This document shows, piece by piece, positions 1 to 64,000 of a stretch of 64,000 bases of DNA. Every line of letters starts with the position of its first letter. The first letter of the stretch is position 1. The stretch lies in the IMG/VR virus record IMGVR_UViG_3300033993_000240, one strand, 5' to 3'. The notes beneath the pieces were generated by a model. The model did not search any database, was not told where the DNA came from, and saw nothing but the letters and a program-made list of their open reading frames with translations. The DNA is from an uncultured virus (IMG/VR IMGVR_UViG_3300033993_000240). Lineage: Duplodnaviria; Heunggongvirae; Uroviricota; Caudoviricetes. The translations under genes were made by a program, and so were the position numbers.

Positions 1-24
1 GAATTCTTCGTTTAAAAAAGCCAT
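1..24 (-). CDS. 5' end of DUF669-like ssDNA-binding protein (partial)
   Basis: Identical to the start of 33497..33982 (MAFLNEEF). Confidence 0.7.
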
Positions 25-27
25 GAT

Positions 28-432
28 TTACTCCTTGGGGATAATTTTGAAAGATGGGCGGCCAGGCTTGGCCGTGATTGCACCGGCAAGCGGTTTGGTA
101 ATGGACTCATCTGCTGCCTTCCAGATGGCCATGTTGATCTCAGGCTTCCAGCGAAACAGCTTGGCCAAGTGATCGGTCAGACCGAACTCAGCGGCAAGCT
201 CTTGCACCTTGTCTCCGTCAACCTTGCGGTCGATGCGGCCAACGATCTTGATCTCAAATCGACCAGGCTCGACGGTCTCTGTGCCTTCAAGGTTTTCGGC
301 AATAGTTGCCAGCTTCTTGATGTGGTCCTCAATATCGCGTCGATCCGCTGTCGCATCTTCTTCCTGCTTCTTGCAAGCCAGCCACATGGTGGCCAGCTCA
401 TTCATGTCATTGGGCAAAGTCTTGGTAGTCAT
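28..432 (-). CDS. Conserved phage protein in recombination module (134 aa)
   Basis: Conserved in both units; ATGA overlap with the AAA gene. Confidence 0.75.
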   Translation of the reverse strand: MTTKTLPNDMNELATMWLACKKQEEDATADRRDIEDHIKKLATIAENLEGTETVEPGRFEIKIVGRIDRKVDGDKVQELAAEFGLTDHLAKLFRWKPEINMAIWKAADESITKPLAGAITAKPGRPSFKIIPKE

Positions 433-1106
433 GCTTTGCCTCCGATCTTGGCAATGATTGCACCCAGATCAGGCGCTTCCCAAGCCTCCAATTTGCCAGA
501 GCGATCCTTGGCCAACCAAAGGCCATCAGAGTCGCACATCAGCGCACGCTGGGTCACACCCTCGGCATCGCGCTCAACACGCAGCGCCAGCACTTCATCA
601 AAGAAGTAAGGCAGGCCTTGTGTCAGGCTCTTGCCAGGCATGCCTGGGTTGTAGAGCATCTTGCCCATCTCATCGGTTGACTTCTCCAGCTTGGCCGACA
701 TGTAAACATGCTTGCCTGGCAAATCGCGGAAGGCGCGAATCAGCTCCTGCATGGTGCTGTTCATCTCGCCATACGCTGCGCGGCCATCCTTAGACTTCTT
801 CATCTCATGGGACAACACCACCTCAGCAACTTCGCTGATCGAGTCAAGCGCCACCGACTGAAAGCCTGCGGCCTCCTTGCTGTCTCTGGCCCATGTGAAG
901 GCCTCGCGCAAGTCGTCCATCGAGGCGATCTCGATGTAAGGCAGGTCAGCGTCCTGAATGGACAGCAGGCCACCCTCGGCACTGAGAACGATCACATTGG
1001 GCAGGGTCTTGACGAGCGTGGTCTTACCAGCACCAGCCTGTCCATACACCAACAACTTCACTCCATTGGCAGACAAGCTGCCGGTCGATTTCAAATTGAT
1101 AGCCAT
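429..1106 (-). CDS. AAA_24 / Sak4-like ATPase (putative ssDNA-annealing recombinase)
   Basis: Walker A YGQAGAGKTT, SAEGG, Walker B VALDSISE, AKDRSG; near the SSB and nuclease genes. Confidence 0.8.
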   Translation of the reverse strand: MAINLKSTGSLSANGVKLLVYGQAGAGKTTLVKTLPNVIVLSAEGGLLSIQDADLPYIEIASMDDLREAFTWARDSKEAAGFQSVALDSISEVAEVVLSHEMKKSKDGRAAYGEMNSTMQELIRAFRDLPGKHVYMSAKLEKSTDEMGKMLYNPGMPGKSLTQGLPYFFDEVLALRVERDAEGVTQRALMCDSDGLWLAKDRSGKLEAWEAPDLGAIIAKIGGKA

Positions 1107-1153
1107 TTGGCTCTCCTATTTTTTGCACCTCCGTCTGGGAATCAGTTCGAGGT

Positions 1154-1195
1154 GTGCTTGCATCATAAACCAAAAATAAGGTATAGTGCAAGCAC
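1154..1195. promoter_or_regulatory. Overlapping divergent sigma70-like promoters inside a 9-bp inverted repeat
   Basis: + strand TTGCAT-N18-TATAGT; - strand TTGCAC-N18-TATGAT; arms GTGCTTGCA/TGCAAGCAC; lies between divergent operons. Confidence 0.7.
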
Positions 1196-1226
1196 TTCCG
1201 CAAATATTTTTTCTAAGGTGCAAATT

Positions 1227-1412
1227 ATGATGACTGTTGAGCAGATCAAAAAACGGCTGGAAGATGCCAATCTCAAGCGAGTGGCCGAGAATGCTGGCGT
1301 GCATCCAGCCACGGTTTACAGGTTCATGCAAGAGGAATCCAAGCCCCTGTATGAGACGGTCAAAGCCCTGAGCGACTACCTCAGCAGGCAGGAGGCCACA
1401 ATCAATGGCTGA
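1227..1412 (+). CDS. Cro-like HTH regulator (61 aa)
   Basis: LKRVAENAGVHPATVYRF helix-turn-helix; conserved in unit B. Confidence 0.8.
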   Translation: MMTVEQIKKRLEDANLKRVAENAGVHPATVYRFMQEESKPLYETVKALSDYLSRQEATING

Positions 1413-3414
1413 CCTCTCAAAAGTGCTCGGTGGACCTTGGGCACCACCACCAGAAAAACTCGTCGCACCACCAGAGGCGCAGCTCATTGACGCAATGCGT
1501 GCGGCAGGCCTTGAGCCACCAGACGAAGTCTTGATGGATGGAAAAATTCATCGATTCCGATCAGGCACCAAAGGCGCACCTGGCCACGGTGACAAGCCAG
1601 GCTGGTATCTGGTGTTCGGTGATGGCATCCCAGCTGGTCGATTCGGATGCTGGCGAGCAGGCATGGAAGTGACATGGCGTGCAGACGTAGGAAGAAAACT
1701 CACGCAGACCGAGGAAATGTCACACGCCAAGCGACTGGCCGAGGCCAAAGCCCTGCGAGACGCAGCACTCGAGCGCCAGCACCAAGTGGCCAGCGACACA
1801 GTCGAGAAAATATGGACAGGCGCACAGGCAGCACTTCCAGATCATCCCTACTTGGCCAAAAAAGGGATTCAAACGCATGGTGCAAGGGCAACAGGAGACG
1901 GTCGGCTGGTGCTGCCACTTTATGACGAAGATGGAACTCTGGCCACCCTGCAATACATCGACCACGAAGGCGGCAAGCTCTATCACCCAGGCGGTCAGAC
2001 AGGTGGCAAGTTCTGGATGGTAGGCTCACTAGATGAGCCTGGCACACTGTTCGTGGCCGAGGGATTCGCTACCGCAGCCACAATCCATGAAACCACCGAC
2101 AGGCCAGTCGTGGTGGCCTACAGCGCCAGCAATCTGGTGCCTGTCACTGGCACACTCAGGGAAATGTATGGAGCAACTCAAGACATCGTGATCGTCGCAG
2201 ACCATGACCAAAGCGGTGTCGGCCAACGCTACGCAGAGCAAGCCAGTGCCAAATACGGTGCACGCATGGTGATGCCTCCGATCCTCGGTGATGCCAACGA
2301 TTATGCACAGGCTGGCCACGATCTGGCAGGCCTACTGATGCCAATCAAAGACGACTGGCTCATCCCAGCCGATGACTTCTGCGCCCAGCCAAGCCCCATC
2401 AGCTGGCTGGTCAAGCGGTGGATTCAATCCCAAGCCTTGGTGATGGTCCACGGCCCAAGCGGTGGCGGCAAGACATTCGTGGTGCTCGACTGGTGCCTGC
2501 GCATGGCCAGCGGAACAGAAGACTGGGCAGGCCACAAGGTGCGCCAAGGCAACGTGGTCTATCTGGCAGGCGAAGGCCACCACGGTCTGCGCGGCAGGGT
2601 AGCAGCATGGAAGCACCACCACAAAGCAGGCAAGCTGGCCATGTGGCTCTCAAAAGATGGTTGCGACCTCAACACCCCGACCGGATACCTCAAAGTGGTC
2701 GAGCAAGTAAGAATGCTGAAAGACAGACCCAGCGTGATCGTGGTCGACACCCTGCACCGATTCCTATCAGGCGATGAAAACAGCGCACAGGATGCCAAGA
2801 CCATGCTGGACGCATGCAACGCACTCATGCAGGAATTCAACTGCTCGGTGATCTTGGTGCACCACACAGGCGTGGCTGAGGAAGCCCAGCACAGGGCGCG
2901 AGGCTCAAGCGCATGGCGAGGTGCTCTGGACATCGAGATCAGCATCGTGCCAGGCAAAGAAGGCGTGCCCATGCAGATTGTGCAGCGCAAATCCAAAGAC
3001 GCAGAACTGGCCGAGACTATCTACGTTGAGCTGCAACAAGTGGCCATCCCAGGCTGGCGCGATGAAGACGACCAGCAAGTGACAAGCGCTGTGATCGTCC
3101 AAGCTGAAGCCCCCACAGCCCCGAAAAAAGAGTCGAAACTGGACGCGCACCGCAAAGCATTCGAGAACGCATGGTGGGGTACAGGCGCTGAAATACGCGA
3201 GGGTTTACCCTATGTCAGCAGGTCAGCACTCAAAGACAAGCTGGCAGCCGATGGCAGAAAACCCAGAACGATCGAGAACGATCTGAGCGCGGCCTACCCA
3301 GAAAAACTAATCGGTGCACTCATCCTGTCCGAGATCATCAGCCCACTTGAACACGGCTGGATGGTGATCGATGATGTGCAAGCCAGTGCCATGATGATGC
3401 GAAAAGGTGGCTAA
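1405..3414 (+). CDS. Primase-helicase (TOPRIM + AAA_25/RepA-like helicase)
   Basis: HPYL..KG, VAEGFATA, IVADHD, GDANDY TOPRIM motifs; GPSGGGKT Walker A; VVDTL, GDEN, LVHHTG, RGSSA. Confidence 0.88.
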   Translation: MADLSKVLGGPWAPPPEKLVAPPEAQLIDAMRAAGLEPPDEVLMDGKIHRFRSGTKGAPGHGDKPGWYLVFGDGIPAGRFGCWRAGMEVTWRADVGRKLTQTEEMSHAKRLAEAKALRDAALERQHQVASDTVEKIWTGAQAALPDHPYLAKKGIQTHGARATGDGRLVLPLYDEDGTLATLQYIDHEGGKLYHPGGQTGGKFWMVGSLDEPGTLFVAEGFATAATIHETTDRPVVVAYSASNLVPVTGTLREMYGATQDIVIVADHDQSGVGQRYAEQASAKYGARMVMPPILGDANDYAQAGHDLAGLLMPIKDDWLIPADDFCAQPSPISWLVKRWIQSQALVMVHGPSGGGKTFVVLDWCLRMASGTEDWAGHKVRQGNVVYLAGEGHHGLRGRVAAWKHHHKAGKLAMWLSKDGCDLNTPTGYLKVVEQVRMLKDRPSVIVVDTLHRFLSGDENSAQDAKTMLDACNALMQEFNCSVILVHHTGVAEEAQHRARGSSAWRGALDIEISIVPGKEGVPMQIVQRKSKDAELAETIYVELQQVAIPGWRDEDDQQVTSAVIVQAEAPTAPKKESKLDAHRKAFENAWWGTGAEIREGLPYVSRSALKDKLAADGRKPRTIENDLSAAYPEKLIGALILSEIISPLEHGWMVIDDVQASAMMMRKGG

Positions 3415-3422
3415 GAATGAAT

Positions 3423-3534
3423 CCCCCTAGCCCCCTGAATCCCCCTAGGGGGCAAATCAGGGTTAGGGGGCAAAACGCTCGAAAAGCCCCCTCCCCTCCC
3501 CTCACACCCTTTAGGGTGAGGGGGACAGGGGGGC
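3423..3534. repeat. Two C-rich/G-rich inverted repeats (candidate replication origin)
   Basis: CCCCCTAGGGGG palindrome with flanking arms, then a second CCCC/GGGG hairpin, directly after the primase-helicase. Confidence 0.6.
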
Positions 3535-3562
3535 ATCGATGCGGCAGATTTTGAAGGTGAAG

Positions 3563-3571
3563 TTATCCACA
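3563..3571 (+). promoter_or_regulatory. Perfect DnaA-box sequence
   Basis: TTATCCACA beside the hairpins; single copy, unit A only. Confidence 0.3.
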
Positions 3572-3592
3572 GAAAGGTGAGCAAGTACTAAC

Positions 3593-3775
3593 ATGAACAA
3601 CAAACGTGAAACCCCAAACTTTGTAAGCTGGCAACATGACACGCTGGCCAAGTTTGCAACCGAGGTCTACATCCGACTTCAAGATGAGCAGGCCGCAAAC
3701 GAGCAACTCAGGATGGATTTAAAAGATGCCATGAAACTAGCGCGAATCGAAAACATGAAGGACAATGCAGCATGA
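3593..3775 (+). CDS. Small coiled-coil protein (60 aa)
   Basis: Conserved in both units; ATGA overlap with terS. Confidence 0.7.
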   Translation: MNNKRETPNFVSWQHDTLAKFATEVYIRLQDEQAANEQLRMDLKDAMKLARIENMKDNAA

Positions 3776-4224
3776 CCACAAAATCACACAAAGCAAAAGC
3801 TCCAACCAAGCGAACTAAGCCTGGCAGTGAAGATCGAGCCGTGATCGCTGACATGGTGCTAGAAGGAATGCGAAACGGCTTGAGCGCATTTAAAGCATGT
3901 CAAGCAGCTGGTGTTCCTCAAAGTACTTTTTCACGGTGGGTGGATGATGATGCTATCCTTGCGGAGAATTACGCGCGCGCGAGGGAAGACCTGATCGAAC
4001 GCATGGCCACAGAGATCATGGAGATCAGCGATCAAGACGTTGGCGTGGCCGTGGATGGCAAAAAAGACTGGGCGGCAGTGCAGAAACACAGACTACAGGT
4101 TGACACACGCAAATGGCTGTTGTCCAAACTGGCCCCAAAGAAGTTTGGCGACAAGATCGAAGTGTCTGGCGATCCTGCCAATCCCCTGGTGCAAAGAATT
4201 GAGCGCGTGGTGGTCAAAGCATGA
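3772..4224 (+). CDS. terS: Terminase small subunit
   Basis: HTH, YARAR, RLQVDTRKWLLSKLAPKKFGDK (Sf6/P22-like TerS pattern); upstream of terL. Confidence 0.88.
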   Translation: MTTKSHKAKAPTKRTKPGSEDRAVIADMVLEGMRNGLSAFKACQAAGVPQSTFSRWVDDDAILAENYARAREDLIERMATEIMEISDQDVGVAVDGKKDWAAVQKHRLQVDTRKWLLSKLAPKKFGDKIEVSGDPANPLVQRIERVVVKA

Positions 4225-5065
4225 GTGACCCATTCAAAATTACCGAGCCAACTTGCATCAGTTTTAGTGGTGGACGCACTAGCGCTTATATGCTGTGGCG
4301 TGTTATTCAAAGCGGGGGGGGCAACTTCCATGCCAAACCGTTGTCTGTTTTGCCAATACTGGCAAGGAAGATGAGGCCACTTTGAAATTCGTTAAAGACT
4401 GCTCAGAGCAATGGAACGTGCCAATTACTTGGCTTGAATATCAACCAGAAGCGCCAGGTTTTAAGGTGGTGGATTTTGAAACAGCCAGCCGCAATGGTGA
4501 GCCTTTTTCAAAAATTATTGATAAGCGCAACTACCTACCAAACCCAGTTGCTCGTTTTTGCACTGTAGAACTGAAGATTCAGCCTGAGCACAAATACCTC
4601 AAGTCAATAGGCTGGAGTGAATGGGACAACATGGTTGGCATTCGCGCAGATGAACCTAGGCGCGTGGCCAAAATCAAAGCAAATCCAAGCGGAGGTAAAG
4701 CAGGACCTGAACGAATCATGCCACTTGCACAGGCAAACATTACTAAGGACGATGTGGGCCTTTTTTGGCGCGATCAGGCTTTTGATTTAGGTCTGCCAAA
4801 CCATAATGGAGTTACATATCACGGAAATTGTGATTTATGCTTTTTAAAAGGCGCGTCACAAATTTTGTCCCTGATTGCAGAAAAGCCACAGCGAGCTGCT
4901 TGGTGGGCGAAAATGGAGACAAGCATTACTAATGCAAAGATTCAAAATGGTGGACGATTTCGATCTGATCGGCCTAGTTATGCACAAATGGCAAAGTTTG
5001 CTGATGAGCAAAAAGACATGTTTGATCACAATGAAGAAGCCATTGCATGCTTCTGTGGGGATTAA
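4221..5065 (+). pseudogene. PAPS-reductase-family (PP-loop, Fe-S) protein split by a frameshift at G8 (4314-4321)
   Basis: Frame from 4221 gives ISFSGGRTS and stops at 4385. The -1 frame continues CFANTGKE, RFCT..LK, GIRADE..R, NCDLCF, CFCGD. One extra G restores a single ORF. Confidence 0.8.
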
Positions 5066-5068
5066 GGC

Positions 5069-6292
5069 ATGACAGTTCTACAGCTTCCAACCCCTGAATG
5101 GGCATTGCCCTTGCTAGAGCCAAGCCGATACAAAGGCGCTTGGGGTGGCCGAGGCTCTGGCAAGTCCCACATGTTTGCCGAGCTGATGATCGAGGCCCAC
5201 ATCATGGACCAGAAGCGCAGAAGCGTCTGCGTGCGTGAAATCCAGAAGTCGCTCAACCAGTCAGTCAAGCGCCTGCTCGAAACCAAGATCGAGCAAATGA
5301 ACGCTGGCGCATATTTTGAGGTGCAAGAGGCCGTGATCAAGTCTCGCAAAGGCGATGGCATGATCATCTTCCAAGGCATGCAAAACCACACAGCCGACTC
5401 GATCAAGTCGCTCGAAGGATACGACTGCGCTTGGGTGGAGGAGGCTCAAAGCCTGAGCCAGACCAGCCTCGACCTGCTGCGGCCAACCATTCGCAAGCCA
5501 GAGTCCGAACTATGGTTCACGTGGAACCCACGCCAGCAGAACGACCCAGTCGACTTCCTGCTGCGCGGTCCAACACCGCCAAAGGATGCGCAAGTCCTGA
5601 AGGTCAACTTCACCGACAACCCTTGGTTTCCACAAGTCCTGCGAGACGAGATGGAGTACGACAAGAGGCGCGACCCAGACAAATATCAGCATGTCTGGAT
5701 GGGAAGCTACCTCACAAACAGCAACACCCGAGTGTTCAAGAACTGGCGCGTCGAGGACTTCGAGGCACCACCAGACGCAATCCACAGGCTTGGTGCAGAC
5801 TGGGGCTTCGCGGTCGACCCGACCACACTGGTGCGCTGCCACATCGTTGGCCGCACGCTCTACATCGACTACGAGGCCTACATGGTTGGCTGCGAGATCG
5901 TGAACACACCCGAGCTGTTCATGCAGGTGCCCGAGGCTGAGAAGTGGCCAATCGTGGCCGACTCAGCAAGGCCAGAGACGATCAGCCACATGAAAAAGAA
6001 TGGCTTTCCAAAGATCATGACAGCGGTCAAAGGCCCGAAGTCGGTCGAGGAAGGCATCGAGTTCCTGAAAAACTACGACATCGTGGTGCACCCTCGATGC
6101 ATCCATACCATTGACGAGCTGACGCTGTACAGTTACAAGCAAGACCCTCTGACCGGAAAAATCTTGCCGGTGCTCGAAGACAAGAAAAACCACGTGATCG
6201 ATGCCCTGCGTTATGCCTGCGAAGGTGTGAGACGATCGGCCATCACGAAGCCTGCAACATTCACTCCATTGCCAAATGTAAAGAAATGGTGA
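5069..6292 (+). CDS. terL: Terminase large subunit (PBSX/SPP1-like)
   Basis: GGRGSGKS, CVRE, WVEEA, TWNP; nuclease motifs GADWGF and NHVIDALRYA. Confidence 0.95.
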   Translation: MTVLQLPTPEWALPLLEPSRYKGAWGGRGSGKSHMFAELMIEAHIMDQKRRSVCVREIQKSLNQSVKRLLETKIEQMNAGAYFEVQEAVIKSRKGDGMIIFQGMQNHTADSIKSLEGYDCAWVEEAQSLSQTSLDLLRPTIRKPESELWFTWNPRQQNDPVDFLLRGPTPPKDAQVLKVNFTDNPWFPQVLRDEMEYDKRRDPDKYQHVWMGSYLTNSNTRVFKNWRVEDFEAPPDAIHRLGADWGFAVDPTTLVRCHIVGRTLYIDYEAYMVGCEIVNTPELFMQVPEAEKWPIVADSARPETISHMKKNGFPKIMTAVKGPKSVEEGIEFLKNYDIVVHPRCIHTIDELTLYSYKQDPLTGKILPVLEDKKNHVIDALRYACEGVRRSAITKPATFTPLPNVKKW

Positions 6293-6298
6293 GAAAAT
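6269..6298 (+). promoter_or_regulatory. Putative promoter before portal
   Basis: TTGCCA-N18-GAAAAT with TG extension; conserved in unit B. Confidence 0.35.
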
Positions 6299-6319
6299 CA
6301 CACAAAATGAGGATATAAC

Positions 6320-8380
6320 ATGGCCCGACTCTCAAACGATCAACGCCTTGCGAACCTGCACGACGAAGCCCTCGCGCAATTCGATGATGTGCAAAGCGCA
6401 CTGCGCGACGAGCGCTTGCAATGCCTGCAAGACAGACGCTTCTACTCCCTAGCAGGCAGCCAGTGGGAAGGCCCACTCTGGGACCAGTACGAAAACAAAC
6501 CCAAGTTCGAGGTCAACAAGATCATGCTGGCCGTGATCCGAGTGGTCAACGAATATCGCAACAACCGCATCACGGTGGACTTCGTCTCCAAAGATGGCGC
6601 TGAGAACGACAAGCTGGCCGAGGTCTGCGATGGCCTCTACCGAGCAGACGAGCAGGCATCGGTGGCCGATGAAGCCTACGACAACGCATTCGAGGAAGCT
6701 GTTGGTGGTGGCATTGGTGCCTGGCGCTTGCGCACAGTCTACGAAAACGAGGAAGACCCAGAGGACGATCGCCAGCGCATCCGCATCGAGCCAATCTTTG
6801 ACGCTGACAGCTCGGTGTTCTTTGACCTTGGTGCTAAACGCCAAGACAAGTCCGATGCCAAGTTCTGCTTTGTCGTCACATCGATGACGCGCCAGGCATA
6901 CAAAGACACATGGGGTGATGACCCGACCGACTGGCCAAAGATCATCCACCAGTATGAATTCGACTGGTGCACTCCCGATGTGGTCTATGTGGCCGAGTAT
7001 TACAAGGTCGAGGAAAAGACCGAGACCATCCGCATTTTCCAGACCATCACAGGCGAGGAAGAACGCTATACCCAAGCCGACTTTGCCAAGGACGAAATGC
7101 TTGAGGAAACTCTGGCAGCAATCGGCACAGTCGAAGTGCGCCAGCGCAGGATCAAGACCAAGCGCGTGCACAAGTACATCATGTCGGGTGGCAAGGTGCT
7201 CGAAGATGCTGGCTACATTGCAGGCAAGTGCATCCCCATCGTGGTCGTCTATGGAAAACGATGGTTTGTTGACAACGTCGAGCGATGCATGGGTCATGTG
7301 CGTCTGGCCAAGGATGCCCAGCGCCTCAAGAACATGCAGCTGTCCAAGCTGGGCGAGATCAGTGCCTTGTCCTCAGTCGAAAAGCCAATTCTCACGCCTG
7401 AACAGGTCGCTGGCCATCAAGTCATGTGGGCAGAGGACAACCTCAAGGACTATCCGTACCTGCTGATCAACCCGATCACAGACCAGAACGGCAACCAGGC
7501 AGTCAGCGGTCCAGTGGCTTACACCAGATCGGCAGCCATCCCACCGGCAATGGCCGCGCTCTTGCAGATCACCGAAACCGACATGCAGGACATCTTGGGC
7601 AACCCAGCTGGCGCAGATAAGATGGTCAGCAACATCTCAGGCAAGGCCGTGGAGATGATTCAGGCCAGAGTTGATGGCCAAGCCTTTATCTACATGAGCA
7701 ACTTTGCCAAAGGCATGAAGCGCTGCGGTGAAATCTGGTTGTCAATGGCCAAGGACATCTACACCGAAGACAAGCGCAAGATGAAGACCATCGCGCCAAC
7801 TGGCGAAGCTGGCATGGTCGAGCTGATGCAGCCAACCATCGATCAGGAAACTGGCGAAGTTGTCATGGCAAACGACCTGACAAGCGCCACATTCGATGTG
7901 ATCGCAGACGTTGGACCATCGAGCAGCACCAAGCGCCAGGCAACTGTCCGCGCCCTGACCGGCATGCTCCAGATCACCCAAGACCCAGAGACAGCCCAGG
8001 TCATCACGGCAATGGCCATGATGAACATGGAAGGCGAAGGCATCAGCGATGCAAATGCGTATTTCCGCAAGAAGCTGCTGCGCATGGGTGTGGTCAAGCC
8101 GACTGACAATGAAGCTGAAGAACTCATGGCCGAAATGCAAGGCCAGCCTCAAGACCCGAATGCCATGTACCTGCAAGCCGCAGCTGAGAATGAAACTGCC
8201 AAGGCAGCCAAAGCCCGAGCCGACACCGTCGAAACCGTGGCCAGCGCAGAACTCAAACGCGCTCAAACGCTGGAGACGCTGGGCAAGGTCGATGAGACCG
8301 CACAGAACATGGCGCTCACAAATGCAGAGGCAGTGCAACAAATTTTGCAAGGCCAGATCGTTCAACCAGTTGTAAGATGA
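6320..8380 (+). CDS. Portal protein (P22 gp1-like)
   Basis: 686 aa after terL; DRRFY..GSQW, GGIGAWRL, G.VR.AKDAQR..N, SGKAV, DVGPS..TKR. Confidence 0.92.
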   Translation: MARLSNDQRLANLHDEALAQFDDVQSALRDERLQCLQDRRFYSLAGSQWEGPLWDQYENKPKFEVNKIMLAVIRVVNEYRNNRITVDFVSKDGAENDKLAEVCDGLYRADEQASVADEAYDNAFEEAVGGGIGAWRLRTVYENEEDPEDDRQRIRIEPIFDADSSVFFDLGAKRQDKSDAKFCFVVTSMTRQAYKDTWGDDPTDWPKIIHQYEFDWCTPDVVYVAEYYKVEEKTETIRIFQTITGEEERYTQADFAKDEMLEETLAAIGTVEVRQRRIKTKRVHKYIMSGGKVLEDAGYIAGKCIPIVVVYGKRWFVDNVERCMGHVRLAKDAQRLKNMQLSKLGEISALSSVEKPILTPEQVAGHQVMWAEDNLKDYPYLLINPITDQNGNQAVSGPVAYTRSAAIPPAMAALLQITETDMQDILGNPAGADKMVSNISGKAVEMIQARVDGQAFIYMSNFAKGMKRCGEIWLSMAKDIYTEDKRKMKTIAPTGEAGMVELMQPTIDQETGEVVMANDLTSATFDVIADVGPSSSTKRQATVRALTGMLQITQDPETAQVITAMAMMNMEGEGISDANAYFRKKLLRMGVVKPTDNEAEELMAEMQGQPQDPNAMYLQAAAENETAKAAKARADTVETVASAELKRAQTLETLGKVDETAQNMALTNAEAVQQILQGQIVQPVVR

Positions 8381-8398
8381 ACGAAAAAGCGCGAGAAT
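8370..8398 (+). promoter_or_regulatory. Putative promoter for scaffold-coat transcript
   Basis: TTGTAA-N17-GAGAAT; identical in unit B. Confidence 0.4.
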
Positions 8399-8404
8399 GT
8401 GATA

Positions 8405-8435
8405 AACGGCATCCACCCAGCCGTTCTAATGGGTG
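8405..8435 (+). promoter_or_regulatory. Predicted H-type RNA pseudoknot in scaffold leader
   Basis: S1 AACGGC/GCCGTT, L1 ATC, S2 CACCCA/TGGGTG, L3 CTAA. Confidence 0.6.
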
Positions 8436-8454
8436 AGTTTGATGGGGTCAGAAG

Positions 8455-9351
8455 ATGAACACAAAGGCAGTATCAGGAGAAGAAAACCAAGACGATGACA
8501 CCATTGTTGTTGAGGACGAAGGCCAAAGCACTGAGCAAACCACCGATGAGCACAAATCCATCGATGACCAGGGCGATGACCAGACAACCGAAGATGACGA
8601 AGGCGACAGCGACGAGGTAATCGTATCCATTGGTGAGGAAGCGCCACCTCCCGAAGAACAGACTCATGCGCCTGAATGGGTACGCGAGCTGCGTAAGACG
8701 AACAGAGAATTGCAACGGCAAAACCGTGAACTGCAAGGCAAGCTACAAAGCACCGCACAGACTGAGACCAAGCCGGTCGTGCTAGGCAAGAAGCCAAGTC
8801 TTGAAGAACATGACTATGACGCTGACAAATTCGAGGCAGCACTGGCCGATTGGTTTGAGCGCAAGCGACAAGCCGATGAAGCCCAAGCCAAGCAAGAAGC
8901 TGAAGTTATGAATCAGCAAAAAGCATGGCAAGCCAAACTGGATGGCTATGGCAAGGCGAAAGCCGAGCTGAGAGTCAAAGATTTTGAAGACGCTGAGGCC
9001 GTGGCCCAAGAGTTGTTCAACATCACCCAGCAAGGCGTGGTGCTCCAAGGTGCAGATAATCCTGCGCTCGTCATTTACGCACTTGGCAAAAATCCAAAGA
9101 AGGCCAAAGAGCTGTCCGACATTAAAGACCCTGTAAAGTTTGCCTTCGCGGTAGCGAAACTGGAGAAAGAATTGAAAGTTACAAACCGTAAGGCAGCCCC
9201 GCCACCCGAGAGAATTGTGTCAGGAACTGGCCGAGTATCTGGGGCGGTGGACTCAACCCTCGAACGGCTGCGAGAAGAAGCGGCTCGTACTGGCAACCTG
9301 ACGAAAGTCATCCAGTACAAGGCGCAGAAGCGAGCAGCTTCATCTAAATGA
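8455..9351 (+). CDS. Scaffolding protein (P22 gp8-like)
   Basis: Acidic N-terminus, coiled coils and basic C-terminal helix; between portal and coat. Confidence 0.85.
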   Translation: MNTKAVSGEENQDDDTIVVEDEGQSTEQTTDEHKSIDDQGDDQTTEDDEGDSDEVIVSIGEEAPPPEEQTHAPEWVRELRKTNRELQRQNRELQGKLQSTAQTETKPVVLGKKPSLEEHDYDADKFEAALADWFERKRQADEAQAKQEAEVMNQQKAWQAKLDGYGKAKAELRVKDFEDAEAVAQELFNITQQGVVLQGADNPALVIYALGKNPKKAKELSDIKDPVKFAFAVAKLEKELKVTNRKAAPPPERIVSGTGRVSGAVDSTLERLREEAARTGNLTKVIQYKAQKRAASSK

Positions 9352-9368
9352 TTTTTTAAGGAAATACC

Positions 9369-10661
9369 ATGTCCAATAGTTTCTCAAAAGAAGAGCGCGT
9401 TGCGTTTGAAGACCTTCTCGAAGGCTTCCAAGACGCGCTGGTTTTGTCTCGTCATGTCAACATCTACAACACAGATCAGACAATGATGGAACGCGCCAAC
9501 AACACCATCTGGCGTCCCCAGCCTTACATTGCCCAATCTATTTCCAGCACTCCTGGCAATAGCATTGCTGGCCAATACCAAGGCATGACACAGTTGGCCG
9601 TCCCCGCCACCTTGGGTTACAGCCAGACTGTGCCTTGGGAAATGACTGCCCTTGAGTTGCGCGATGCGTTGCAAGAAGGCCGTTTGGGTGAGAGCGCCAA
9701 GCAGAAGCTGGCCTCTGACATCAACGTTGCCATCATGAGTTCCGCTGCAAACCTCGGCTCTTTGGTTGTGCCAATCGCTGCTGCCGCTGGTGATTATGAT
9801 GATGTCTCCTTGTGCGACACCATCATGAACGAGCAAGGTGTTCCTGACTACGATCGTTTCATGGCTTTGTCTAGCCGTGACTACAACGGTCTGGCCGGTA
9901 ACTTGTCTCAAGCCAGCCGTTCGTTCGGCAATGCCAAGTCTGACAAGGCATACGAGCGCAACTACGTTGGCATGGTCGCAGGCTTCGACACCTACAAGAT
10001 GGACTACGCAAACCGCTTGGCAGCTGCTGCTGGCACTAGCAAGACCATCGACACAAACGGCTCTAACACACAAGCGAACTACGCTCCTCAAGCCACTTCC
10101 ACAGCTGTGGGCGGCCAGATCAACGTGGACAACCGCTTCCAGACCGTTACAGTGAACAGCACCACCGGCATTGCTGCTGGCGATGCATTCAAGATCGCTG
10201 AAGTCTACGCTGTGCACCACATCACCAAGCAAAGCACTGGTCAGTTGAAGACCTTCCGTGTTGTGTCTGTTGATTCTGGCACTACCATGACCATCACGCC
10301 TCCAATCATCGGTGCTCAAACCATCGGTGGCACAGGCCCAACAGACGCTCAGTTGCAGTACAAGAACGTGGAAGTTGCCATCGCAGCCGATGCAGCCGCT
10401 ATCACCTTCTTGAACGTCAACGCAGCTTCTGTGAACGTGTTCTGGCAGCGTGATTCCTTGGAAATCTTGCCTGGCCGTTACGCAGTGCCATCTGACGCTG
10501 GTGTTGCAGTGATGCGTGCAAGCACAGACCAAGGTATTGAGTTGGTCTTGCAAAAGTGGTACGACATCAACAGCATGACGATCAAGTATCGTATGGACAC
10601 GCTGTTCGGTGTGGTTAACAAGAACCCCGAGATGTCCGGCATCTTGTTGTTCAACCAGTAA
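9369..10661 (+). CDS. Major capsid protein (P22 gp5-like)
   Basis: 430 aa; KQKLASDIN, VAGFDT, V..VHHITKQSTGQLKTFRV I-domain, YR.DTLFGV. Confidence 0.92.
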   Translation: MSNSFSKEERVAFEDLLEGFQDALVLSRHVNIYNTDQTMMERANNTIWRPQPYIAQSISSTPGNSIAGQYQGMTQLAVPATLGYSQTVPWEMTALELRDALQEGRLGESAKQKLASDINVAIMSSAANLGSLVVPIAAAAGDYDDVSLCDTIMNEQGVPDYDRFMALSSRDYNGLAGNLSQASRSFGNAKSDKAYERNYVGMVAGFDTYKMDYANRLAAAAGTSKTIDTNGSNTQANYAPQATSTAVGGQINVDNRFQTVTVNSTTGIAAGDAFKIAEVYAVHHITKQSTGQLKTFRVVSVDSGTTMTITPPIIGAQTIGGTGPTDAQLQYKNVEVAIAADAAAITFLNVNAASVNVFWQRDSLEILPGRYAVPSDAGVAVMRASTDQGIELVLQKWYDINSMTIKYRMDTLFGVVNKNPEMSGILLFNQ

Positions 10662-10677
10662 TCCAGCAAAACAGATT

Positions 10678-10700
10678 GGGGGGCTTCGGCCCCCCTTTCT
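10678..10700 (+). terminator. Intrinsic terminator after coat gene
   Basis: GGGGGG-C(TTCG)G-CCCCCC-TTTCT. Confidence 0.75.
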
Positions 10701-10715
10701 CAATAGGAGCACACC

Positions 10716-10886
10716 ATGCCATTGACAAAAGGTTATTCAAGCAAATCCATCGGCAAGAACATCAAGATGGAAAAGAAGTCCGGCAAGCCAATGAAGCAGG
10801 CCGTGGCCATCGCATTGAACGTGGCGACCAAAGCAGCTAAGGCCGCAGGTAAGCCAAGCAAAGCGCCTAAAAAGGCTATGAAATGA
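10716..10886 (+). CDS. Small Lys-rich protein (56 aa, MPLTKGYSSKSIGKNI)
   Basis: RBS AGGAG; conserved in unit B; below the ORF-track cutoff. Confidence 0.75.
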   Translation: MPLTKGYSSKSIGKNIKMEKKSGKPMKQAVAIALNVATKAAKAAGKPSKAPKKAMK

Positions 10887-11059
10887 AGGCCGGTCTCTAC
10901 GCCAACATTCACGCCAAGCGTGAGCGCATTGCAGACCAGAAGGCCGCAGGCAAAACCCCTGAGCGCATGCGCAAGCCTGGCACAAAGGGCGCACCTACTG
11001 CCGCAGCGTTCAAAGCAGCCGCCAAGACCGCCAAGCCCATGAAAAGAAAGGCCAAGTGA
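10883..11059 (+). CDS. Small basic protein (58 aa, MKAGLYANIHAKRER)
   Basis: ATGA overlap; conserved in unit B; GLYANIHAKR motif recalled from aquatic phages. Confidence 0.75.
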   Translation: MKAGLYANIHAKRERIADQKAAGKTPERMRKPGTKGAPTAAAFKAAAKTAKPMKRKAK

Positions 11060-11355
11060 TGCAAGACATCATTCTCACGCCAAGGTACGCAAAAAATAAA
11101 AAGCCTGTAAAGGTACGCAAGCCATCCAAGCCAATCGATGGCATCAACCATCGTCTGCTGGCCGAGCAAGCTGCCGCAGCAGAAGCTAAAGCTCAAGAAG
11201 TAGTGGACATTGAGCCAGTCGATGAATCAGCACCAACCCGAGAAGAACTTGAGGCAAAAGCCACAGAACTCGGAATTCGCTTTGATGGTCGCACAAAAGA
11301 CAAAAAACTGGGACAATTGATCCAAGACAGATTGTCTGAGAACACAGGAGAATGA
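11059..11355 (+). CDS. Protein with C-terminal HeH/LEM-like helical motif
   Basis: PTREELEAKATELGIRFDGRTKDKKL shared with 44682..45125. Confidence 0.7.
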   Translation: MQDIILTPRYAKNKKPVKVRKPSKPIDGINHRLLAEQAAAAEAKAQEVVDIEPVDESAPTREELEAKATELGIRFDGRTKDKKLGQLIQDRLSENTGE

Positions 11356-11356
11356 C

Positions 11357-11839
11357 ATGGGATGGACAAAGCGCCAATTCGTCACACAGGCCTTCGAGGA
11401 AATTGGCCTTGCATCCTACGTTTTTGATCTGACACCAGAGCAACAACAGTCTGCCCTGCGCAGGCTGGACACCATGATTGCAGCATGGAACGCGCTTGGC
11501 ATTCGCCTTGGCTACCCACTGCCATCAAGCCCTCAAGACAGCGATCTTGACGAGCAGACCAACGTGCCCGACAGCTCAAACGAGGCCATCTACACAAACT
11601 TGGCCATCAAGCTGGCACCAAGCTACGGCAAGCAAGTCATGCCTGACACCAAGGCCACGGCTAAAGAATCCTACAACACACTGCTGTCACGTGCTGCTAT
11701 GCCAATGGAGCAACAACTTCCAAGCACCATGCCAGCAGGCGCAGGCAACAAGCCTTGGCGCGTATACGACAATCCATTCATCCGTCCACCATACGATCCA
11801 GTCTTGGCCGGTCAAGATGGCCCACTCGAATTCAACTGA
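11357..11839 (+). CDS. Head-tail adaptor (P22 gp4-like)
   Basis: TK..FV..A..EIG, ALRRLD.M.A.W, NLAIKLAPSYG, MPAGAGNK. Confidence 0.82.
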   Translation: MGWTKRQFVTQAFEEIGLASYVFDLTPEQQQSALRRLDTMIAAWNALGIRLGYPLPSSPQDSDLDEQTNVPDSSNEAIYTNLAIKLAPSYGKQVMPDTKATAKESYNTLLSRAAMPMEQQLPSTMPAGAGNKPWRVYDNPFIRPPYDPVLAGQDGPLEFN

Positions 11840-11851
11840 GGAAACACAATC

Positions 11852-12835
11852 ATGCCAACCATCAACCAACTTTCAGGCATCAGTCAAGTCTCTGGCGGTG
11901 ACCTTCTGCCGGTCTATGTCTCCAACAATGGCGATGCTCGCAAGGTTTCGATCACGCAGTTGTTGCAATATTTTGAGCAGACATTCGCAGCTCCAACCGT
12001 GGCCACCAACCTGTACACACCAGGCACTGGCTTCAATATCACAGTTCCAACACCTACCAGTGAACAGCAATGGATGATTCTCCAGCCTGCTAGCACACTT
12101 GCCACTGGAACAGTCACACTGCCATTGAACACTGGTGTTCCTGATGGTACACAGGTGCTCATCACAAGCACGCAGACCATCACCAGCTTCACAATTGCGC
12201 TAAATGGCGCAGCAGCTATTTTTGGTGCTGTCTCTACGCTGACTGCTGGCGCTGCAATTTGCTACAGGTTTTACCAAGCAACAAATTCTTGGTACAACGT
12301 AACCAATGAAACATCAGGTTACAACGCAGCAATCCAAGCATTTTTGAACAGCCCAAGTTCTGCAAATCTTCGTGCTGCTGTCACAGATGAAACAGGAACT
12401 GGCGCACTTGTGTTTGCCAACACTCCAGCATTGGTGACACCAGACATTGGCGCAGCTACTGGAACAAGTCTGACAGCCACAGGAACAATTGTTTCGACAG
12501 GAACGGCTGGCGTTGGTTATGGCACTGGAGCTGGTGGCACTATCACTCAAGGCACAAGCCGCACCACAGGCGTGACTATTAACAAAACATCTGGTGCAAT
12601 CACACTATTCAGTGCAGCAGGTTCGGCTACAGCTGCAACCTTCACTGTGACCAATAGCACCGTGGCCGCAACAGATGTAATCATCCTGAACCAAAAATCA
12701 GGCACTGATTTATACGATTTAAAGGTGACAGCAGTGGCTGCTGGAAGTTTTAACATCACATTCAATACAACTGGTGGCACAACAACTGAGCAACCAGTTT
12801 TCAACTTTGCGGTTATCAAAGCTGTTGCAGCTTAA
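11852..12835 (+). CDS. Thr/Gly-rich structural protein (327 aa)
   Basis: N-terminal ~150 aa shared with 45622..46077; C-terminal SSANLRAAVTDETGTGALVFA fibre-like motif. Confidence 0.65.
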   Translation: MPTINQLSGISQVSGGDLLPVYVSNNGDARKVSITQLLQYFEQTFAAPTVATNLYTPGTGFNITVPTPTSEQQWMILQPASTLATGTVTLPLNTGVPDGTQVLITSTQTITSFTIALNGAAAIFGAVSTLTAGAAICYRFYQATNSWYNVTNETSGYNAAIQAFLNSPSSANLRAAVTDETGTGALVFANTPALVTPDIGAATGTSLTATGTIVSTGTAGVGYGTGAGGTITQGTSRTTGVTINKTSGAITLFSAAGSATAATFTVTNSTVAATDVIILNQKSGTDLYDLKVTAVAAGSFNITFNTTGGTTTEQPVFNFAVIKAVAA

Positions 12836-12840
12836 GAAAT

Positions 12841-13125
12841 ATGGCCACCAAAGACTCAAGACTAGCTCGCATTGGTGTGGAAGGCTACAACAAACCTAAA
12901 CGCACGCCATCGCATCCGACCAAAAGCCATGTTGTTGTGGCCAAGGCAGGCGACCAAGTGAAAACCATTCGCTTTGGTCAGCAGGGCGTGTCTGGGTCTC
13001 CAAAGAAGGAAGGCGAGTCAAAATCAGACAAGACTCGTCGAGAATCATTCAAGGCTAGGCACGCTGAGAACATTGCCAAAGGCAAGATGAGTGCAGCGTA
13101 CTGGGCCAATAAGGTCAAGTGGTAA
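12841..13125 (+). CDS. Small basic protein (94 aa)
   Basis: IRFGQQG, SFKARH, SAAYWA motifs; conserved in unit B. Confidence 0.8.
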   Translation: MATKDSRLARIGVEGYNKPKRTPSHPTKSHVVVAKAGDQVKTIRFGQQGVSGSPKKEGESKSDKTRRESFKARHAENIAKGKMSAAYWANKVKW

Positions 13126-13128
13126 GCC

Positions 13129-14541
13129 ATGCAAATCCCAATCCTAAACGGCATCTACGCTGACAACACGCCAGAGTTGCGCACTGCCTATCCGGTCAAC
13201 ATGGTGCCAGTGCCAAAACAGTCTGGCATCAGCAACGGATTCCTGCGACCAGGAGATGGCATTGTGTCCAATGGCACAGGCCCAGGCACAGATCGTGGCG
13301 GCATCAACTGGAATGGCATCTGCTATCGAGTTATGGGCACCAAACTTGTGACCGTCTCCAGCAGTGGCGCTGTGACTGTGCTTGGAGATGTTGGTGGGCC
13401 AACCACTGAGCTGGTGACATTCGACTACAGCTTCGATCTGCTTGGAATTGCATCCGGTAGTCGTCTGTATTTCTGGGACCCAGTGGCATCAACACTCACA
13501 CAGAACACTGATCCAGACCTTGGTGTGGTGCTTGACTTCTGTTGGGTGGATGGTTACTTTATGACCACAGACGGAGAGTTTCTAATCGTCACAGAGCTGT
13601 CCAATCCATTGGCTGTCAATCCACTGAAATATGGTAGTTCAGAAGTTGATCCAGACCCTGTGGTTGCTTTGCTCAAGTTGCGCAATGAAGTCTATGCGAT
13701 GAACCGAAACACCATTGAGGTGTTCGACAATGTGGGTGGAGAATTATTCCCATTTGCACGCATCGATGGCGCTCAAATCCAAAAGGGTGTGGTCGGCACA
13801 TTTGCCTGCTGCGTCTACATCGAGCGAATAGCATTCTTGGGTAGTGGCCGCAATGAAGCGCCAGGCATCTACATTGGTGCGGCAGCCACTACCCAGAAAC
13901 TCAGCACGCAGGAGATCGACAATCTGTTGCTGACATACACCGAAATGCAACTGGCTACATCAAAGCTGGAAGCACGCAATGACAAAAACCACCAACATCT
14001 CTACGTTCACCTGCCAGACCGCACCATCGTCTATGACGCATCAGCATCTGAGGCATTGGGTGAGCCTGTCTGGTTTACCTTAACAACCAGCGTTGTAAAT
14101 TTTGCGCAATATCGTGCACGCAACATGGTCTGGTGCTATGACAAATGGTTGGTGGGTGATCCACAATCCAGTTCCATTGGATACCTTGTGCAAGACACTG
14201 GCCATCACTGGGGTCAGCAGGTGCGCTGGGAGTTTGGCACTCTGATCGTCTACAACGAAAGCAATGGAGCAATCTTCAATGAGCTTGAGTTGGTCAGCTT
14301 GACTGGAAGCGTGGCATTGGGAACAAATCCACAGATCAGCACCAGTTACAGCGTGGACGGTAAGTCATGGAGCCAAGATCGCAGCATTACCGTTGGCACG
14401 ACAGGAAACACAGCCAAGCGCCTTGCATGGTTTCAGCAAGGCCACATGCGCAACTGGCGCATCCAACGATTCCGTGGTGACAGCGATGCCCATGTGTCAT
14501 TCATCCGTCTTGAAGCCCAGATCGAGGCATTGGCATTCTGA
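13129..14541 (+). CDS. Tail hub/nozzle (P22 gp10-like DNA stabilization protein)
   Basis: 470 aa beta-rich; PVNM.P, DGYF, E.DPD; position after gp4. Confidence 0.85.
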   Translation: MQIPILNGIYADNTPELRTAYPVNMVPVPKQSGISNGFLRPGDGIVSNGTGPGTDRGGINWNGICYRVMGTKLVTVSSSGAVTVLGDVGGPTTELVTFDYSFDLLGIASGSRLYFWDPVASTLTQNTDPDLGVVLDFCWVDGYFMTTDGEFLIVTELSNPLAVNPLKYGSSEVDPDPVVALLKLRNEVYAMNRNTIEVFDNVGGELFPFARIDGAQIQKGVVGTFACCVYIERIAFLGSGRNEAPGIYIGAAATTQKLSTQEIDNLLLTYTEMQLATSKLEARNDKNHQHLYVHLPDRTIVYDASASEALGEPVWFTLTTSVVNFAQYRARNMVWCYDKWLVGDPQSSSIGYLVQDTGHHWGQQVRWEFGTLIVYNESNGAIFNELELVSLTGSVALGTNPQISTSYSVDGKSWSQDRSITVGTTGNTAKRLAWFQQGHMRNWRIQRFRGDSDAHVSFIRLEAQIEALAF

Positions 14542-15566
14542 TGGCAACCGCACCAGTTTCCCGCAGGCTCAATTTGACGCGAGACCAACTCGCGGCATTT
14601 TTGACTGACCAGCAACAGATCAGGCAGTTTGAGTTGCTTTTTGCAACTGTAGATGAGCTTCAAGTCATCACAGGAACTGACTTCGAGTATCAAGCAGACA
14701 CGGCAGCGGCTACAGCAAACGAGGCGCTTGCCCAACTTAGCGCACTCGCACAAGACACCGCAGTCGAAGACGCTGTGCTAAATGCCAAAGTACAACAAGC
14801 CTTGGATGCTATTCCTCGCCTGGCTCAAATGCTTGAGCTATTGGCAGCAGCTCCAGCCATCCAGAACAATAACTCGGTGGCCACCGATTACATCGACTTC
14901 AACAACAATGCTCCTGATCCTTCTATCAAGGTTGGCAGACTGCACTGGAATGGTGGATATACGCTCAATTTGGATATGACAGCAAACGTCAGTCAATCCA
15001 TTGGCGAGTCGCAGTATTACTACATCAAAGCCTCAGCAGCCATTGCCAAAGGCCAGTTGGTCATGTTCGATGGCTCTGTTGGTGCATCTGGTGTGCTAAA
15101 AGGCAAACCATCGACTGGTGTGACAAATGGCCAGCTCATCATGGGCGTGGCAGCAGAAGCCATTGCAAACAATGGATTCGGTCTTGTCTCAAGTTTCGGA
15201 CTGGTGCGAGGATTTAACACCACCGGCACACCATATGGCGAGGTCTGGGCAGACGGTGACATCCTGTACTACAACCCATCATTTGCTGGCGGCCTGACAA
15301 AGAATCTGCCAACAGCACCAATCCCTCACATCGTTGTTGCTGCGGTGGTCAACGCTTCATCAGCAGGCGCTGGCTCAGTTTTTGTCAGAGTTCAGGCCGA
15401 GCCATTGGTCAGCCAACTGTCTGATGTTTACGCGCCAACACCATCAAATGGTGATGTCCTCGTTTACGATGGAGTCCAACTACGTTGGGAGAACGGCCCA
15501 GTGCCAGCCTCAAGCCTTCCAGCTTCTGTCAAATCTAACTTGGTGCTCACATGGCTTTCGATGTAA
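14541..15566 (+). CDS. Tail-associated protein with ~200-aa internal extra domain
   Basis: Termini match the 140-aa protein at 48992..49414. Confidence 0.65.
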   Translation: MATAPVSRRLNLTRDQLAAFLTDQQQIRQFELLFATVDELQVITGTDFEYQADTAAATANEALAQLSALAQDTAVEDAVLNAKVQQALDAIPRLAQMLELLAAAPAIQNNNSVATDYIDFNNNAPDPSIKVGRLHWNGGYTLNLDMTANVSQSIGESQYYYIKASAAIAKGQLVMFDGSVGASGVLKGKPSTGVTNGQLIMGVAAEAIANNGFGLVSSFGLVRGFNTTGTPYGEVWADGDILYYNPSFAGGLTKNLPTAPIPHIVVAAVVNASSAGAGSVFVRVQAEPLVSQLSDVYAPTPSNGDVLVYDGVQLRWENGPVPASSLPASVKSNLVLTWLSM

Positions 15567-15886
15567 TAACACCCGCAAAACTTGGCCAAGCGGCCATCAC
15601 GACAGGCGTGACCACGCTATACACCGTACCGGCCAGCACTCGCACGTTGCTCAAAGAATTCAGCATTGCCAACACCACGGCAGCGGCCATCAATGTGCGC
15701 GTGTTCTTAGTTCCATCCGCAGGGACAGCAGGAACAAGCAATGCGTTCATCTACGATCTTCCAGTTCCTGCCAATAACACTCTTCAGTACAACGGTGTCG
15801 AAGTGCTAAACGCAGGTGACACAATCCAAATTCAGGCAGCATCTGCTGGCCTAACCATCATCGCCAGCGGTGGCGAAGCCACATAA
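15551..15886 (+). CDS. Small beta-rich structural protein (111 aa)
   Basis: Conserved in unit B; paralogous to the next gene. Confidence 0.7.
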   Translation: MAFDVITPAKLGQAAITTGVTTLYTVPASTRTLLKEFSIANTTAAAINVRVFLVPSAGTAGTSNAFIYDLPVPANNTLQYNGVEVLNAGDTIQIQAASAGLTIIASGGEAT

Positions 15887-15896
15887 GGAGAATGAA

Positions 15897-16232
15897 ATGA
15901 CCGTATCAATCAAGGTGCTGATCCCACCAAAACAGGCCGAAAATTCACAAACTACGCAGTACACAGCTGTCAACTGCAAGGCGATCATTGACAAGTTCAC
16001 GATCACCAACACCAGCGCAGGAAATGTGACGATCAGCGTCAACTTGGTGACAAGTGGTGGCAGCCCTGGCGCATCAAACCTGATTATGGACACGCGAAGC
16101 ATTGCACCCGATGAAACCTACACATGCCCAGAGCTTGTCGGCCAAGCATTGGAGTCCGGCAGTTTCATCAGCACTATTGCAAGTGCAGCCACCTCGCTCA
16201 CAATCCGCGCATCTGGCCGCGAAATCACTTAA
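15897..16232 (+). CDS. Small beta-rich structural protein (111 aa), paralog of previous gene
   Basis: RBS AAGGAG; shared YT..., LV.S.G..G.SN and LTI.ASG.E.T pattern. Confidence 0.7.
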   Translation: MTVSIKVLIPPKQAENSQTTQYTAVNCKAIIDKFTITNTSAGNVTISVNLVTSGGSPGASNLIMDTRSIAPDETYTCPELVGQALESGSFISTIASAATSLTIRASGREIT

Positions 16233-16246
16233 TCAAGGAGAACAGC

Positions 16247-16648
16247 ATGGACAAATTCATGATGATGCCAAAGGGCTTTATGGGCTTGCCGATGGAGGAA
16301 GAATTCATCACCACAGCCGAGAACAAGAAGAACACCCAGATCGCCATTGATGACTGGATGCTTGGCCCTGAGAATCCAAGCAACGAGCCAACGGCCAATA
16401 AAACCTACTGGATCGCTGTTGGCAAGGCCATGCAAGTGGACGAAAAAGAAGCTCGTCGTCGTCGTTGCTCGAACTGCGAGTACTACGACAACAGCACCAT
16501 GACGCAGGCCAAGATGGAGCGCATCCCACGCAATGAGTGGGACACCAATGCTGGTTTCCGTGGTTATTGCACCAAATTTGAGTTCATCTGCCACGACCTC
16601 CGTGTCTGCCAGGCATGGGAAGAACGTGAATTTGAAATGGAAGATTGA
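16247..16648 (+). CDS. Cys-rich protein (133 aa), HiPIP-like Cys pattern
   Basis: RCSNCEYY...GYCTKFEFICHDLRVCQAW; RBS AAGGAG. Confidence 0.7.
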   Translation: MDKFMMMPKGFMGLPMEEEFITTAENKKNTQIAIDDWMLGPENPSNEPTANKTYWIAVGKAMQVDEKEARRRRCSNCEYYDNSTMTQAKMERIPRNEWDTNAGFRGYCTKFEFICHDLRVCQAWEEREFEMED

Positions 16649-16672
16649 CCAAATGCCAAAATGTGGGAAAAT
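16645..16672 (+). promoter_or_regulatory. Putative promoter before ejection-protein genes
   Basis: TTGACC-N16-GAAAAT with TG extension; unit B differs only in the spacer. Confidence 0.4.
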
Positions 16673-16726
16673 AAAGGCGCTGAGTCTATCGGGCCACCAG
16701 CAGCTCACCCTTAACAGGAGTTGCAC

Positions 16727-17176
16727 ATGATTGGTATCGATTGGCTCAAGGAGAACCTGCAAAGGGTTTTCATGTTGCCTGCGCCAGTCGTGGAATGGCT
16801 CGTTATGGTTTACGATGCCATTCAGGTGTTTGACGATATTGCTGATGGCGACACGGTAGAGCGCAAAGACCTGAATGCGACCATCTGGAACACAATGGTG
16901 GGCATGCATCAAAACCAATTTTTTATCACAAACAGCCACCACCTAGTGCCATTGCTAGCCACAGCAATCATGAAGTGGCAAGCCTCTGACCAAGCAGAGC
17001 GTGCAGGTGAGGCCGATGCCAGATCATTCGTCTGGCGTGCAGGCTACTACGATCTGATCCTTATGGCCGTATCGCTTACGCATGGCCCAGGCTTTGCCAC
17101 AAAGAATGCTCATCTGGTCATGGATTTATATGGCGAGAAATTTGAAGACTACATGAAGGAGTTCGGCAATGCCTGA
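16727..17176 (+). CDS. All-alpha protein with DDxxD motif (149 aa)
   Basis: IQVFDDIADGD; RBS CAGGAG; conserved in unit B. Confidence 0.7.
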   Translation: MIGIDWLKENLQRVFMLPAPVVEWLVMVYDAIQVFDDIADGDTVERKDLNATIWNTMVGMHQNQFFITNSHHLVPLLATAIMKWQASDQAERAGEADARSFVWRAGYYDLILMAVSLTHGPGFATKNAHLVMDLYGEKFEDYMKEFGNA

Positions 17177-18083
17177 TCCAGTCACAGCCCTAGTTGTTGG
17201 TGGAAGCCAACTTATCGGAAGTTCAATGCAGGCCAGCGCAGCTGGTGATGCAGCAGCCGTTCAATCTGGTGCAGCAGAAGCAGGAATCGCAGAACAACGC
17301 AGGCAATTTGAAGCCATGCGTGAATTGCTAAAACCCTACACAGAGGCAGGAGTTCCTGCTCTTAAAGGCTTGCAACCATACGCTGAGGCAGGAGCGCCAG
17401 CACTTGAGCAACAGCAGGCTTTGCTTGGACTGCGTGGGCCAGAAGCCCAGCGTGCAGCCATTGCAGGCATTGAAGGTGGTGCTGGATACCAAGCACAAGT
17501 TCAAGCCGGTGAAGAAGCATTGCTCCAGCGTGCATCGGCCACTGGTGGCTTACGTGGTGGAAACATCCAAGCCGCACTTGGCCAATTCAGACCGCAATTG
17601 TTGCAACAAGAGATTGAAAGACAATATGGTCGATTGGGTGGCATGGCCGACATTGGTCGTGTCACACAGCAGAACTTGGCCCAGATCGGTCAGTCCTCAG
17701 CAGCTGGTACTGGATCGGCAGGATTGCAAACAGGCACTAACGTGGCCAATCTGTTATCACAGCAAGGTGCAGCCCTAGCCGGTGGAGAACTTGGTGAGGC
17801 AAAGGCTTATGGCCAATTGTTCAATCTGCCAGCTCAGTTCCTTGGTATGCAAATGGGTGGAGGAAAAGCTGGAGGTTTTGGAAACTTATTCAGTGATATT
17901 CGTCTCAAAAAGAACATCAAGAAAATCAGCACACGCAATGATGGATTGAACGTTTACGAGTTTGATTACATTTGGGGTGGTGGCCGTCAAATCGGCCTTA
18001 TGGCACAGGAAGTGCAAGGCGTGTATCCAGACGCTGTGTCTGAATCTGGTGGCTATTTGATGGTCAACTACAGCAAGGTCTGA
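17169..18083 (+). CDS. DNA ejection/transfer protein (P22 gp7-like) with C-terminal peptidase S74 domain
   Basis: Gly/Ala/Gln-rich; L.PY..AG, ASATGGLRGGN; C-terminal FSDIRLKKNI...GLMAQEV..VYPDAV...YLMVNY. Confidence 0.75.
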   Translation: MPDPVTALVVGGSQLIGSSMQASAAGDAAAVQSGAAEAGIAEQRRQFEAMRELLKPYTEAGVPALKGLQPYAEAGAPALEQQQALLGLRGPEAQRAAIAGIEGGAGYQAQVQAGEEALLQRASATGGLRGGNIQAALGQFRPQLLQQEIERQYGRLGGMADIGRVTQQNLAQIGQSSAAGTGSAGLQTGTNVANLLSQQGAALAGGELGEAKAYGQLFNLPAQFLGMQMGGGKAGGFGNLFSDIRLKKNIKKISTRNDGLNVYEFDYIWGGGRQIGLMAQEVQGVYPDAVSESGGYLMVNYSKV

Positions 18084-18093
18084 GGATAACAAC

Positions 18094-19476
18094 ATGGCAA
18101 TAAATCCATTCCAAGCACCTATCAACTACGCAGTCGATGTGCAAAGCCCATTTGAGGCAGTACTCAGTGGCTTCAAAATTGGCCAAGCTGGTGCGGAAGC
18201 ACAAGCAAAATCACAAGCACTTGAGCAAGCAAGGGCAGCTCAAACAGAACTGACAGCTTTGTTTAAAAATCCAAAGGCAACAGCCACAGACTTTGCGCGT
18301 GTATCTGCCATGCTTCCAAAAGATCAAGCCGAGAATGTTCGCAAATCATTTGAGCTAATGTCATCTTCTCAACAGCAAAACCGGCTGCAACAGTCTGGCC
18401 AAGTCTATACAGCATTGAAATCTGGCCAACCTGATATTGCAAAGACCTTGCTAAAAAATCAAGTAGATGCATTCCGAAATTCAGGCCGTGAAGATGAAGC
18501 AAAGGCAACAGAAACCTATTTGCAACTGATCGATGTAAATCCTACTGGATCGCAGGCCACCATTGGACTAATGATGGCCACTTTGCCTGGTGGCAAGGAA
18601 GTTCTCGAAAACATCGACAAAACTTTATCGACAGGTAGAGAAGAAGCCAAAGCACCATCTGCATTGCTTGAAGCCAGAGCAAAGGCTGACAAAGCCGTGG
18701 CAGATGCCACCACAGCTCAAGCTACTGCCGGAAACGCAGCAGAAAAGGCAGTAGCTGACGCAGCCAAAGCAATGGCTGACGCACAAAAAGCGCAGGTCGA
18801 GGCCAAGTACGCAGAACAAATCACACTGGCAGACATCAAGAAAAAGGCCGCTGATCTTAATCTTACGCAAGCGCAAACTGGATCGGCATTGGCACAGACC
18901 AAAAAACTTGGTGTGGAAAGTCAAAAAGCCGCACTTGAGTTGGAAGCACTCAAAGCCACTGGCGGCCTTGATCCAACCAAAACATTTGAGCAAGAAGAAA
19001 AACTGCGCAAAGAATTCCAAGGCCGCACTAAGGTCTATGGCGAACTGGGCACCACATACAACAACATCAAGTCTTCAGCAGAAGCCAAGAATGGACCAGG
19101 CGACATTGCACTGATCACCGGATTCATGAAAATGCTCGATCCAGGCTCAGTGGTGCGTGAGACAGAATTTGCAACAGCACGCGATACCGCAGGCCTGTAC
19201 GAAAGACTGCTCAACACATCACAGAAACTGCAAAGCGGTCAGCTCTTTGCGCTTGATTCAAAACAGCGTCAAGAATATGTCAATCTAGCCAAGCAATATC
19301 TGGATTCAGCTCAGAAAAAAGCAGGCGAAGACAAGAAGGCGCTTGGCGTGGTTGTCAAAAACTACCGACTCAATCCTGACAACGTGTTTGGCCCAGAGGA
19401 CGTAGGTGGCGGTGCTGGTCGTGGATCAGTTAATCCTCCTGCTGCTGGACCACGCACTGTGACGGTGGATTACTAA
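18094..19476 (+). CDS. DNA ejection protein (gp20-position)
   Basis: Ala/Gln coiled coils; GDIALI..FMKMLDPGSVVRETEF motif. Confidence 0.7.
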   Translation: MAINPFQAPINYAVDVQSPFEAVLSGFKIGQAGAEAQAKSQALEQARAAQTELTALFKNPKATATDFARVSAMLPKDQAENVRKSFELMSSSQQQNRLQQSGQVYTALKSGQPDIAKTLLKNQVDAFRNSGREDEAKATETYLQLIDVNPTGSQATIGLMMATLPGGKEVLENIDKTLSTGREEAKAPSALLEARAKADKAVADATTAQATAGNAAEKAVADAAKAMADAQKAQVEAKYAEQITLADIKKKAADLNLTQAQTGSALAQTKKLGVESQKAALELEALKATGGLDPTKTFEQEEKLRKEFQGRTKVYGELGTTYNNIKSSAEAKNGPGDIALITGFMKMLDPGSVVRETEFATARDTAGLYERLLNTSQKLQSGQLFALDSKQRQEYVNLAKQYLDSAQKKAGEDKKALGVVVKNYRLNPDNVFGPEDVGGGAGRGSVNPPAAGPRTVTVDY

Positions 19477-19477
19477 T

Positions 19478-21898
19478 ATGGCCTACTCCATCACGACCAA
19501 AGATGGCATCACCATCAATAACATCCCTGATGATGTTGCACCAGACTCACCCGATCTAAAAGCTCGGGTGGCTGCAATTCGTGCCGGTGGTGGCACAGCA
19601 GCTTTAGAAGCACCAGCTGCAACCCCAGCACAGCCAAAGCCAATGGGATTTTTAGAAAGCATTGCCGAATCGGTCACTGGCCGCGCTCGCGCAACGCCTG
19701 AGACCCAAGCATTGCCTGAGTGGACAAGCATGCCAGAGCTGAATCAAATGAGCGTGGCATCGTTCAAAACTGCTTTGGGCACACTCATGAGCAACCCCAA
19801 GGAAACGGTGCAGATTCTGCAAGCCAACTTCCCTGGCGTTCAAGTTCGACAAGATGCCAAGGGCAACTACCTGATGCGCTCGTCGGTCGATCAAAAAGAG
19901 TATGCGATTCCACCAGGCTTCACGATGGGTGACATCCCACGCGCAGTTGGTGGCATTGCAGCCTTCACGCCAGCAGGCCGAGCTGCAACCATTCCTGGTG
20001 CAATCGTGGCTGGTGGAGCAACTCAAGCGGCCATCGAAGCGACCCAAGCTGGAACTGGTGGTAAGTTCGACACTGGCGAGGTGGTCACAGCCGCAGCAAC
20101 AGGCCCAGCAGGGCAGATTCTGCAACGTGTGGCACCTCCGGTCGTGCAAGCGGTCAAAAAGGGCGTACAGCGCGTCACAGGCAAAGCACCAGCACCTGCG
20201 CCAGCAGCAGGCGCACCAGGCGCTCCAATGGGCACAGCAATGGCACCAGAAGCGCCTGCGCCAGCACCGATGGCCGCAGCAATGCCAGAGGTAGCACCAG
20301 CAGTTCCAGAGATTCCAGTTGCACCGGCTGCACCAGCAGTGGCACCAGTCGTGGCAGAAGTGGCCGAGGAAGAAGTTGGAAAACTGGTCAAGCAGGCAGC
20401 AGGCACAGGTTTTGGCTCGGCTGGCGCACGCGACCGGCTGGCCGATCTTGCCCAAGTCAATGTGGCGGCCAAGGAAGCAGCCGATCGACTTGGCATTCAA
20501 CTGCCTGCCGATGTGTTCAGCGACAACCCACAAGTCCGAGCAGCCGCAGGCTTGACACGATCAGCTGCAGGCACTGAGGCCGAGGCAGCATGGCGCAACA
20601 CCATCACACAGGCCGTGGACAAGGCCGACGATGTGATTAAGCAATTCGATGCCACATTCGTCGAGGGTGCAGTAGCACCAGGCGTGGTGTCGCAAAAGAT
20701 CAAGGATTCGCTGACCAAGACTCGTTCAGACCTCAATGCGCAGGCCGGAAAGGTCTACAACGCAGTCGACGAGGTAGTGCCCAAGACATCGGTGGTCGAT
20801 CTGCCAAAACTCAAAGAAACCCTCGACACCGTCAAGGCTGAAGTGGGCGAGAAAGGAATGTCGGCAGCCGAGCGCAACTTGGCCAAGATGATCGAGGAAG
20901 GCAACATCACATATGGCCGACTCAAGCGTGAGAAAACCCTGATTGGAAACGCCATCAACAAGATGGAGTCTCCATACGGCAGCATGGCCGAGGCAGACCT
21001 CAAGCGCCTGTATGCGGCACTCGCTGACGACCAGCTGACAAACGTGGGCAACATTGGTGGCGAGGAACTGCGCCAGCAACTGCGTGCAGCTAACCTGCTG
21101 TATGCCAAAGAGCGTGCCTTGGGCAAGCGCATCGTGAATGCATTTGGTCAAGACATCGAGGGCAGCGTGGCCAACAAGATGCGCACTGCCATCACAGGCG
21201 CGGCCAAGGGTGATGCAGGCGAGTTCAACCGTCTGCTAAAAACCGTCCCAGAAGACCTGCGCAAAGAGACGCTGGCCACTGCACTGGCGTCCGTCACACG
21301 CTCGGCCAGAGGCGCTGAAAAGGGTGGATTTGGATTCTCAGAGTTTGCCGACATCTACCCCAAGCTGCGTGCCAACCCACCAGTCTATAAAACGATTGTG
21401 GACACGCTGGGCAAAGACTCGGCAGATGTGTTGCGCGACCTATTCGAGGTCTCCAAGCGCGTCACAGAGGCTAGAGCCAATGTCCTGACTACCGGCAAAG
21501 CAAATCAAGCACTGCTGCAAGGCATGCAGGCCGAGAGCCTCATCGGTAAGGTTATGGAGAGCACGCTGTCCAAAGGCGCATTGACTGGCGCAGCCGCAAT
21601 GGGTGGCCCTATTGCAGCCGCAGCCACATCAATAATCACCGGAGCCATGACTCAAGGCAACAAAGATTCACTCAAGGCAGCAGGAAAACTGTTCGCTGAC
21701 GAGAACTTTCAGAAACTTGCCATTGAAGCCGCGACAAAGGGAACGCCCAGCGCAGCTAGCATTCGTCGCACAGCCATGTCACAATCCTTCCAGAAATTTG
21801 CAGATGCAGCTAAACTGCCAAAAGCATTGGATGCAAGGATTCAGTGGTTGCAGACAGCAACTCAAGCCGAGCGACAATTCGACCAGGAGAACCAATAA
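19478..21898 (+). CDS. Large DNA ejection protein (gp16-position)
   Basis: 806 aa Ala-rich; third gene of the trio before the tailspike. Confidence 0.7.
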   Translation: MAYSITTKDGITINNIPDDVAPDSPDLKARVAAIRAGGGTAALEAPAATPAQPKPMGFLESIAESVTGRARATPETQALPEWTSMPELNQMSVASFKTALGTLMSNPKETVQILQANFPGVQVRQDAKGNYLMRSSVDQKEYAIPPGFTMGDIPRAVGGIAAFTPAGRAATIPGAIVAGGATQAAIEATQAGTGGKFDTGEVVTAAATGPAGQILQRVAPPVVQAVKKGVQRVTGKAPAPAPAAGAPGAPMGTAMAPEAPAPAPMAAAMPEVAPAVPEIPVAPAAPAVAPVVAEVAEEEVGKLVKQAAGTGFGSAGARDRLADLAQVNVAAKEAADRLGIQLPADVFSDNPQVRAAAGLTRSAAGTEAEAAWRNTITQAVDKADDVIKQFDATFVEGAVAPGVVSQKIKDSLTKTRSDLNAQAGKVYNAVDEVVPKTSVVDLPKLKETLDTVKAEVGEKGMSAAERNLAKMIEEGNITYGRLKREKTLIGNAINKMESPYGSMAEADLKRLYAALADDQLTNVGNIGGEELRQQLRAANLLYAKERALGKRIVNAFGQDIEGSVANKMRTAITGAAKGDAGEFNRLLKTVPEDLRKETLATALASVTRSARGAEKGGFGFSEFADIYPKLRANPPVYKTIVDTLGKDSADVLRDLFEVSKRVTEARANVLTTGKANQALLQGMQAESLIGKVMESTLSKGALTGAAAMGGPIAAAATSIITGAMTQGNKDSLKAAGKLFADENFQKLAIEAATKGTPSAASIRRTAMSQSFQKFADAAKLPKALDARIQWLQTATQAERQFDQENQ

Positions 21899-24394
21899 AT
21901 GTCCCCACTTTCGATTCAAGTTCCTTTTCCAGTCTTTCAAGACCGTGATGGACAGCCACTGGATAATGGTTATGTCTGGATTGGTGAGCCAAACCTTAAC
22001 CCTCAGACCAATCCTGTCGTAGCCTACTATGATGCTACGCTGACTATCCCAGCAGTACAACCATTACGAACAATCAATGGCTACATTTCACGTGCAGGAA
22101 CACCGGCTCAAGTCTATGTGAATGGCGTGAACTACAGCATCTTGGTACAAGATAGCAAAGGGACGATGGTTTACAACTTTCCAAATGGAACTGGAATAGC
22201 CCCAGATGCTTGTGGAGTAACTTACGATCCTCCATTTACTGGCGCTGTTCCATATCCTGTTTGCGAGAAACTTGAGCAAGTCGTAAGTGTCAAAGACTTT
22301 GGCGCTGTTGGTGATGGCACAACAGACGATTTTGATGCTATTCAAGCAGCAAATGATGCTGCACAAACAGCAGGTGCTTCACTTTACTTTCCAAGTGGTG
22401 TTTATGCTATCAACCCAAATGCGGCTAATGCAGCATTAAACCAAACCACATCTTGGTTTGCTAATAATGATGCAACAATTTTGCGTCTTGATTTTGGCTC
22501 AACAGTTGCATTTAACACAGTACAACAATTCAATCAAACTGGATTGATGTTGCGTGGGCTAACTTTTGATGGTCAAGTTACAACAGCTTCAACGCCAACA
22601 ATACCAAATAACGATCCAGCAATCGGGACTTATGTTGCATCAGGCGATAGTACAAGCGAGGATTTTTGGTCAAAGCCTTATGGTGTTTGTTTGCGAGGCG
22701 CACAATACGCCATCATTGAAAACTGCACATTTAAAAACTTTATTCGTGCTGGCTTAAGAATTGACAACCAGTTTGAAGCAACAAGGCAGTGTACTAATAT
22801 CAAAATTTCAAACTGCCATGCCCAACGCAATCGGGGCGTGTATGGCGATGGATTTTATTTTGGTGGTGTTCAAAACTTAAGTGTTACAGATTGCACATCA
22901 TACGATTACCAACGAATTGCGTTTGTTTTGGAATTTGGAAGTGTCACTTATGGCGCTATTCCAGGTCATGTGCGTTACGAAAATTGTTATGCTGAACTTG
23001 GACACGATGGCATTGTTCCTGAATCTAATTTCGGTTGGTGGACTGAAGCTGGCCAAGACATTGTGCATACCAATTGCCAAGTGTATTCATCTGGCGCTGG
23101 ATTTTTAGCGTCAGGAAATTTTATTAACGCAAGCCAATCGTTTACTTCATACCACTCGTATGTTAATTGTTCGGCAATTAGAGTTTATCGATTCTTGCGA
23201 CTAATTGGTGGTTTAACAAATTCAACATCAGTTGATGTTGATAATTGTTTTGGACAATGTATAGGTGGTGACACATCTCCTCTTGCGCCAATTGGAAGCG
23301 CAATCGCAGTTGGTTATGGGAATGGTGTATGGTTGCAAGCTGATACGGCTGCTGGTGCAAGTCATACTGTTACATACAACATTACCAACACCAAGATGGA
23401 GATGATTGATTTTGGTGCGCTTTCGCCAGCAAACACACAATGGTCAGCACTTCAAGTTGCAAACACTATTCCAGCATTAACGGCAACAGCAAAACAATTT
23501 CAAGTAAACATTTCAGGTTTTCAATCACAATGGCTGACCAATACTGGCGCAACAGATACGGCAGCACTAACTGTTTTTGAAACTTGTGCAACTGGAAAGT
23601 TTGGAGATATATCAGTACAAGGTTTGCTTGATTATGGTGGTGCAATAGATGCACGAACTAGGCTTGAAATGAATATTTCCAATTCCGCAAATGTGTCTTT
23701 TGGATACATTATGGGATCGTTTCAAATGTTGGATGGTTCAGAATTAAGAATTAACAACACTAATGCTTGTTTACGCAAGCCCACCAACGGAACATCTGAT
23801 GGGTCTTTGTTTGTATCTAATTGCAAACTGTTTGATTACAGGGGTGATATTCGTTTCCCAAAAGGATGGTGGATTGATAATTGTGTAATTGCAGACGCAA
23901 ATCCATCTTCTATTGATCGGTCTACGATACTGATTGGATTGCAACCTGAATCAACAATCCCAAGAAAAATTACAAATTGTGAAATTCAAAAACAACTTCG
24001 TTTTGACATAGAAGGTGGCCCGACTAATACCGAATACAGGTTACGCCTAATGTTTGTAAACAATCGTTGGTACTTGCCTTTTACAACCGAAAGCGGTTTG
24101 CTTTTATTACAAGGCGACCCATTATTTGCACAAATAATGATGTCAAACAATGCGTTTATGAATGATGGAACTGGATCAATGGCGGCAACCGCCAGCATGA
24201 TTCAATGCGATCAATTATCAACATCAAGAATTTTGTTTACGGGCGCAGGGAACGCATTTGATTCGGCAATGGTTACTGCTGGTGGACACGTTGTTCAGGT
24301 TAATACAACCCCTACATATAACGATGCCCCTCAAACTGTGGCTCTGCCCTTTAACACAGTGTTTGGCGCATTGGTGCAGTTTTACCCAATCTAA
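21899..24394 (+). CDS. Tailspike: head-binding N-terminal domain + beta-helix depolymerase
   Basis: FQDRDGQPLDNGYVWIG..N..P; VSVKDFGAVGDG.TDD..AIQAA...LYFPSGVY; repeated I.NC motifs; lower GC. Confidence 0.85.
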   Translation: MSPLSIQVPFPVFQDRDGQPLDNGYVWIGEPNLNPQTNPVVAYYDATLTIPAVQPLRTINGYISRAGTPAQVYVNGVNYSILVQDSKGTMVYNFPNGTGIAPDACGVTYDPPFTGAVPYPVCEKLEQVVSVKDFGAVGDGTTDDFDAIQAANDAAQTAGASLYFPSGVYAINPNAANAALNQTTSWFANNDATILRLDFGSTVAFNTVQQFNQTGLMLRGLTFDGQVTTASTPTIPNNDPAIGTYVASGDSTSEDFWSKPYGVCLRGAQYAIIENCTFKNFIRAGLRIDNQFEATRQCTNIKISNCHAQRNRGVYGDGFYFGGVQNLSVTDCTSYDYQRIAFVLEFGSVTYGAIPGHVRYENCYAELGHDGIVPESNFGWWTEAGQDIVHTNCQVYSSGAGFLASGNFINASQSFTSYHSYVNCSAIRVYRFLRLIGGLTNSTSVDVDNCFGQCIGGDTSPLAPIGSAIAVGYGNGVWLQADTAAGASHTVTYNITNTKMEMIDFGALSPANTQWSALQVANTIPALTATAKQFQVNISGFQSQWLTNTGATDTAALTVFETCATGKFGDISVQGLLDYGGAIDARTRLEMNISNSANVSFGYIMGSFQMLDGSELRINNTNACLRKPTNGTSDGSLFVSNCKLFDYRGDIRFPKGWWIDNCVIADANPSSIDRSTILIGLQPESTIPRKITNCEIQKQLRFDIEGGPTNTEYRLRLMFVNNRWYLPFTTESGLLLLQGDPLFAQIMMSNNAFMNDGTGSMAATASMIQCDQLSTSRILFTGAGNAFDSAMVTAGGHVVQVNTTPTYNDAPQTVALPFNTVFGALVQFYPI

Positions 24395-24403
24395 GGAATT
24401 CAA

Positions 24404-24748
24404 ATGACAATTGCACCAGTTTGGAAAATCACAGGGACACAAGTTCTAAACGACAACGACAAAGAAAATGTTGTTTCGATAGTTGAATATCAAATATCAG
24501 CCACAAAAAATGGTAAGGCTTTTAGCTATTCATCAAACGTAAAAATTGAATACGCTGACGGCAATTTTATAGAGTTTGAAAATTTGTCTGAATCCCAAAT
24601 GTTAGATTGGGTGTGGCAAAGTTTGGGTAGTGAAAAAGACAAAATTTTGAACAGAATGGAAGAAGAATTGGATAAGCAACCAGTAACGCCAATAACGAAT
24701 ATTAAGCCTGTTAGCTTAATGCCACCTTGGGTTAAGGTTTCGCTATGA
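24404..24748 (+). CDS. Tail-fibre-associated protein (114 aa)
   Basis: F.EFE.L.E.Q.L.WV...LG and terminal PPW; unit A only. Confidence 0.65.
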   Translation: MTIAPVWKITGTQVLNDNDKENVVSIVEYQISATKNGKAFSYSSNVKIEYADGNFIEFENLSESQMLDWVWQSLGSEKDKILNRMEEELDKQPVTPITNIKPVSLMPPWVKVSL

Positions 24749-24918
24749 TTCAGTCTGTTGGTATGTCTGACATTCAGTTCACTGATGCTAGAAATGCATC
24801 TGATTTTCATAAAGTATTGAAAATTAAATCTCGCCTGTTCAATCTTGATAATTCAGAAATTTTTGAAAATCAAGTTGCACAATCTGTTATCGTCAACTTG
24901 CCTTGGGTAAAGGAATAA
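24745..24918 (+). CDS. Small protein (57 aa) ending LPWVKE
   Basis: ATGA overlap; fills the gap; C-terminus resembles the previous gene. Confidence 0.5.
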   Translation: MIQSVGMSDIQFTDARNASDFHKVLKIKSRLFNLDNSEIFENQVAQSVIVNLPWVKE

Positions 24919-24921
24919 ATC

Positions 24922-25407
24922 ATGTTAAAAACCGTAGGACTTGTAATTCCTAGCGGAAGCGTTGTGCAGGTAAAGACTGCAGTTTACGCACCTAATTCGC
25001 TTCCAAATTTGTACACTGGCACAAACAGTGATGCGCTTTATTACAATCCAGCATTTGACCAAACCGTAACTGGACTGACCGCAGGAAACACATTAGTTGT
25101 AATTGCTATGGGTGGCGGTCTTTTGTTAAATGGTTCAGGTGATTCTTTTGTTCCATTTTTGCAAATTGATGGTTCAGATTTTCAATGCGGTCAAGTTTAT
25201 TACAACGCTGGATCAAGTTTTGTTGCTGTTCAGGCCGCAAAATCAAGCCTTTCTAGCAGTAGTGTGACTGTTAAATTTGGTGGGTTTAGTAGATATGACA
25301 CCCGAACCCCAATAATGGATTTGCGTAACTCTACAAGTAACGAAGGGGGTGGTAATGGTGCTCTTGGTGGTCAATTCCGTTGGACTTTTATTGAGGTGAA
25401 AGCATGA
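24922..25407 (+). CDS. Putative tail fibre-tip/receptor-binding protein (161 aa)
   Basis: GSVVQV...FIEV pattern; MLKTV start shared with 56001..56558. Confidence 0.55.
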   Translation: MLKTVGLVIPSGSVVQVKTAVYAPNSLPNLYTGTNSDALYYNPAFDQTVTGLTAGNTLVVIAMGGGLLLNGSGDSFVPFLQIDGSDFQCGQVYYNAGSSFVAVQAAKSSLSSSSVTVKFGGFSRYDTRTPIMDLRNSTSNEGGGNGALGGQFRWTFIEVKA

Positions 25408-25634
25408 GTAATTTTGCAACAGCAGCAGATGCACTAAGGATCGACCGCAATCATTTGCTTGCGGCTACTGATCGCTACATGATTCAAGATTGGCCTTTAA
25501 CAGCCTCGCAGAAAACTGAGCTTTTGACATATCGTCAAGCATTGCGCGATCTGCCTTCCAGTGTGACACCAGAGCTTGATGAAAATTATCAGCTGATTGG
25601 TTTTGAGTGGCCTCAAAAGCCGTCTTTTATTTAA
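25404..25634 (+). CDS. Tail fibre assembly chaperone
   Basis: LR..RN.LL..TD....DWP...YRQALRDLP...WP.KP. Confidence 0.75.
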   Translation: MSNFATAADALRIDRNHLLAATDRYMIQDWPLTASQKTELLTYRQALRDLPSSVTPELDENYQLIGFEWPQKPSFI

Positions 25635-25643
25635 GGAGTCATC

Positions 25644-25997
25644 ATGTCAACAAATTCACAAATTGCATTCACCCCCCTTGGTAAGACCATTGCAGTGGCA
25701 GCTGCTGGCACTGCCCCAACTGGTGTCCAAGCTCCTGTCTATGCCAAGTTTGATCCTCAAAACACAGGTCAGTATCGCTTCATCAATGCAGGCACAACCA
25801 CTGTGTTTTTAGGCACTGGCCCGACTGCTGCATTGGCTCAGACTGCTTCCGTTGCTCCAGTTGCTGGAACGCCTTCGGATGCAATCGTCCTAGTGCCTGG
25901 CGCTGTTGAAATCTTGCGCTTCAACAAAGACACATTCTTCAGTGGTCTGTCTAGCTCGGCAGCTACTGTTTACGTCACGCCAGGCCAAGGCCTCTAA
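25644..25997 (+). CDS. Small structural protein (117 aa)
   Basis: Conserved in unit B; ends VYVTPGQGL. Confidence 0.7.
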   Translation: MSTNSQIAFTPLGKTIAVAAAGTAPTGVQAPVYAKFDPQNTGQYRFINAGTTTVFLGTGPTAALAQTASVAPVAGTPSDAIVLVPGAVEILRFNKDTFFSGLSSSAATVYVTPGQGL

Positions 25998-26014
25998 TCG
26001 TGGAGACTGACGTT

Positions 26015-26230
26015 ATGGCAGTAGAAGGAAACGAGATCGACCTTGTCAAATATGGCGTGCTCTGGCAAAAAGTTCAGGACATGGACAAAAAAATGGACAA
26101 GGTCGAGCGCCAGCTCGAAGAACTGGTGGCTTTGGCCAACAAAGGTCGTGGAGGCCTTTGGTTTGGCATGACCATTGTTTCTGGCGTCTCTGCCGTGGTC
26201 GGTTATCTTCTAAACTATTGGAAACATTGA
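26015..26230 (+). CDS. Coiled-coil + C-terminal TM protein (XhlA/holin-like, 71 aa)
   Basis: LANKGRGGLWFG followed by a TM helix; conserved in unit B. Confidence 0.65.
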   Translation: MAVEGNEIDLVKYGVLWQKVQDMDKKMDKVERQLEELVALANKGRGGLWFGMTIVSGVSAVVGYLLNYWKH

Positions 26231-26367
26231 GATGTTTACTTGCGATTGTTTTAACACTATCGCAAGTGTCATCAACTGAATATAGGTGCGTCCGATGGGC
26301 ATGGACCGGTGATGTTTTTAATCGCAAAGTAGTATGCCTTGAGTGGAAAAAGGTAGAGCGAAAATGA
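26227..26367 (+). CDS. Small putatively secreted two-Cys peptide (46 aa)
   Basis: TTG start overlapping the upstream stop; hydrophobic leader then YRCVRWAWTGDVFNRKVVCLEW; frame kept in unit B. Confidence 0.6.
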   Translation: MRCLLAIVLTLSQVSSTEYRCVRWAWTGDVFNRKVVCLEWKKVERK

Positions 26368-26858
26368 TCGATCCCATTACAGCCCTAGCAGGACTACAAA
26401 GTGCAATCAGCGTAGTCAAAAAAGCCAGCAAGGTCGCAAATGATCTTGCTGGTTTAGCTCCGTCTATTGCCAAGATGTTTGATGCCAAAAGCGTGGCCAC
26501 CAAAGCAATGGTGGAAGCCAAACGCTCTGGCAACAAATCAAACCTTGGCACAGCCTTACAAATTGAGATGGCGCTCGATGAGGCCAAGCGCTTCGAGGCC
26601 GAGTTGATGATGTTGTTTCAAGCCACTGGCCGCGCTGACGTATGGCAAAAGATCAAAGAGCGCCAGCAGCAAATGGACATTGAAGACGCACATCTGGCGC
26701 GTCAAGCCAAAGAAGAAGAAAAAAAGCGCAAAGAAGCTGAGGCCGAGCAACTGGAGTGGGCAGTTGCGATTGTTGTGATCGTGATGCTCATTGGCGCTAT
26801 TGGTTGGGGAATCAATGAGGTTGCTGAGTTGTGCGCTAAGACACGCTGTGGGCGATGA
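26364..26858 (+). CDS. Coiled-coil membrane protein (164 aa)
   Basis: MIDPITALA start; C-terminal TM; conserved in unit B. Confidence 0.7.
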   Translation: MIDPITALAGLQSAISVVKKASKVANDLAGLAPSIAKMFDAKSVATKAMVEAKRSGNKSNLGTALQIEMALDEAKRFEAELMMLFQATGRADVWQKIKERQQQMDIEDAHLARQAKEEEKKRKEAEAEQLEWAVAIVVIVMLIGAIGWGINEVAELCAKTRCGR

Positions 26859-27004
26859 ATGAGTACCAAAAGCAATTCGACCTTTTTCTCAAAGTCTTTG
26901 TACGCATGTGCATTGCCTGGTACGTCTTGGGCCTGCTCAAGTTCTTGCCGGACGAGCTGGCCGACAAGGTTGTCAATAAACTACTTGGGATGATTGGACT
27001 ATGA
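26855..27004 (+). CDS. Small membrane protein (49 aa)
   Basis: ATGA overlaps at both ends; conserved in unit B. Confidence 0.6.
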   Translation: MNEYQKQFDLFLKVFVRMCIAWYVLGLLKFLPDELADKVVNKLLGMIGL

Positions 27005-27612
27005 GCGAAGAAAAGCCAGCAGATATATTAAGCAAGGTGCTGTCCTATGTGGATAGTCCATTTAAACTGTTTGCGCTGATACTCATGGCGGTGTTTGCGT
27101 TTGCTGGCTACTTTGTTTGGCAGAACCAAGAGCTGCTGATGGGCGCATACAAAGAGTCCAAGAAGATGCCAAGCATTGTCGAGGATAGGGTGGAAGACGC
27201 TGCTGCCCACTTGTTCAAAACCACCAACGCCACCATTGTGGCTGTGTTCAAAGTGAACCCAATGTTTGGAACCAGAGTGCTGCATCGTGCCTATACCAAA
27301 GAAGGCCGAGACAAAACCAACGATGGGCTTGATGTTGGCCTGTTTACTCAGAACGCAGCCAACAACGCTGATGTGGTCAGACTGATGGCCAGCGAGATAC
27401 CTTGTGGTGAATATCGCGCAGCACAATCCGAGATGGGCCTGTGGTATATCGCCAAAGGTGTCACTTACACCTGCCGAATCAGCATCCCACCTGATCCAAA
27501 CCGGTTTGTTGGCCAGATCACTGTAGGCTGGGATAATGAGCCAGCCGACATTCAGGTGGCAAGAACCATGATGGAAATTGCAGCAACCATGCTTTCAAGG
27601 AGCAAACAATGA
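27001..27612 (+). CDS. Putative T4 T-like holin (one TM + periplasmic GAF-like domain)
   Basis: Amphipathic N-terminal helix, single TM, then AVFKVNP...FVGQITVGW...AATMLSRSK; recalled similarity to T4 gp t. Confidence 0.55.
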   Translation: MSEEKPADILSKVLSYVDSPFKLFALILMAVFAFAGYFVWQNQELLMGAYKESKKMPSIVEDRVEDAAAHLFKTTNATIVAVFKVNPMFGTRVLHRAYTKEGRDKTNDGLDVGLFTQNAANNADVVRLMASEIPCGEYRAAQSEMGLWYIAKGVTYTCRISIPPDPNRFVGQITVGWDNEPADIQVARTMMEIAATMLSRSKQ

Positions 27613-28019
27613 TTGGACTCGACGCACTTCTAAACGTGGGCGGAAAGCTCATCGACAAACTAATTCCTGACCCAGAGGCCAAAGCCAAAGCGCAACTGGA
27701 ATTGGCGAAGCTGGCGCAAGAAGGTGAGCTGGCAAAGATGGCCAATGACACCAAGCTGTTCGAGGTGGAGCAGCAGAACACCACAGATCGATGGACAGCA
27801 GACATGGGGTCAGACTCTTGGCTCTCCAAAAACATTCGCCCAATGGCCTTGATAGCCATCTTCTTAGCCTATTTCATCTTCACTGCAATGTCGGCATTTG
27901 GCTATAACGCGCAGGAATCCTATGTCCAGCTGCTTGGCCAGTGGGGGCAGATTATTTTCTTGGCCTATTTTGGTGGCCGTACTGTTGAAAAACTCGCAGA
28001 CATGAGGAGCAAGAAGTGA
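27609..28019 (+). CDS. Holin (3TM/GTA-type)
   Basis: GKLIDKLIPDPEAKAKAQLEL, DSWLSKNIRP, AYFGGRT.EK; directly before the endolysin. Confidence 0.75.
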   Translation: MIGLDALLNVGGKLIDKLIPDPEAKAKAQLELAKLAQEGELAKMANDTKLFEVEQQNTTDRWTADMGSDSWLSKNIRPMALIAIFLAYFIFTAMSAFGYNAQESYVQLLGQWGQIIFLAYFGGRTVEKLADMRSKK

Positions 28020-28453
28020 ATCTCACGCCAAATTTCACCTTAGAAGAACTAACAGCCAGCGAGACCGCAGAACGCAATGGCTGGGACAACAGCCCCAATG
28101 ACACCGAGCTGGACAATTTGACGCGCCTGGCAGACTTTCTAGAGCAGGTGAAGGTGGTGCTGGGTGGCAAGCCAATCATGATCAGCTCAGGCCTGCGCAC
28201 CAAGCTCGTCAATGATGCGGTGGGAAGCAAAGACACCAGCCAGCATCGGACTGGCTGCGCTGCCGATTTCAAGGTGCCAGGCATGACACCAGACGAGGTG
28301 GTGCGCAAGATTGTGGCCAGTGGTATTGGCTACGATCAGATCATTCGTGAGTTTGATCGATGGACGCATATCAGCGTGCCAAATAGCGAAGACACCAGCC
28401 CACGCAAGCAGGCGCTGATCATCGACAAAGCTGGCACTCGTCAGTTTGCGTAA
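28016..28453 (+). CDS. Endolysin, peptidase M15 family
   Basis: NFTLEEL, ISSGLR..N.AVG..SQH..G.AAD, WTHIS Zn-ligand pattern. Confidence 0.88.
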   Translation: MNLTPNFTLEELTASETAERNGWDNSPNDTELDNLTRLADFLEQVKVVLGGKPIMISSGLRTKLVNDAVGSKDTSQHRTGCAADFKVPGMTPDEVVRKIVASGIGYDQIIREFDRWTHISVPNSEDTSPRKQALIIDKAGTRQFA

Positions 28454-28629
28454 GCGTAGGTGCAGGCCACCAAAAGCGCCAGCCATAGCACGCCAAGTAT
28501 GGCAATAAAAAGTCCATAAAAAAAGCGCCTGAGAAGGCGCTTAGATGTTAAAGGCTGCAAAGAATGAGCAATGCGAACAGGGCAGTCACGGCCCTGTCTG
28601 CAATTGCCGTAATCGTCGCAACAGTTCAC
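28441..28629 (-). CDS. Small Cys-rich membrane protein (62 aa)
   Basis: CC...NC.QGRDCP.R plus TM; conserved in unit B. Confidence 0.65.
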   Translation of the reverse strand: MNCCDDYGNCRQGRDCPVRIAHSLQPLTSKRLLRRFFYGLFIAILGVLWLALLVACTYAYAN

Positions 28630-28790
28630 GACGACCACCATGCGACCAAAAGGCAAGCCAGACCAGCACCAATGGCAAAGGCCAGAACATAGCCAGCCAC
28701 ACGCTCCCAAAGCGGCTCTGGTCGGCCATATCCCTGTACCCAAGTGCAGTCTGCAAAATTACGTGGTGTTTGAAAGTTTGAGTTTTTCAC
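28626..28790 (-). CDS. Small membrane protein (54 aa, MKNSNFQTPRNFADC)
   Basis: RBS AAGGAG, GTG start, C-terminal TM; conserved in unit B. Confidence 0.65.
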   Translation of the reverse strand: MKNSNFQTPRNFADCTWVQGYGRPEPLWERVAGYVLAFAIGAGLACLLVAWWSS

Positions 28791-28818
28791 GATCAGCTCC
28801 TTGCTGGTTGGTTAATAT

Positions 28819-28855
28819 GCCCACAGTATAGCACGAAGTCCCACAATCAATGCAA
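28819..28855 (-). promoter_or_regulatory. Extended -10 promoter flanked by TGTGGG direct repeats
   Basis: - strand TGcTATACT with TGTGGG on both sides; conserved in unit B. Confidence 0.5.
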
Positions 28856-28869
28856 CTAGGGATAAACCC

Positions 28870-29358
28870 TTACATTGAGGTTATCTCTACATCATGTGGC
28901 CTGCGCTTGCCATCGAGCAGGTCGTGCAGTCGTTTTTCGGTCAATCGGTGGCATCGATACATGGTGCGAGCAGGCAACATGTTCAGAAGCTCGGCATAGT
29001 CGCTCAGAATAGATCGTACAGCCTGAATCCCTGCCCCATCCATACGAATGGTGCCACCAGTCCTGTTTCGCTTGCCAGCGAGCGCCAAAGCGGTGATGGC
29101 ATCCATCAGCAAGCCATTGGAGTCCTCGCAGACCTTCATCTCGACCACCAGCGTCTCCATGAGGTTGATCGCATCGGAAACTACACGCCAGTCGTCCGTG
29201 GTGGGCGCTGGCGCGGTCTCCATTGCATGCAAGCCTTGGTACATCATGGTGAGCTGGTGCGTGCGAAACTGCTCAGGCAACGGCTCGGTCGGACTGGCCA
29301 TCATCTCGTCGAGGATGGTGTAGTGCCTTGGCCTTGGCTGTGGCTTGCGTTTTCGCAT
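28870..29358 (-). CDS. Conserved phage protein (162 aa)
   Basis: DDW..V.DAIN..E.L pattern; conserved in unit B. Confidence 0.7.
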   Translation of the reverse strand: MRKRKPQPRPRHYTILDEMMASPTEPLPEQFRTHQLTMMYQGLHAMETAPAPTTDDWRVVSDAINLMETLVVEMKVCEDSNGLLMDAITALALAGKRNRTGGTIRMDGAGIQAVRSILSDYAELLNMLPARTMYRCHRLTEKRLHDLLDGKRRPHDVEITSM

Positions 29359-29489
29359 CAATAACCTCTCCACATGCGCACATCCACAAGCCACAAAGAC
29401 AAAAAGAATTCGCCATTGGCAAAACCAATGCCAAACACTGGCCATTTGTGCATGAGGGTATCAATGCTGATGTGAATCTGCTTCTTCAT
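29358..29489 (-). CDS. Small protein (43 aa, MKKQIHISIDTL)
   Basis: Overlap-coupled at both ends; conserved in unit B. Confidence 0.55.
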   Translation of the reverse strand: MKKQIHISIDTLMHKWPVFGIGFANGEFFLSLWLVDVRMWRGY

Positions 29490-29656
29490 GCCTTGGCCTC
29501 CTGTGCTTGCTGGCGCTCCAATTCCATCTTGACGCAGTGCAGAATCTGCGCGGCCAGAGTGCGCGTGTTGCGCTCGGCCATCTTGCGCAACTCGATCTCA
29601 ATGTCGGCAGGCAGCCTGATCGTCATGTAACGATCTTTGATTTTTGCGGTGGCCAT
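29486..29656 (-). CDS. Arc-like ribbon-helix-helix regulator (56 aa)
   Basis: YMTIRLPADIEIELRKMAERNTRTLAAQI. Confidence 0.8.
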   Translation of the reverse strand: MATAKIKDRYMTIRLPADIEIELRKMAERNTRTLAAQILHCVKMELERQQAQEAKA

Positions 29657-29895
29657 TAGTCAGTCCCTCCAGCATTTCCAATTGCATCCTCAAACATGTC
29701 AGCGATGGCAGGAGCACCGGCCAGCTCAATTGGCACGCCATTGGTCAGCAGGTTGACTAAGTCATCTTGGCCAGCCACCTCGATGTCGAATTGGGTCTGG
29801 GCAGCATGGCGAATTGCTTGTGCCTGGTTGCCAGCGCGAATCAGGCGGTGACGGTTGGTCTCCACATCGGTGACCACATAAATGCGTGTGCTCAT
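29656..29895 (-). CDS. Small phage protein (79 aa), unit A only
   Basis: RIYVV...RLIRA.NQAQAIRHAA; TAATG overlap with the Arc-like gene. Confidence 0.7.
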   Translation of the reverse strand: MSTRIYVVTDVETNRHRLIRAGNQAQAIRHAAQTQFDIEVAGQDDLVNLLTNGVPIELAGAPAIADMFEDAIGNAGGTD

Positions 29896-29897
29896 TA

Positions 29898-30128
29898 TTA
29901 AGCCTTCCAAGTGATGGCTTTAACAGCCCACATCTGTGCGGTCTGTGCCTCAGTGATCGCCACGCTACACATGCGCTTGACCTCTTGGTTATCGGTTGTG
30001 TTGCGTAGGTCGTTCATTTGGTTGATAAGGATGGCAAATCCAGCCTTGCAACCGGTCACTGCATCATCATTGCTGGGATTAAAAGTAATGCCAACAGCTT
30101 TCTCGCCATAGGTTAATTCATGTTTCAT
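29898..30128 (-). CDS. Acb2/Tad1-like helical hairpin protein (76 aa), unit A only
   Basis: GEKAVGITFNPS...KRMCSVAITEAQTAQMWAVKAIT; RBS AAGGA. Confidence 0.6.
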   Translation of the reverse strand: MKHELTYGEKAVGITFNPSNDDAVTGCKAGFAILINQMNDLRNTTDNQEVKRMCSVAITEAQTAQMWAVKAITWKA

Positions 30129-30492
30129 TTGGATTTCCTTTATGTTGGTTAAAAAAGGCCTGAAGTTTGCCCTTGGCATCATCAGCACCTTTTCCCACTA
30201 TACAACAGAATCTCACACTTTCAAGATATGCGATCCAGTCTTTCTGCTCGGCACTTAGACTGCCACCTTTGGTGCGCTTCATCTCCACCCAAAGCCCCCA
30301 GGCAGGAATGAACAGATCAGGCACGCCAGAGGAAACACCCTCGGCCTTGAGTCGGCCAGCGGTGGCCAGACTGCGAGCACCACCATTAGGAATGGCAAAG
30401 ATGCGCACGCCTGGCCAAGTCTGGCGAAACCAGCGCACCAGCTCGCGCTGCTCTTCATGCTCGGTTGGTATGCGGTCGGTCAAAATGGGCAT
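30118..30492 (-). CDS. VRR-NUC nuclease
   Basis: EHEEQ, FAIPNGG, LKAEGV..GVPDL, EMK, LSAEQ..W. Confidence 0.88.
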   Translation of the reverse strand: MPILTDRIPTEHEEQRELVRWFRQTWPGVRIFAIPNGGARSLATAGRLKAEGVSSGVPDLFIPAWGLWVEMKRTKGGSLSAEQKDWIAYLESVRFCCIVGKGADDAKGKLQAFFNQHKGNPNET

Positions 30493-30674
30493 TCTGGCTC
30501 CCACTTAGGACAGGCATCCACCTCGGCAGCAAACTCGGCTGGCGGTGTCATGAAGAACTCGGTGCACAGGCCATCTGTGCCGTACATCTCGCAGGTGTGA
30601 CAGCACTTCGGTGGACCGGCCTTGATCCACTCGCGGTAGTCAATCAAGAATTGTGGCTCTGGTGGTCGGCTCAT
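30480..30674 (-). CDS. Small Cys-rich protein (64 aa)
   Basis: CCHTC...G.C...CPKW; conserved in unit B. Confidence 0.7.
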   Translation of the reverse strand: MSRPPEPQFLIDYREWIKAGPPKCCHTCEMYGTDGLCTEFFMTPPAEFAAEVDACPKWEPECPF

Positions 30675-30823
30675 TTCAGACCCCTTTGCATGAGCTTCAC
30701 CCAGCACCGAGCGCAATGCCACTTAGTGCGCACCTTGACACCACCAAGCGGATCAGCCTCACGACTGCACACATCACAAATCTTGAGTTTGTGCATTCGA
30801 TTCATTTGTCCTTCAACTGTCAT
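30671..30823 (-). CDS. Small zinc-finger protein (50 aa)
   Basis: CDVC...WHCARCW; ATGA overlaps at both ends; conserved in unit B. Confidence 0.65.
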   Translation of the reverse strand: MTVEGQMNRMHKLKICDVCSREADPLGGVKVRTKWHCARCWVKLMQRGLK

Positions 30824-32409
30824 TCCCAGCTCCTTTTTATTACCCTAAAAAACTTTCCGTCCTTGCGATACTCAATCCACTCTGGTGGCGTGGCCTTGTT
30901 CATGTTCTGCACCATGTCCTCCAGCGTCTTCACATTCAGGCCACCAGGCACAATGCTGGCGCTGTTTGCAATACTCAGCAGCTGGCTCATTGCACGCTGG
31001 CCTGCATAGCCTTCATGCATGATTGGCAAATACTCTGTGATCGGTGTATCACTCAGGCCACCGTAGTAGGTCACTGCCAGCATCTCAATGCCAGAGGCCT
31101 TGCTGATGTGCTTGCGCCATGTCCAGCTCGTCACATCCAGCTCTTGGCCATCCAGACCCATGATGTCGTCATTTCGCAACACCATCGATTTTTTTACTGG
31201 CTCAGGAAACTGCTCACCGCATGAAGGGCAAAGCATCACCGAGATGTGCACCAGCTCACCGCAGTGATCGCACACCTTGACTGGTGCCTCGCCATTTCCA
31301 TCGCCACCCTTCTTGGGCGGCTGCACATTGGTGATCGGACCATGCGACTCGACCACACCTGCAAAGTCGAGCACCAAACAGTGATCGGTGTGCGACTTCA
31401 CGCGCATGCCGCGGCCTGCCATTTGCACATAAAGACTGGCGCTCATGGTCGGGCGCAGCATCACCACCAGATCGATGTCGGGATAGTCAAAGCCAGTGGT
31501 TAGCACATTGGCATTGGTAAGCGCACGCACACGGCCAGCCTTGAAGTCGGCCAGCATGCGCTCTCGCTCTTTTTTTGGTGTCTCGCCAGTCACACACTCA
31601 GCAGTCACACCCTGCTGGCGCAGGACTTCGGCCACGTGCTCGGCATGCTTCACACCAGCACAAAAAAACAGCCATGCCTTGCGCTCACCGGCCAAACCCA
31701 TGACCTCATGCACCACGGCCTGATTCTTGTCGTCAGTATCCACAGCGGCCTGCAACTCGGACTCAATAAACTCGCCACCACGCTTCTTCACGCCACTCAC
31801 ATCCAGCTTGGCCTTGGTGACCTTGGAGCGCAGTGTGGCCAGATAGCCCTTGAACACCAGCTCCTCGATGCTGACAGGCGTGAGCAGATCGTCAAATAGC
31901 GCAGGCTTGTCGGTGATCAGGCCATGCCCCAAGCGGTAAGGCGTGGCAGTCAGGCCAATCACGCGCAGGTGTGAATTGATGGCCTTCAACTCGCCAAGCA
32001 GCTTGCGGTAGCCACCCTCGTCCTTGTGGTTGACCAAGTGGCACTCGTCGATGATCACCAGATCGATGTGGCCAAGCTCACGCGCCTTGGTGCGCACCGA
32101 CTGGATGCCAGCGAACGTGATTGGCTCGCTCAAGTCTTTCTGTCCAATGCTGGCGCTGTAGATGCCCATCGGTGCACCAGGCCAATGCTGGCGCATCTTT
32201 TCGGCATTCTGCTCGATCAGCTCCTTGACATGGGTGAGCATGAGCACCCGAGTCTCTGGCCAGTTCTGCAAGGCATCCTTGCACAGCGCAGCCACGATGT
32301 GCGACTTGCCTGAGCCGGTCGGCAGTACCAAGCATGGATTGCCAGCATTGCCAGCCTCAAACCATCGGTACAGCTCGTCGATGGTGCGCTGTTGGTAGTC
32401 ACGGAGCAT
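30820..32409 (-). CDS. SF2 DExH helicase (RadD/YejH-like) with zinc finger
   Basis: LRDYQ, PTGSGKS, DECH, TAT, TTGFD, QMAGRG.R, CDHC..CPSC. Confidence 0.92.
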   Translation of the reverse strand: MLRDYQQRTIDELYRWFEAGNAGNPCLVLPTGSGKSHIVAALCKDALQNWPETRVLMLTHVKELIEQNAEKMRQHWPGAPMGIYSASIGQKDLSEPITFAGIQSVRTKARELGHIDLVIIDECHLVNHKDEGGYRKLLGELKAINSHLRVIGLTATPYRLGHGLITDKPALFDDLLTPVSIEELVFKGYLATLRSKVTKAKLDVSGVKKRGGEFIESELQAAVDTDDKNQAVVHEVMGLAGERKAWLFFCAGVKHAEHVAEVLRQQGVTAECVTGETPKKERERMLADFKAGRVRALTNANVLTTGFDYPDIDLVVMLRPTMSASLYVQMAGRGMRVKSHTDHCLVLDFAGVVESHGPITNVQPPKKGGDGNGEAPVKVCDHCGELVHISVMLCPSCGEQFPEPVKKSMVLRNDDIMGLDGQELDVTSWTWRKHISKASGIEMLAVTYYGGLSDTPITEYLPIMHEGYAGQRAMSQLLSIANSASIVPGGLNVKTLEDMVQNMNKATPPEWIEYRKDGKFFRVIKRSWE

Positions 32410-33434
32410 CAGCCAACCACCCTTCCACCAAAGTCCTTGCGCATTTCAGCGATCAAAGGATCACCACTGGCGCAGGCCTCAGCATTGGCCAGCAACTCCT
32501 TGCTACCCCAAACGCCTTCCTGCTCAGGATCACCATTGGCCAGATTCACGCCATTGATCTCATACACAGCAGTGAACTCGTTCGGACCATCCTTGCGCTG
32601 CCAAGGAACCAGATCAGGATGCAGGACATGACCCTCACAGCCAGTGCGCTGGGAATCCAAGGGAATCTCAGCATCCCACTTGGCGCAGTGCCAAGTCGAG
32701 TCAGGCATTGCTGTGGCCAAAGCGCAGGTGCGGCAGTTCACATGCTTGGTGGTCTTGGACTGGTGGCAGAACTCATGCGCATCGCAAAATTTGCATTGAT
32801 ACCAGCTCGCATCTGAGCTGATCGGCTCAGGCATCCGGTCACTCAAAGCAATGCGCTTGCCACGAACAATAGCCTTGTGCGCCACATCCTTGTCGAACTT
32901 CACGCGCTCGGTGTGGATGCGGTCGTCATCCTTGCAGACCGTCAAGTACAGCGCACGATCAATGTCAGTGCCAGCCATGTAGACCTGCATCTGCACAAAG
33001 TGCTCAGGCTTGGACTTCTCCACGCCATTCTTCTCAAGATCATCAAATGCTTTTTTGGATGCGGTCTTGAACTCGGCAATGTGCTTGGTCTTGGGTGCTT
33101 CTGGCACACCCTTGTCGATGATGGCATCCAGCGATCCAGACACATGACAGCCAAAATCCACACGGTGCTGGGCAGACACCTTGCGAACATCGATGCCAAT
33201 GGCACGCAAGTCGCTGATGATGTTGGCCTCCTCTTGGTGGCCACGCCTGAACAGGCGCAGGATTCGACCAGGGAAGCTCGGCTGCACAGCCCAGCGGAAA
33301 GACAGCCACAGCCACCGATCACATACATGGCCAAGCGTACTGGCCCCAAGGTGTGGGCGTGGCACCTCGGCAATGGCCTCATGGTGTTTGTCAATCAACG
33401 ACTGGATGCTATTATCTGGCTCAGGGATTTTCAT
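32409..33434 (-). CDS. Cas4-like PD-(D/E)XK exonuclease
   Basis: CDR.LW, GSLD, EFKT, QMQVY, CKFC...C, NCRTC. Confidence 0.85.
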   Translation of the reverse strand: MKIPEPDNSIQSLIDKHHEAIAEVPRPHLGASTLGHVCDRWLWLSFRWAVQPSFPGRILRLFRRGHQEEANIISDLRAIGIDVRKVSAQHRVDFGCHVSGSLDAIIDKGVPEAPKTKHIAEFKTASKKAFDDLEKNGVEKSKPEHFVQMQVYMAGTDIDRALYLTVCKDDDRIHTERVKFDKDVAHKAIVRGKRIALSDRMPEPISSDASWYQCKFCDAHEFCHQSKTTKHVNCRTCALATAMPDSTWHCAKWDAEIPLDSQRTGCEGHVLHPDLVPWQRKDGPNEFTAVYEINGVNLANGDPEQEGVWGSKELLANAEACASGDPLIAEMRKDFGGRVVG

Positions 33435-33458
33435 GTTTGTCTCTCCTTTGATGAGTTT

Positions 33459-33495
33459 GCCCAGACCAGTTCACGCTAGTCTGGGCTTTTCTTTT
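33459..33495 (+). terminator. Hairpin with T-tract on + strand (antisense to the local genes)
   Basis: GCCCAGACCAG...CTAGTCTGGGC-TTTTCTTTT. Confidence 0.55.
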
Positions 33496-33496
33496 C

Positions 33497-33982
33497 TTAC
33501 TTCTTAGCCCAAGGCGGTGCGGCCTTGGCAGGTGCAGAATTGCTTTGGACTTGAGGAATGGCCGCAGCTGGCGCTGCACTGCCAGACACAGACTTGAAGC
33601 CCTTGACCTCATTGCTTGCACCGTACTGCGCGTCCTCTTTGACCTCCAGCTTGATGGCGATCTGGCCACCAATCAACTGATCGGTGTCTGTTACCTTGGC
33701 CAAGCCAATCGCACGCATGATGTCTCCCAGCTGCTGGCGACCAATCTCCTCGGCCTTTGGATTGGCATTCTTGATGTTCAGATTGCCAAACACCACGCGA
33801 CCTTGGTGGCTTGGGCCAGTGATGTCATAGCGCAGTTTGATGTACTGGCCATTGCCAGCCTTGGTTGCCTTCAACTCAGACTGAGAGATGGTGGCGGTGT
33901 ACCAGCCAGCAGGCAGAGGCTCAAAGTTGCCATTGCCTTGGGGCAGTTCGTTGACGTTGAATTCTTCGTTTAAAAAAGCCAT
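33497..33982 (-). CDS. DUF669-like ssDNA-binding protein
   Basis: FEPLPAGWY.A.I..SE.K.TK.G.G.Y..L; C-terminal PPW. Confidence 0.78.
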   Translation of the reverse strand: MAFLNEEFNVNELPQGNGNFEPLPAGWYTATISQSELKATKAGNGQYIKLRYDITGPSHQGRVVFGNLNIKNANPKAEEIGRQQLGDIMRAIGLAKVTDTDQLIGGQIAIKLEVKEDAQYGASNEVKGFKSVSGSAAPAAAIPQVQSNSAPAKAAPPWAKK

Positions 33983-33985
33983 GAT

Positions 33986-34390
33986 TTACTCCTTGGGGAT
34001 AATTTTGAAAGATGGGCGGCCAGGCTTGGCCGTGATTGCACCGGCAAGCGGTTTGGTGATGGACTCATCTGCTGCCTTCCAGATGGCCATGTTGATCTCA
34101 GGCTTCCAGCGGAACAACTTGGCCAAGTGATCGGTCAAACCGAACTCAGCGGCAAGCTCTTGCACCTTGTCTCCGTCGACTTTGCGGTCGATGCGGCCAA
34201 CGATCTTGATCTCATATCGACCAGGCTCGACAGTCTCTGTGCCTTCAAGGTTTTCGGAAATAGTTGCCAACTTCTTGATGTGGTCTTCAATATCGCGTCG
34301 ATCCGCTGTCGCATCTTCTTCCTGCTTCTTAGCAGCCAGCCACATGCTGGCCAGCTCGTTCATGTCATTGGGCAATACCTTGGCGGTCAT
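33986..34390 (-). CDS. Conserved phage protein (134 aa)
   Basis: Ortholog of 28..432. Confidence 0.75.
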   Translation of the reverse strand: MTAKVLPNDMNELASMWLAAKKQEEDATADRRDIEDHIKKLATISENLEGTETVEPGRYEIKIVGRIDRKVDGDKVQELAAEFGLTDHLAKLFRWKPEINMAIWKAADESITKPLAGAITAKPGRPSFKIIPKE

Positions 34391-34578
34391 GAAATCCTCG
34401 CTTTCATCATTGTGTCTGCCCATTCGTAGGCAGTTTCTGCGGCTTGTGCTTGCTTTGTTTGAAACTGCACAGTGATTAAGGACTGCATAGCCTTAGCCGC
34501 AAAGTAGTCACGAAGGGTCATTCCATGTTCGTTGTCTGCCAAGTCAAAGTGCATGGCGGGAAATGCTGGGGTGTTCAT
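34387..34578 (-). CDS. Small accessory protein (63 aa), unit B only
   Basis: PAFP...GMTLRDYFAAKAMQ...AY..AD.M..AR, a recurrent phage motif. Confidence 0.8.
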   Translation of the reverse strand: MNTPAFPAMHFDLADNEHGMTLRDYFAAKAMQSLITVQFQTKQAQAAETAYEWADTMMKARIS

Positions 34579-35252
34579 GCTTTGCCTCCGATCTTGGCAA
34601 TGATTGCACCCAGATCAGGCGCTTCCCAAGCCTCCAACTTGCCAGAGCGATCCTTGGCCAACCAAAGGCCGTCCGAGTCGCACATCAGCGCACGCTGGGT
34701 CACGCCTTCGGCATCACGCTCAACACGCAGCGCCAGCACTTCATCAAAGAAGTAAGGCAGGCCTTGTGTCAGGCTCTTGCCTGGCATGCCTGGGTTGTAG
34801 AGCATCTTGCCCATCTCGTCGGTGGACTTCTCCAGCTTGGCCGACATGTAGACATGCTTACCAGGCAGATCGCGGAAGGCGCGAATCAGCTCCTGCATGG
34901 TGCTGTTCATCTCGCCATACGCTGCGCGGCCATCCTTGGACTTCTTCATCTCATGGGACAACACCACCTCAGCAACTTCGCTGATTGAGTCAAGCGCCAC
35001 CGACTGAAAGCCTGCGGCCTCCTTGCTGTCTCTGGCCCATGTGAAGGCCTCGCGCAAGTCGTCCATTGAGGCGATCTCAATGTAAGGCAGATCAGCGTCC
35101 TGAATGGACAGCAGGCCACCCTCGGCACTAAGAACAATCACATTTGGCAGGGTCTTGACCAGCGTGGTCTTACCAGCACCGGCTTGGCCGTACACCAACA
35201 ACTTCACTCCATTGGCAGACAAGCTGCCGGTCGATTTCAAATTGATAGCCAT
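34575..35252 (-). CDS. AAA_24 / Sak4-like ATPase
   Basis: Protein matches 429..1106. Confidence 0.8.
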   Translation of the reverse strand: MAINLKSTGSLSANGVKLLVYGQAGAGKTTLVKTLPNVIVLSAEGGLLSIQDADLPYIEIASMDDLREAFTWARDSKEAAGFQSVALDSISEVAEVVLSHEMKKSKDGRAAYGEMNSTMQELIRAFRDLPGKHVYMSAKLEKSTDEMGKMLYNPGMPGKSLTQGLPYFFDEVLALRVERDAEGVTQRALMCDSDGLWLAKDRSGKLEAWEAPDLGAIIAKIGGKA

Positions 35253-35300
35253 TTGGCTCTCCTTTTTTTTTGCACCTCCGTCTGGGAATCAGTTCGAGGT

Positions 35301-35342
35301 GTGCTTGCATCATAAACCAAAAATAAGGTATAGTGCAAGCAC
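35301..35342. promoter_or_regulatory. Overlapping divergent promoters
   Basis: Identical to 1154..1195. Confidence 0.7.
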
Positions 35343-35373
35343 TTCCGCAAATATTTTTTCTAAGGTGCAAATT

Positions 35374-35559
35374 ATGATGACTGTTGAGCAAATCAAAAAA
35401 CGGCTGGAAGATGCCAATCTCAAGCGAGTGGCCGAGAATGCTGGCGTGCATCCAGCCACGGTTTACAGGTTTATGCAAGAGGAATCCAAGCCCCTGTATG
35501 AGACGGTCAAATCCCTGAGCGACTACCTCAGCAGGCAGGAGACCACAATCAATGGCTGA
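35374..35559 (+). CDS. Cro-like HTH regulator
   Basis: Ortholog of 1227..1412. Confidence 0.8.
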   Translation: MMTVEQIKKRLEDANLKRVAENAGVHPATVYRFMQEESKPLYETVKSLSDYLSRQETTING

Positions 35560-37567
35560 CCTCTCCAAAGTGCTCGGTGGTCCTTGGGCTCCACCACCCG
35601 AAAAACTTGTCGCACCACCAGAAGCACAGCTCATCGACGCAATGCGTGCGGCAGGCCTTCAGCCACCAGAGGAAATCCTCATGGATGGCAAGATTCACCG
35701 ATTCAAGTCAGGCACCAAAGGCGCACCTGGCCACGGTGACAAGCCAGGCTGGTATCTGGTGTTTGGTGATGGCATCCCAGCCGGTCGCTTCGGATGCTGG
35801 CGAGCAGGCATGGAAGTGACATGGCGTGCAGACGTAGGAAGAAAACTCACGCAGACCGAGGAAATGTCACACGCCAAGCGACTGGCTGAGGCCAAAGCCC
35901 TGCGAGACGCAGCACTCGAGCGCCAGCACCAAGTGGCCAGCGACACGGTCGAGAAAATCTGGACAACAGCCAACCCAGCAAATGCCGAGCATCCATACTT
36001 GGCCAAGAAGGGCATTCAAACTCATGGCGCACGAATCACAGGAGATGGTCGGCTGGTGCTGCCACTCTACGACGAAGACGGAACATTGGCCACCTTGCAG
36101 TACATCGACCACGAAGGCGGCAAGCTCTACCACCCAGGCGGTCAGACTGGCGGCAAGTTCTGGATGGTAGGCTCACTAGATGAGCCTGGCACGCTGTTCG
36201 TGGCCGAGGGATTCGCAACGGCAGCCACAATCCATGAAACCACCGACAGGCCAGTCGTGGTGGCCTACAGCGCCAGCAATCTGGTGCCGGTCACTGGCAC
36301 ACTCAGGGAAATGTATGGAGCAACTCAAGACATCGTGATCGTCGCAGACCATGACCAAAGCGGTGTTGGCCAACGCTACGCAGAACAGGCCAGTGCCAAG
36401 TATGGCGCACGCATGGTTATGCCTCCGATACTCGGTGATGCCAACGATTATGCACAGGCTGGCCACGATCTTGCAGGCCTACTCATGCCACCGGCAGACG
36501 ACTGGCTCATCCCAGCCGATGACTTCTGCGCACAGCCAAGCCCCATCAGCTGGCTCGTCAAACGCTGGATTCAATCCCAAGCCCTAGTGATGGTCCACGG
36601 CCCAAGCGGTGGCGGCAAGACATTCGTGGTGCTCGACTGGTGCCTGCGCATGGCCAGCGGAACCGATGATTGGGCAGGTCACAAAGTGCGCCAAGGCAAC
36701 GTGGTCTATCTGGCAGGCGAAGGCCACCACGGTCTGCGCGGTAGGGTCGCTGCATGGAAGCACCACCACAAAGCAGGCAAGCTGGCTATGTGGCTGTCCA
36801 AAGACGGCTGCGACCTGAACACCCCGACCGGATACCTCAAAGTGGTCGAGCAAGTAAGAATGCTGAAAGACAGACCCAGCGTGATCGTGGTCGACACCCT
36901 GCACCGATTCCTTTCAGGCGATGAAAACAGCGCTCAAGATGCCAAGACCATGCTGGACGCATGCAATGCACTCATGCAGGAATTCAACTGCTCGGTGATC
37001 TTGGTGCACCACACAGGCGTGGCCGAGGAAGCCCAGCACAGGGCGCGAGGATCAAGCGCATGGCGAGGCGCTCTGGACATCGAGATCAGCATCGTGCCAG
37101 GCAAAGAAGGCGTGCCCATGCAAATCGTGCAACGCAAGTCAAAAGACGCAGAACTAGCCGAGACCATCCACGTTGAGCTGCAACAAGTGGCCATCCCAGG
37201 CTGGCGCGATGAAGACGACCAGCAAGTGACCAGCGCTGTGATCGTCCAAGCTGAAGCCCCCACAGCCCCGAAAAAAGAGTCGAAACTGGACGCACATCGC
37301 AAAACATTCGAGAACGCATGGTGGGGAACAGGCGCTGAAATACGCGAGGGTTTACCCTATATAAGCAGATCGGCACTCAAAGACAAGCTGGCAGCCGATG
37401 GACGAAAACCACGCACGATCGAGAACGATCTGAGCGCGGCCTATCCAGAAAAACTAATCGGTGCACTCATCCTGTCAGAGATTATCAGCCCACTTGAACA
37501 CGGCTGGATGGTGATCGACGATGTGCAAGCAAGTGCCATGATGATGCGAAAAGGTGGCCAAGAATGA
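35552..37567 (+). CDS. Primase-helicase
   Basis: Ortholog of 1405..3414. Confidence 0.88.
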   Translation: MADLSKVLGGPWAPPPEKLVAPPEAQLIDAMRAAGLQPPEEILMDGKIHRFKSGTKGAPGHGDKPGWYLVFGDGIPAGRFGCWRAGMEVTWRADVGRKLTQTEEMSHAKRLAEAKALRDAALERQHQVASDTVEKIWTTANPANAEHPYLAKKGIQTHGARITGDGRLVLPLYDEDGTLATLQYIDHEGGKLYHPGGQTGGKFWMVGSLDEPGTLFVAEGFATAATIHETTDRPVVVAYSASNLVPVTGTLREMYGATQDIVIVADHDQSGVGQRYAEQASAKYGARMVMPPILGDANDYAQAGHDLAGLLMPPADDWLIPADDFCAQPSPISWLVKRWIQSQALVMVHGPSGGGKTFVVLDWCLRMASGTDDWAGHKVRQGNVVYLAGEGHHGLRGRVAAWKHHHKAGKLAMWLSKDGCDLNTPTGYLKVVEQVRMLKDRPSVIVVDTLHRFLSGDENSAQDAKTMLDACNALMQEFNCSVILVHHTGVAEEAQHRARGSSAWRGALDIEISIVPGKEGVPMQIVQRKSKDAELAETIHVELQQVAIPGWRDEDDQQVTSAVIVQAEAPTAPKKESKLDAHRKTFENAWWGTGAEIREGLPYISRSALKDKLAADGRKPRTIENDLSAAYPEKLIGALILSEIISPLEHGWMVIDDVQASAMMMRKGGQE

Positions 37568-37569
37568 AT

Positions 37570-37702
37570 CCCCCTAGCCCCCTGAATCCCCCTAGGGGGC
37601 AAATCAGTGTTAGGGGGCAAGGCATCGAGAAAGACCCCGATAAGCCCCCTGCCCTCCTACCCCCTTTCTATAGGAAGGGGTAGGGGGTAAGGGGGCAGGG
37701 GA
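37570..37702. repeat. C-rich/G-rich inverted repeats (candidate origin)
   Basis: First hairpin nearly as in unit A; second has different sequence but the same C-then-G architecture. Confidence 0.6.
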
Positions 37703-37727
37703 CTTTCGATGATGCTGAACGCGATGG

Positions 37728-37774
37728 TTGATTGTCTAAAGCCTTTAGGGTATAGTTGAAAAGCCTATAGGCTT
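37728..37774 (+). promoter_or_regulatory. Promoter with two palindromes for unit-B insert
   Basis: TTGATT-N17-TATAGT; CTAAAG-C-CTTTAG; AAGCCTATAGGCTT. Confidence 0.55.
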
Positions 37775-37788
37775 AAAAGGAGATTTAA

Positions 37789-38079
37789 ATGGCAAAGACA
37801 TATTTTGGAAGAATCCCAAACGAAGAAGAGGGTTGGTCAATGGTGAAGTCGATTGAAGACGATGGCCAAGAATGGTTGGTATTCAAAAAATCACAGGAAC
37901 ACTCAGACGACTGGAACACCTACAAAGTGGTGGCAAAAGGTAGAGTAGAAAAAAAAGCCAACTATTGGCTGGTGAAAAATCACGTTACAGGACAGCTTGG
38001 ATTCCCAGCTGATTACGTCATGATGAGGCAATACAGACCAAATCTGCATGCTCAAGTTGAGGAGATTTTTAGAAAATGA
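37789..38079 (+). CDS. Accessory protein (96 aa), unit B only
   Basis: RBS AAGGAG; AT-richer than flanks; ATGA overlap with the next gene. Confidence 0.75.
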   Translation: MAKTYFGRIPNEEEGWSMVKSIEDDGQEWLVFKKSQEHSDDWNTYKVVAKGRVEKKANYWLVKNHVTGQLGFPADYVMMRQYRPNLHAQVEEIFRK

Positions 38080-38258
38080 CCAAACAAAGAGAAACCCCAA
38101 ACTTCGCAACATGGCAACATGACACGTTGGCCAAGTTTGCAACCGAGGTCTACATCCGACTCCAAGATGAGCAGGCCGCGAACGAGCAACTTAGGATGGA
38201 TTTAAAAGATGCCATGAAACTGGCGCGAATCGAAAACATGAAGGACAATGCAGCATGA
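38076..38258 (+). CDS. Small coiled-coil protein
   Basis: Ortholog of 3593..3775. Confidence 0.7.
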   Translation: MTKQRETPNFATWQHDTLAKFATEVYIRLQDEQAANEQLRMDLKDAMKLARIENMKDNAA

Positions 38259-38707
38259 CCACAAAATCACACAAAGCAAAAGCGCCAGCCAAGCGAACTA
38301 AGCCTGGCAGTGAAGACCGAGCCGTGATCGCTGACATGGTGCTTGAAGGAATGCGCAGCGGTCTGAGCGCTTTCAAAGCATGTCAAGCAGCTGGTGTTCC
38401 TCAAAGCACATTCTCACGCTGGGTGGATGATGATGCTATCCTTGCGGAGAATTACGCGCGCGCGAGGGAAGACTTGATCGAACGCATGGCCACAGAGATC
38501 ATGGAGATCAGCGATCAAGATGTTGGCGTGGCCGTGGATGGCAAGAAAGACTGGGCGGCAGTGCAAAAGCACAGACTACAAGTCGACACTCGCAAATGGT
38601 TGTTGTCCAAGCTGGCCCCAAAGAAGTTTGGCGACAAGATCGAAGTTTCTGGCGATCCTGCCAATCCCCTGGTGCAAAGAATTGAGCGCGTGGTCGTCAA
38701 GGCATGA
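38255..38707 (+). CDS. terS: Terminase small subunit
   Basis: Ortholog of 3772..4224; ATGA overlap directly with terL. Confidence 0.88.
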   Translation: MTTKSHKAKAPAKRTKPGSEDRAVIADMVLEGMRSGLSAFKACQAAGVPQSTFSRWVDDDAILAENYARAREDLIERMATEIMEISDQDVGVAVDGKKDWAAVQKHRLQVDTRKWLLSKLAPKKFGDKIEVSGDPANPLVQRIERVVVKA

Positions 38708-39927
38708 CAGTTTTACAGCTTCCAACACCTGAGTGGGCAGTTCCCCTGCTGGAGCCAAGCCGATACAAAGGCGCTTGGGGTGGCCGAGGCTCTGGCAAGT
38801 CCCACATGTTTGCCGAGCTGATGATCGAGGCCCACATCATGGACCAGAAGCGCAGAAGCGTCTGCGTGCGTGAAATCCAGAAGTCGCTCAACCAATCGGT
38901 CAAGCGCCTGCTCGAAACCAAGATCGAGCAAATGAACGCTGGCGCATACTTCGAGGTGCAGGAGGCCGTGATCAAGTCACGCAAAGGTGATGGCATGATC
39001 ATCTTCCAAGGCATGCAAAACCACACAGCTGACTCGATCAAGTCGCTCGAAGGTTACGACTGCGCTTGGGTGGAGGAGGCTCAAAGCCTGAGCCAGACCA
39101 GCCTCGACCTGCTGCGGCCAACCATTCGAAAGCCAGACTCCGAGCTGTGGTTTACATGGAATCCGCGCCAGCAAAACGATCCTGTCGACTTCCTGTTGCG
39201 TGGCCCAACACCGCCAAAGGACGCGACCGTCCTGAAAGTCAACTTCACTGACAACCCTTGGTTTCCCTCTGTACTGCGCGATGAAATGGAGTACGACAAG
39301 AGGCGCGACCCCGACAAATACCAGCATGTCTGGATGGGCAGCTACCTAACAAACAGCAACACCAGGGTGTTCAAGAACTGGCGCGTCGAGGACTTCGAGG
39401 CACCACCAGACGCAATCCACAGGCTTGGTGCAGACTGGGGTTTTGCGGTCGACCCGACCACACTGGTGCGCTGCCACATCATTGGCCGCACGCTCTACAT
39501 CGACTACGAGGCCTACATGGTCGGCTGCGAGATCGTGAACACGCCTGAGCTGTTCATGCAAGTGCCAGAGGCAGAGAAGTGGCCCATCGTGGCTGACTCA
39601 GCAAGGCCAGAGACGATCAGCCACATGAAAAAGAATGGCTTTCCAAAGATCATGACAGCGGTCAAAGGTCCGAAGTCGGTCGAGGAAGGAATCGAGTTCC
39701 TAAAGAACTACGACATCGTCGTGCACCCTCGGTGCATCCACACCATTGACGAGCTGACGCTGTACAGTTACAAGCAAGACCCACTGACCGGCAAAATCTT
39801 GCCGGTGCTCGAAGACAAGAAAAACCATGTGATCGATGCCCTGCGTTACGCCTGCGAAGGTGTGAGACGATCGGCTATCACAAAGCCTGCAACATTCACT
39901 CCATTGCCAAATGTAAAGAAATGGTGA
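38704..39927 (+). CDS. terL: Terminase large subunit
   Basis: Ortholog of 5069..6292. Confidence 0.95.
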   Translation: MTVLQLPTPEWAVPLLEPSRYKGAWGGRGSGKSHMFAELMIEAHIMDQKRRSVCVREIQKSLNQSVKRLLETKIEQMNAGAYFEVQEAVIKSRKGDGMIIFQGMQNHTADSIKSLEGYDCAWVEEAQSLSQTSLDLLRPTIRKPDSELWFTWNPRQQNDPVDFLLRGPTPPKDATVLKVNFTDNPWFPSVLRDEMEYDKRRDPDKYQHVWMGSYLTNSNTRVFKNWRVEDFEAPPDAIHRLGADWGFAVDPTTLVRCHIIGRTLYIDYEAYMVGCEIVNTPELFMQVPEAEKWPIVADSARPETISHMKKNGFPKIMTAVKGPKSVEEGIEFLKNYDIVVHPRCIHTIDELTLYSYKQDPLTGKILPVLEDKKNHVIDALRYACEGVRRSAITKPATFTPLPNVKKW

Positions 39928-39954
39928 GAAAATCACACAAAATGAGGATATAAC

Positions 39955-42015
39955 ATGGCCCGACTCACAAACGATCAACGCCTTGCGAACCTGCACGACG
40001 AAGCCCTCGCGCAATTCGATGATGTGCAAAGCGCACTGCGCGACGAGCGCTTGCAATGCCTGCAAGACAGACGCTTCTACTCCTTAGCAGGCAGCCAGTG
40101 GGAAGGACCACTCTGGGACCAGTACGAAAACAAGCCCAAGTTCGAGGTCAACAAGATCATGCTGGCCGTGATTCGAGTGGTCAACGAATACCGCAACAAC
40201 CGCATCACGGTGGACTTTGTGTCCAAAGATGGCGCTGAGAACGACAAGCTGGCCGAGGTCTGCGATGGCCTCTACCGAGCAGACGAGCAAGCATCGGTTG
40301 CCGATGAAGCCTACGACAACGCATTCGAAGAAGCGGTCGGTGGCGGCATTGGTGCCTGGCGCTTGCGCACAGTTTACGAAAACGAGGAAGACCCAGAGGA
40401 CGACCGCCAGCGCATCCGCATTGAGCCGATCTTCGACGCAGACAGCTCGGTGTTCTTTGATCTCGGTGCCAAGCGCCAAGACAAGTCCGATGCCAAGTTT
40501 TGCTTTGTCGTCACATCGATGACGCAGCAGGCCTACAAAGACACATGGGGTGATGACCCAGCAAGCTGGCCAAAGATCATCCACCAGTACGAGTTTGACT
40601 GGTGCACTCCCGATGTGGTCTATGTGGCCGAGTACTTTAAGGTCGAGGAAAAGACCGAGACCATCCGTATTTTCCAGACCATCACAGGCGAGGAAGAACG
40701 CTACACCCAAGAAGACTTTGCCAAAGATGAAATGCTGGAAGAAACTCTGGCAGCCATTGGCACAATCGAAGTGCGCCAGCGCAAGATCAAGACCAAGCGC
40801 GTGCACAAGTACATCATGTCAGGCGGCAAGGTGCTTGAAGACGCAGGCTACATTGCCGGCAAGTGCATTCCGATCGTGGTCGTCTACGGCAAGCGCTGGT
40901 TTGTCGACAACGTCGAGCGATGCATGGGCCATGTGCGTCTGGCCAAGGATGCCCAGCGTCTCAAGAACATGCAACTGTCCAAGCTGGGTGAGATCAGCGC
41001 CTTGTCGTCGGTCGAGAAGCCAATCCTCACACCTGAGCAGGTCGCTGGCCATCAAGTTATGTGGGCCGAGGACAACCTCAAGGACTATCCGTACCTGCTG
41101 ATCAACCCGATCACAGACCAGAACGGCAACCAGGCAGTGTCTGGCCCAGTGGCCTACACCAGATCGGCAGCCATCCCACCGGCAATGGCCGCGCTCTTGC
41201 AGATCACCGAAACCGACATGCAAGACATCTTGGGCAACCCAGCTGGCGCAGACAAGATGGTGAGCAACATCTCAGGCAAGGCCGTGGAGATGATTCAGGC
41301 CCGAGTTGATGGCCAAGCCTTCATTTACATGAGCAACTTTGCCAAGGGCATGAAGCGATGCGGTGAAATCTGGCTCTCGATGGCACGCGACATCTACACC
41401 GAAGACAAACGCAAGATGAAGACCATCGCGCCAACTGGTGAGGCTGGCATGGTCGAGCTGATGAAACCAAGCATTGATCAGGAAACTGGTGCAGTAGTCA
41501 TGGAAAATGATCTTGGCAGCGCCACATTCGATGTGATTGCAGACGTTGGCCCATCAAGCAGCACCAAGCGCCAGGCAACTGTCCGCGCTCTGACCGGCAT
41601 GCTCCAGATCACCCAAGACCCAGAGACAGCCCAAGTGATCACGGCAATGGCCATGATGAACATGGAAGGCGAAGGCATCAGCGATGCCAATGCTTACTTC
41701 CGCAAGAAGCTCTTGCGCATGGGTGTGGTCAAGCCGACTGACAATGAAGCCGAAGAACTCATGGCTGAAATGCAAGGCCAGCCTCAAGACCCAAATGCCA
41801 TGTACTTGCAAGCCGCAGCTGAGAATGAAACTGCTAAGGCAGCCAAAGCTAGAGCCGACACCGTTGAAACCGTGGCCAGCGCAGAACTCAAACGCGCTCA
41901 AACGCTGGAGACGCTGGGCAAGGTCGATGAGACTGCGCAGAACATGGCGCTCACAAATGCAGAGGCTGTGCAACAAATTTTGCAAGGACAGATCGTTCAG
42001 CCAGTTGTAAGATGA
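39955..42015 (+). CDS. Portal protein
   Basis: Ortholog of 6320..8380. Confidence 0.92.
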   Translation: MARLTNDQRLANLHDEALAQFDDVQSALRDERLQCLQDRRFYSLAGSQWEGPLWDQYENKPKFEVNKIMLAVIRVVNEYRNNRITVDFVSKDGAENDKLAEVCDGLYRADEQASVADEAYDNAFEEAVGGGIGAWRLRTVYENEEDPEDDRQRIRIEPIFDADSSVFFDLGAKRQDKSDAKFCFVVTSMTQQAYKDTWGDDPASWPKIIHQYEFDWCTPDVVYVAEYFKVEEKTETIRIFQTITGEEERYTQEDFAKDEMLEETLAAIGTIEVRQRKIKTKRVHKYIMSGGKVLEDAGYIAGKCIPIVVVYGKRWFVDNVERCMGHVRLAKDAQRLKNMQLSKLGEISALSSVEKPILTPEQVAGHQVMWAEDNLKDYPYLLINPITDQNGNQAVSGPVAYTRSAAIPPAMAALLQITETDMQDILGNPAGADKMVSNISGKAVEMIQARVDGQAFIYMSNFAKGMKRCGEIWLSMARDIYTEDKRKMKTIAPTGEAGMVELMKPSIDQETGAVVMENDLGSATFDVIADVGPSSSTKRQATVRALTGMLQITQDPETAQVITAMAMMNMEGEGISDANAYFRKKLLRMGVVKPTDNEAEELMAEMQGQPQDPNAMYLQAAAENETAKAAKARADTVETVASAELKRAQTLETLGKVDETAQNMALTNAEAVQQILQGQIVQPVVR

Positions 42016-42039
42016 ACGAAAAAGCGCGAGAATGTGATA

Positions 42040-42070
42040 AACGGCATCCACCCAGCCGTTCTAATGGGTG
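42040..42070 (+). promoter_or_regulatory. Predicted pseudoknot in scaffold leader
   Basis: Identical to 8405..8435. Confidence 0.6.
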
Positions 42071-42089
42071 AGTTTGATGGGGTCAGAAG

Positions 42090-42983
42090 ATGAACACAAA
42101 GGCAGTATTAGGAGAAGAAAACCAAGACGATGACACCATTGTTATTGAGGACGAAGGCCAAAGCACTGAGCAAACCACCGATGAGCAACAATCCATCGAT
42201 GACCAGGGCGAAGACCAGAGCACCGAAGATGGCGAAGGCGACAGCGACGAGGTGATTGTATCCATTGGTGAGGAAGCGCCACCTCCCGAAGAACAGACTC
42301 ATGCGCCTGAATGGGTACGCGAGCTGCGTAAGACGAACAGAGAATTGCAACGGCAAAACCGTGAACTGCAAGGCAAGCTGCAAAGCACCGCACAGACTGA
42401 GACCAAGCCGGTCGTGCTAGGCAAGAAGCCAAGTCTTGAAGAACATGACTATGACGCTGACAAATTCGAGACAGCACTAGCTGATTGGTTTGAGCGCAAG
42501 CGACAAGCCGATGAGTCAAATGCCAAGCAAGAAGCTGAAGTTATGAATCAGCAAAAAGCATGGCAAGCCAAACTGGATGGCTATGGCAAGGCGAAAGCCG
42601 AGCTGAGAGTCAAAGATTTTGAAGACGCTGAGGCCGTGGCCCAAGAGTTGTTCAACATTACCCAGCAAGGCGTGGTGCTCCAAGGTGCAGATAATCCTGC
42701 ACTCGTCATCTACGCGCTCGGCAAGAACCCGAAGAAGGCAAAAGAGCTGTCCGACATTAAAGACCCCGTAAAGTTTGCCTTTGCGGTAGCAAAACTGGAG
42801 AAAGAATTGAAAGTTACAAACCGCAGGGCAGCCCCGCCACCCGAGAGAATCGTGTCAGGAACTGGCCGAGTATCTGGGGCGGTGGACTCAACCCTTGAAC
42901 GGCTGAGAGCAGAAGCGGAGAAGACTGGAAACATGACGAAAGTCATCCAGTACAAAGCGCAGAAGCGAGCAGCTTCCAAATGA
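42090..42983 (+). CDS. Scaffolding protein
   Basis: Ortholog of 8455..9351. Confidence 0.85.
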   Translation: MNTKAVLGEENQDDDTIVIEDEGQSTEQTTDEQQSIDDQGEDQSTEDGEGDSDEVIVSIGEEAPPPEEQTHAPEWVRELRKTNRELQRQNRELQGKLQSTAQTETKPVVLGKKPSLEEHDYDADKFETALADWFERKRQADESNAKQEAEVMNQQKAWQAKLDGYGKAKAELRVKDFEDAEAVAQELFNITQQGVVLQGADNPALVIYALGKNPKKAKELSDIKDPVKFAFAVAKLEKELKVTNRRAAPPPERIVSGTGRVSGAVDSTLERLRAEAEKTGNMTKVIQYKAQKRAASK

Positions 42984-43008
42984 CCATTTTTTAATTTAGG
43001 AGCCAATC

Positions 43009-44283
43009 ATGGCCAATAGTTTCTCAAAAGAAGAACGCGTAGCGTTCGAAGACATCCTCGAAGGTTTCCAAGACTTGCTGGTCTTGTCTCGTCACGTTTC
43101 GGTCTACAACACAGACCAGACAATGATGGCACGCACCAACAACGTCATCTGGCGCCCAATGCCTTACATGGCGCAATCCATCAACAGCACTCCTGGCACA
43201 ACCATCGCTGGTTCATACCAGAACATGACTCAGTTGTCTGTGCCCTCCACCATTGGCTTCAGCAAGACTGTGCCTTGGACAATGACCACTCTTGACTTGC
43301 GTGACGCATTGCAAGAAGGTCGTTTGGGTGAGTCAGCCAAGCAAAAGCTCGCATCCGACATCAACGTGGCGATCATGAACACCGCAGCTGCTCAAGGCAC
43401 TTTGGTTGTTCCAGTCTCCACTGCTGCCGGTGATTATGATGATGTGGCCTTGTGCGACAGCATCATGAACGAGCAAGGCGTGCCTGACTACGATCGTTTC
43501 ATGGGTCTCGCAAGCCGCGACTACAACGGTCTGGCTGGTAACTTGTCTCAGGCAAGCCGTTCATTCGGTAACGCCAAGTCTGACAAAGCCTACGAGCGCA
43601 ACTTCGTCGGCATGGTCGCAGGCTTTGACACCTACAAGTTTGACTACGCAAACCGCATCGCTGCTGCTGCTGGTGGTGTCACAACCATCGACACTCAGAA
43701 CGCTGCTGGCAACTACTTGGTGCCACAAGCTACTTCGACTTCTGTCGGTGGCCAGATCAACGTTGACAACCGCTATCAGACTGTCACTGTGTCCAACACA
43801 GTTGGCATCGTTGCTGGCGATGCCTTCACGATCGATGGCGTGGTTGCTGTGCATCACATCACCAAGCAGTCCACTGGCCAACTGAAGACATTCCGTGTCA
43901 TCAGCGTGACCAACGGCACACAAATGGTGATCAGCCCTGGCATTATCTCCAACCAAGTTGCAAGCGATGCATCTGCACAGTACAAGAACGTTATCGTTAC
44001 TCCTGCTGCTGCTGCAAACATCAACTGGCTCAACACCGCAGCTTCGAACATCAACGTGTTCTGGCAGCGTGACTCGTTGGAAATCTTGCCTGGCCGCTAC
44101 GCAGTCCCATCCGATGCTGGCACCGCAGTGATGCGTGCTACCACCGATCAGGGCGTGGAGCTGGTAATGCAGAAGTTCTATGACATCGATAGCATGACGA
44201 TCAAGTATCGCTTGGACACACTGTTCGGTGTGGTCAACAAGCAGCCTGAAATGTCCGGCATCTTGTTGTTCAATCAGCCCTAA
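43009..44283 (+). CDS. Major capsid protein (diverged allele)
   Basis: Ortholog of 9369..10661; most divergent in the central I-domain. Confidence 0.92.
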   Translation: MANSFSKEERVAFEDILEGFQDLLVLSRHVSVYNTDQTMMARTNNVIWRPMPYMAQSINSTPGTTIAGSYQNMTQLSVPSTIGFSKTVPWTMTTLDLRDALQEGRLGESAKQKLASDINVAIMNTAAAQGTLVVPVSTAAGDYDDVALCDSIMNEQGVPDYDRFMGLASRDYNGLAGNLSQASRSFGNAKSDKAYERNFVGMVAGFDTYKFDYANRIAAAAGGVTTIDTQNAAGNYLVPQATSTSVGGQINVDNRYQTVTVSNTVGIVAGDAFTIDGVVAVHHITKQSTGQLKTFRVISVTNGTQMVISPGIISNQVASDASAQYKNVIVTPAAAANINWLNTAASNINVFWQRDSLEILPGRYAVPSDAGTAVMRATTDQGVELVMQKFYDIDSMTIKYRLDTLFGVVNKQPEMSGILLFNQP

Positions 44284-44297
44284 GCTGATTTAGGGGG

Positions 44298-44326
44298 GAA
44301 GGGGCTTCGGCCCCTTCTTCTTTCTT
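44298..44326 (+). terminator. Intrinsic terminator after coat gene
   Basis: GAAGGGGC-TTCG-GCCCCTTC-TTCTTTCTT. Confidence 0.75.
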
Positions 44327-44344
44327 CATTCCAAGGAGCGCACC

Positions 44345-44515
44345 ATGCCATTGACAAAAGGTTACTCAAGCAAGTCCATCGGCAAGAACATTGCCAAAGA
44401 GATGAAGTCAGGAAAGCCTCAAAAGCAATCCGTGGCCATCGCATTGAACGTGGCGACCAAAGCAGCCAAGGCCGCAGGCAAGCCAGGCAAAGCACCCAAG
44501 AAGGCCATGAAGTGA
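44345..44515 (+). CDS. Small Lys-rich protein
   Basis: Ortholog of 10716..10886. Confidence 0.75.
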   Translation: MPLTKGYSSKSIGKNIAKEMKSGKPQKQSVAIALNVATKAAKAAGKPGKAPKKAMK

Positions 44516-44685
44516 AAGCCGGTCTATACGCCAACATTCACGCCAAGCGTGAACGCATTGCAGACCAGAAGGCCGCAGGCAAAACGCCTGAACGTATGCG
44601 CAAGCCTGGCACAAAAGGCGCACCTACAAAGGCTGCATTTGTTGCATCTGCCAAGACAGCCAAGCCCATGAAAGGCAAAAAATGA
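44512..44685 (+). CDS. Small basic protein (GTG start)
   Basis: Ortholog of 10883..11059. Confidence 0.7.
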   Translation: MKAGLYANIHAKRERIADQKAAGKTPERMRKPGTKGAPTKAAFVASAKTAKPMKGKK

Positions 44686-45125
44686 GCGTGTTTCCAGTAA
44701 TGCTTTACAAAAGCCCAGGCATCCACAAGAAGCCAGGTGGCGGAACTTACACCTACATCAGCGTGCAAACGCAAGAAGAATTCAATGAAAAGACCGATGC
44801 AGGATGGTTTGAATCATCTGCTCAGGCCATTGAAGCCGCAGGCGAAAACGCTACACCAGCAGGCAAACCAAAGCCAAAGTGGGCAATCAAGCCAATAAAG
44901 AAGAAAAAGCCAGCCAAGCCACTCGACTGGCGTGAGCAGGTCAAGCCCGAGCCAGCGCCAGTTCCCGAGCCTGAGCCAGAGCCTATTGATGAGGACGCAG
45001 GGCCAACCCGCGAAGAACTTGAGGCTAAGGCCACAGAATTAGGAATTCGCTTTGATGGTCGCACAAAAGACAAAAAACTGGGACAATTGATCCAAGACAG
45101 ATTGTCTGAGAACACAGGAGAATGA
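44682..45125 (+). CDS. Protein with different N-terminal domain and shared HeH-like C-terminus (147 aa)
   Basis: MLYKSPG...GW N-terminal domain, PE linker, C-terminus as 11059..11355. Confidence 0.7.
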   Translation: MSVFPVMLYKSPGIHKKPGGGTYTYISVQTQEEFNEKTDAGWFESSAQAIEAAGENATPAGKPKPKWAIKPIKKKKPAKPLDWREQVKPEPAPVPEPEPEPIDEDAGPTREELEAKATELGIRFDGRTKDKKLGQLIQDRLSENTGE

Positions 45126-45126
45126 C

Positions 45127-45609
45127 ATGGGATGGACAAAGCGTCAATTCGTCGCACAGGCCTTCGAGGAAATTGGCCTTGCATCCTACGTCTTTGACTT
45201 GACCTCTGAACAGTTGCAATCTGCCCTGCGCAGGCTTGACACCATGATGGCCGCATGGAATGCACTGGGCATTCGCTTGGCATACCCACTGCCATCCAGC
45301 CCTCAAGACAGCGATCTGGACGAGCAGACCAACGTGCCTGACAGTGCAAACGAGGCCATCTATACCAATCTGGCCATCAAACTGGCACCCAGCTATGGCA
45401 AGCAGGTCATGCCTGACACCAAGATGACAGCCAAGGAGTCGTACAACACGCTCCTGTCACGCGCAGCCATGCCAATGGAGCAACAGATGCCAGGCACAAT
45501 GCCAGCCGGTGCAGGCAACAAGCCTTGGCGCGTCTACGACGACCCATTCTTGCAGCGCCCATACGATCCAGTCTTGGCCGGTCAAGACGGCCCACTCGAA
45601 TACAACTGA
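45127..45609 (+). CDS. Head-tail adaptor (gp4-like)
   Basis: Ortholog of 11357..11839. Confidence 0.82.
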   Translation: MGWTKRQFVAQAFEEIGLASYVFDLTSEQLQSALRRLDTMMAAWNALGIRLAYPLPSSPQDSDLDEQTNVPDSANEAIYTNLAIKLAPSYGKQVMPDTKMTAKESYNTLLSRAAMPMEQQMPGTMPAGAGNKPWRVYDDPFLQRPYDPVLAGQDGPLEYN

Positions 45610-45621
45610 GGAAATACCAAC

Positions 45622-46077
45622 ATGCCACAAATCAACCAACTCTCAAGCATCAGCCAAGTCTCTGGTGCAAACCAGATTCCGGTCTACGACCAGAACAATG
45701 GCGATGCTCGGAAAATGTCGGTCAGCGCATTGCTGCAATACTTCCAAGCTACATTCGCGGCCCCGACCGTGGCCACCAATCTGTACGTTCCAGGCACTGG
45801 CTTCAATGTGACAGTGCCAACACCAGTCAGCGAACAGCAATGGATGATCTTGCAACCTGCTGGCACACTGGCCACAGGCACGATCACCCTGCCACTGAAC
45901 ACTGGCGTGCCTGATGGCACTCAAGTGCTGGTGACAAGCACCCAGATCATCACAGCCTTCACGCTGGCGCTCAATGGCGCGTCTAATGCATTTGGTGCAC
46001 CAACCACACTGGCAGCCAATGCATTCTTCACTATGCGTTTCTATCAAGCCACAAATTCGTGGTATCGCATCGCTTAA
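45622..46077 (+). CDS. Structural protein (151 aa), short form
   Basis: Matches the N-terminal half of 11852..12835. Confidence 0.7.
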   Translation: MPQINQLSSISQVSGANQIPVYDQNNGDARKMSVSALLQYFQATFAAPTVATNLYVPGTGFNVTVPTPVSEQQWMILQPAGTLATGTITLPLNTGVPDGTQVLVTSTQIITAFTLALNGASNAFGAPTTLAANAFFTMRFYQATNSWYRIA

Positions 46078-46095
46078 TTTTTAGGAGATTTCATC

Positions 46096-47289
46096 ATGTT
46101 TATTCAACCAAGTCTGACCCAAAACCAAGTCGATGTGATTCTGCCTGTTGGCGAGTACATCAGCATCGGCAACACCGGCAACGAGGCCACCACAGTTCTG
46201 TTGCAATCTGTTGCACCAAGCGCACAATATTGGAACTACAGCACCATTGGCACGCTGTTCAACACTGCCCAGACCTTCGGCCCTTACACCGAAGAGCGCA
46301 CAATCCGCATTGACAATCGCAATGCCACTGTCGAGTACAGCATTGGCGCACAGCCTCAACTGCGCAGCTTCCCTCAATTGGTGATTGAGAATAAAGGCCC
46401 AATTGGATTGGTTGAGCCTGCTGGCACATTCGTGACTCTGACATACGATAACAACGCAGGAAAAGTTCGTTTGAACAGCGCTGGCGCTCATGGCCTGACA
46501 GCAGCCGTGGCAGTTGGTGAAAATGTTTATGTGACATGGAGTGGCGGCACAGGCGTGACTGGTTTGTACCCAGTCACAGCATTGGACACTGACACCACCG
46601 GCACAGCAGTCACAATCGATCTGGCTTACAAAAGTGCCACTGCCACGATCACCATCGCAGCACCTGGCGTGGTGACATGGACAGATCATGGATTGTCTGC
46701 CAACAGCACGATTCGCTTCTCGACCACTGGCGCATTGCCAACTGGCTTGGCCATCAACACGACCTATTACGTCAAAACTGTGTTGTCACCAAACACATTC
46801 ACTGTGTCAGCATCCGCAGGCGGTGCAGCCATCACCACAAGTGGCACGCAAAGTGGCGTGCAGACTGCCTTGGTCTGGTACGGCACCGCAGTGGTCGCTG
46901 TGGCCAACACAGCAGTCACTCTGTCCTCTGTCACTGTGCCAGGCTGGTCGGTCGGAACTGGTGGACAGATCGAGATCAATGCACTTTTCAGCTTAACCAA
47001 CAGTGCCAACGCCAAAAACCTTGGAATGACATTTGGTGGTAGTGCAGTCTTTACATTGGCCTCAGCCAACGTTGCAAGCGTATCGGTTCAAAAAGAGATT
47101 GTTAATCGTGGTGGCTCGCAAATTGTCTCAAGTGCAGTTGGCGCAACTGGCCACGGAGCATCAACAGGTACTGTCTTGACACTAAGTGTTAATACCAATG
47201 TCGATCAGACATTTGCAATCACTGCTCAACCAACAACTGCAAATGAGCTGGTTCAATTGGAATACTACAGTTTGCAAGCTATCTTCTGA
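46096..47289 (+). CDS. Thr/Gly-rich beta-sandwich structural protein (397 aa), unit B only
   Basis: Two AHGL/DHGL modules, ITIAAPGVVT...LPTGL...YYV; RBS AGGAG. Confidence 0.65.
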   Translation: MFIQPSLTQNQVDVILPVGEYISIGNTGNEATTVLLQSVAPSAQYWNYSTIGTLFNTAQTFGPYTEERTIRIDNRNATVEYSIGAQPQLRSFPQLVIENKGPIGLVEPAGTFVTLTYDNNAGKVRLNSAGAHGLTAAVAVGENVYVTWSGGTGVTGLYPVTALDTDTTGTAVTIDLAYKSATATITIAAPGVVTWTDHGLSANSTIRFSTTGALPTGLAINTTYYVKTVLSPNTFTVSASAGGAAITTSGTQSGVQTALVWYGTAVVAVANTAVTLSSVTVPGWSVGTGGQIEINALFSLTNSANAKNLGMTFGGSAVFTLASANVASVSVQKEIVNRGGSQIVSSAVGATGHGASTGTVLTLSVNTNVDQTFAITAQPTTANELVQLEYYSLQAIF

Positions 47290-47291
47290 TC

Positions 47292-47576
47292 ATGGCAACC
47301 AAAGACTCAAGACTCGCTCGCGCTGGCGTGGAGGGCTACAACAAGCCAAAACGCACGCCATCGCACCCAACCAAAAGCCACGTTGTCGTGGCCAAGGCCG
47401 GTGACCAAGTGAAGACCATTCGCTTTGGTCAGCAAGGCGTGTCTGGGTCTCCAAAGAAGGAAGGCGAGTCGAAGGCATCCGAGGCTCGTAGAGAATCATT
47501 CAAAGCCAGACACGCTGAGAACATTGCCAAAGGCAAGATGAGCGCAGCGTATTGGGCTAATAAGGTCAAGTGGTAA
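47292..47576 (+). CDS. Small basic protein (94 aa)
   Basis: Ortholog of 12841..13125. Confidence 0.8.
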   Translation: MATKDSRLARAGVEGYNKPKRTPSHPTKSHVVVAKAGDQVKTIRFGQQGVSGSPKKEGESKASEARRESFKARHAENIAKGKMSAAYWANKVKW

Positions 47577-47579
47577 GCC

Positions 47580-48992
47580 ATGCAAATACCAATCCTCAAC
47601 GGCATCTACGCTGACAACACGCCAGAGCTGCGCACCAGTTATCCGGTCAACATGATGCCTGTGCCAAAGAAGTCTGGCATCAGCAATGGATTCCTGCGTC
47701 CAGGCGATGGCATTGTGGCTAATGGCACAGGTCCAGGCACTGACCGTGGCGGCATCAACTGGAATGGTATCTGCTACCGAGTCATGGGCACCAAACTGGT
47801 GTCGGTGGCTAGAGATGGTACTGTGACGACTCTTGGCGATGTTGGTGGACCAACCACTGATCTGGTGACGATGGATTACAGCTTCGACTTGCTGGGTATT
47901 GCATCAGGTGGCCGACTTTACTTCTGGGACCCAGTTGCATCCACACTCACGCAGAACACCGATCCAGACCTAGGTGTGGTGCTCGACTTCTGCTGGGTAG
48001 ATGGCTACTTCATGACGACTGATGGTGCCAATTTGGTCGTCACAGAGCTTTCTAATCCATTAGCAGTCAACCCGCTAAAGTACGGCAGCTCAGAAGTTGA
48101 TCCAGACCCTGTAGTGGCACTCATCAAGCTGCGCAACGAGGTTTATGCGCTCAACAGCAACACCATTGAGGTGTTCGACAACGTGGGTGGCGACTTGTTT
48201 CCATTCGCACGTATTGATGGCGCACAAGTCCAAAAAGGCGTACTTGGAACGCATGCATGTTGCATCTTCCTTGATCGCATTGCATTCTTGGGCGGTGGTC
48301 GAAACGAAGCTCCATCAATTTACATTGGTGCAGCAGCGACCACCCAAAAACTTAGCACCCAAGAGATTGACAACCTGTTGTTGCAATATACAGAAGCTCA
48401 ATTGGTGCGCGTCCAACTAGAAGCACGCAACGACAAGAACCATCTGCACCTTTATGTGCATCTGCCAGACCGCACCATTGTTTATGACGCATCAGCATCG
48501 GAGGCATTGGGCGAGGCGGTCTGGTTTACACTGGCCAGCACTGTGGTCGGCTTTGCGCAATATCGCGCACGCAACATGGTCTGGATTTACGACAAGTGGT
48601 TGGTTGGCGATCCTCAATCCAGCTCCATTGGCTACTTTGTGCAAAGCACTGGTGAGCATTGGGGCCAGCAAGTTCGCTGGGAATTTGGCACGCTGATCGT
48701 CTACAACGAAAGCAATGGCGCAATTTTCAATGAGATGGAGCTGGTCAGCTTAACAGGCAGCGTGGCCTTGGGAACAAACCCACAGATCAGCACCAGCTAC
48801 AGCGTGGATGGCAAGTCATGGAGTCAAGATCGCAGTATCACAGTTGGCACAATTGGAAACACCGTCAAGCGCCTGGCATGGTTTCAGCAAGGCCACATGC
48901 GCAACTGGAGAATCCAGCGTTTCCGTGGTGACAGCGATGCTCACGTGTCGTTCATCCGTCTTGAAGCCCAGATCGAGGCATTGGCATTCTGA
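47580..48992 (+). CDS. Tail hub (gp10-like)
   Basis: Ortholog of 13129..14541. Confidence 0.85.
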   Translation: MQIPILNGIYADNTPELRTSYPVNMMPVPKKSGISNGFLRPGDGIVANGTGPGTDRGGINWNGICYRVMGTKLVSVARDGTVTTLGDVGGPTTDLVTMDYSFDLLGIASGGRLYFWDPVASTLTQNTDPDLGVVLDFCWVDGYFMTTDGANLVVTELSNPLAVNPLKYGSSEVDPDPVVALIKLRNEVYALNSNTIEVFDNVGGDLFPFARIDGAQVQKGVLGTHACCIFLDRIAFLGGGRNEAPSIYIGAAATTQKLSTQEIDNLLLQYTEAQLVRVQLEARNDKNHLHLYVHLPDRTIVYDASASEALGEAVWFTLASTVVGFAQYRARNMVWIYDKWLVGDPQSSSIGYFVQSTGEHWGQQVRWEFGTLIVYNESNGAIFNEMELVSLTGSVALGTNPQISTSYSVDGKSWSQDRSITVGTIGNTVKRLAWFQQGHMRNWRIQRFRGDSDAHVSFIRLEAQIEALAF

Positions 48993-49414
48993 TGGCAACC
49001 TCACCTGTTTCCCGCAGATTGAACTTGACGCGAGATCAGCTCGCAACGTTTCTGACTGACCAGCAACAGATCAGGCAGTTTGAATTGCTGTTTGCTACTG
49101 TTGATGAAATTCAGGTTATCACAGGAACTGACTTTGAGTACCAGGCAGACACCGCAGCGGCAAACGCCAACAATGCACTAGCCCAGATTAGTGCGCTGGC
49201 GCAGGATACAGCAGTAGATGACGCTGTACTGAATGCCAAGATTCAGCAGGCTTTGGATGCTATTCCACGATTGGCCCAAGCATTGGACTTGCTTGCACTA
49301 GCACCTGTGCGCAACAATATCGAACTGGCACACGATGTGAATGGCATCCTGCCTTATGCAAACCAAACCGCCTCAGTGCGATCTAATCAGGTGCTCACAT
49401 GGCTTTCGATGTAA
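48992..49414 (+). CDS. Tail-associated protein, short form (140 aa)
   Basis: Ortholog of 14541..15566 lacking the internal domain. Confidence 0.7.
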   Translation: MATSPVSRRLNLTRDQLATFLTDQQQIRQFELLFATVDEIQVITGTDFEYQADTAAANANNALAQISALAQDTAVDDAVLNAKIQQALDAIPRLAQALDLLALAPVRNNIELAHDVNGILPYANQTASVRSNQVLTWLSM

Positions 49415-49734
49415 TTACACCCGCAAAACTTGGCCAAGCGGCCATCACCACAGGCGTGACAACGCTGTACACCGTACCGGCCAGCACACGCACGCTTCTT
49501 AAAGAGTTAAGCATTGCCAACACTACGGCAGCGGCCATCAATGTGCGCGTGTTCTTGGTGCCATCGGCAGGATCAGCAGGAACTGGCAACGCATTCCTAT
49601 ACGATGTGCCAGTACCAGGCAACAACACTCTGCAATATAACGGCATCGAGGTGCTGAACGCAGGCGACACAATCCAAATTCAGGCAGCATCGGCAGGCCT
49701 CACAATCATCGCCAGCGGTGGCGAAGCCACATAA
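49399..49734 (+). CDS. Small beta-rich structural protein
   Basis: Ortholog of 15551..15886. Confidence 0.7.
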   Translation: MAFDVITPAKLGQAAITTGVTTLYTVPASTRTLLKELSIANTTAAAINVRVFLVPSAGSAGTGNAFLYDVPVPGNNTLQYNGIEVLNAGDTIQIQAASAGLTIIASGGEAT

Positions 49735-49744
49735 GGAGAATGAA

Positions 49745-50080
49745 ATGACCGTATCAATCAAGGTTCTGATCCCACCAAAACAGGCCGAAAATGCCCAGAC
49801 CACGCAGTACACAGCAGTGAACTGCAAGGCGCTGATCGACAAGTTCACGGCCACCAATACCACGGCAGGCAATGTGACGATCAGCGTTAATCTGGTGACC
49901 AGTGGTGGCGCAGCTGGCGCATCCAACTTGATTGTGGACACTCGCAGCATTGCACCTGATGAGACCTACACATTCCCAGAGTTGGTTGGTCAGGCACTGG
50001 AATCAGGCAGTTTTATCAGCACCATTGCCAGCGCAGCTACATCACTGACCATCCGCGCATCTGGCCGCGAAATCACTTAA
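49745..50080 (+). CDS. Small beta-rich structural protein
   Basis: Ortholog of 15897..16232. Confidence 0.7.
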   Translation: MTVSIKVLIPPKQAENAQTTQYTAVNCKALIDKFTATNTTAGNVTISVNLVTSGGAAGASNLIVDTRSIAPDETYTFPELVGQALESGSFISTIASAATSLTIRASGREIT

Positions 50081-50090
50081 GGAGAACAGC

Positions 50091-50492
50091 ATGGACAAAT
50101 TTATGATGATGCCAAAGGGATTCATGGGCCTACCAATGGATGAAGAATTCATCACCACGGCAGAAAACAAGAAGAACACCCAGATCGTTATTGACGACTG
50201 GATGCTTGGCCCAGAGAACCCAAGCAACGAGCCAACGGCCAACAAGACCTACTGGATCGCTGTGGGCAAAGCCATGCAAGTGGACGAAAAAGAGTCTCGT
50301 CGTCGTCGCTGCTCGAACTGCGAGTACTACGACAACAGCACCATGACGCAGGCTAAGATGGAGCGCATTCCCCGCAATGATTGGGATACTGATGCTGGTT
50401 TCCGTGGTTACTGCACAAAATTCGAGTTCATTTGCCACGACCTGCGTGTCTGCCAGGCATGGGAAGAACGTGAATTTGAAATGGAAGATTGA
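50091..50492 (+). CDS. Cys-rich HiPIP-like protein
   Basis: Ortholog of 16247..16648. Confidence 0.7.
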   Translation: MDKFMMMPKGFMGLPMDEEFITTAENKKNTQIVIDDWMLGPENPSNEPTANKTYWIAVGKAMQVDEKESRRRRCSNCEYYDNSTMTQAKMERIPRNDWDTDAGFRGYCTKFEFICHDLRVCQAWEEREFEMED

Positions 50493-50570
50493 CCAAATGC
50501 TGAAATGTGGGAAAATAGAGCCGCTGAGTCTATCGGGCCACCAGCAGCTCACCCTTAACAGGAGTTGCAC

Positions 50571-51020
50571 ATGATTGGTATCGATTGGCTCAAGGAGAAC
50601 CTGCAAAGGGTTTTCATGTTGCCTGCGCCAGTCGTGGAATGGCTCGTCATGGTATACGATGCCATTCAGGTGTTTGACGATGTTGCCGATGGCGACACGG
50701 TTGATCGCAAAGACCTGAATGCGACCATCTGGAACACAATGGTGGGCATGCATCAAAACCAATTTTTTATTACAAACAGCCACCACCTTGTGCCATTGCT
50801 GGCAACAGCAATCATGAAGTGGCAAGCCTCCGACCAAGCAGAGCGTGCAGGTGAGGCCGATGCCAGATCATTCGTCTGGCGAGCAGGCTACTATGACCTG
50901 ATTTTGATGGCCATATCGCTTACGCATGGCCCAGGCTTTGCCACAAAAAATGCTCATCTGGTCATGGATTTATATGGCGAGAAATTTGAAGACTACATGA
51001 AGGAGTTCGGCAATGCCTGA
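50571..51020 (+). CDS. DDxxD all-alpha protein
   Basis: Ortholog of 16727..17176 (QVFDDVADGD). Confidence 0.7.
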   Translation: MIGIDWLKENLQRVFMLPAPVVEWLVMVYDAIQVFDDVADGDTVDRKDLNATIWNTMVGMHQNQFFITNSHHLVPLLATAIMKWQASDQAERAGEADARSFVWRAGYYDLILMAISLTHGPGFATKNAHLVMDLYGEKFEDYMKEFGNA

Positions 51021-51663
51021 TCCAGTCACAGCCTTAGTTGTTGGTGGAAGCCAACTCATTGGAAGTTCAATGCAAGCCAGCGCTGCTGGTGAAGCCGCAG
51101 GCATTCAAGCCGGTGCAGCCCAACAAGGCATTGAAGAACAGCGCAGGCAATTCGATGCTTTGCAAACATTACTCAAGCCTTATACCGAGGCAGGTCTGCC
51201 AGCACTTGAAGCACAGCAAGCATTCCTTGGTCTCAAAGGGCCAGAAGCAGAACGTGCGGCAATTGAGCGCATCACAGGTGGTGAGACATTCCAAGCGCTT
51301 GCCGGTCAAGGCGAGGAAGCATTGCTTCAGCGTGCATCGGCCACTGGTGGCCTGCGTGGTGGAAACATCCAAGGCGCACTGGCTCAGTTTAGACCAGCAT
51401 TGCTTTCCAGCCTCATTGAACAGCAATATGGCCGCTTAGGTGGTATGACACAGTTGGGTCAGCGATCTGCTGCTGGTGTTGGCGCTGCTGGCATGGAGTC
51501 AGGTGTCAATGTGGCCAATCTACTATCACAGCAAGGCGCAGCCAGAGCCGGTGGTGAACTTGGCGAGGCCAAAGCCTATGGCCAACTATTCAATTTGCCA
51601 GCTCAGTTCCTTGGTATGCAAATGGGCGCAGGCGGTAAGGCTGGCATGGGATTTGGGTTCTAA
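51013..51663 (+). CDS. DNA ejection protein (gp7-like), no S74 domain
   Basis: Ortholog of 17169..18083; ends GMGFGF. Confidence 0.75.
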   Translation: MPDPVTALVVGGSQLIGSSMQASAAGEAAGIQAGAAQQGIEEQRRQFDALQTLLKPYTEAGLPALEAQQAFLGLKGPEAERAAIERITGGETFQALAGQGEEALLQRASATGGLRGGNIQGALAQFRPALLSSLIEQQYGRLGGMTQLGQRSAAGVGAAGMESGVNVANLLSQQGAARAGGELGEAKAYGQLFNLPAQFLGMQMGAGGKAGMGFGF

Positions 51664-51674
51664 AGGATAACAAC

Positions 51675-53108
51675 ATGGCAATCATCAACCCATTCCAAGC
51701 ACCAATCAACTACGCAGTCGATGTGCAAAGCCCATTTGAGGCCGCACTTGGTGGATTCAAAATTGGCGCAGCTGGTGCAGAAGCACAGGCACAAGCACAA
51801 GCACGTGAGCAGGCAATGAAAGCGCAGACAGAACTGAAAACTTTGTTCAGTAACCCCAATGCAACAGCCTCAGACTATGCGCGTGTCACAGCTTTCTTGC
51901 CTAAAGATCAGGCAGAAAGCGTGAGAAAGTCGTTTGACATGATGTCAGCTTCTCAACAGCAAAACCGACTGCAACAGTCTGGACAAGTTTATGCGGCCAT
52001 GAAATCTGGCCAAACTGACATTGCAAAAAACCTGCTTAAAGAACAGGCAGACGCATTCCGCAATTCTGGCCGTGAGCAAGAAGCCAAAGCAACCGAGACC
52101 TATGTTCAACTGATTGACATGAATCCTACTGGTGCGCAGACAACCATTGGACTGATGATGGCCACACTGCCTGGTGGAAAAGAACTGCTTGAGAATGTCG
52201 ACAAGACATTATCAACAGGCAGAGAAGAAGCCAAAGCGCCAGCTGCACTGCTTGAGGCAAGAGCAAAGGCTGACAAAGCCGTAGCAGATGCCACCACAGC
52301 ACAGGCCACAGCCACCAATGCAGCAGAAAAAGCAGCAGCAGATGCAGCCAAAGCAACGGCAGACGCACAAAAAGCGCAGGTCGATGCCAAATTTGCAGAA
52401 CAAATCACACTTGCAGACCTTAAAAAGAAAGCTGCTGATCTTGGTTTAACAAATGCACAAACTGGTTCGGCATTGGCACAAACCAAAAAACTTGGTCTGG
52501 AAAGTCAAAAAGCCGCACTCGAACTGGAAGCACTCAAATCCACTGGTGGCCTTGACCCCACCAAAACATTTGAGCAGGAAGAAAAACTGCGCAAGGAATT
52601 CCAAGGTCGCACCAAGGTGTATGGCGAACTAGGCACCACATTCAACAACATCAAGTCTTCGGCAGAAGCAAAGAACGGCCCAGGCGACATTGCACTGATC
52701 ACTGGATTCATGAAAATGCTCGATCCAGGATCAGTGGTGCGTGAGACAGAATTTGCAACAGCACGCGATACCGCAGGCCTGTACGAAAGACTCCTCAACA
52801 CATCACAAAAACTGCAAAGCGGTCAGCTTTTTGCGCTTGATTCAAAACAGCGCCAAGAATATGTCAATCTGGCCAAGCAATATCTTGACTCAGCCCAGAA
52901 AAAAGCAGGCGAAGACAAGACTGCGCTTGGCGTGGTAGTCAAAAACTATCGACTCAACCCAGAAAACGTGTTTGGGCCTGAGACAGCGGCAGCGCCAACT
53001 GCACCAGCAGCAAACAGCGTCACAGTCGGTGGCCAGACTTACACTCGTCCTGCGAATTTCACTGATGCTCAGTGGAACGCATACAAGCAATCCGTGGGGG
53101 CAAGATGA
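51675..53108 (+). CDS. DNA ejection protein (gp20-position)
   Basis: Ortholog of 18094..19476 with a different C-terminus. Confidence 0.7.
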   Translation: MAIINPFQAPINYAVDVQSPFEAALGGFKIGAAGAEAQAQAQAREQAMKAQTELKTLFSNPNATASDYARVTAFLPKDQAESVRKSFDMMSASQQQNRLQQSGQVYAAMKSGQTDIAKNLLKEQADAFRNSGREQEAKATETYVQLIDMNPTGAQTTIGLMMATLPGGKELLENVDKTLSTGREEAKAPAALLEARAKADKAVADATTAQATATNAAEKAAADAAKATADAQKAQVDAKFAEQITLADLKKKAADLGLTNAQTGSALAQTKKLGLESQKAALELEALKSTGGLDPTKTFEQEEKLRKEFQGRTKVYGELGTTFNNIKSSAEAKNGPGDIALITGFMKMLDPGSVVRETEFATARDTAGLYERLLNTSQKLQSGQLFALDSKQRQEYVNLAKQYLDSAQKKAGEDKTALGVVVKNYRLNPENVFGPETAAAPTAPAANSVTVGGQTYTRPANFTDAQWNAYKQSVGAR

Positions 53109-55504
53109 GTCCAGAAGAATGGTTGGCATCACAGAGTAGTCAGGCTGCACCAGCAGCTCCTGCATCTGCACCTACGGCCACAGCACCAGCTGCGGCTCCA
53201 ATGTCACCTGAGCAGTGGGCGGCATCACAACCCAAAATGGGCTTCTTTGAAGGCCTAGTCGAACAGGTCACTGGCCGCGCACGCGCAACACCTGAAACTC
53301 AGGCATTGCCTGAATGGACAAGCATGCCAGAGCTGAATCAAATGAGCGTGGCATCGTTCAAGACAGCATTGGGCACACTCCTGAGCAACCCCAAGGAAAC
53401 GGTGCAGATTTTGCAAGCCAACTTCCCTGGTGTTCAGATTCGCCAAGATGCTAAGGGTAACTACCTGATGCGCTCGTCGGTTGATCAAAAAGAGTATGCC
53501 ATCCCGCCAGGCTTCACGATGGGTGACATTCCCCGCGCAGCTGGTGGTATTGCAGCCTTCACACCAGCAGGCCGAGCCATGACCATCCCTGGTGCGATCG
53601 TGGCTGGTGGCGCAACTCAAGCGGCCATCGAAGCAAGCCAAGCGGCAACTGGTGGAAAGTTCGACACTGGCGAGGTGGTCACAGCAGCAGTCACAGGCCC
53701 AGCAGGGCAGATTTTGCAGCGTGTGGCACCTCCGGTCGTCCAAGCGGTCAAAAAAGGCGTACAGCGAGTCACAGGCAAAGCACCAGCACCTGCGATAGCA
53801 CCAGGCGCACCTATGGGCACAGCAATGGCTCCAAAGGCACCTCCAGTCGCTACTGCACCTGAGATGCCACCAACTGCACCAGAAGCGCCTCCAGCAGCAA
53901 TGCCAGAAGTGACACCAACAGCCCCAGAGATTCCAGTCGCACCAACTGCGCCAGTAGTGACAGAAGTGGCCGAGGAAGAAGTCGGAAAGCTGGTCAAGCA
54001 GGCAGCAGGAACAGGCTTTGGTTCAGCTGGCGCACGAGACCGGCTGGCCGATCTTGCACAAGTCAATGTAACAGCCAAAGAAGCCGCAGATCGTCTTGGC
54101 ATCCAACTACCTGCTGATGTGTTCAGCGACAACCCACAAGTCCGAGCAGCCGCAGGCCTAACCAGATCAGCCGCAGGTAGCGAGGCCGAGGCTTTATGGC
54201 GCAACACCGTCACGCAAGCCGTGGACAAGGCCGACGATGTGATCAAACAATTTGATGCCACATTTGTTGAAGGCGCAGTCGCACCTGGCGTGGTATCGCA
54301 AAAGATTAAAGACTCACTGACTGCGACTCGTTCAGACCTCAATGCGCAGGCAAGCAAGGTCTACAACGCAGTCGATGAAGTGGTGCCAAAGACATCGGTG
54401 GTCGATCTGCCAAAGCTCAAACAAACCCTTGACATTGTCAAGGCCGAGGTTGGCGAAAAAGGAATGTCGGCAGCCGAGCGAAATCTGGCCAAAATGATCG
54501 AGGAAGGCAACATCACGTATGGTCGACTCAAGCGCGAGAAAACCCTTATTGGCAACGCCATCAACAAGATGGAGTCACCATACGGCAGCATGGCCGAGGC
54601 AGACCTCAAGCGCCTGTATGCGGCACTCGCTGACGACCAACTGACAAACGTGGGCAACATTGGTGGCGAGGAACTGCGCCAGCAACTGCGTGCGGCCAAC
54701 CTGTTGTACGCAAAAGAGCGTGCATTGGGCAATCGCATCGTGAATGCGTTTGGCCAAGATATCGAGGGCAGCGTGGCCAACAAGATGCGCACAGCCATCA
54801 CTGGTGCTGCCAAAGGTGATGCTGGCGAGTTCAATCGCCTGCTAAAAACCGTCCCAGAAGACCTGCGCAAAGAAACAATTGCTACCGCGCTGGCATCTGT
54901 CACGCGCTCGGCCAGAGGAGCTGAAAAAGGTGGCTTTGGATTTTCAGAGTTTGCCGACATTTATCCAAAACTGCGTGCAAACCCACCAGTTTACAAAACC
55001 ATCGTTGACACACTTGGAAAAGACTCAGCTGACGTATTGCGCGACTTGTACGAGGTTTCTAAGCGCGTCACAGAAGCCAGAGCCAATGTCCTGACCACAG
55101 GCAAAGCAAACCAAGCATTGCTGCAAGGCATGCAGGCCGAAAGCCTAATTGGTAAGGTTATGGAGAGCACGCTGGCCAAGGGCGCATTGACTGGTGCAGC
55201 TGCTGTGGGTGGTCCTATCGCAGCCGCAGCCACATCTGTGCTCACCGGAGCCATGACACAAGGCAACAAGGATTCACTCAAAGCAGCAGGAAAACTGTTC
55301 GCTGATGAGAACTTTCAGAAACTTGCCATCGAAGCTGCGACCAAAGGAACACCAAGCGCAGCTAGTATTCGTCGCACAGCCATGTCACAATCCTTCCAGA
55401 AATTTGCAGATGCAGCAAAACTGCCAAAAGCATTGGACGCAAGAATTCAATGGTTGCAGACAGCAACCCAAGCCGAGCGACAATTCGACCAGGAGAACCA
55501 ATAA
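53105..55504 (+). CDS. Large DNA ejection protein (gp16-position)
   Basis: Ortholog of 19478..21898; ATGA overlap; N-terminal MSPEEW/MSPEQW repeat. Confidence 0.7.
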   Translation: MSPEEWLASQSSQAAPAAPASAPTATAPAAAPMSPEQWAASQPKMGFFEGLVEQVTGRARATPETQALPEWTSMPELNQMSVASFKTALGTLLSNPKETVQILQANFPGVQIRQDAKGNYLMRSSVDQKEYAIPPGFTMGDIPRAAGGIAAFTPAGRAMTIPGAIVAGGATQAAIEASQAATGGKFDTGEVVTAAVTGPAGQILQRVAPPVVQAVKKGVQRVTGKAPAPAIAPGAPMGTAMAPKAPPVATAPEMPPTAPEAPPAAMPEVTPTAPEIPVAPTAPVVTEVAEEEVGKLVKQAAGTGFGSAGARDRLADLAQVNVTAKEAADRLGIQLPADVFSDNPQVRAAAGLTRSAAGSEAEALWRNTVTQAVDKADDVIKQFDATFVEGAVAPGVVSQKIKDSLTATRSDLNAQASKVYNAVDEVVPKTSVVDLPKLKQTLDIVKAEVGEKGMSAAERNLAKMIEEGNITYGRLKREKTLIGNAINKMESPYGSMAEADLKRLYAALADDQLTNVGNIGGEELRQQLRAANLLYAKERALGNRIVNAFGQDIEGSVANKMRTAITGAAKGDAGEFNRLLKTVPEDLRKETIATALASVTRSARGAEKGGFGFSEFADIYPKLRANPPVYKTIVDTLGKDSADVLRDLYEVSKRVTEARANVLTTGKANQALLQGMQAESLIGKVMESTLAKGALTGAAAVGGPIAAAATSVLTGAMTQGNKDSLKAAGKLFADENFQKLAIEAATKGTPSAASIRRTAMSQSFQKFADAAKLPKALDARIQWLQTATQAERQFDQENQ

Positions 55505-55990
55505 ATGTCCACGATTGAAGTTCAACCACCATACCCAGCATTTGCTGGCGCTGACGGTCAGCCGTTGGAGAATGGTTATATCTGGATTGGGACGGTTAAT
55601 CTGTCTCCACAGACAAATCCGATTAGCGTCTATTGGGATGCAGCCAATACCATTGCAGCACCTCAACCTATTCGCACATTGAATGGCTACCCATCACGCA
55701 ACGGTACACCTGCGCGCTTCTACGTTGCCAGCGACTACAGCATTCAAGTTCTGGATTCCAAAGGAAGCGTGGTATATACATCACTCAATGACAATTTGTC
55801 TGGTAATGGATTTGTAGCATCAAACGCGACTGGCAATGGTGTGCAGACGATATTTGCGGTCTCATCTGTGCCAAGTGCAATTTTCATCAATGGCGTGTAC
55901 CAGAACCAAAACACTTACACAGTGTCTGGCGGTAATGTGACATTCAGCCAAGCACCCCCATTCAATTCGGTGATTGAATTCTTGATTTAA
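55505..55990 (+). CDS. Stand-alone head-binding domain + small docking-like domain (161 aa)
   Basis: DGQPLENGYIWIG as in the unit A spike N-terminus; C-terminal GNGVQT.F...FINGVYQ...VTFS.AP. Confidence 0.7.
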   Translation: MSTIEVQPPYPAFAGADGQPLENGYIWIGTVNLSPQTNPISVYWDAANTIAAPQPIRTLNGYPSRNGTPARFYVASDYSIQVLDSKGSVVYTSLNDNLSGNGFVASNATGNGVQTIFAVSSVPSAIFINGVYQNQNTYTVSGGNVTFSQAPPFNSVIEFLI

Positions 55991-56000
55991 GGAGAACAGA

Positions 56001-56558
56001 ATGTTAAAGACCGTCACAAATTCCATCAACGCAAGCCAGATTCAAACGCCAATCACTTTGCCTGGTAATGTCACTCTATCAACTGGCAACTTAGTCATCG
56101 GCACATCTGGCAAAGGAATCGACTTTTCTGCCGATCCGTCAGCTCCAGGCATGACCAGCGAGTTGTTTGATGACTACGAAGAAGGTACGTTTACGCCAAC
56201 AATTGCGGGTCAAATCACCGCTGGAACTGGCACTTACACAACTCAAGTAGGCACATATACTAAGATTGGCCAAGTTGTTTATGTAAGTCTTAATTTAGCT
56301 TGGTCTGCTCACACTGGAGTAGGTGATATGCAAGTAAACGGATTGCCCTTTACTGTCAATTCATCAGTCCATTCACAAATGTCAAACGGCACTTATGATT
56401 TGTCCTTGACCGCCTTAAATATGCTTTTAACTAGAGCGCAAAAAAGTGGAACATTTATAAAATTGCTTCAATCACCAGTTGGCGGTGGTGCATGGAATGG
56501 CGTTCCAATGGACACAAGTGTTACTGTATTAGAAATCACAGGCTTTTACACAGTCTAA
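56001..56558 (+). CDS. Short tail fibre-like protein (185 aa)
   Basis: GKGIDFS, DDYEEGTFTP, G.YTKIG..V, GLPF. Confidence 0.7.
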   Translation: MLKTVTNSINASQIQTPITLPGNVTLSTGNLVIGTSGKGIDFSADPSAPGMTSELFDDYEEGTFTPTIAGQITAGTGTYTTQVGTYTKIGQVVYVSLNLAWSAHTGVGDMQVNGLPFTVNSSVHSQMSNGTYDLSLTALNMLLTRAQKSGTFIKLLQSPVGGGAWNGVPMDTSVTVLEITGFYTV

Positions 56559-56568
56559 AGGACAAATC

Positions 56569-57789
56569 ATGGCACTGACAAAAGCAACCTATTCCATGAT
56601 TTCAGGGGCGTATGTAAACGCCTTGGATTATGGCGCTGATCCTACTGGTGTTGCTAATAGCCAACCAGCAATTCAAGCCGCATTGAATACTGGCGCAAAT
56701 GTGTTTTTGCCCCGTGGTAATTACAAAATTACAACGACACTGCAATTCACATCAACAGATCAGGTGTTTTTTGGTGAGAACGGAAACGCACTTAACGCCA
56801 CCACTTCAAACAACCCAACTGCTGCGGTCGGTATGTCGCAGATTTTTACGCAGTCGGCAATTTTGATGTTTAGTTGCAATGATAAGCAAGGCGTTTCAAT
56901 CCGAGATATTGTTTTCAATGGTTGCGCCCTTGCAACTGGTGGTATTGATTGCACAGGTGCTGGAGCGCCTGGAGGCATTGCCTTTGGTATTGTGTTTAAC
57001 AATGTTGGCATCAACTCCATTCTTGGAATTGCTCTTGACACAGCAGAGGCAGTTGATGCTCAGTTTTACAACATCAACATTCAAGGGTACGACTATTTAT
57101 CTAACATAGTCACAACTCGAGGTATTAGTTGCGGTGCAACAAACAATAATTTTTATGGTTGCCGTGTTGAAGGTTGCACCAACGGCGCTTTTATTATTGG
57201 CACTATCAACCACTTTTTTGGCTGCACGTTTGCAAACCCAACCGGCACTAACATCAAAATTGGTGGAAACATTTCGCAGTTAAGTTTCAACGGGTGTTAC
57301 CTTGAAAATGGCGTCACAATTTATTCAAATTCGTCATTTGCATATGGATGCGTTGATTTTGTAAATTGTTTTATTCAAAATGCAAACGTCAGCAATTTGA
57401 TTGACCTAACAAATGCCGCATCCTCAAGTCAAGTCAATTTTATTGGTGGCAGATTCCATGAAACGTCTGGGTCGAGCAACATAACTGCACCAAGTGGCGT
57501 GTCTGTAAATTGCATCAATGTTGGTCAGACTACACCAACATTTTCTGGTGCTGGCTCATTTTTGTTGCAGACAAACGCAAACGTGTTTTCATCGGAACCA
57601 AGAACAGTGTTTCCAGGCTATGTTGCTGTTGATGGTTCTACGGCACAAATTCACGCTGGTGTTGGAACTCCACAAGGCGCTGTTACAGCACCTATTGGCT
57701 CTATATTCATGCGTGAAGATGGCGGCGCAGGAACATCTTTTTACGTCAAAGAATCCGGTACTGGAAATACTGGTTGGGTTGCAAAATAA
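56569..57789 (+). CDS. Tailspike beta-helix depolymerase (406 aa)
   Basis: VNALDYGADPTG..S..AIQAA...VFLPRGNY; C-terminal GTPQGAVTAPIGS...YVKESGTGNTGWVAK. Confidence 0.8.
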   Translation: MALTKATYSMISGAYVNALDYGADPTGVANSQPAIQAALNTGANVFLPRGNYKITTTLQFTSTDQVFFGENGNALNATTSNNPTAAVGMSQIFTQSAILMFSCNDKQGVSIRDIVFNGCALATGGIDCTGAGAPGGIAFGIVFNNVGINSILGIALDTAEAVDAQFYNINIQGYDYLSNIVTTRGISCGATNNNFYGCRVEGCTNGAFIIGTINHFFGCTFANPTGTNIKIGGNISQLSFNGCYLENGVTIYSNSSFAYGCVDFVNCFIQNANVSNLIDLTNAASSSQVNFIGGRFHETSGSSNITAPSGVSVNCINVGQTTPTFSGAGSFLLQTNANVFSSEPRTVFPGYVAVDGSTAQIHAGVGTPQGAVTAPIGSIFMREDGGAGTSFYVKESGTGNTGWVAK

Positions 57790-57837
57790 CCGTGCCAGTG
57801 CGGAACACTGGAATTTGATTTTGATTGGAGTATCAAA

Positions 57838-58086
57838 ATGGCTCTCGAAAAAGTAAACGTAGTAGATCGTATTGAAGTTGTTGAAAACGGCTCAATTCAA
57901 GTTCGCACCAAAACCGCAATTCTCGAAGATGGCATTGAAATCAGCAGTAAATTTCATCGTCACGTTGTTGTGCCTGGCGCTGACGTAAGTGGTGAAGATG
58001 ACAAAGTGAAAGTGATTGCAGCATCTATTCACACCTCTGACGTAATTGCAGCATACGAAGCAGCCATCGCTGCACAAGGAATCTGA
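57838..58086 (+). CDS. Tail-fibre-associated small protein (82 aa)
   Basis: VDRIEV..NG.IQVR...EDG.E...FHRHV..PG. Confidence 0.65.
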   Translation: MALEKVNVVDRIEVVENGSIQVRTKTAILEDGIEISSKFHRHVVVPGADVSGEDDKVKVIAASIHTSDVIAAYEAAIAAQGI

Positions 58087-58087
58087 A

Positions 58088-58441
58088 ATGGCTGGTAATT
58101 CACAAATTGCATTTGCACCACTTGGCAAGACCATTGTGGTGGCAGCAGCTGCATCTGCACCTGTTGGCATCCAAGCTCCTGTCTATGCCAAGTTTGACCC
58201 ACAAAATGCAGGTCAGTACCGATTTATCAACAATGGAACCACCACTGTGTTCTTGGGCACTGGCCCAAGCGCAGCAGAGGCTACGGCCAATGCAGTGGCT
58301 CCTGTGGCCGGTACGCCTTCAGCGGCCATCGTGCTGGTGCCTGGCGCTGTTGAGGTCTTGCGCTTCAACATCGACACCTACTTCAGCGGCCTGTCCAGTT
58401 CGGCAGCCACCGTTTACATCACGCCAGGCCAAGGCCTGTAA
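58088..58441 (+). CDS. Small structural protein (117 aa)
   Basis: Ortholog of 25644..25997. Confidence 0.7.
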   Translation: MAGNSQIAFAPLGKTIVVAAAASAPVGIQAPVYAKFDPQNAGQYRFINNGTTTVFLGTGPSAAEATANAVAPVAGTPSAAIVLVPGAVEVLRFNIDTYFSGLSSSAATVYITPGQGL

Positions 58442-58458
58442 TGTTGGGGACTGACGTT

Positions 58459-58674
58459 ATGGCAGTAGAAAGCAACGAGATCGACCTTGTCAAATATGGC
58501 GTGCTCTGGCAAAAAGTGCAGGACATGGACAAAAAGATGGACAAGGTCGAGCGCCAGCTCGAAGAATTGGTGGCGCTGGCCAACAAAGGTCGTGGAGGCC
58601 TTTGGTTTGGCATGACCATTGTTTCTGGCGTATCTGCCGTGGTTGGTTACCTGCTTAATTATTGGAAGCATTGA
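58459..58674 (+). CDS. XhlA/holin-like protein
   Basis: Ortholog of 26015..26230. Confidence 0.65.
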   Translation: MAVESNEIDLVKYGVLWQKVQDMDKKMDKVERQLEELVALANKGRGGLWFGMTIVSGVSAVVGYLLNYWKH

Positions 58675-58811
58675 AATATTTACTTGCGATGGTTTTAACA
58701 CTATCGCAAGTTTCATCAGTTGAATATTGGTGCGTTCGTTGGGCATGGACGGGTGATGTTTTTAATCGCAAAGTAGTATGCCTTGAGTGGAAAAAGGTAG
58801 AGCGAAAATGA
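58671..58811 (+). CDS. Small putatively secreted two-Cys peptide (46 aa)
   Basis: Ortholog of 26227..26367; leader varies, CVRWAWTGDVFNRKVVCLEW invariant. Confidence 0.6.
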   Translation: MKYLLAMVLTLSQVSSVEYWCVRWAWTGDVFNRKVVCLEWKKVERK

Positions 58812-59302
58812 TCGACCCCATTACAGCCCTAGCAGGGCTACAAAGCGCAATTAGCGTAGTCAAAAAAGCCAGCAAGGTCGCAAATGATCTGGCTGGTTTA
58901 GCACCATCTATTGCCAAGATGTTTGACGCTAAGAGCGTGGCCACCAAAGCGATGGTGGAAGCCAAGCGCTCTGGCAACAAATCAAACCTTGGAACAGCCC
59001 TTCAAATCGAGATGGCGCTCGATGAGGCAAAAAGGTTCGAGGCCGAGTTGATGATGCTATTTCAGGCCACAGGCCGAGCAGATGTGTGGCAGAAAATCAA
59101 AGAGCGCCAGCAGCAAATGGACATCGAGGATGCTCATTTAGCCAGGCAAGCCAAAGCGGATGAAAAAAAGCGCAAAGAATCTGAGGCCGAGCAGCTAGAG
59201 TGGGCAGTCGCCATTGTTGTGATCGTGATGCTTATTGGCGCTATTGGCTGGGGCATCAATGAGGTTGCTGAATTGTGCGCTAAGACGCGCTGTGGGCGAT
59301 GA
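58808..59302 (+). CDS. Coiled-coil membrane protein
   Basis: Ortholog of 26364..26858. Confidence 0.7.
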   Translation: MIDPITALAGLQSAISVVKKASKVANDLAGLAPSIAKMFDAKSVATKAMVEAKRSGNKSNLGTALQIEMALDEAKRFEAELMMLFQATGRADVWQKIKERQQQMDIEDAHLARQAKADEKKRKESEAEQLEWAVAIVVIVMLIGAIGWGINEVAELCAKTRCGR

Positions 59303-59448
59303 ATGAGTACCAAAAGCAATTTGACCAATTCCTCAAAATCTTCGTGCGCCTATGCGTGGTTTGGTGGGTGCTTGGTCTGTTGCGATTCCTGCCTGATGAA
59401 TTGGCCGACAAGGTTGTAAATAAGCTACTTGGAATGATTGGACTATGA
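59299..59448 (+). CDS. Small membrane protein (49 aa)
   Basis: Ortholog of 26855..27004. Confidence 0.6.
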   Translation: MNEYQKQFDQFLKIFVRLCVVWWVLGLLRFLPDELADKVVNKLLGMIGL

Positions 59449-60056
59449 GTGACGAAAAACCATCAGATATATTGAGCAAGGTGCTGTCCTATGTTGACAG
59501 CCCATTCAAGTTGTTTGCCCTGATACTCATGGCGGTGTTTGCGTTTGCTGGATACTTTGTCTGGCAGAACCAAGAGCTGCTAATGGGCGCATACAAAGAG
59601 TCCAAAAAGATGCCAAGCATTGTTGAGGACAGGGTGGAAGACGCAGCTGCTCACTTGTTCAAAACCACCAATGCTACCATTGTGGCCGTGTTTAAAGTAA
59701 ACCCCATGTTTGGCACCAGAGTGCTGCATCGCGCCTACACCAAAGAAGGCCGAGACAAAACCAACGATGGGCTTGATGTGGGCCTGTTTACCCAGAACGC
59801 ATCCAACAACGCTGATGTCGTCAAGTTGATGGCCAGCGAGATACCTTGTGGTGAGTACAAGTCAGCACAATCCGAGATGGGCCTTTGGTATATCGCAAAG
59901 GGTGTCACATACACTTGCAGAATCAGCATCCCGCCTGATCCAAATCGGTTCGTGGGCCAAATTACTGTTGGCTGGGATAATGAGCCAGCCGACATTCAGG
60001 TGGCAAGAACCATGATGGAAATTGCAGCAACCATGCTTTCAAGGAGCAAACAATGA
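59445..60056 (+). CDS. Putative T4 T-like holin
   Basis: Ortholog of 27001..27612. Confidence 0.55.
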   Translation: MSDEKPSDILSKVLSYVDSPFKLFALILMAVFAFAGYFVWQNQELLMGAYKESKKMPSIVEDRVEDAAAHLFKTTNATIVAVFKVNPMFGTRVLHRAYTKEGRDKTNDGLDVGLFTQNASNNADVVKLMASEIPCGEYKSAQSEMGLWYIAKGVTYTCRISIPPDPNRFVGQITVGWDNEPADIQVARTMMEIAATMLSRSKQ

Positions 60057-60463
60057 TCGCACTCGACGCACTTTTAAACGTTGGCGGCAAGCTCATCGAC
60101 AAATTGATTCCAGACCCAGAGGCCAAGGCCAAAGCGCAACTGGAGTTGGCGAAGCTGGCGCAAGAAGGTGAGCTGGCAAAGATGGCCAACGACACCAAAC
60201 TGTTTGAGGTGGAACAACAAAACACCACAGACCGATGGACAGCAGACATGGGGTCAGACTCTTGGTTGTCTAAAAACATTCGCCCTATGGCCCTGATAGC
60301 CATCTTCTTAGCCTATTTCATCTTCACTGCAATGTCGGCCTTTGGCTACAACGCACAGGAATCCTACGTCCAGCTGCTTGGCCAGTGGGGACAGATCATT
60401 TTCTTGGCCTATTTTGGTGGCCGCACCGTTGAGAAACTCGCAGACATGCGGAGCAAAAAATGA
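60053..60463 (+). CDS. Holin (3TM-type)
   Basis: Ortholog of 27609..28019. Confidence 0.75.
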   Translation: MIALDALLNVGGKLIDKLIPDPEAKAKAQLELAKLAQEGELAKMANDTKLFEVEQQNTTDRWTADMGSDSWLSKNIRPMALIAIFLAYFIFTAMSAFGYNAQESYVQLLGQWGQIIFLAYFGGRTVEKLADMRSKK

Positions 60464-60897
60464 ACCTCACACCTCACTTCACACTCGAAGAACTAACGGC
60501 TTCAGAGACCGCAGAACGCAACGGCTGGGACAATAGTCCCAATGACACCGAGCTGGCAAACCTGACGCGCCTGGCAGACTTTCTGGAGCAGGTGAAGGTG
60601 GTGCTGGGTGGCAAGCCAATCATGATCAGCTCAGGCCTGCGCACCAAGCTGGTCAATGATGCGGTTGGAAGCAAAGATACCAGCCAGCATCGGACTGGAT
60701 GCGCTGCCGACTTTAAGGTGCCAGGAATGACACCAGACGAGGTGGTGCGCAAGATAATTGACAGCGGCATTGGTTACGACCAAGTGATTCGTGAGTTTGA
60801 TCGCTGGACCCACATCAGCATCTCAAACAGCGAGGACACCAGCCCACGAAAGCAGGCGCTGATCATCGATAAGGCTGGCACCAGACCTTACGCATAA
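60460..60897 (+). CDS. Endolysin, peptidase M15
   Basis: Ortholog of 28016..28453. Confidence 0.88.
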   Translation: MNLTPHFTLEELTASETAERNGWDNSPNDTELANLTRLADFLEQVKVVLGGKPIMISSGLRTKLVNDAVGSKDTSQHRTGCAADFKVPGMTPDEVVRKIIDSGIGYDQVIREFDRWTHISISNSEDTSPRKQALIIDKAGTRPYA

Positions 60898-61070
60898 TTG
60901 GCCACCACAATCGCCACAAAAGCCATCCACAGTAGGCTTAGAACTGCGATCAACAGCCAATAGAAAAAGCGCCTAAAAAGGCGCTTTAATGTTGAAAGTT
61001 GCGGAGCACAAGCAATACGAGAAGGGCAGTCTCTGCCCTGATTGCAATTGCCATCACAGCAAAAATTCAT
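60888..61070 (-). CDS. Small Cys-rich membrane protein
   Basis: Ortholog of 28441..28629. Confidence 0.65.
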   Translation of the reverse strand: MNFCCDGNCNQGRDCPSRIACAPQLSTLKRLFRRFFYWLLIAVLSLLWMAFVAIVVANYA

Positions 61071-61231
61071 GATGACCACCATGCCACCAAAAGGCAGGCA
61101 AAACCAACACCAATGGCGAAGGCCAGCACATAGCCTGCCACGCGCTCCCAAAGCGGCTCCTCGCGGCCATAACCTTGCACCCATGTGCAGTCTGCAAAAT
61201 TACGTGGTGTTTGAAAGTTTGAGTTTTTCAC
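61067..61231 (-). CDS. Small membrane protein (54 aa)
   Basis: Ortholog of 28626..28790. Confidence 0.65.
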   Translation of the reverse strand: MKNSNFQTPRNFADCTWVQGYGREEPLWERVAGYVLAFAIGVGFACLLVAWWSS

Positions 61232-61310
61232 GATCAGCTCCTTGCTGGTTGGTTAATGTGCCCACAGTATAGCACGAAGTCCCACAATCAATGCAACTAG
61301 GGATAAACCA

Positions 61311-61799
61311 TTACATTGAGGTTATCTCCATATCATGCGGCTTGCGCTTGCCATTGAGTAGATCGTGCAGGCGTTTTTCAGTCAATCGGTGGCAACGATA
61401 CATGGTGCGAGCAGGCAACATGTTCAGAAGCTCGGCATAGTCGCTCAGAATCGAGCGTACAGCCTGAATTCCTGTCCCATCCATACGAATGGTGCCACCA
61501 GCCCTGTTTCGCTTGCCAGCAAGCGCCAAAGCGGTGATGGCATCCATCAATAAGCCATTGGAGTCCTCGCAAACCTTCATCTCCACCACCAGCGTCTCCA
61601 TGAGGTTGACTGCATCGGAAACCACACGCCAGTCGTCCGTGGTGGGCGCTGGCGCGGTCTCCATTGCATGCAAGCCTTGGTACATCATGGTGAGCTGGTG
61701 CGTGCGAAACTTCTCAGGCAACGGCTCGGTCGGACTGGCCATCATCTCATCGAGGATGGTGTAGTGCCTTGGCCTTGGCTGTGGCTTGCGCTTTTTCAT
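61311..61799 (-). CDS. Conserved phage protein (162 aa)
   Basis: Ortholog of 28870..29358. Confidence 0.7.
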   Translation of the reverse strand: MKKRKPQPRPRHYTILDEMMASPTEPLPEKFRTHQLTMMYQGLHAMETAPAPTTDDWRVVSDAVNLMETLVVEMKVCEDSNGLLMDAITALALAGKRNRAGGTIRMDGTGIQAVRSILSDYAELLNMLPARTMYRCHRLTEKRLHDLLNGKRKPHDMEITSM

Positions 61800-61930
61800 C
61801 AATAGCCTCGCCAGACGCGCACATCCACCAGCCACAGCGAGACAAAGAACTCGCCACCAGAAAAGCCAATGCCAAACACTGGCCACTTGTGCATCAACGT
61901 GTCGATGCTGATGTGAATCTGCTTCTTCAT
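61799..61930 (-). CDS. Small protein (43 aa)
   Basis: Ortholog of 29358..29489. Confidence 0.55.
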   Translation of the reverse strand: MKKQIHISIDTLMHKWPVFGIGFSGGEFFVSLWLVDVRVWRGY

Positions 61931-62097
61931 GCCTTGGTCTCCTGTGCTTGCTGGCGCTCCAATTCCATCTTGACGCAGTGCAGAATCTGCGCGGCCAGAG
62001 TGCGCGTGTTGCGCTCGGCCATCTTGCGCAGCTCGATCTCGATGTCGGCAGGCAGCCTGATCGTCATGTATCGGTCTTTGATTTTTGAGGTGCTCAT
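61927..62097 (-). CDS. Arc-like RHH regulator
   Basis: Ortholog of 29486..29656. Confidence 0.8.
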   Translation of the reverse strand: MSTSKIKDRYMTIRLPADIEIELRKMAERNTRTLAAQILHCVKMELERQQAQETKA

Positions 62098-62570
62098 GAT
62101 GCCTCCGATGGACGCTCGACATATTCTGTCGCTGGGGTGTAAGGAAATGTGACTGGCACCATGCTTTCGCGATCGGTGTAGTAGGACTTGTGCTTCTCGT
62201 CAGTCTCTTTATCGGTATGCCAATCGTAAAAAACAATACCGTCTATGTCATAGGCTTGGCCATTAAAGCGATCAGCCTGTTTAAAGACACGGCTACAACG
62301 TTTATTTTGGAAAACGCCTTCACTGGCCTCATGCCATTCCCAGTCCTCGCCTGTCAGTGGAACCAATGGCAAGTACATCGCCAGCTTTCTGAACACGTTC
62401 ACTGCGTAAGGAGCAGAACTTCCAGAATGGCCCTCATCAGCAAACACGTCCAACAGCTTTAACACGTGCTTGCAAATTGCTTCTTGCATCTCGTCGTAGT
62501 ACTTGCCATCGTCGTCAAGCCAGCCAGCTGCGCGAAACTCCATCAAAGCATGCTTGTGAATGTTGTTCAT
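62094..62570 (-). CDS. Accessory phage protein (158 aa), unit B only
   Basis: EGHSGSSA, PLTGED.EW, QNKRCSRVFK motifs; replaces two unit-A genes. Confidence 0.78.
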   Translation of the reverse strand: MNNIHKHALMEFRAAGWLDDDGKYYDEMQEAICKHVLKLLDVFADEGHSGSSAPYAVNVFRKLAMYLPLVPLTGEDWEWHEASEGVFQNKRCSRVFKQADRFNGQAYDIDGIVFYDWHTDKETDEKHKSYYTDRESMVPVTFPYTPATEYVERPSEAS

Positions 62571-62932
62571 AAATTGTCCTTGTGTTGGTTGAAAAAGGCC
62601 TGAAGTTTGCCCTTGGCATCATCAGCACCTTTTCCCACTATACAACAGAATCTCACACTTTCAAGATAGGAAATCCAGTCTTTCTGCTCGGCACTCAGGC
62701 TGCCACCCTTGGTGCGCTTCATCTCCACCCAAAGCCCCCAAGCAGGGATGAACAGATCAGGCACGCCAGAGGAAACGCCTTCAGCCTTCAAGCGGCCAGC
62801 GGTGGCAGGACTGCGAGCGCCACCATTGGGAATCGCAAAGATGCGCACGCCTGGCCAAGTCTGGCGAAACCAGCGCACCAGCTCGCGCTGCTCCTCATGC
62901 TCGGTGGGAATACGATTGGTCAAAATGGGCAT
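62567..62932 (-). CDS. VRR-NUC nuclease
   Basis: Ortholog of 30118..30492. Confidence 0.88.
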   Translation of the reverse strand: MPILTNRIPTEHEEQRELVRWFRQTWPGVRIFAIPNGGARSPATAGRLKAEGVSSGVPDLFIPAWGLWVEMKRTKGGSLSAEQKDWISYLESVRFCCIVGKGADDAKGKLQAFFNQHKDNL

Positions 62933-63114
62933 TCGGCCTCCCACTTTGGGCAGGCATCCACCTCGGCAGCAAACTCAGCTGGCGGTGTCATGAAGAACTC
63001 GGTGCACAGGCCATCTGTGCCGTACATCTCGCAGGTATGGCAGCACTTTGGTGGGCCAGCCTTGATCCACTCGCGGTAGTCAACCAAGAATTGCGGCTCT
63101 GGTGGTCGGCTCAT
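62920..63114 (-). CDS. Small Cys-rich protein
   Basis: Ortholog of 30480..30674. Confidence 0.7.
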   Translation of the reverse strand: MSRPPEPQFLVDYREWIKAGPPKCCHTCEMYGTDGLCTEFFMTPPAEFAAEVDACPKWEAECPF

Positions 63115-63263
63115 TTCAGACCCCTTTGCATCAGCTTCACCCAGCACCGAGCGCAATGCCACTTGGTGCGCACCTTGACACCACCAAGCGGATCAGCCTC
63201 ACGGCTGCACACATCACAAACCTTGAGCTTGTGCATTCGATTCATTTGTTCTTCAACTGTCAT
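63111..63263 (-). CDS. Small zinc-finger protein
   Basis: Ortholog of 30671..30823. Confidence 0.65.
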   Translation of the reverse strand: MTVEEQMNRMHKLKVCDVCSREADPLGGVKVRTKWHCARCWVKLMQRGLK

Positions 63264-64000
63264 TCCCAGCTCCTTTTTATTACCCTAAAAAACTTTCCGT
63301 CCTTGCGATACTCGATCCACTCTGGTGGCGTGGCCATGTTCATGTTCTTAACCATGTCCTCCAGCGTCTTCACATTCAGACCACCAGGCACAATGCTGGC
63401 GCTGTTGGCGATACTCAGAAGCTGGCTCATTGCACGCTGGCCTGCATAGCCTTCATGCATGATCGGCAAATACTCGGTGATTGGCGTATCGCTCAGGCCA
63501 CCGTAGTAAGTCACGGCCAGCATCTCGATGCCAGAGGCCTTGCTGATGTGCTTGCGCCATGTCCAGCTCGTCACTTCCAACTCTTGGCCATCCAGACCCA
63601 TGATGTCGTCATTTCGCAACACCATCGATTTTTTTACTGGCTCAGGAAACTGCTCACCGCATGAAGGGCAAAGCATCACCGAAATGTGCACCAGCTCACC
63701 GCAGTGATCGCAAACCTTGACTGGTGCCTCGCCATTCCCATCGCCACCCTTCTTTGGTGGCTGCACATTGGTGATCGGTCCATGCGACTCGACCACACCA
63801 GCAAAGTCGAGAACCAAGCAATGATCGGTGTGGCTCTTTACCCTCATGCCACGGCCTGCCATCTGCACATAAAGGCTGGCGCTCATGGTCGGACGCAACA
63901 TCACCACCAGATCGATGTCTGGATAGTCAAACCCTGTGGTCAACACATTGGCATTGGTGAGCGCACGCACACGGCCAGACTTGAAGTCGGCCAACATGCG
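63260..64000 (-). CDS. SF2 helicase (3' part; truncated by window)
   Basis: Ortholog of 30820..32409. Confidence 0.92.
   Translation of the reverse strand, partial: RMLADFKSGRVRALTNANVLTTGFDYPDIDLVVMLRPTMSASLYVQMAGRGMRVKSHTDHCLVLDFAGVVESHGPITNVQPPKKGGDGNGEAPVKVCDHCGELVHISVMLCPSCGEQFPEPVKKSMVLRNDDIMGLDGQELEVTSWTWRKHISKASGIEMLAVTYYGGLSDTPITEYLPIMHEGYAGQRAMSQLLSIANSASIVPGGLNVKTLEDMVKNMNMATPPEWIEYRKDGKFFRVIKRSWE

Follow-up and report, generated by a model that had tools for sequence, protein, structure and literature searches.

Two genomes in one contig

The stretch of DNA that we analyzed (the window, 64,000 nucleotides) comprises the first part of a contig of 67,264 bp from an uncultured virus. 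It consists of two units, A and B, which are two complete genomes of the same group of lake phages (Table 1). The virion module is P22-like, comprising a P22-type portal and coat, gp10-like head closure, adaptor, ejection proteins and tailspike. In each unit, the sak4-like and ssb-like genes lie two genes apart. The recombination genes that had been named from the sequence alone (Sak4-like, SSB-like DUF669 and Cas4-like exonuclease) were all found, and because each monomer contains them they are uninformative about how A and B came to be joined.

Table 1. Coordinates of the two units, the shared stretch R and the annotated genes
Feature	Position	Strand	Remarks
Unit A	1..33958		Complete phage genome with P22-like virion module; 33,958 bp as a closed circle
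Unit B	33959..64000, continuing to contig position 67259		Second complete genome, same group; 33,301 bp
Seam R	33837..34057		221 bp identical in A and B; longest exact A/B match
Contig start	1..99	+	Exact copy of 33959-34057, the final 99 bp of R
First 127 bp of R	33837..33963	+	Exact repeat at contig end 67138-67264, beyond the window
Sak4-like annealing ATPase (putative) of A	429..1106	-	PHROG 124, Pfam AAA_24; B copy 34575-35252, protein 100% identical
Primase/helicase of A	1405..3414	+	Toprim_3 and AAA_25, PHROGs; B copy 35552-37567
PAPS-reductase-like gene, A-only, between terS and terL	4295..5065	+	PHROG 424, E 5.5e-42; gap in self-alignment
terL, P22-like portal, scaffold, P22-type coat of A	5069..10661	+	PF04466, PF16510, PF11651, PHROGs; B copies 38704-44283
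Head-tail adaptor, head closure (gp10-like), ejection proteins of A	11357..21898	+	PHROG 637, 578, 598, 770; PF11134; B copies 45127-55504
Tailspike of A, single 831-aa beta-helix protein	21899..24394	+	PF12708, PF13229
Tail-tip module of B, three ORFs	55505..57789	+	161 aa (weak head-binding match), 185 aa, 406 aa pectate-lyase-like
Holin and M15 peptidase endolysin of A	27609..28453	+	PHROG 3427, 894; PF08291; B copies 60053-60897
SF2 helicase, Cas4-like exonuclease, SSB-like DUF669 gene of A	30820..33982	-	Start of ssb-like gene within R
Tad3-family (Thoeris inhibitor) gene, B-only	62094..62570	-	PF25185, 115 bits vs cut-off 27
Methylase cassette, B-only	contig 64850-65678		Outside the window

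The sequence-only reading had described every core gene as occurring twice, in the same order and at drifting offsets. This was confirmed by BLAST of the window against itself, which yielded 11 colinear blocks of 83-95% identity (12 blocks for the whole contig) at offsets of 33958, 34146-34155, 33635, 34451 and 32444. Across ~80% of unit B, the two units are 88.8% identical. The core genes are, as claimed, intact in both, with an internal stop in 0 of the 19 compared ORF pairs, and the many synonymous changes are reflected in synonymous/non-synonymous counts of 26/0 for sak4-like, 63/5 for terL, 112/14 for the portal and 88/8 for the helicase gene; the four proteins are 98-100% identical between A and B. 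The coats and tailspikes do represent different alleles: the coat proteins share 77% identity, and the tailspikes are alike only in their N-terminal ~92 aa. Two estimates needed correction. Unit B is not ~32.4 kb but 33,301 bp, the B-only methylase cassette lying outside the window, and the contig closes not near 66.4 kb but as a circle of 67,259 bp, in which R is present twice. The record is catalogued as linear and 100% complete.

The reported absence of an integrase also held: the tyrosine integrase domain PF00589 is absent from the contig (controls were positive in 14/14 genomes), as is the resolvase domain PF00239 (controls positive in 12/14). No tRNA was found in the 64,000-nt window, and no host genes in a PHROG scan of 81 ORFs. 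These results argue against a site-specific cointegrate and against a stable 67-kb entity, either a heritable doubled genome or tandem prophages in a host or episome. Two intact gene sets, and the joint presence of A and B in four of eight runs, would fit a stable entity, but we regard it as extremely improbable, because it is contradicted by run X14, which contains B without A, and because closed relatives of 33.9 and 35.5 kb hold one portal module. In addition, the eight portal matches in species genomes occur in unrelated bins, seven on contigs of 2-21 kb and one on a contig of 35 kb; none has a prophage setting, as judged by listing, and these eight matches did not lead to a host. By headful packaging, 67 kb would not be expected to fit into a P22-type head built for ~34 kb.

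The stretch R and the ends of the contig

The two genomes had been described as joined with no visible seam. The seam, however, sits within R, and both contig ends flag it. R overlaps the ssb-like gene at its 5' part and the gene upstream at its 3' end. It is the only exact A/B match to reach at least 150 bp, followed by matches of 143, 137 and 126 bp. When the contig ends are merged by a 5-bp overlap, the product is exactly R. At k=127, R is one of three branch points, and a tail of 33,963 bp plus a loop of 33,428 bp, which begins and finishes on one 127-mer, minus 127 gives 67,264, the exact contig size. The number of join-specific k-mers is 0 up to k=222 and 1 at k=223; two separate circles, A and B, account for the rest. 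Both 99 and 127 belong to the usual k list of SPAdes, given as 21, 33, 55, 77, 99 and 127 (PMC8172020).

Four features by which a strain chimera is recognized were found: the switch lies within an exact repeat of at least k, the contig end is a k-long copy, there is no shorter junction-specific sequence, and the units occur independently and close on themselves. Our preferred reading, to which we assign a probability of about 0.91, is that the record contains two distinct phage genomes joined inside R, most likely by a de Bruijn-graph assembler at k=127. Of the two options offered by the sequence-only reading, the assembly chimera, considered "at least as likely", has gained support and a position for its seam; the cointegrate has gained no support.

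The assembly may have proceeded as follows. A and B would have co-occurred in the source sample, and the shared stretch R would have been collapsed into a single path. A's own exit from R was probably cut off (connection would take 127 bases, and the contig start has 99 of them). From A the path could then have continued only into B and around its circle, until it returned to the 127-mer at which it had entered the loop, and would have ended there. The ~11% divergence would have prevented A and B from collapsing elsewhere, and would also keep the record below concatemer filters.

It should be noted that the same graph is expected from a circular cointegrate that crossed over in R, and that discrimination is impossible by sequence alone. 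Such a cointegrate would be a real circle of 67,259 bp, formed by co-infecting relatives through a single homologous crossover in R and abundant enough to be assembled, and headful packaging would turn it into mosaic progeny. The contig ends close into a circle holding R twice, as a single crossover would produce, and both recombination genes and a homologous region (88.8% identity) are available. However, two separate circles give equal geometry and explain all k-mers up to 222 bp, the crossover would need to hit exactly the longest exact repeat, and the transient product of one co-infection would probably be a small minority of molecules. Together with the occurrence of each unit alone, described below, this makes a real cointegrate very unlikely.

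Two other candidate positions for the seam were rejected. Other contigs show that both the 143-bp match (5117/38752) and the 137-bp match (8887/42522) are correctly phased: contig L095 crosses the two repeats in A with 0 mismatches, and pieces of run X14 cross them in B without mismatches. Other contigs check the phasing except in A 1021-3772, A ~16767-21899 and B 53653-58744, where any extra strain switch would require a repeat of <127 bp.

Occurrence of A and B apart from each other

We examined 8 of the 24 listed runs, in the form of assembled contigs with depth values. On the A side of run X14, the depth was 0 in 13 of the 14 bins over 24001-33338 and 0.36 in the remaining bin. The B side was present over 33886-44000, with a depth of 62-79x and no allele differences over 34006-44000; the first piece begins at 33886, within R, and the depth step falls in R. 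Similarly, the B side was covered in runs X21 and X24, from which the A tailspike bins were absent, and run X18 contained the A tailspike at ~5x and had a depth of 0 in the B-only bin 37341-38007. One side was thus absent in four of the eight runs. In the other four, the A-only and B-only depths were similar (X1, 16.5 vs 9.5 and 21; X2, 35.8 vs 24.9 and 35.1; X3, 77.2 vs 57 and 73.4; X8, 8.2 vs 5.4 and 6.2), as a 1:1 dimer would give, although these four runs ranked among the best matches to a stretch spanning both units and were hence selected for co-occurrence. All 40 alternative letters listed in the run contigs are the other unit's allele; no joints are listed. That the units are not always together at equal depth (together in 4/8, one side missing in 4/8) argues against a stable dimer, but does not address a transient one. 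The presence of B without A in another sample makes it most likely that the doubled molecule is an assembly product and not a real fused phage, and B alone at ~65x in X14 also speaks against the cointegrate.

Each unit is moreover self-closed in other contigs, which is not in line with a cointegrate either. Contig L086 is B closed on itself across R (1,853/1,853 bases), and contig L088 is A closed on itself across R, with 4 mismatches in 4,604; these are four B alleles immediately right of R, after which L088 returns to A. Further contigs are identical to A over 3773-13114, 11285-16766 and 8924-14130, and identical or near-identical over 30375-33958 continuing into 1-1020; others are identical to B over 42382-53652, 44021-50183 and 58745-67257. 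The sequence-only reading had named two separate circles, with no molecule crossing from A to B, as the outcome that would refute a joined molecule, and this is largely what B without A in X14 and the B-left/B-right and A-left/A-right contigs across the seam indicate. Searches with a 100-bp R pattern in metagenome and viral contigs (2 and 3 matches), and with one B-cassette and one A-cassette pattern in viral contigs (5 and 3 matches), yielded fragments of 1-12 kb and no full-length single A or B contig, although very near records may be omitted from such searches; three of the five B-pattern matches (L090, L092 and L094) are other strains, with no alignment at >=97%. The supporting contigs may stem from the same or neighbouring samples.

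A different possibility is that the sample contained real recombinants, either a monomer with A to the left and B to the right of R or concatemer junctions, and that their read pairs led the assembler through R. In that case the join would reflect a true crossover, yet the 67-kb molecule would still be no genome. The Sak4-like, SSB-like and Cas4-like genes in both units are compatible with this, and the predicted sak4-like and ssb-like genes resemble the module of HK620, whose Sak4 with SSB anneals DNA and supports low-level recombination in vivo; strand exchange was not seen in vitro, and the abstract is silent on stable dimers (PMC5928155). The 4-SNP B patch adjoining R in L088 points in the same direction, as do four-gamete incompatible pairs among 7-10 relatives, which make up 54-59% of the pairs of informative sites >300 bp apart, about the permutation level; incompatibility is lower at short range, where 0, 0 and 7 of 1000 permutations were as low. 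However, this mosaic signal is confounded, as the relatives are metagenome contigs, several of them chimeric, and synonymous sites can recur. Five contigs match the first 100 bp of R exactly, and none of them crosses from A on the left to B on the right beyond those four SNPs, although contigs drop rare forms. In addition, R makes up only 221 of the 26,746 aligned A/B bases, and 3.9% of the total weight of exact A/B matches of at least 25 bp, whereas an assembler can change strains only where a repeat reaches at least k. We therefore consider a recombinant in the sample unlikely. It is less probable still that a cointegrate arose by a crossover where the ssb-like gene begins, that the patch in L088 is a conversion tract from this hot spot, and that such dimers feed a near-free shuffling of alleles and tail modules in the group.

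Relatives, known systems and implications

Similar end signatures were found in 5 of the 11 long relatives: the contig end is an exact internal copy of 102-127 bp with a diverged duplicate behind it, in different genes. That such doubles always have a k-sized end copy, in different genes, argues against the cointegrate and is in line with the assembly chimera. Another two of the 11 have terminal repeats of 127 bp that close them, giving genomes of 33,934 and 35,508 bp. The 21-mer frequency is 1.067 in G001 and 1.100 in our contig. An old internal duplication of one genome was rejected: the relatives are 86-90% identical to A or B, no more distant than the two units are from each other, and which relative is nearest varies by window.

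The genus Lederbergvirus is defined by an integrase-based temperate module and genus-level DNA identity. A and B were not assigned to it or to the P22 group, as there is no integrase, megablast returned no P22-group record, and the best Salmonella phage portal is 42% identical. Caudoviricetes sp. MW202867.1 (34,522 bp, Manatee Spring) matches one unit in size and shares the P22-like portal, coat, scaffold and terminase, with 75% DNA identity over 20-23% of two queries of 23-25 kb and 72% portal identity. The same set of genes is found in the Ralstonia phage RSK1/Firinga/Hennie and APSE groups, with portal identities of 45% (RSK1) and 41% (APSE); no named isolate exceeded 46%.

Contigs holding more than one genome length head to tail are attributed to assembly in the descriptions of CheckV (PMC8116208) and MetaVR (PMC12807716), the latter using a 21-mer frequency of 1.4 as its concatemer cut-off. 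Those concatemers repeat one genome, whereas here two different strains are joined, and the contig falls outside that definition. Strain chimeras in k-mer assemblies are described as requiring similar abundance and long identical stretches (PMC8172020), and both fit A and B; the cases presented there are mostly bacterial genomes with joins at contig ends, whereas in our contig one small circle has been added in full to another complete genome. Heterotype false duplication (Ko et al. 2022, PMC9516828) likewise presents divergent haplotypes of one locus as separate regions, but as described it concerns diploid vertebrate haplotypes and not two free metagenome phage strains with the whole genome as the unit. 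A targeted literature search returned no relevant report of two-strain whole-phage chimeras, which does not imply their absence from print.

In summary, the duplication in the record is real, and the heterodimer molecule very likely is not. For quality control, this means that tail-plus-loop chimeras of strains that are ~89% alike pass the 21-mer test (1.10 vs 1.4) and appear in catalogues as linear, 100% complete records. They can be detected simply: one end of the contig exactly repeats an internal stretch of length k, and terL or the portal gene is duplicated. If true, a cointegrate would amount to direct observation of an intermediate of natural phage mosaicism. Tail-plus-loop chimeras, for their part, inflate genome sizes and gene counts and can mimic recombination, and the present record unites accessory genes of different phages, the PAPS-reductase-like gene of A with the Tad3 and methylase genes of B. 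Biologically, A and B are unremarkable: they belong to a phage group that is abundant in freshwater.

Seam between the two units

The record carries terL twice and is classed as linear and 100% complete; it consists of two related phage genomes, A and B, written head to tail. The sequence-only reading had described every core gene as occurring twice, at the offsets it listed, and self-BLAST of the window, which spans bases 1-64000 of the 67,264-bp record, recovered this arrangement as 11 colinear blocks at 83-95% identity (12 blocks across the whole record); ORF pairs and PHROG and Pfam scans likewise matched the described duplication. The units align over 26,746 bases of A, at 89.8% column identity (88.8% by block). 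As also proposed, the core genes are intact in both (internal stops in 0 of 19 ORF pairs), and their differences are mainly synonymous changes.

The claim that there is no visible seam does not hold: the seam lies at R, a 221-bp stretch at 33837-34057, and is betrayed by the ends of the record, the last of which lies beyond the window. Positions 33837-33963 recur unchanged as the final 127 bases of the record, and positions 33959-34057 as its initial 99; because the two ends, joined by a 5-base overlap, reproduce 33837-34057 exactly, A and B share R base for base. No other exact match between them is as long (the next are 143, 137 and 126 bp) or even reaches 150 bp. Cutting at R gives two circles, A of 33,958 bp and B of 33,301 bp; units of this group are 33-35 kb long, and the closest GenBank record, MW202867.1, has 34,522 bp. 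Up to a length of 222 bp, all k-mers in the record are contained in one circle or the other, the first novel one being a single 223-mer bridging R. At k=127 the circles merge at three points (5117, 8887 and 33837), and the record can be written as a tail of 33,963 bp, ending on R's first 127-mer, and a loop of 33,428 bp that starts and ends there (33,963 + 33,428 - 127 = 67,264). In PMC8172020, the k list usual for SPAdes closes with the two values 99 and 127.

We consider it highly probable (about 0.9) that two unremarkable freshwater phages whose virion module is P22-like were joined by assembly at R, and that the join is not a real feature. In the inferred mechanism, A's own exit from R would have been disconnected, the record start having 99 of the 127 bases required; the path from A could then have continued only into B, circling it and halting on reaching the same 127-mer again. 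The sequence-only reading had left a cointegrate and an assembly chimera side by side, with the chimera at least as likely; the chimera has gained and the cointegrate has lost. A circular form crossed over inside R would yield an identical assembly graph, but a true cointegrate is very unlikely, since R accounts for less than 1% of the length aligned and, among exact matches of at least 25 bp, for 3.9% of the weight, yet is the one repeat that an assembler could not avoid.

The units in other contigs and runs

A 100-bp pattern from R matched two metagenome and three viral contigs. L086 is B closed on itself (1,853 of 1,853 bases), and L088, the same record as L003, follows a self-closed A at all but 4 of 4,604 bases, which further argues against a cointegrate. 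These mismatches are consecutive B alleles directly right of R (A positions 100, 154, 159 and 180), and the next 39 of 39 diagnostic sites are A; the patch may reflect gene conversion over a short tract, or a bubble popped in assembly. Beyond these four sites, a path from A on the left to B on the right was found in 0 of the 5 contigs: L089 has B on its left and ends within R, and L087 and L013 are other strains. Interior phase is upheld too: other contigs reproduce A exactly over 3773-13114 and 11285-16766, and with one mismatch over 8924-14130; B is reproduced exactly over 42382-53652 and 44021-50183, and over 58745-67257 except for one mismatch and a 60-bp gap. The contigs supporting closure and interior phase may come from the same or neighbouring samples.

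The junction region occurs, as contigs, in 24 runs, all lake or freshwater metagenomes, eight of which were compared over 24001-44000 at 98%. The four high-ranked runs (X1, X2, X3 and X8), which were ranked for holding both halves, contain both units at similar depth, which is compatible with a dimer; similar abundance is, in a section of PMC8172020, a stated condition for chimeric joins too. The other letters listed in these runs are the other unit's allele in 40 of 40 cases. The similarity in depth spans a tenfold depth range, and the co-occurrence may reflect one bloom or campaign, or ranking bias.

Four lower-ranked runs separate A from B. In X14, 13 of the 14 bins between 24001 and 33338 have zero depth, and 34006-44000 is covered at 62-79x, with no other letters and one unbroken 6,228-bp piece; the first piece of this run begins at 33886, within R. 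Because the A side is missing, X14 is not the source sample, and it therefore provides independent support for B as its own genome with R as the boundary. B found alone also counts against the cointegrate, and a stable 67-kb entity is hardly credible. The A tailspike bins are missing from X21 and X24, in which the B side is covered, partly mixed with other strains, while in X18 the A tailspike is at ~5x and the B-only bin 37341-38007 is empty.

Relatives, known artefacts and recombination

The group is abundant, with 485 relatives of the ssb-like gene in the viral collection and at least 600 of the portal. Portal relatives (60-97%) also occur in genome bins of unrelated taxa (L198-L205, mostly short contigs, L198 being 97% identical); these are probably phage contigs binned by mistake. 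End copies were examined in all 11 records of at least 33.7 kb among 80 of the 485 ssb-like loci. In five (G001, G002, G007, G008 and G010) one end repeats an internal stretch exactly over 102-127 bp, and behind that stretch lies a duplicate of 484 bp to 18 kb at 87-92% identity. Two more distant records (77-79% over half their length) have 127-bp terminal repeats at 33,934 and 35,508 bp, three have no end copy, and one has a 180-bp end overlap at 97%. A second near-double is G001 (60,673 bp, two terL genes), its first 127 bases recurring at 33179, near the head-closure gene; it also contains a 483-bp exact repeat (5189/37315), a possible further switch point. Such k-sized ends at different genes are expected from an assembler and are not predicted by biological crossover.

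PMC8116208 and PMC12807716 describe concatemers made by assemblers and their filtering by k-mer frequency (cut-off 1.4 in the latter). Our record scores 1.100 and G001 1.067, and two-strain doubles therefore pass this test. As the excerpted definition in PMC12807716 has it, the record falls outside the concatemers, yet would arise like one; it resembles the heterotype false duplication outlined in part of PMC9516828. A targeted literature search for two-strain whole-phage chimeras returned nothing relevant, which does not imply that they are unreported.

Real recombination in the group is favored by the Sak4-like and SSB-like proteins that both units encode; an extract of PMC5928155 reports DNA annealing and low-level recombination for the HK620 Sak4 and SSB pair. 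In a comparison of 7-10 relatives, informative sites far apart are incompatible about as often as in permuted data, and close ones less often (0, 0 and 7 of 1000 permutations), but chimeric contigs and recurrent synonymous changes confound this signal, which concerns monomers. That real recombinants guided the assembler through R is improbable.

Gene content and accessory genes

The scans identified a P22-like virion module (terminase, portal PF16510, scaffold, coat PF11651, adaptor, head closure PF11134, ejection proteins and tailspike), a holin and M15 endolysin, a primase/helicase, and a leftward module of Sak4-like ATPase, SSB-like DUF669 protein, Cas4-like exonuclease, SF2 helicase and VRR-NUC nuclease. 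In agreement with the sequence-only reading, a tyrosine integrase is absent from the record, and coat alleles and tailspikes differ: the coats (9369-10661 and 43009-44283) are 77% identical, versus 98-99% for portal and terL, and tailspike similarity is confined to the N-terminal 92 residues. The record also lacks a resolvase, and no tRNA genes were found in the window. Head-closure and ejection proteins are 70-92% identical, divergence being fastest in surface and injection proteins.

Accessory and variable genes of units A and B
Feature	Unit	Coordinates	Strand	Evidence or description
PAPS-reductase-like gene, between terS and terL	A only	4295-5065	+	PHROG 424; no Pfam match
Tailspike	A	21899-24394	+	single 831-aa protein
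Tail tip, three ORFs (161, 185, 406 aa)	B	55505-57789	+	406-aa protein pectate-lyase-like
Tad3-family gene	B only	62094-62570	-	PF25185, 115 bits (cut-off 27)
C5 cytosine methylase cassette	B only	record 64839-65682 (L001 4839-5682)	-	PF00145

The methylase cassette sits between the helicase and the Cas4-like exonuclease and has long overlapping ORFs of 202, 273 and 131 aa; a matching contig, L059, is without 60 bp at record 65591-65649, inside the cassette coordinates. The 161-aa tail-tip protein of B has an N-terminal anchor in common with the A tailspike. The B tail tip is possibly an adaptor plus a separate receptor-binding protein, with a host range differing from that of A. The slot of the Tad3-family gene holds two other small ORFs in A (29656-30188). 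Tad3 is a type I Thoeris inhibitor, and the presence of a matching gene in B suggests a host carrying Thoeris. The value of the record lies in these accessory genes and in the quality-control point that it makes.
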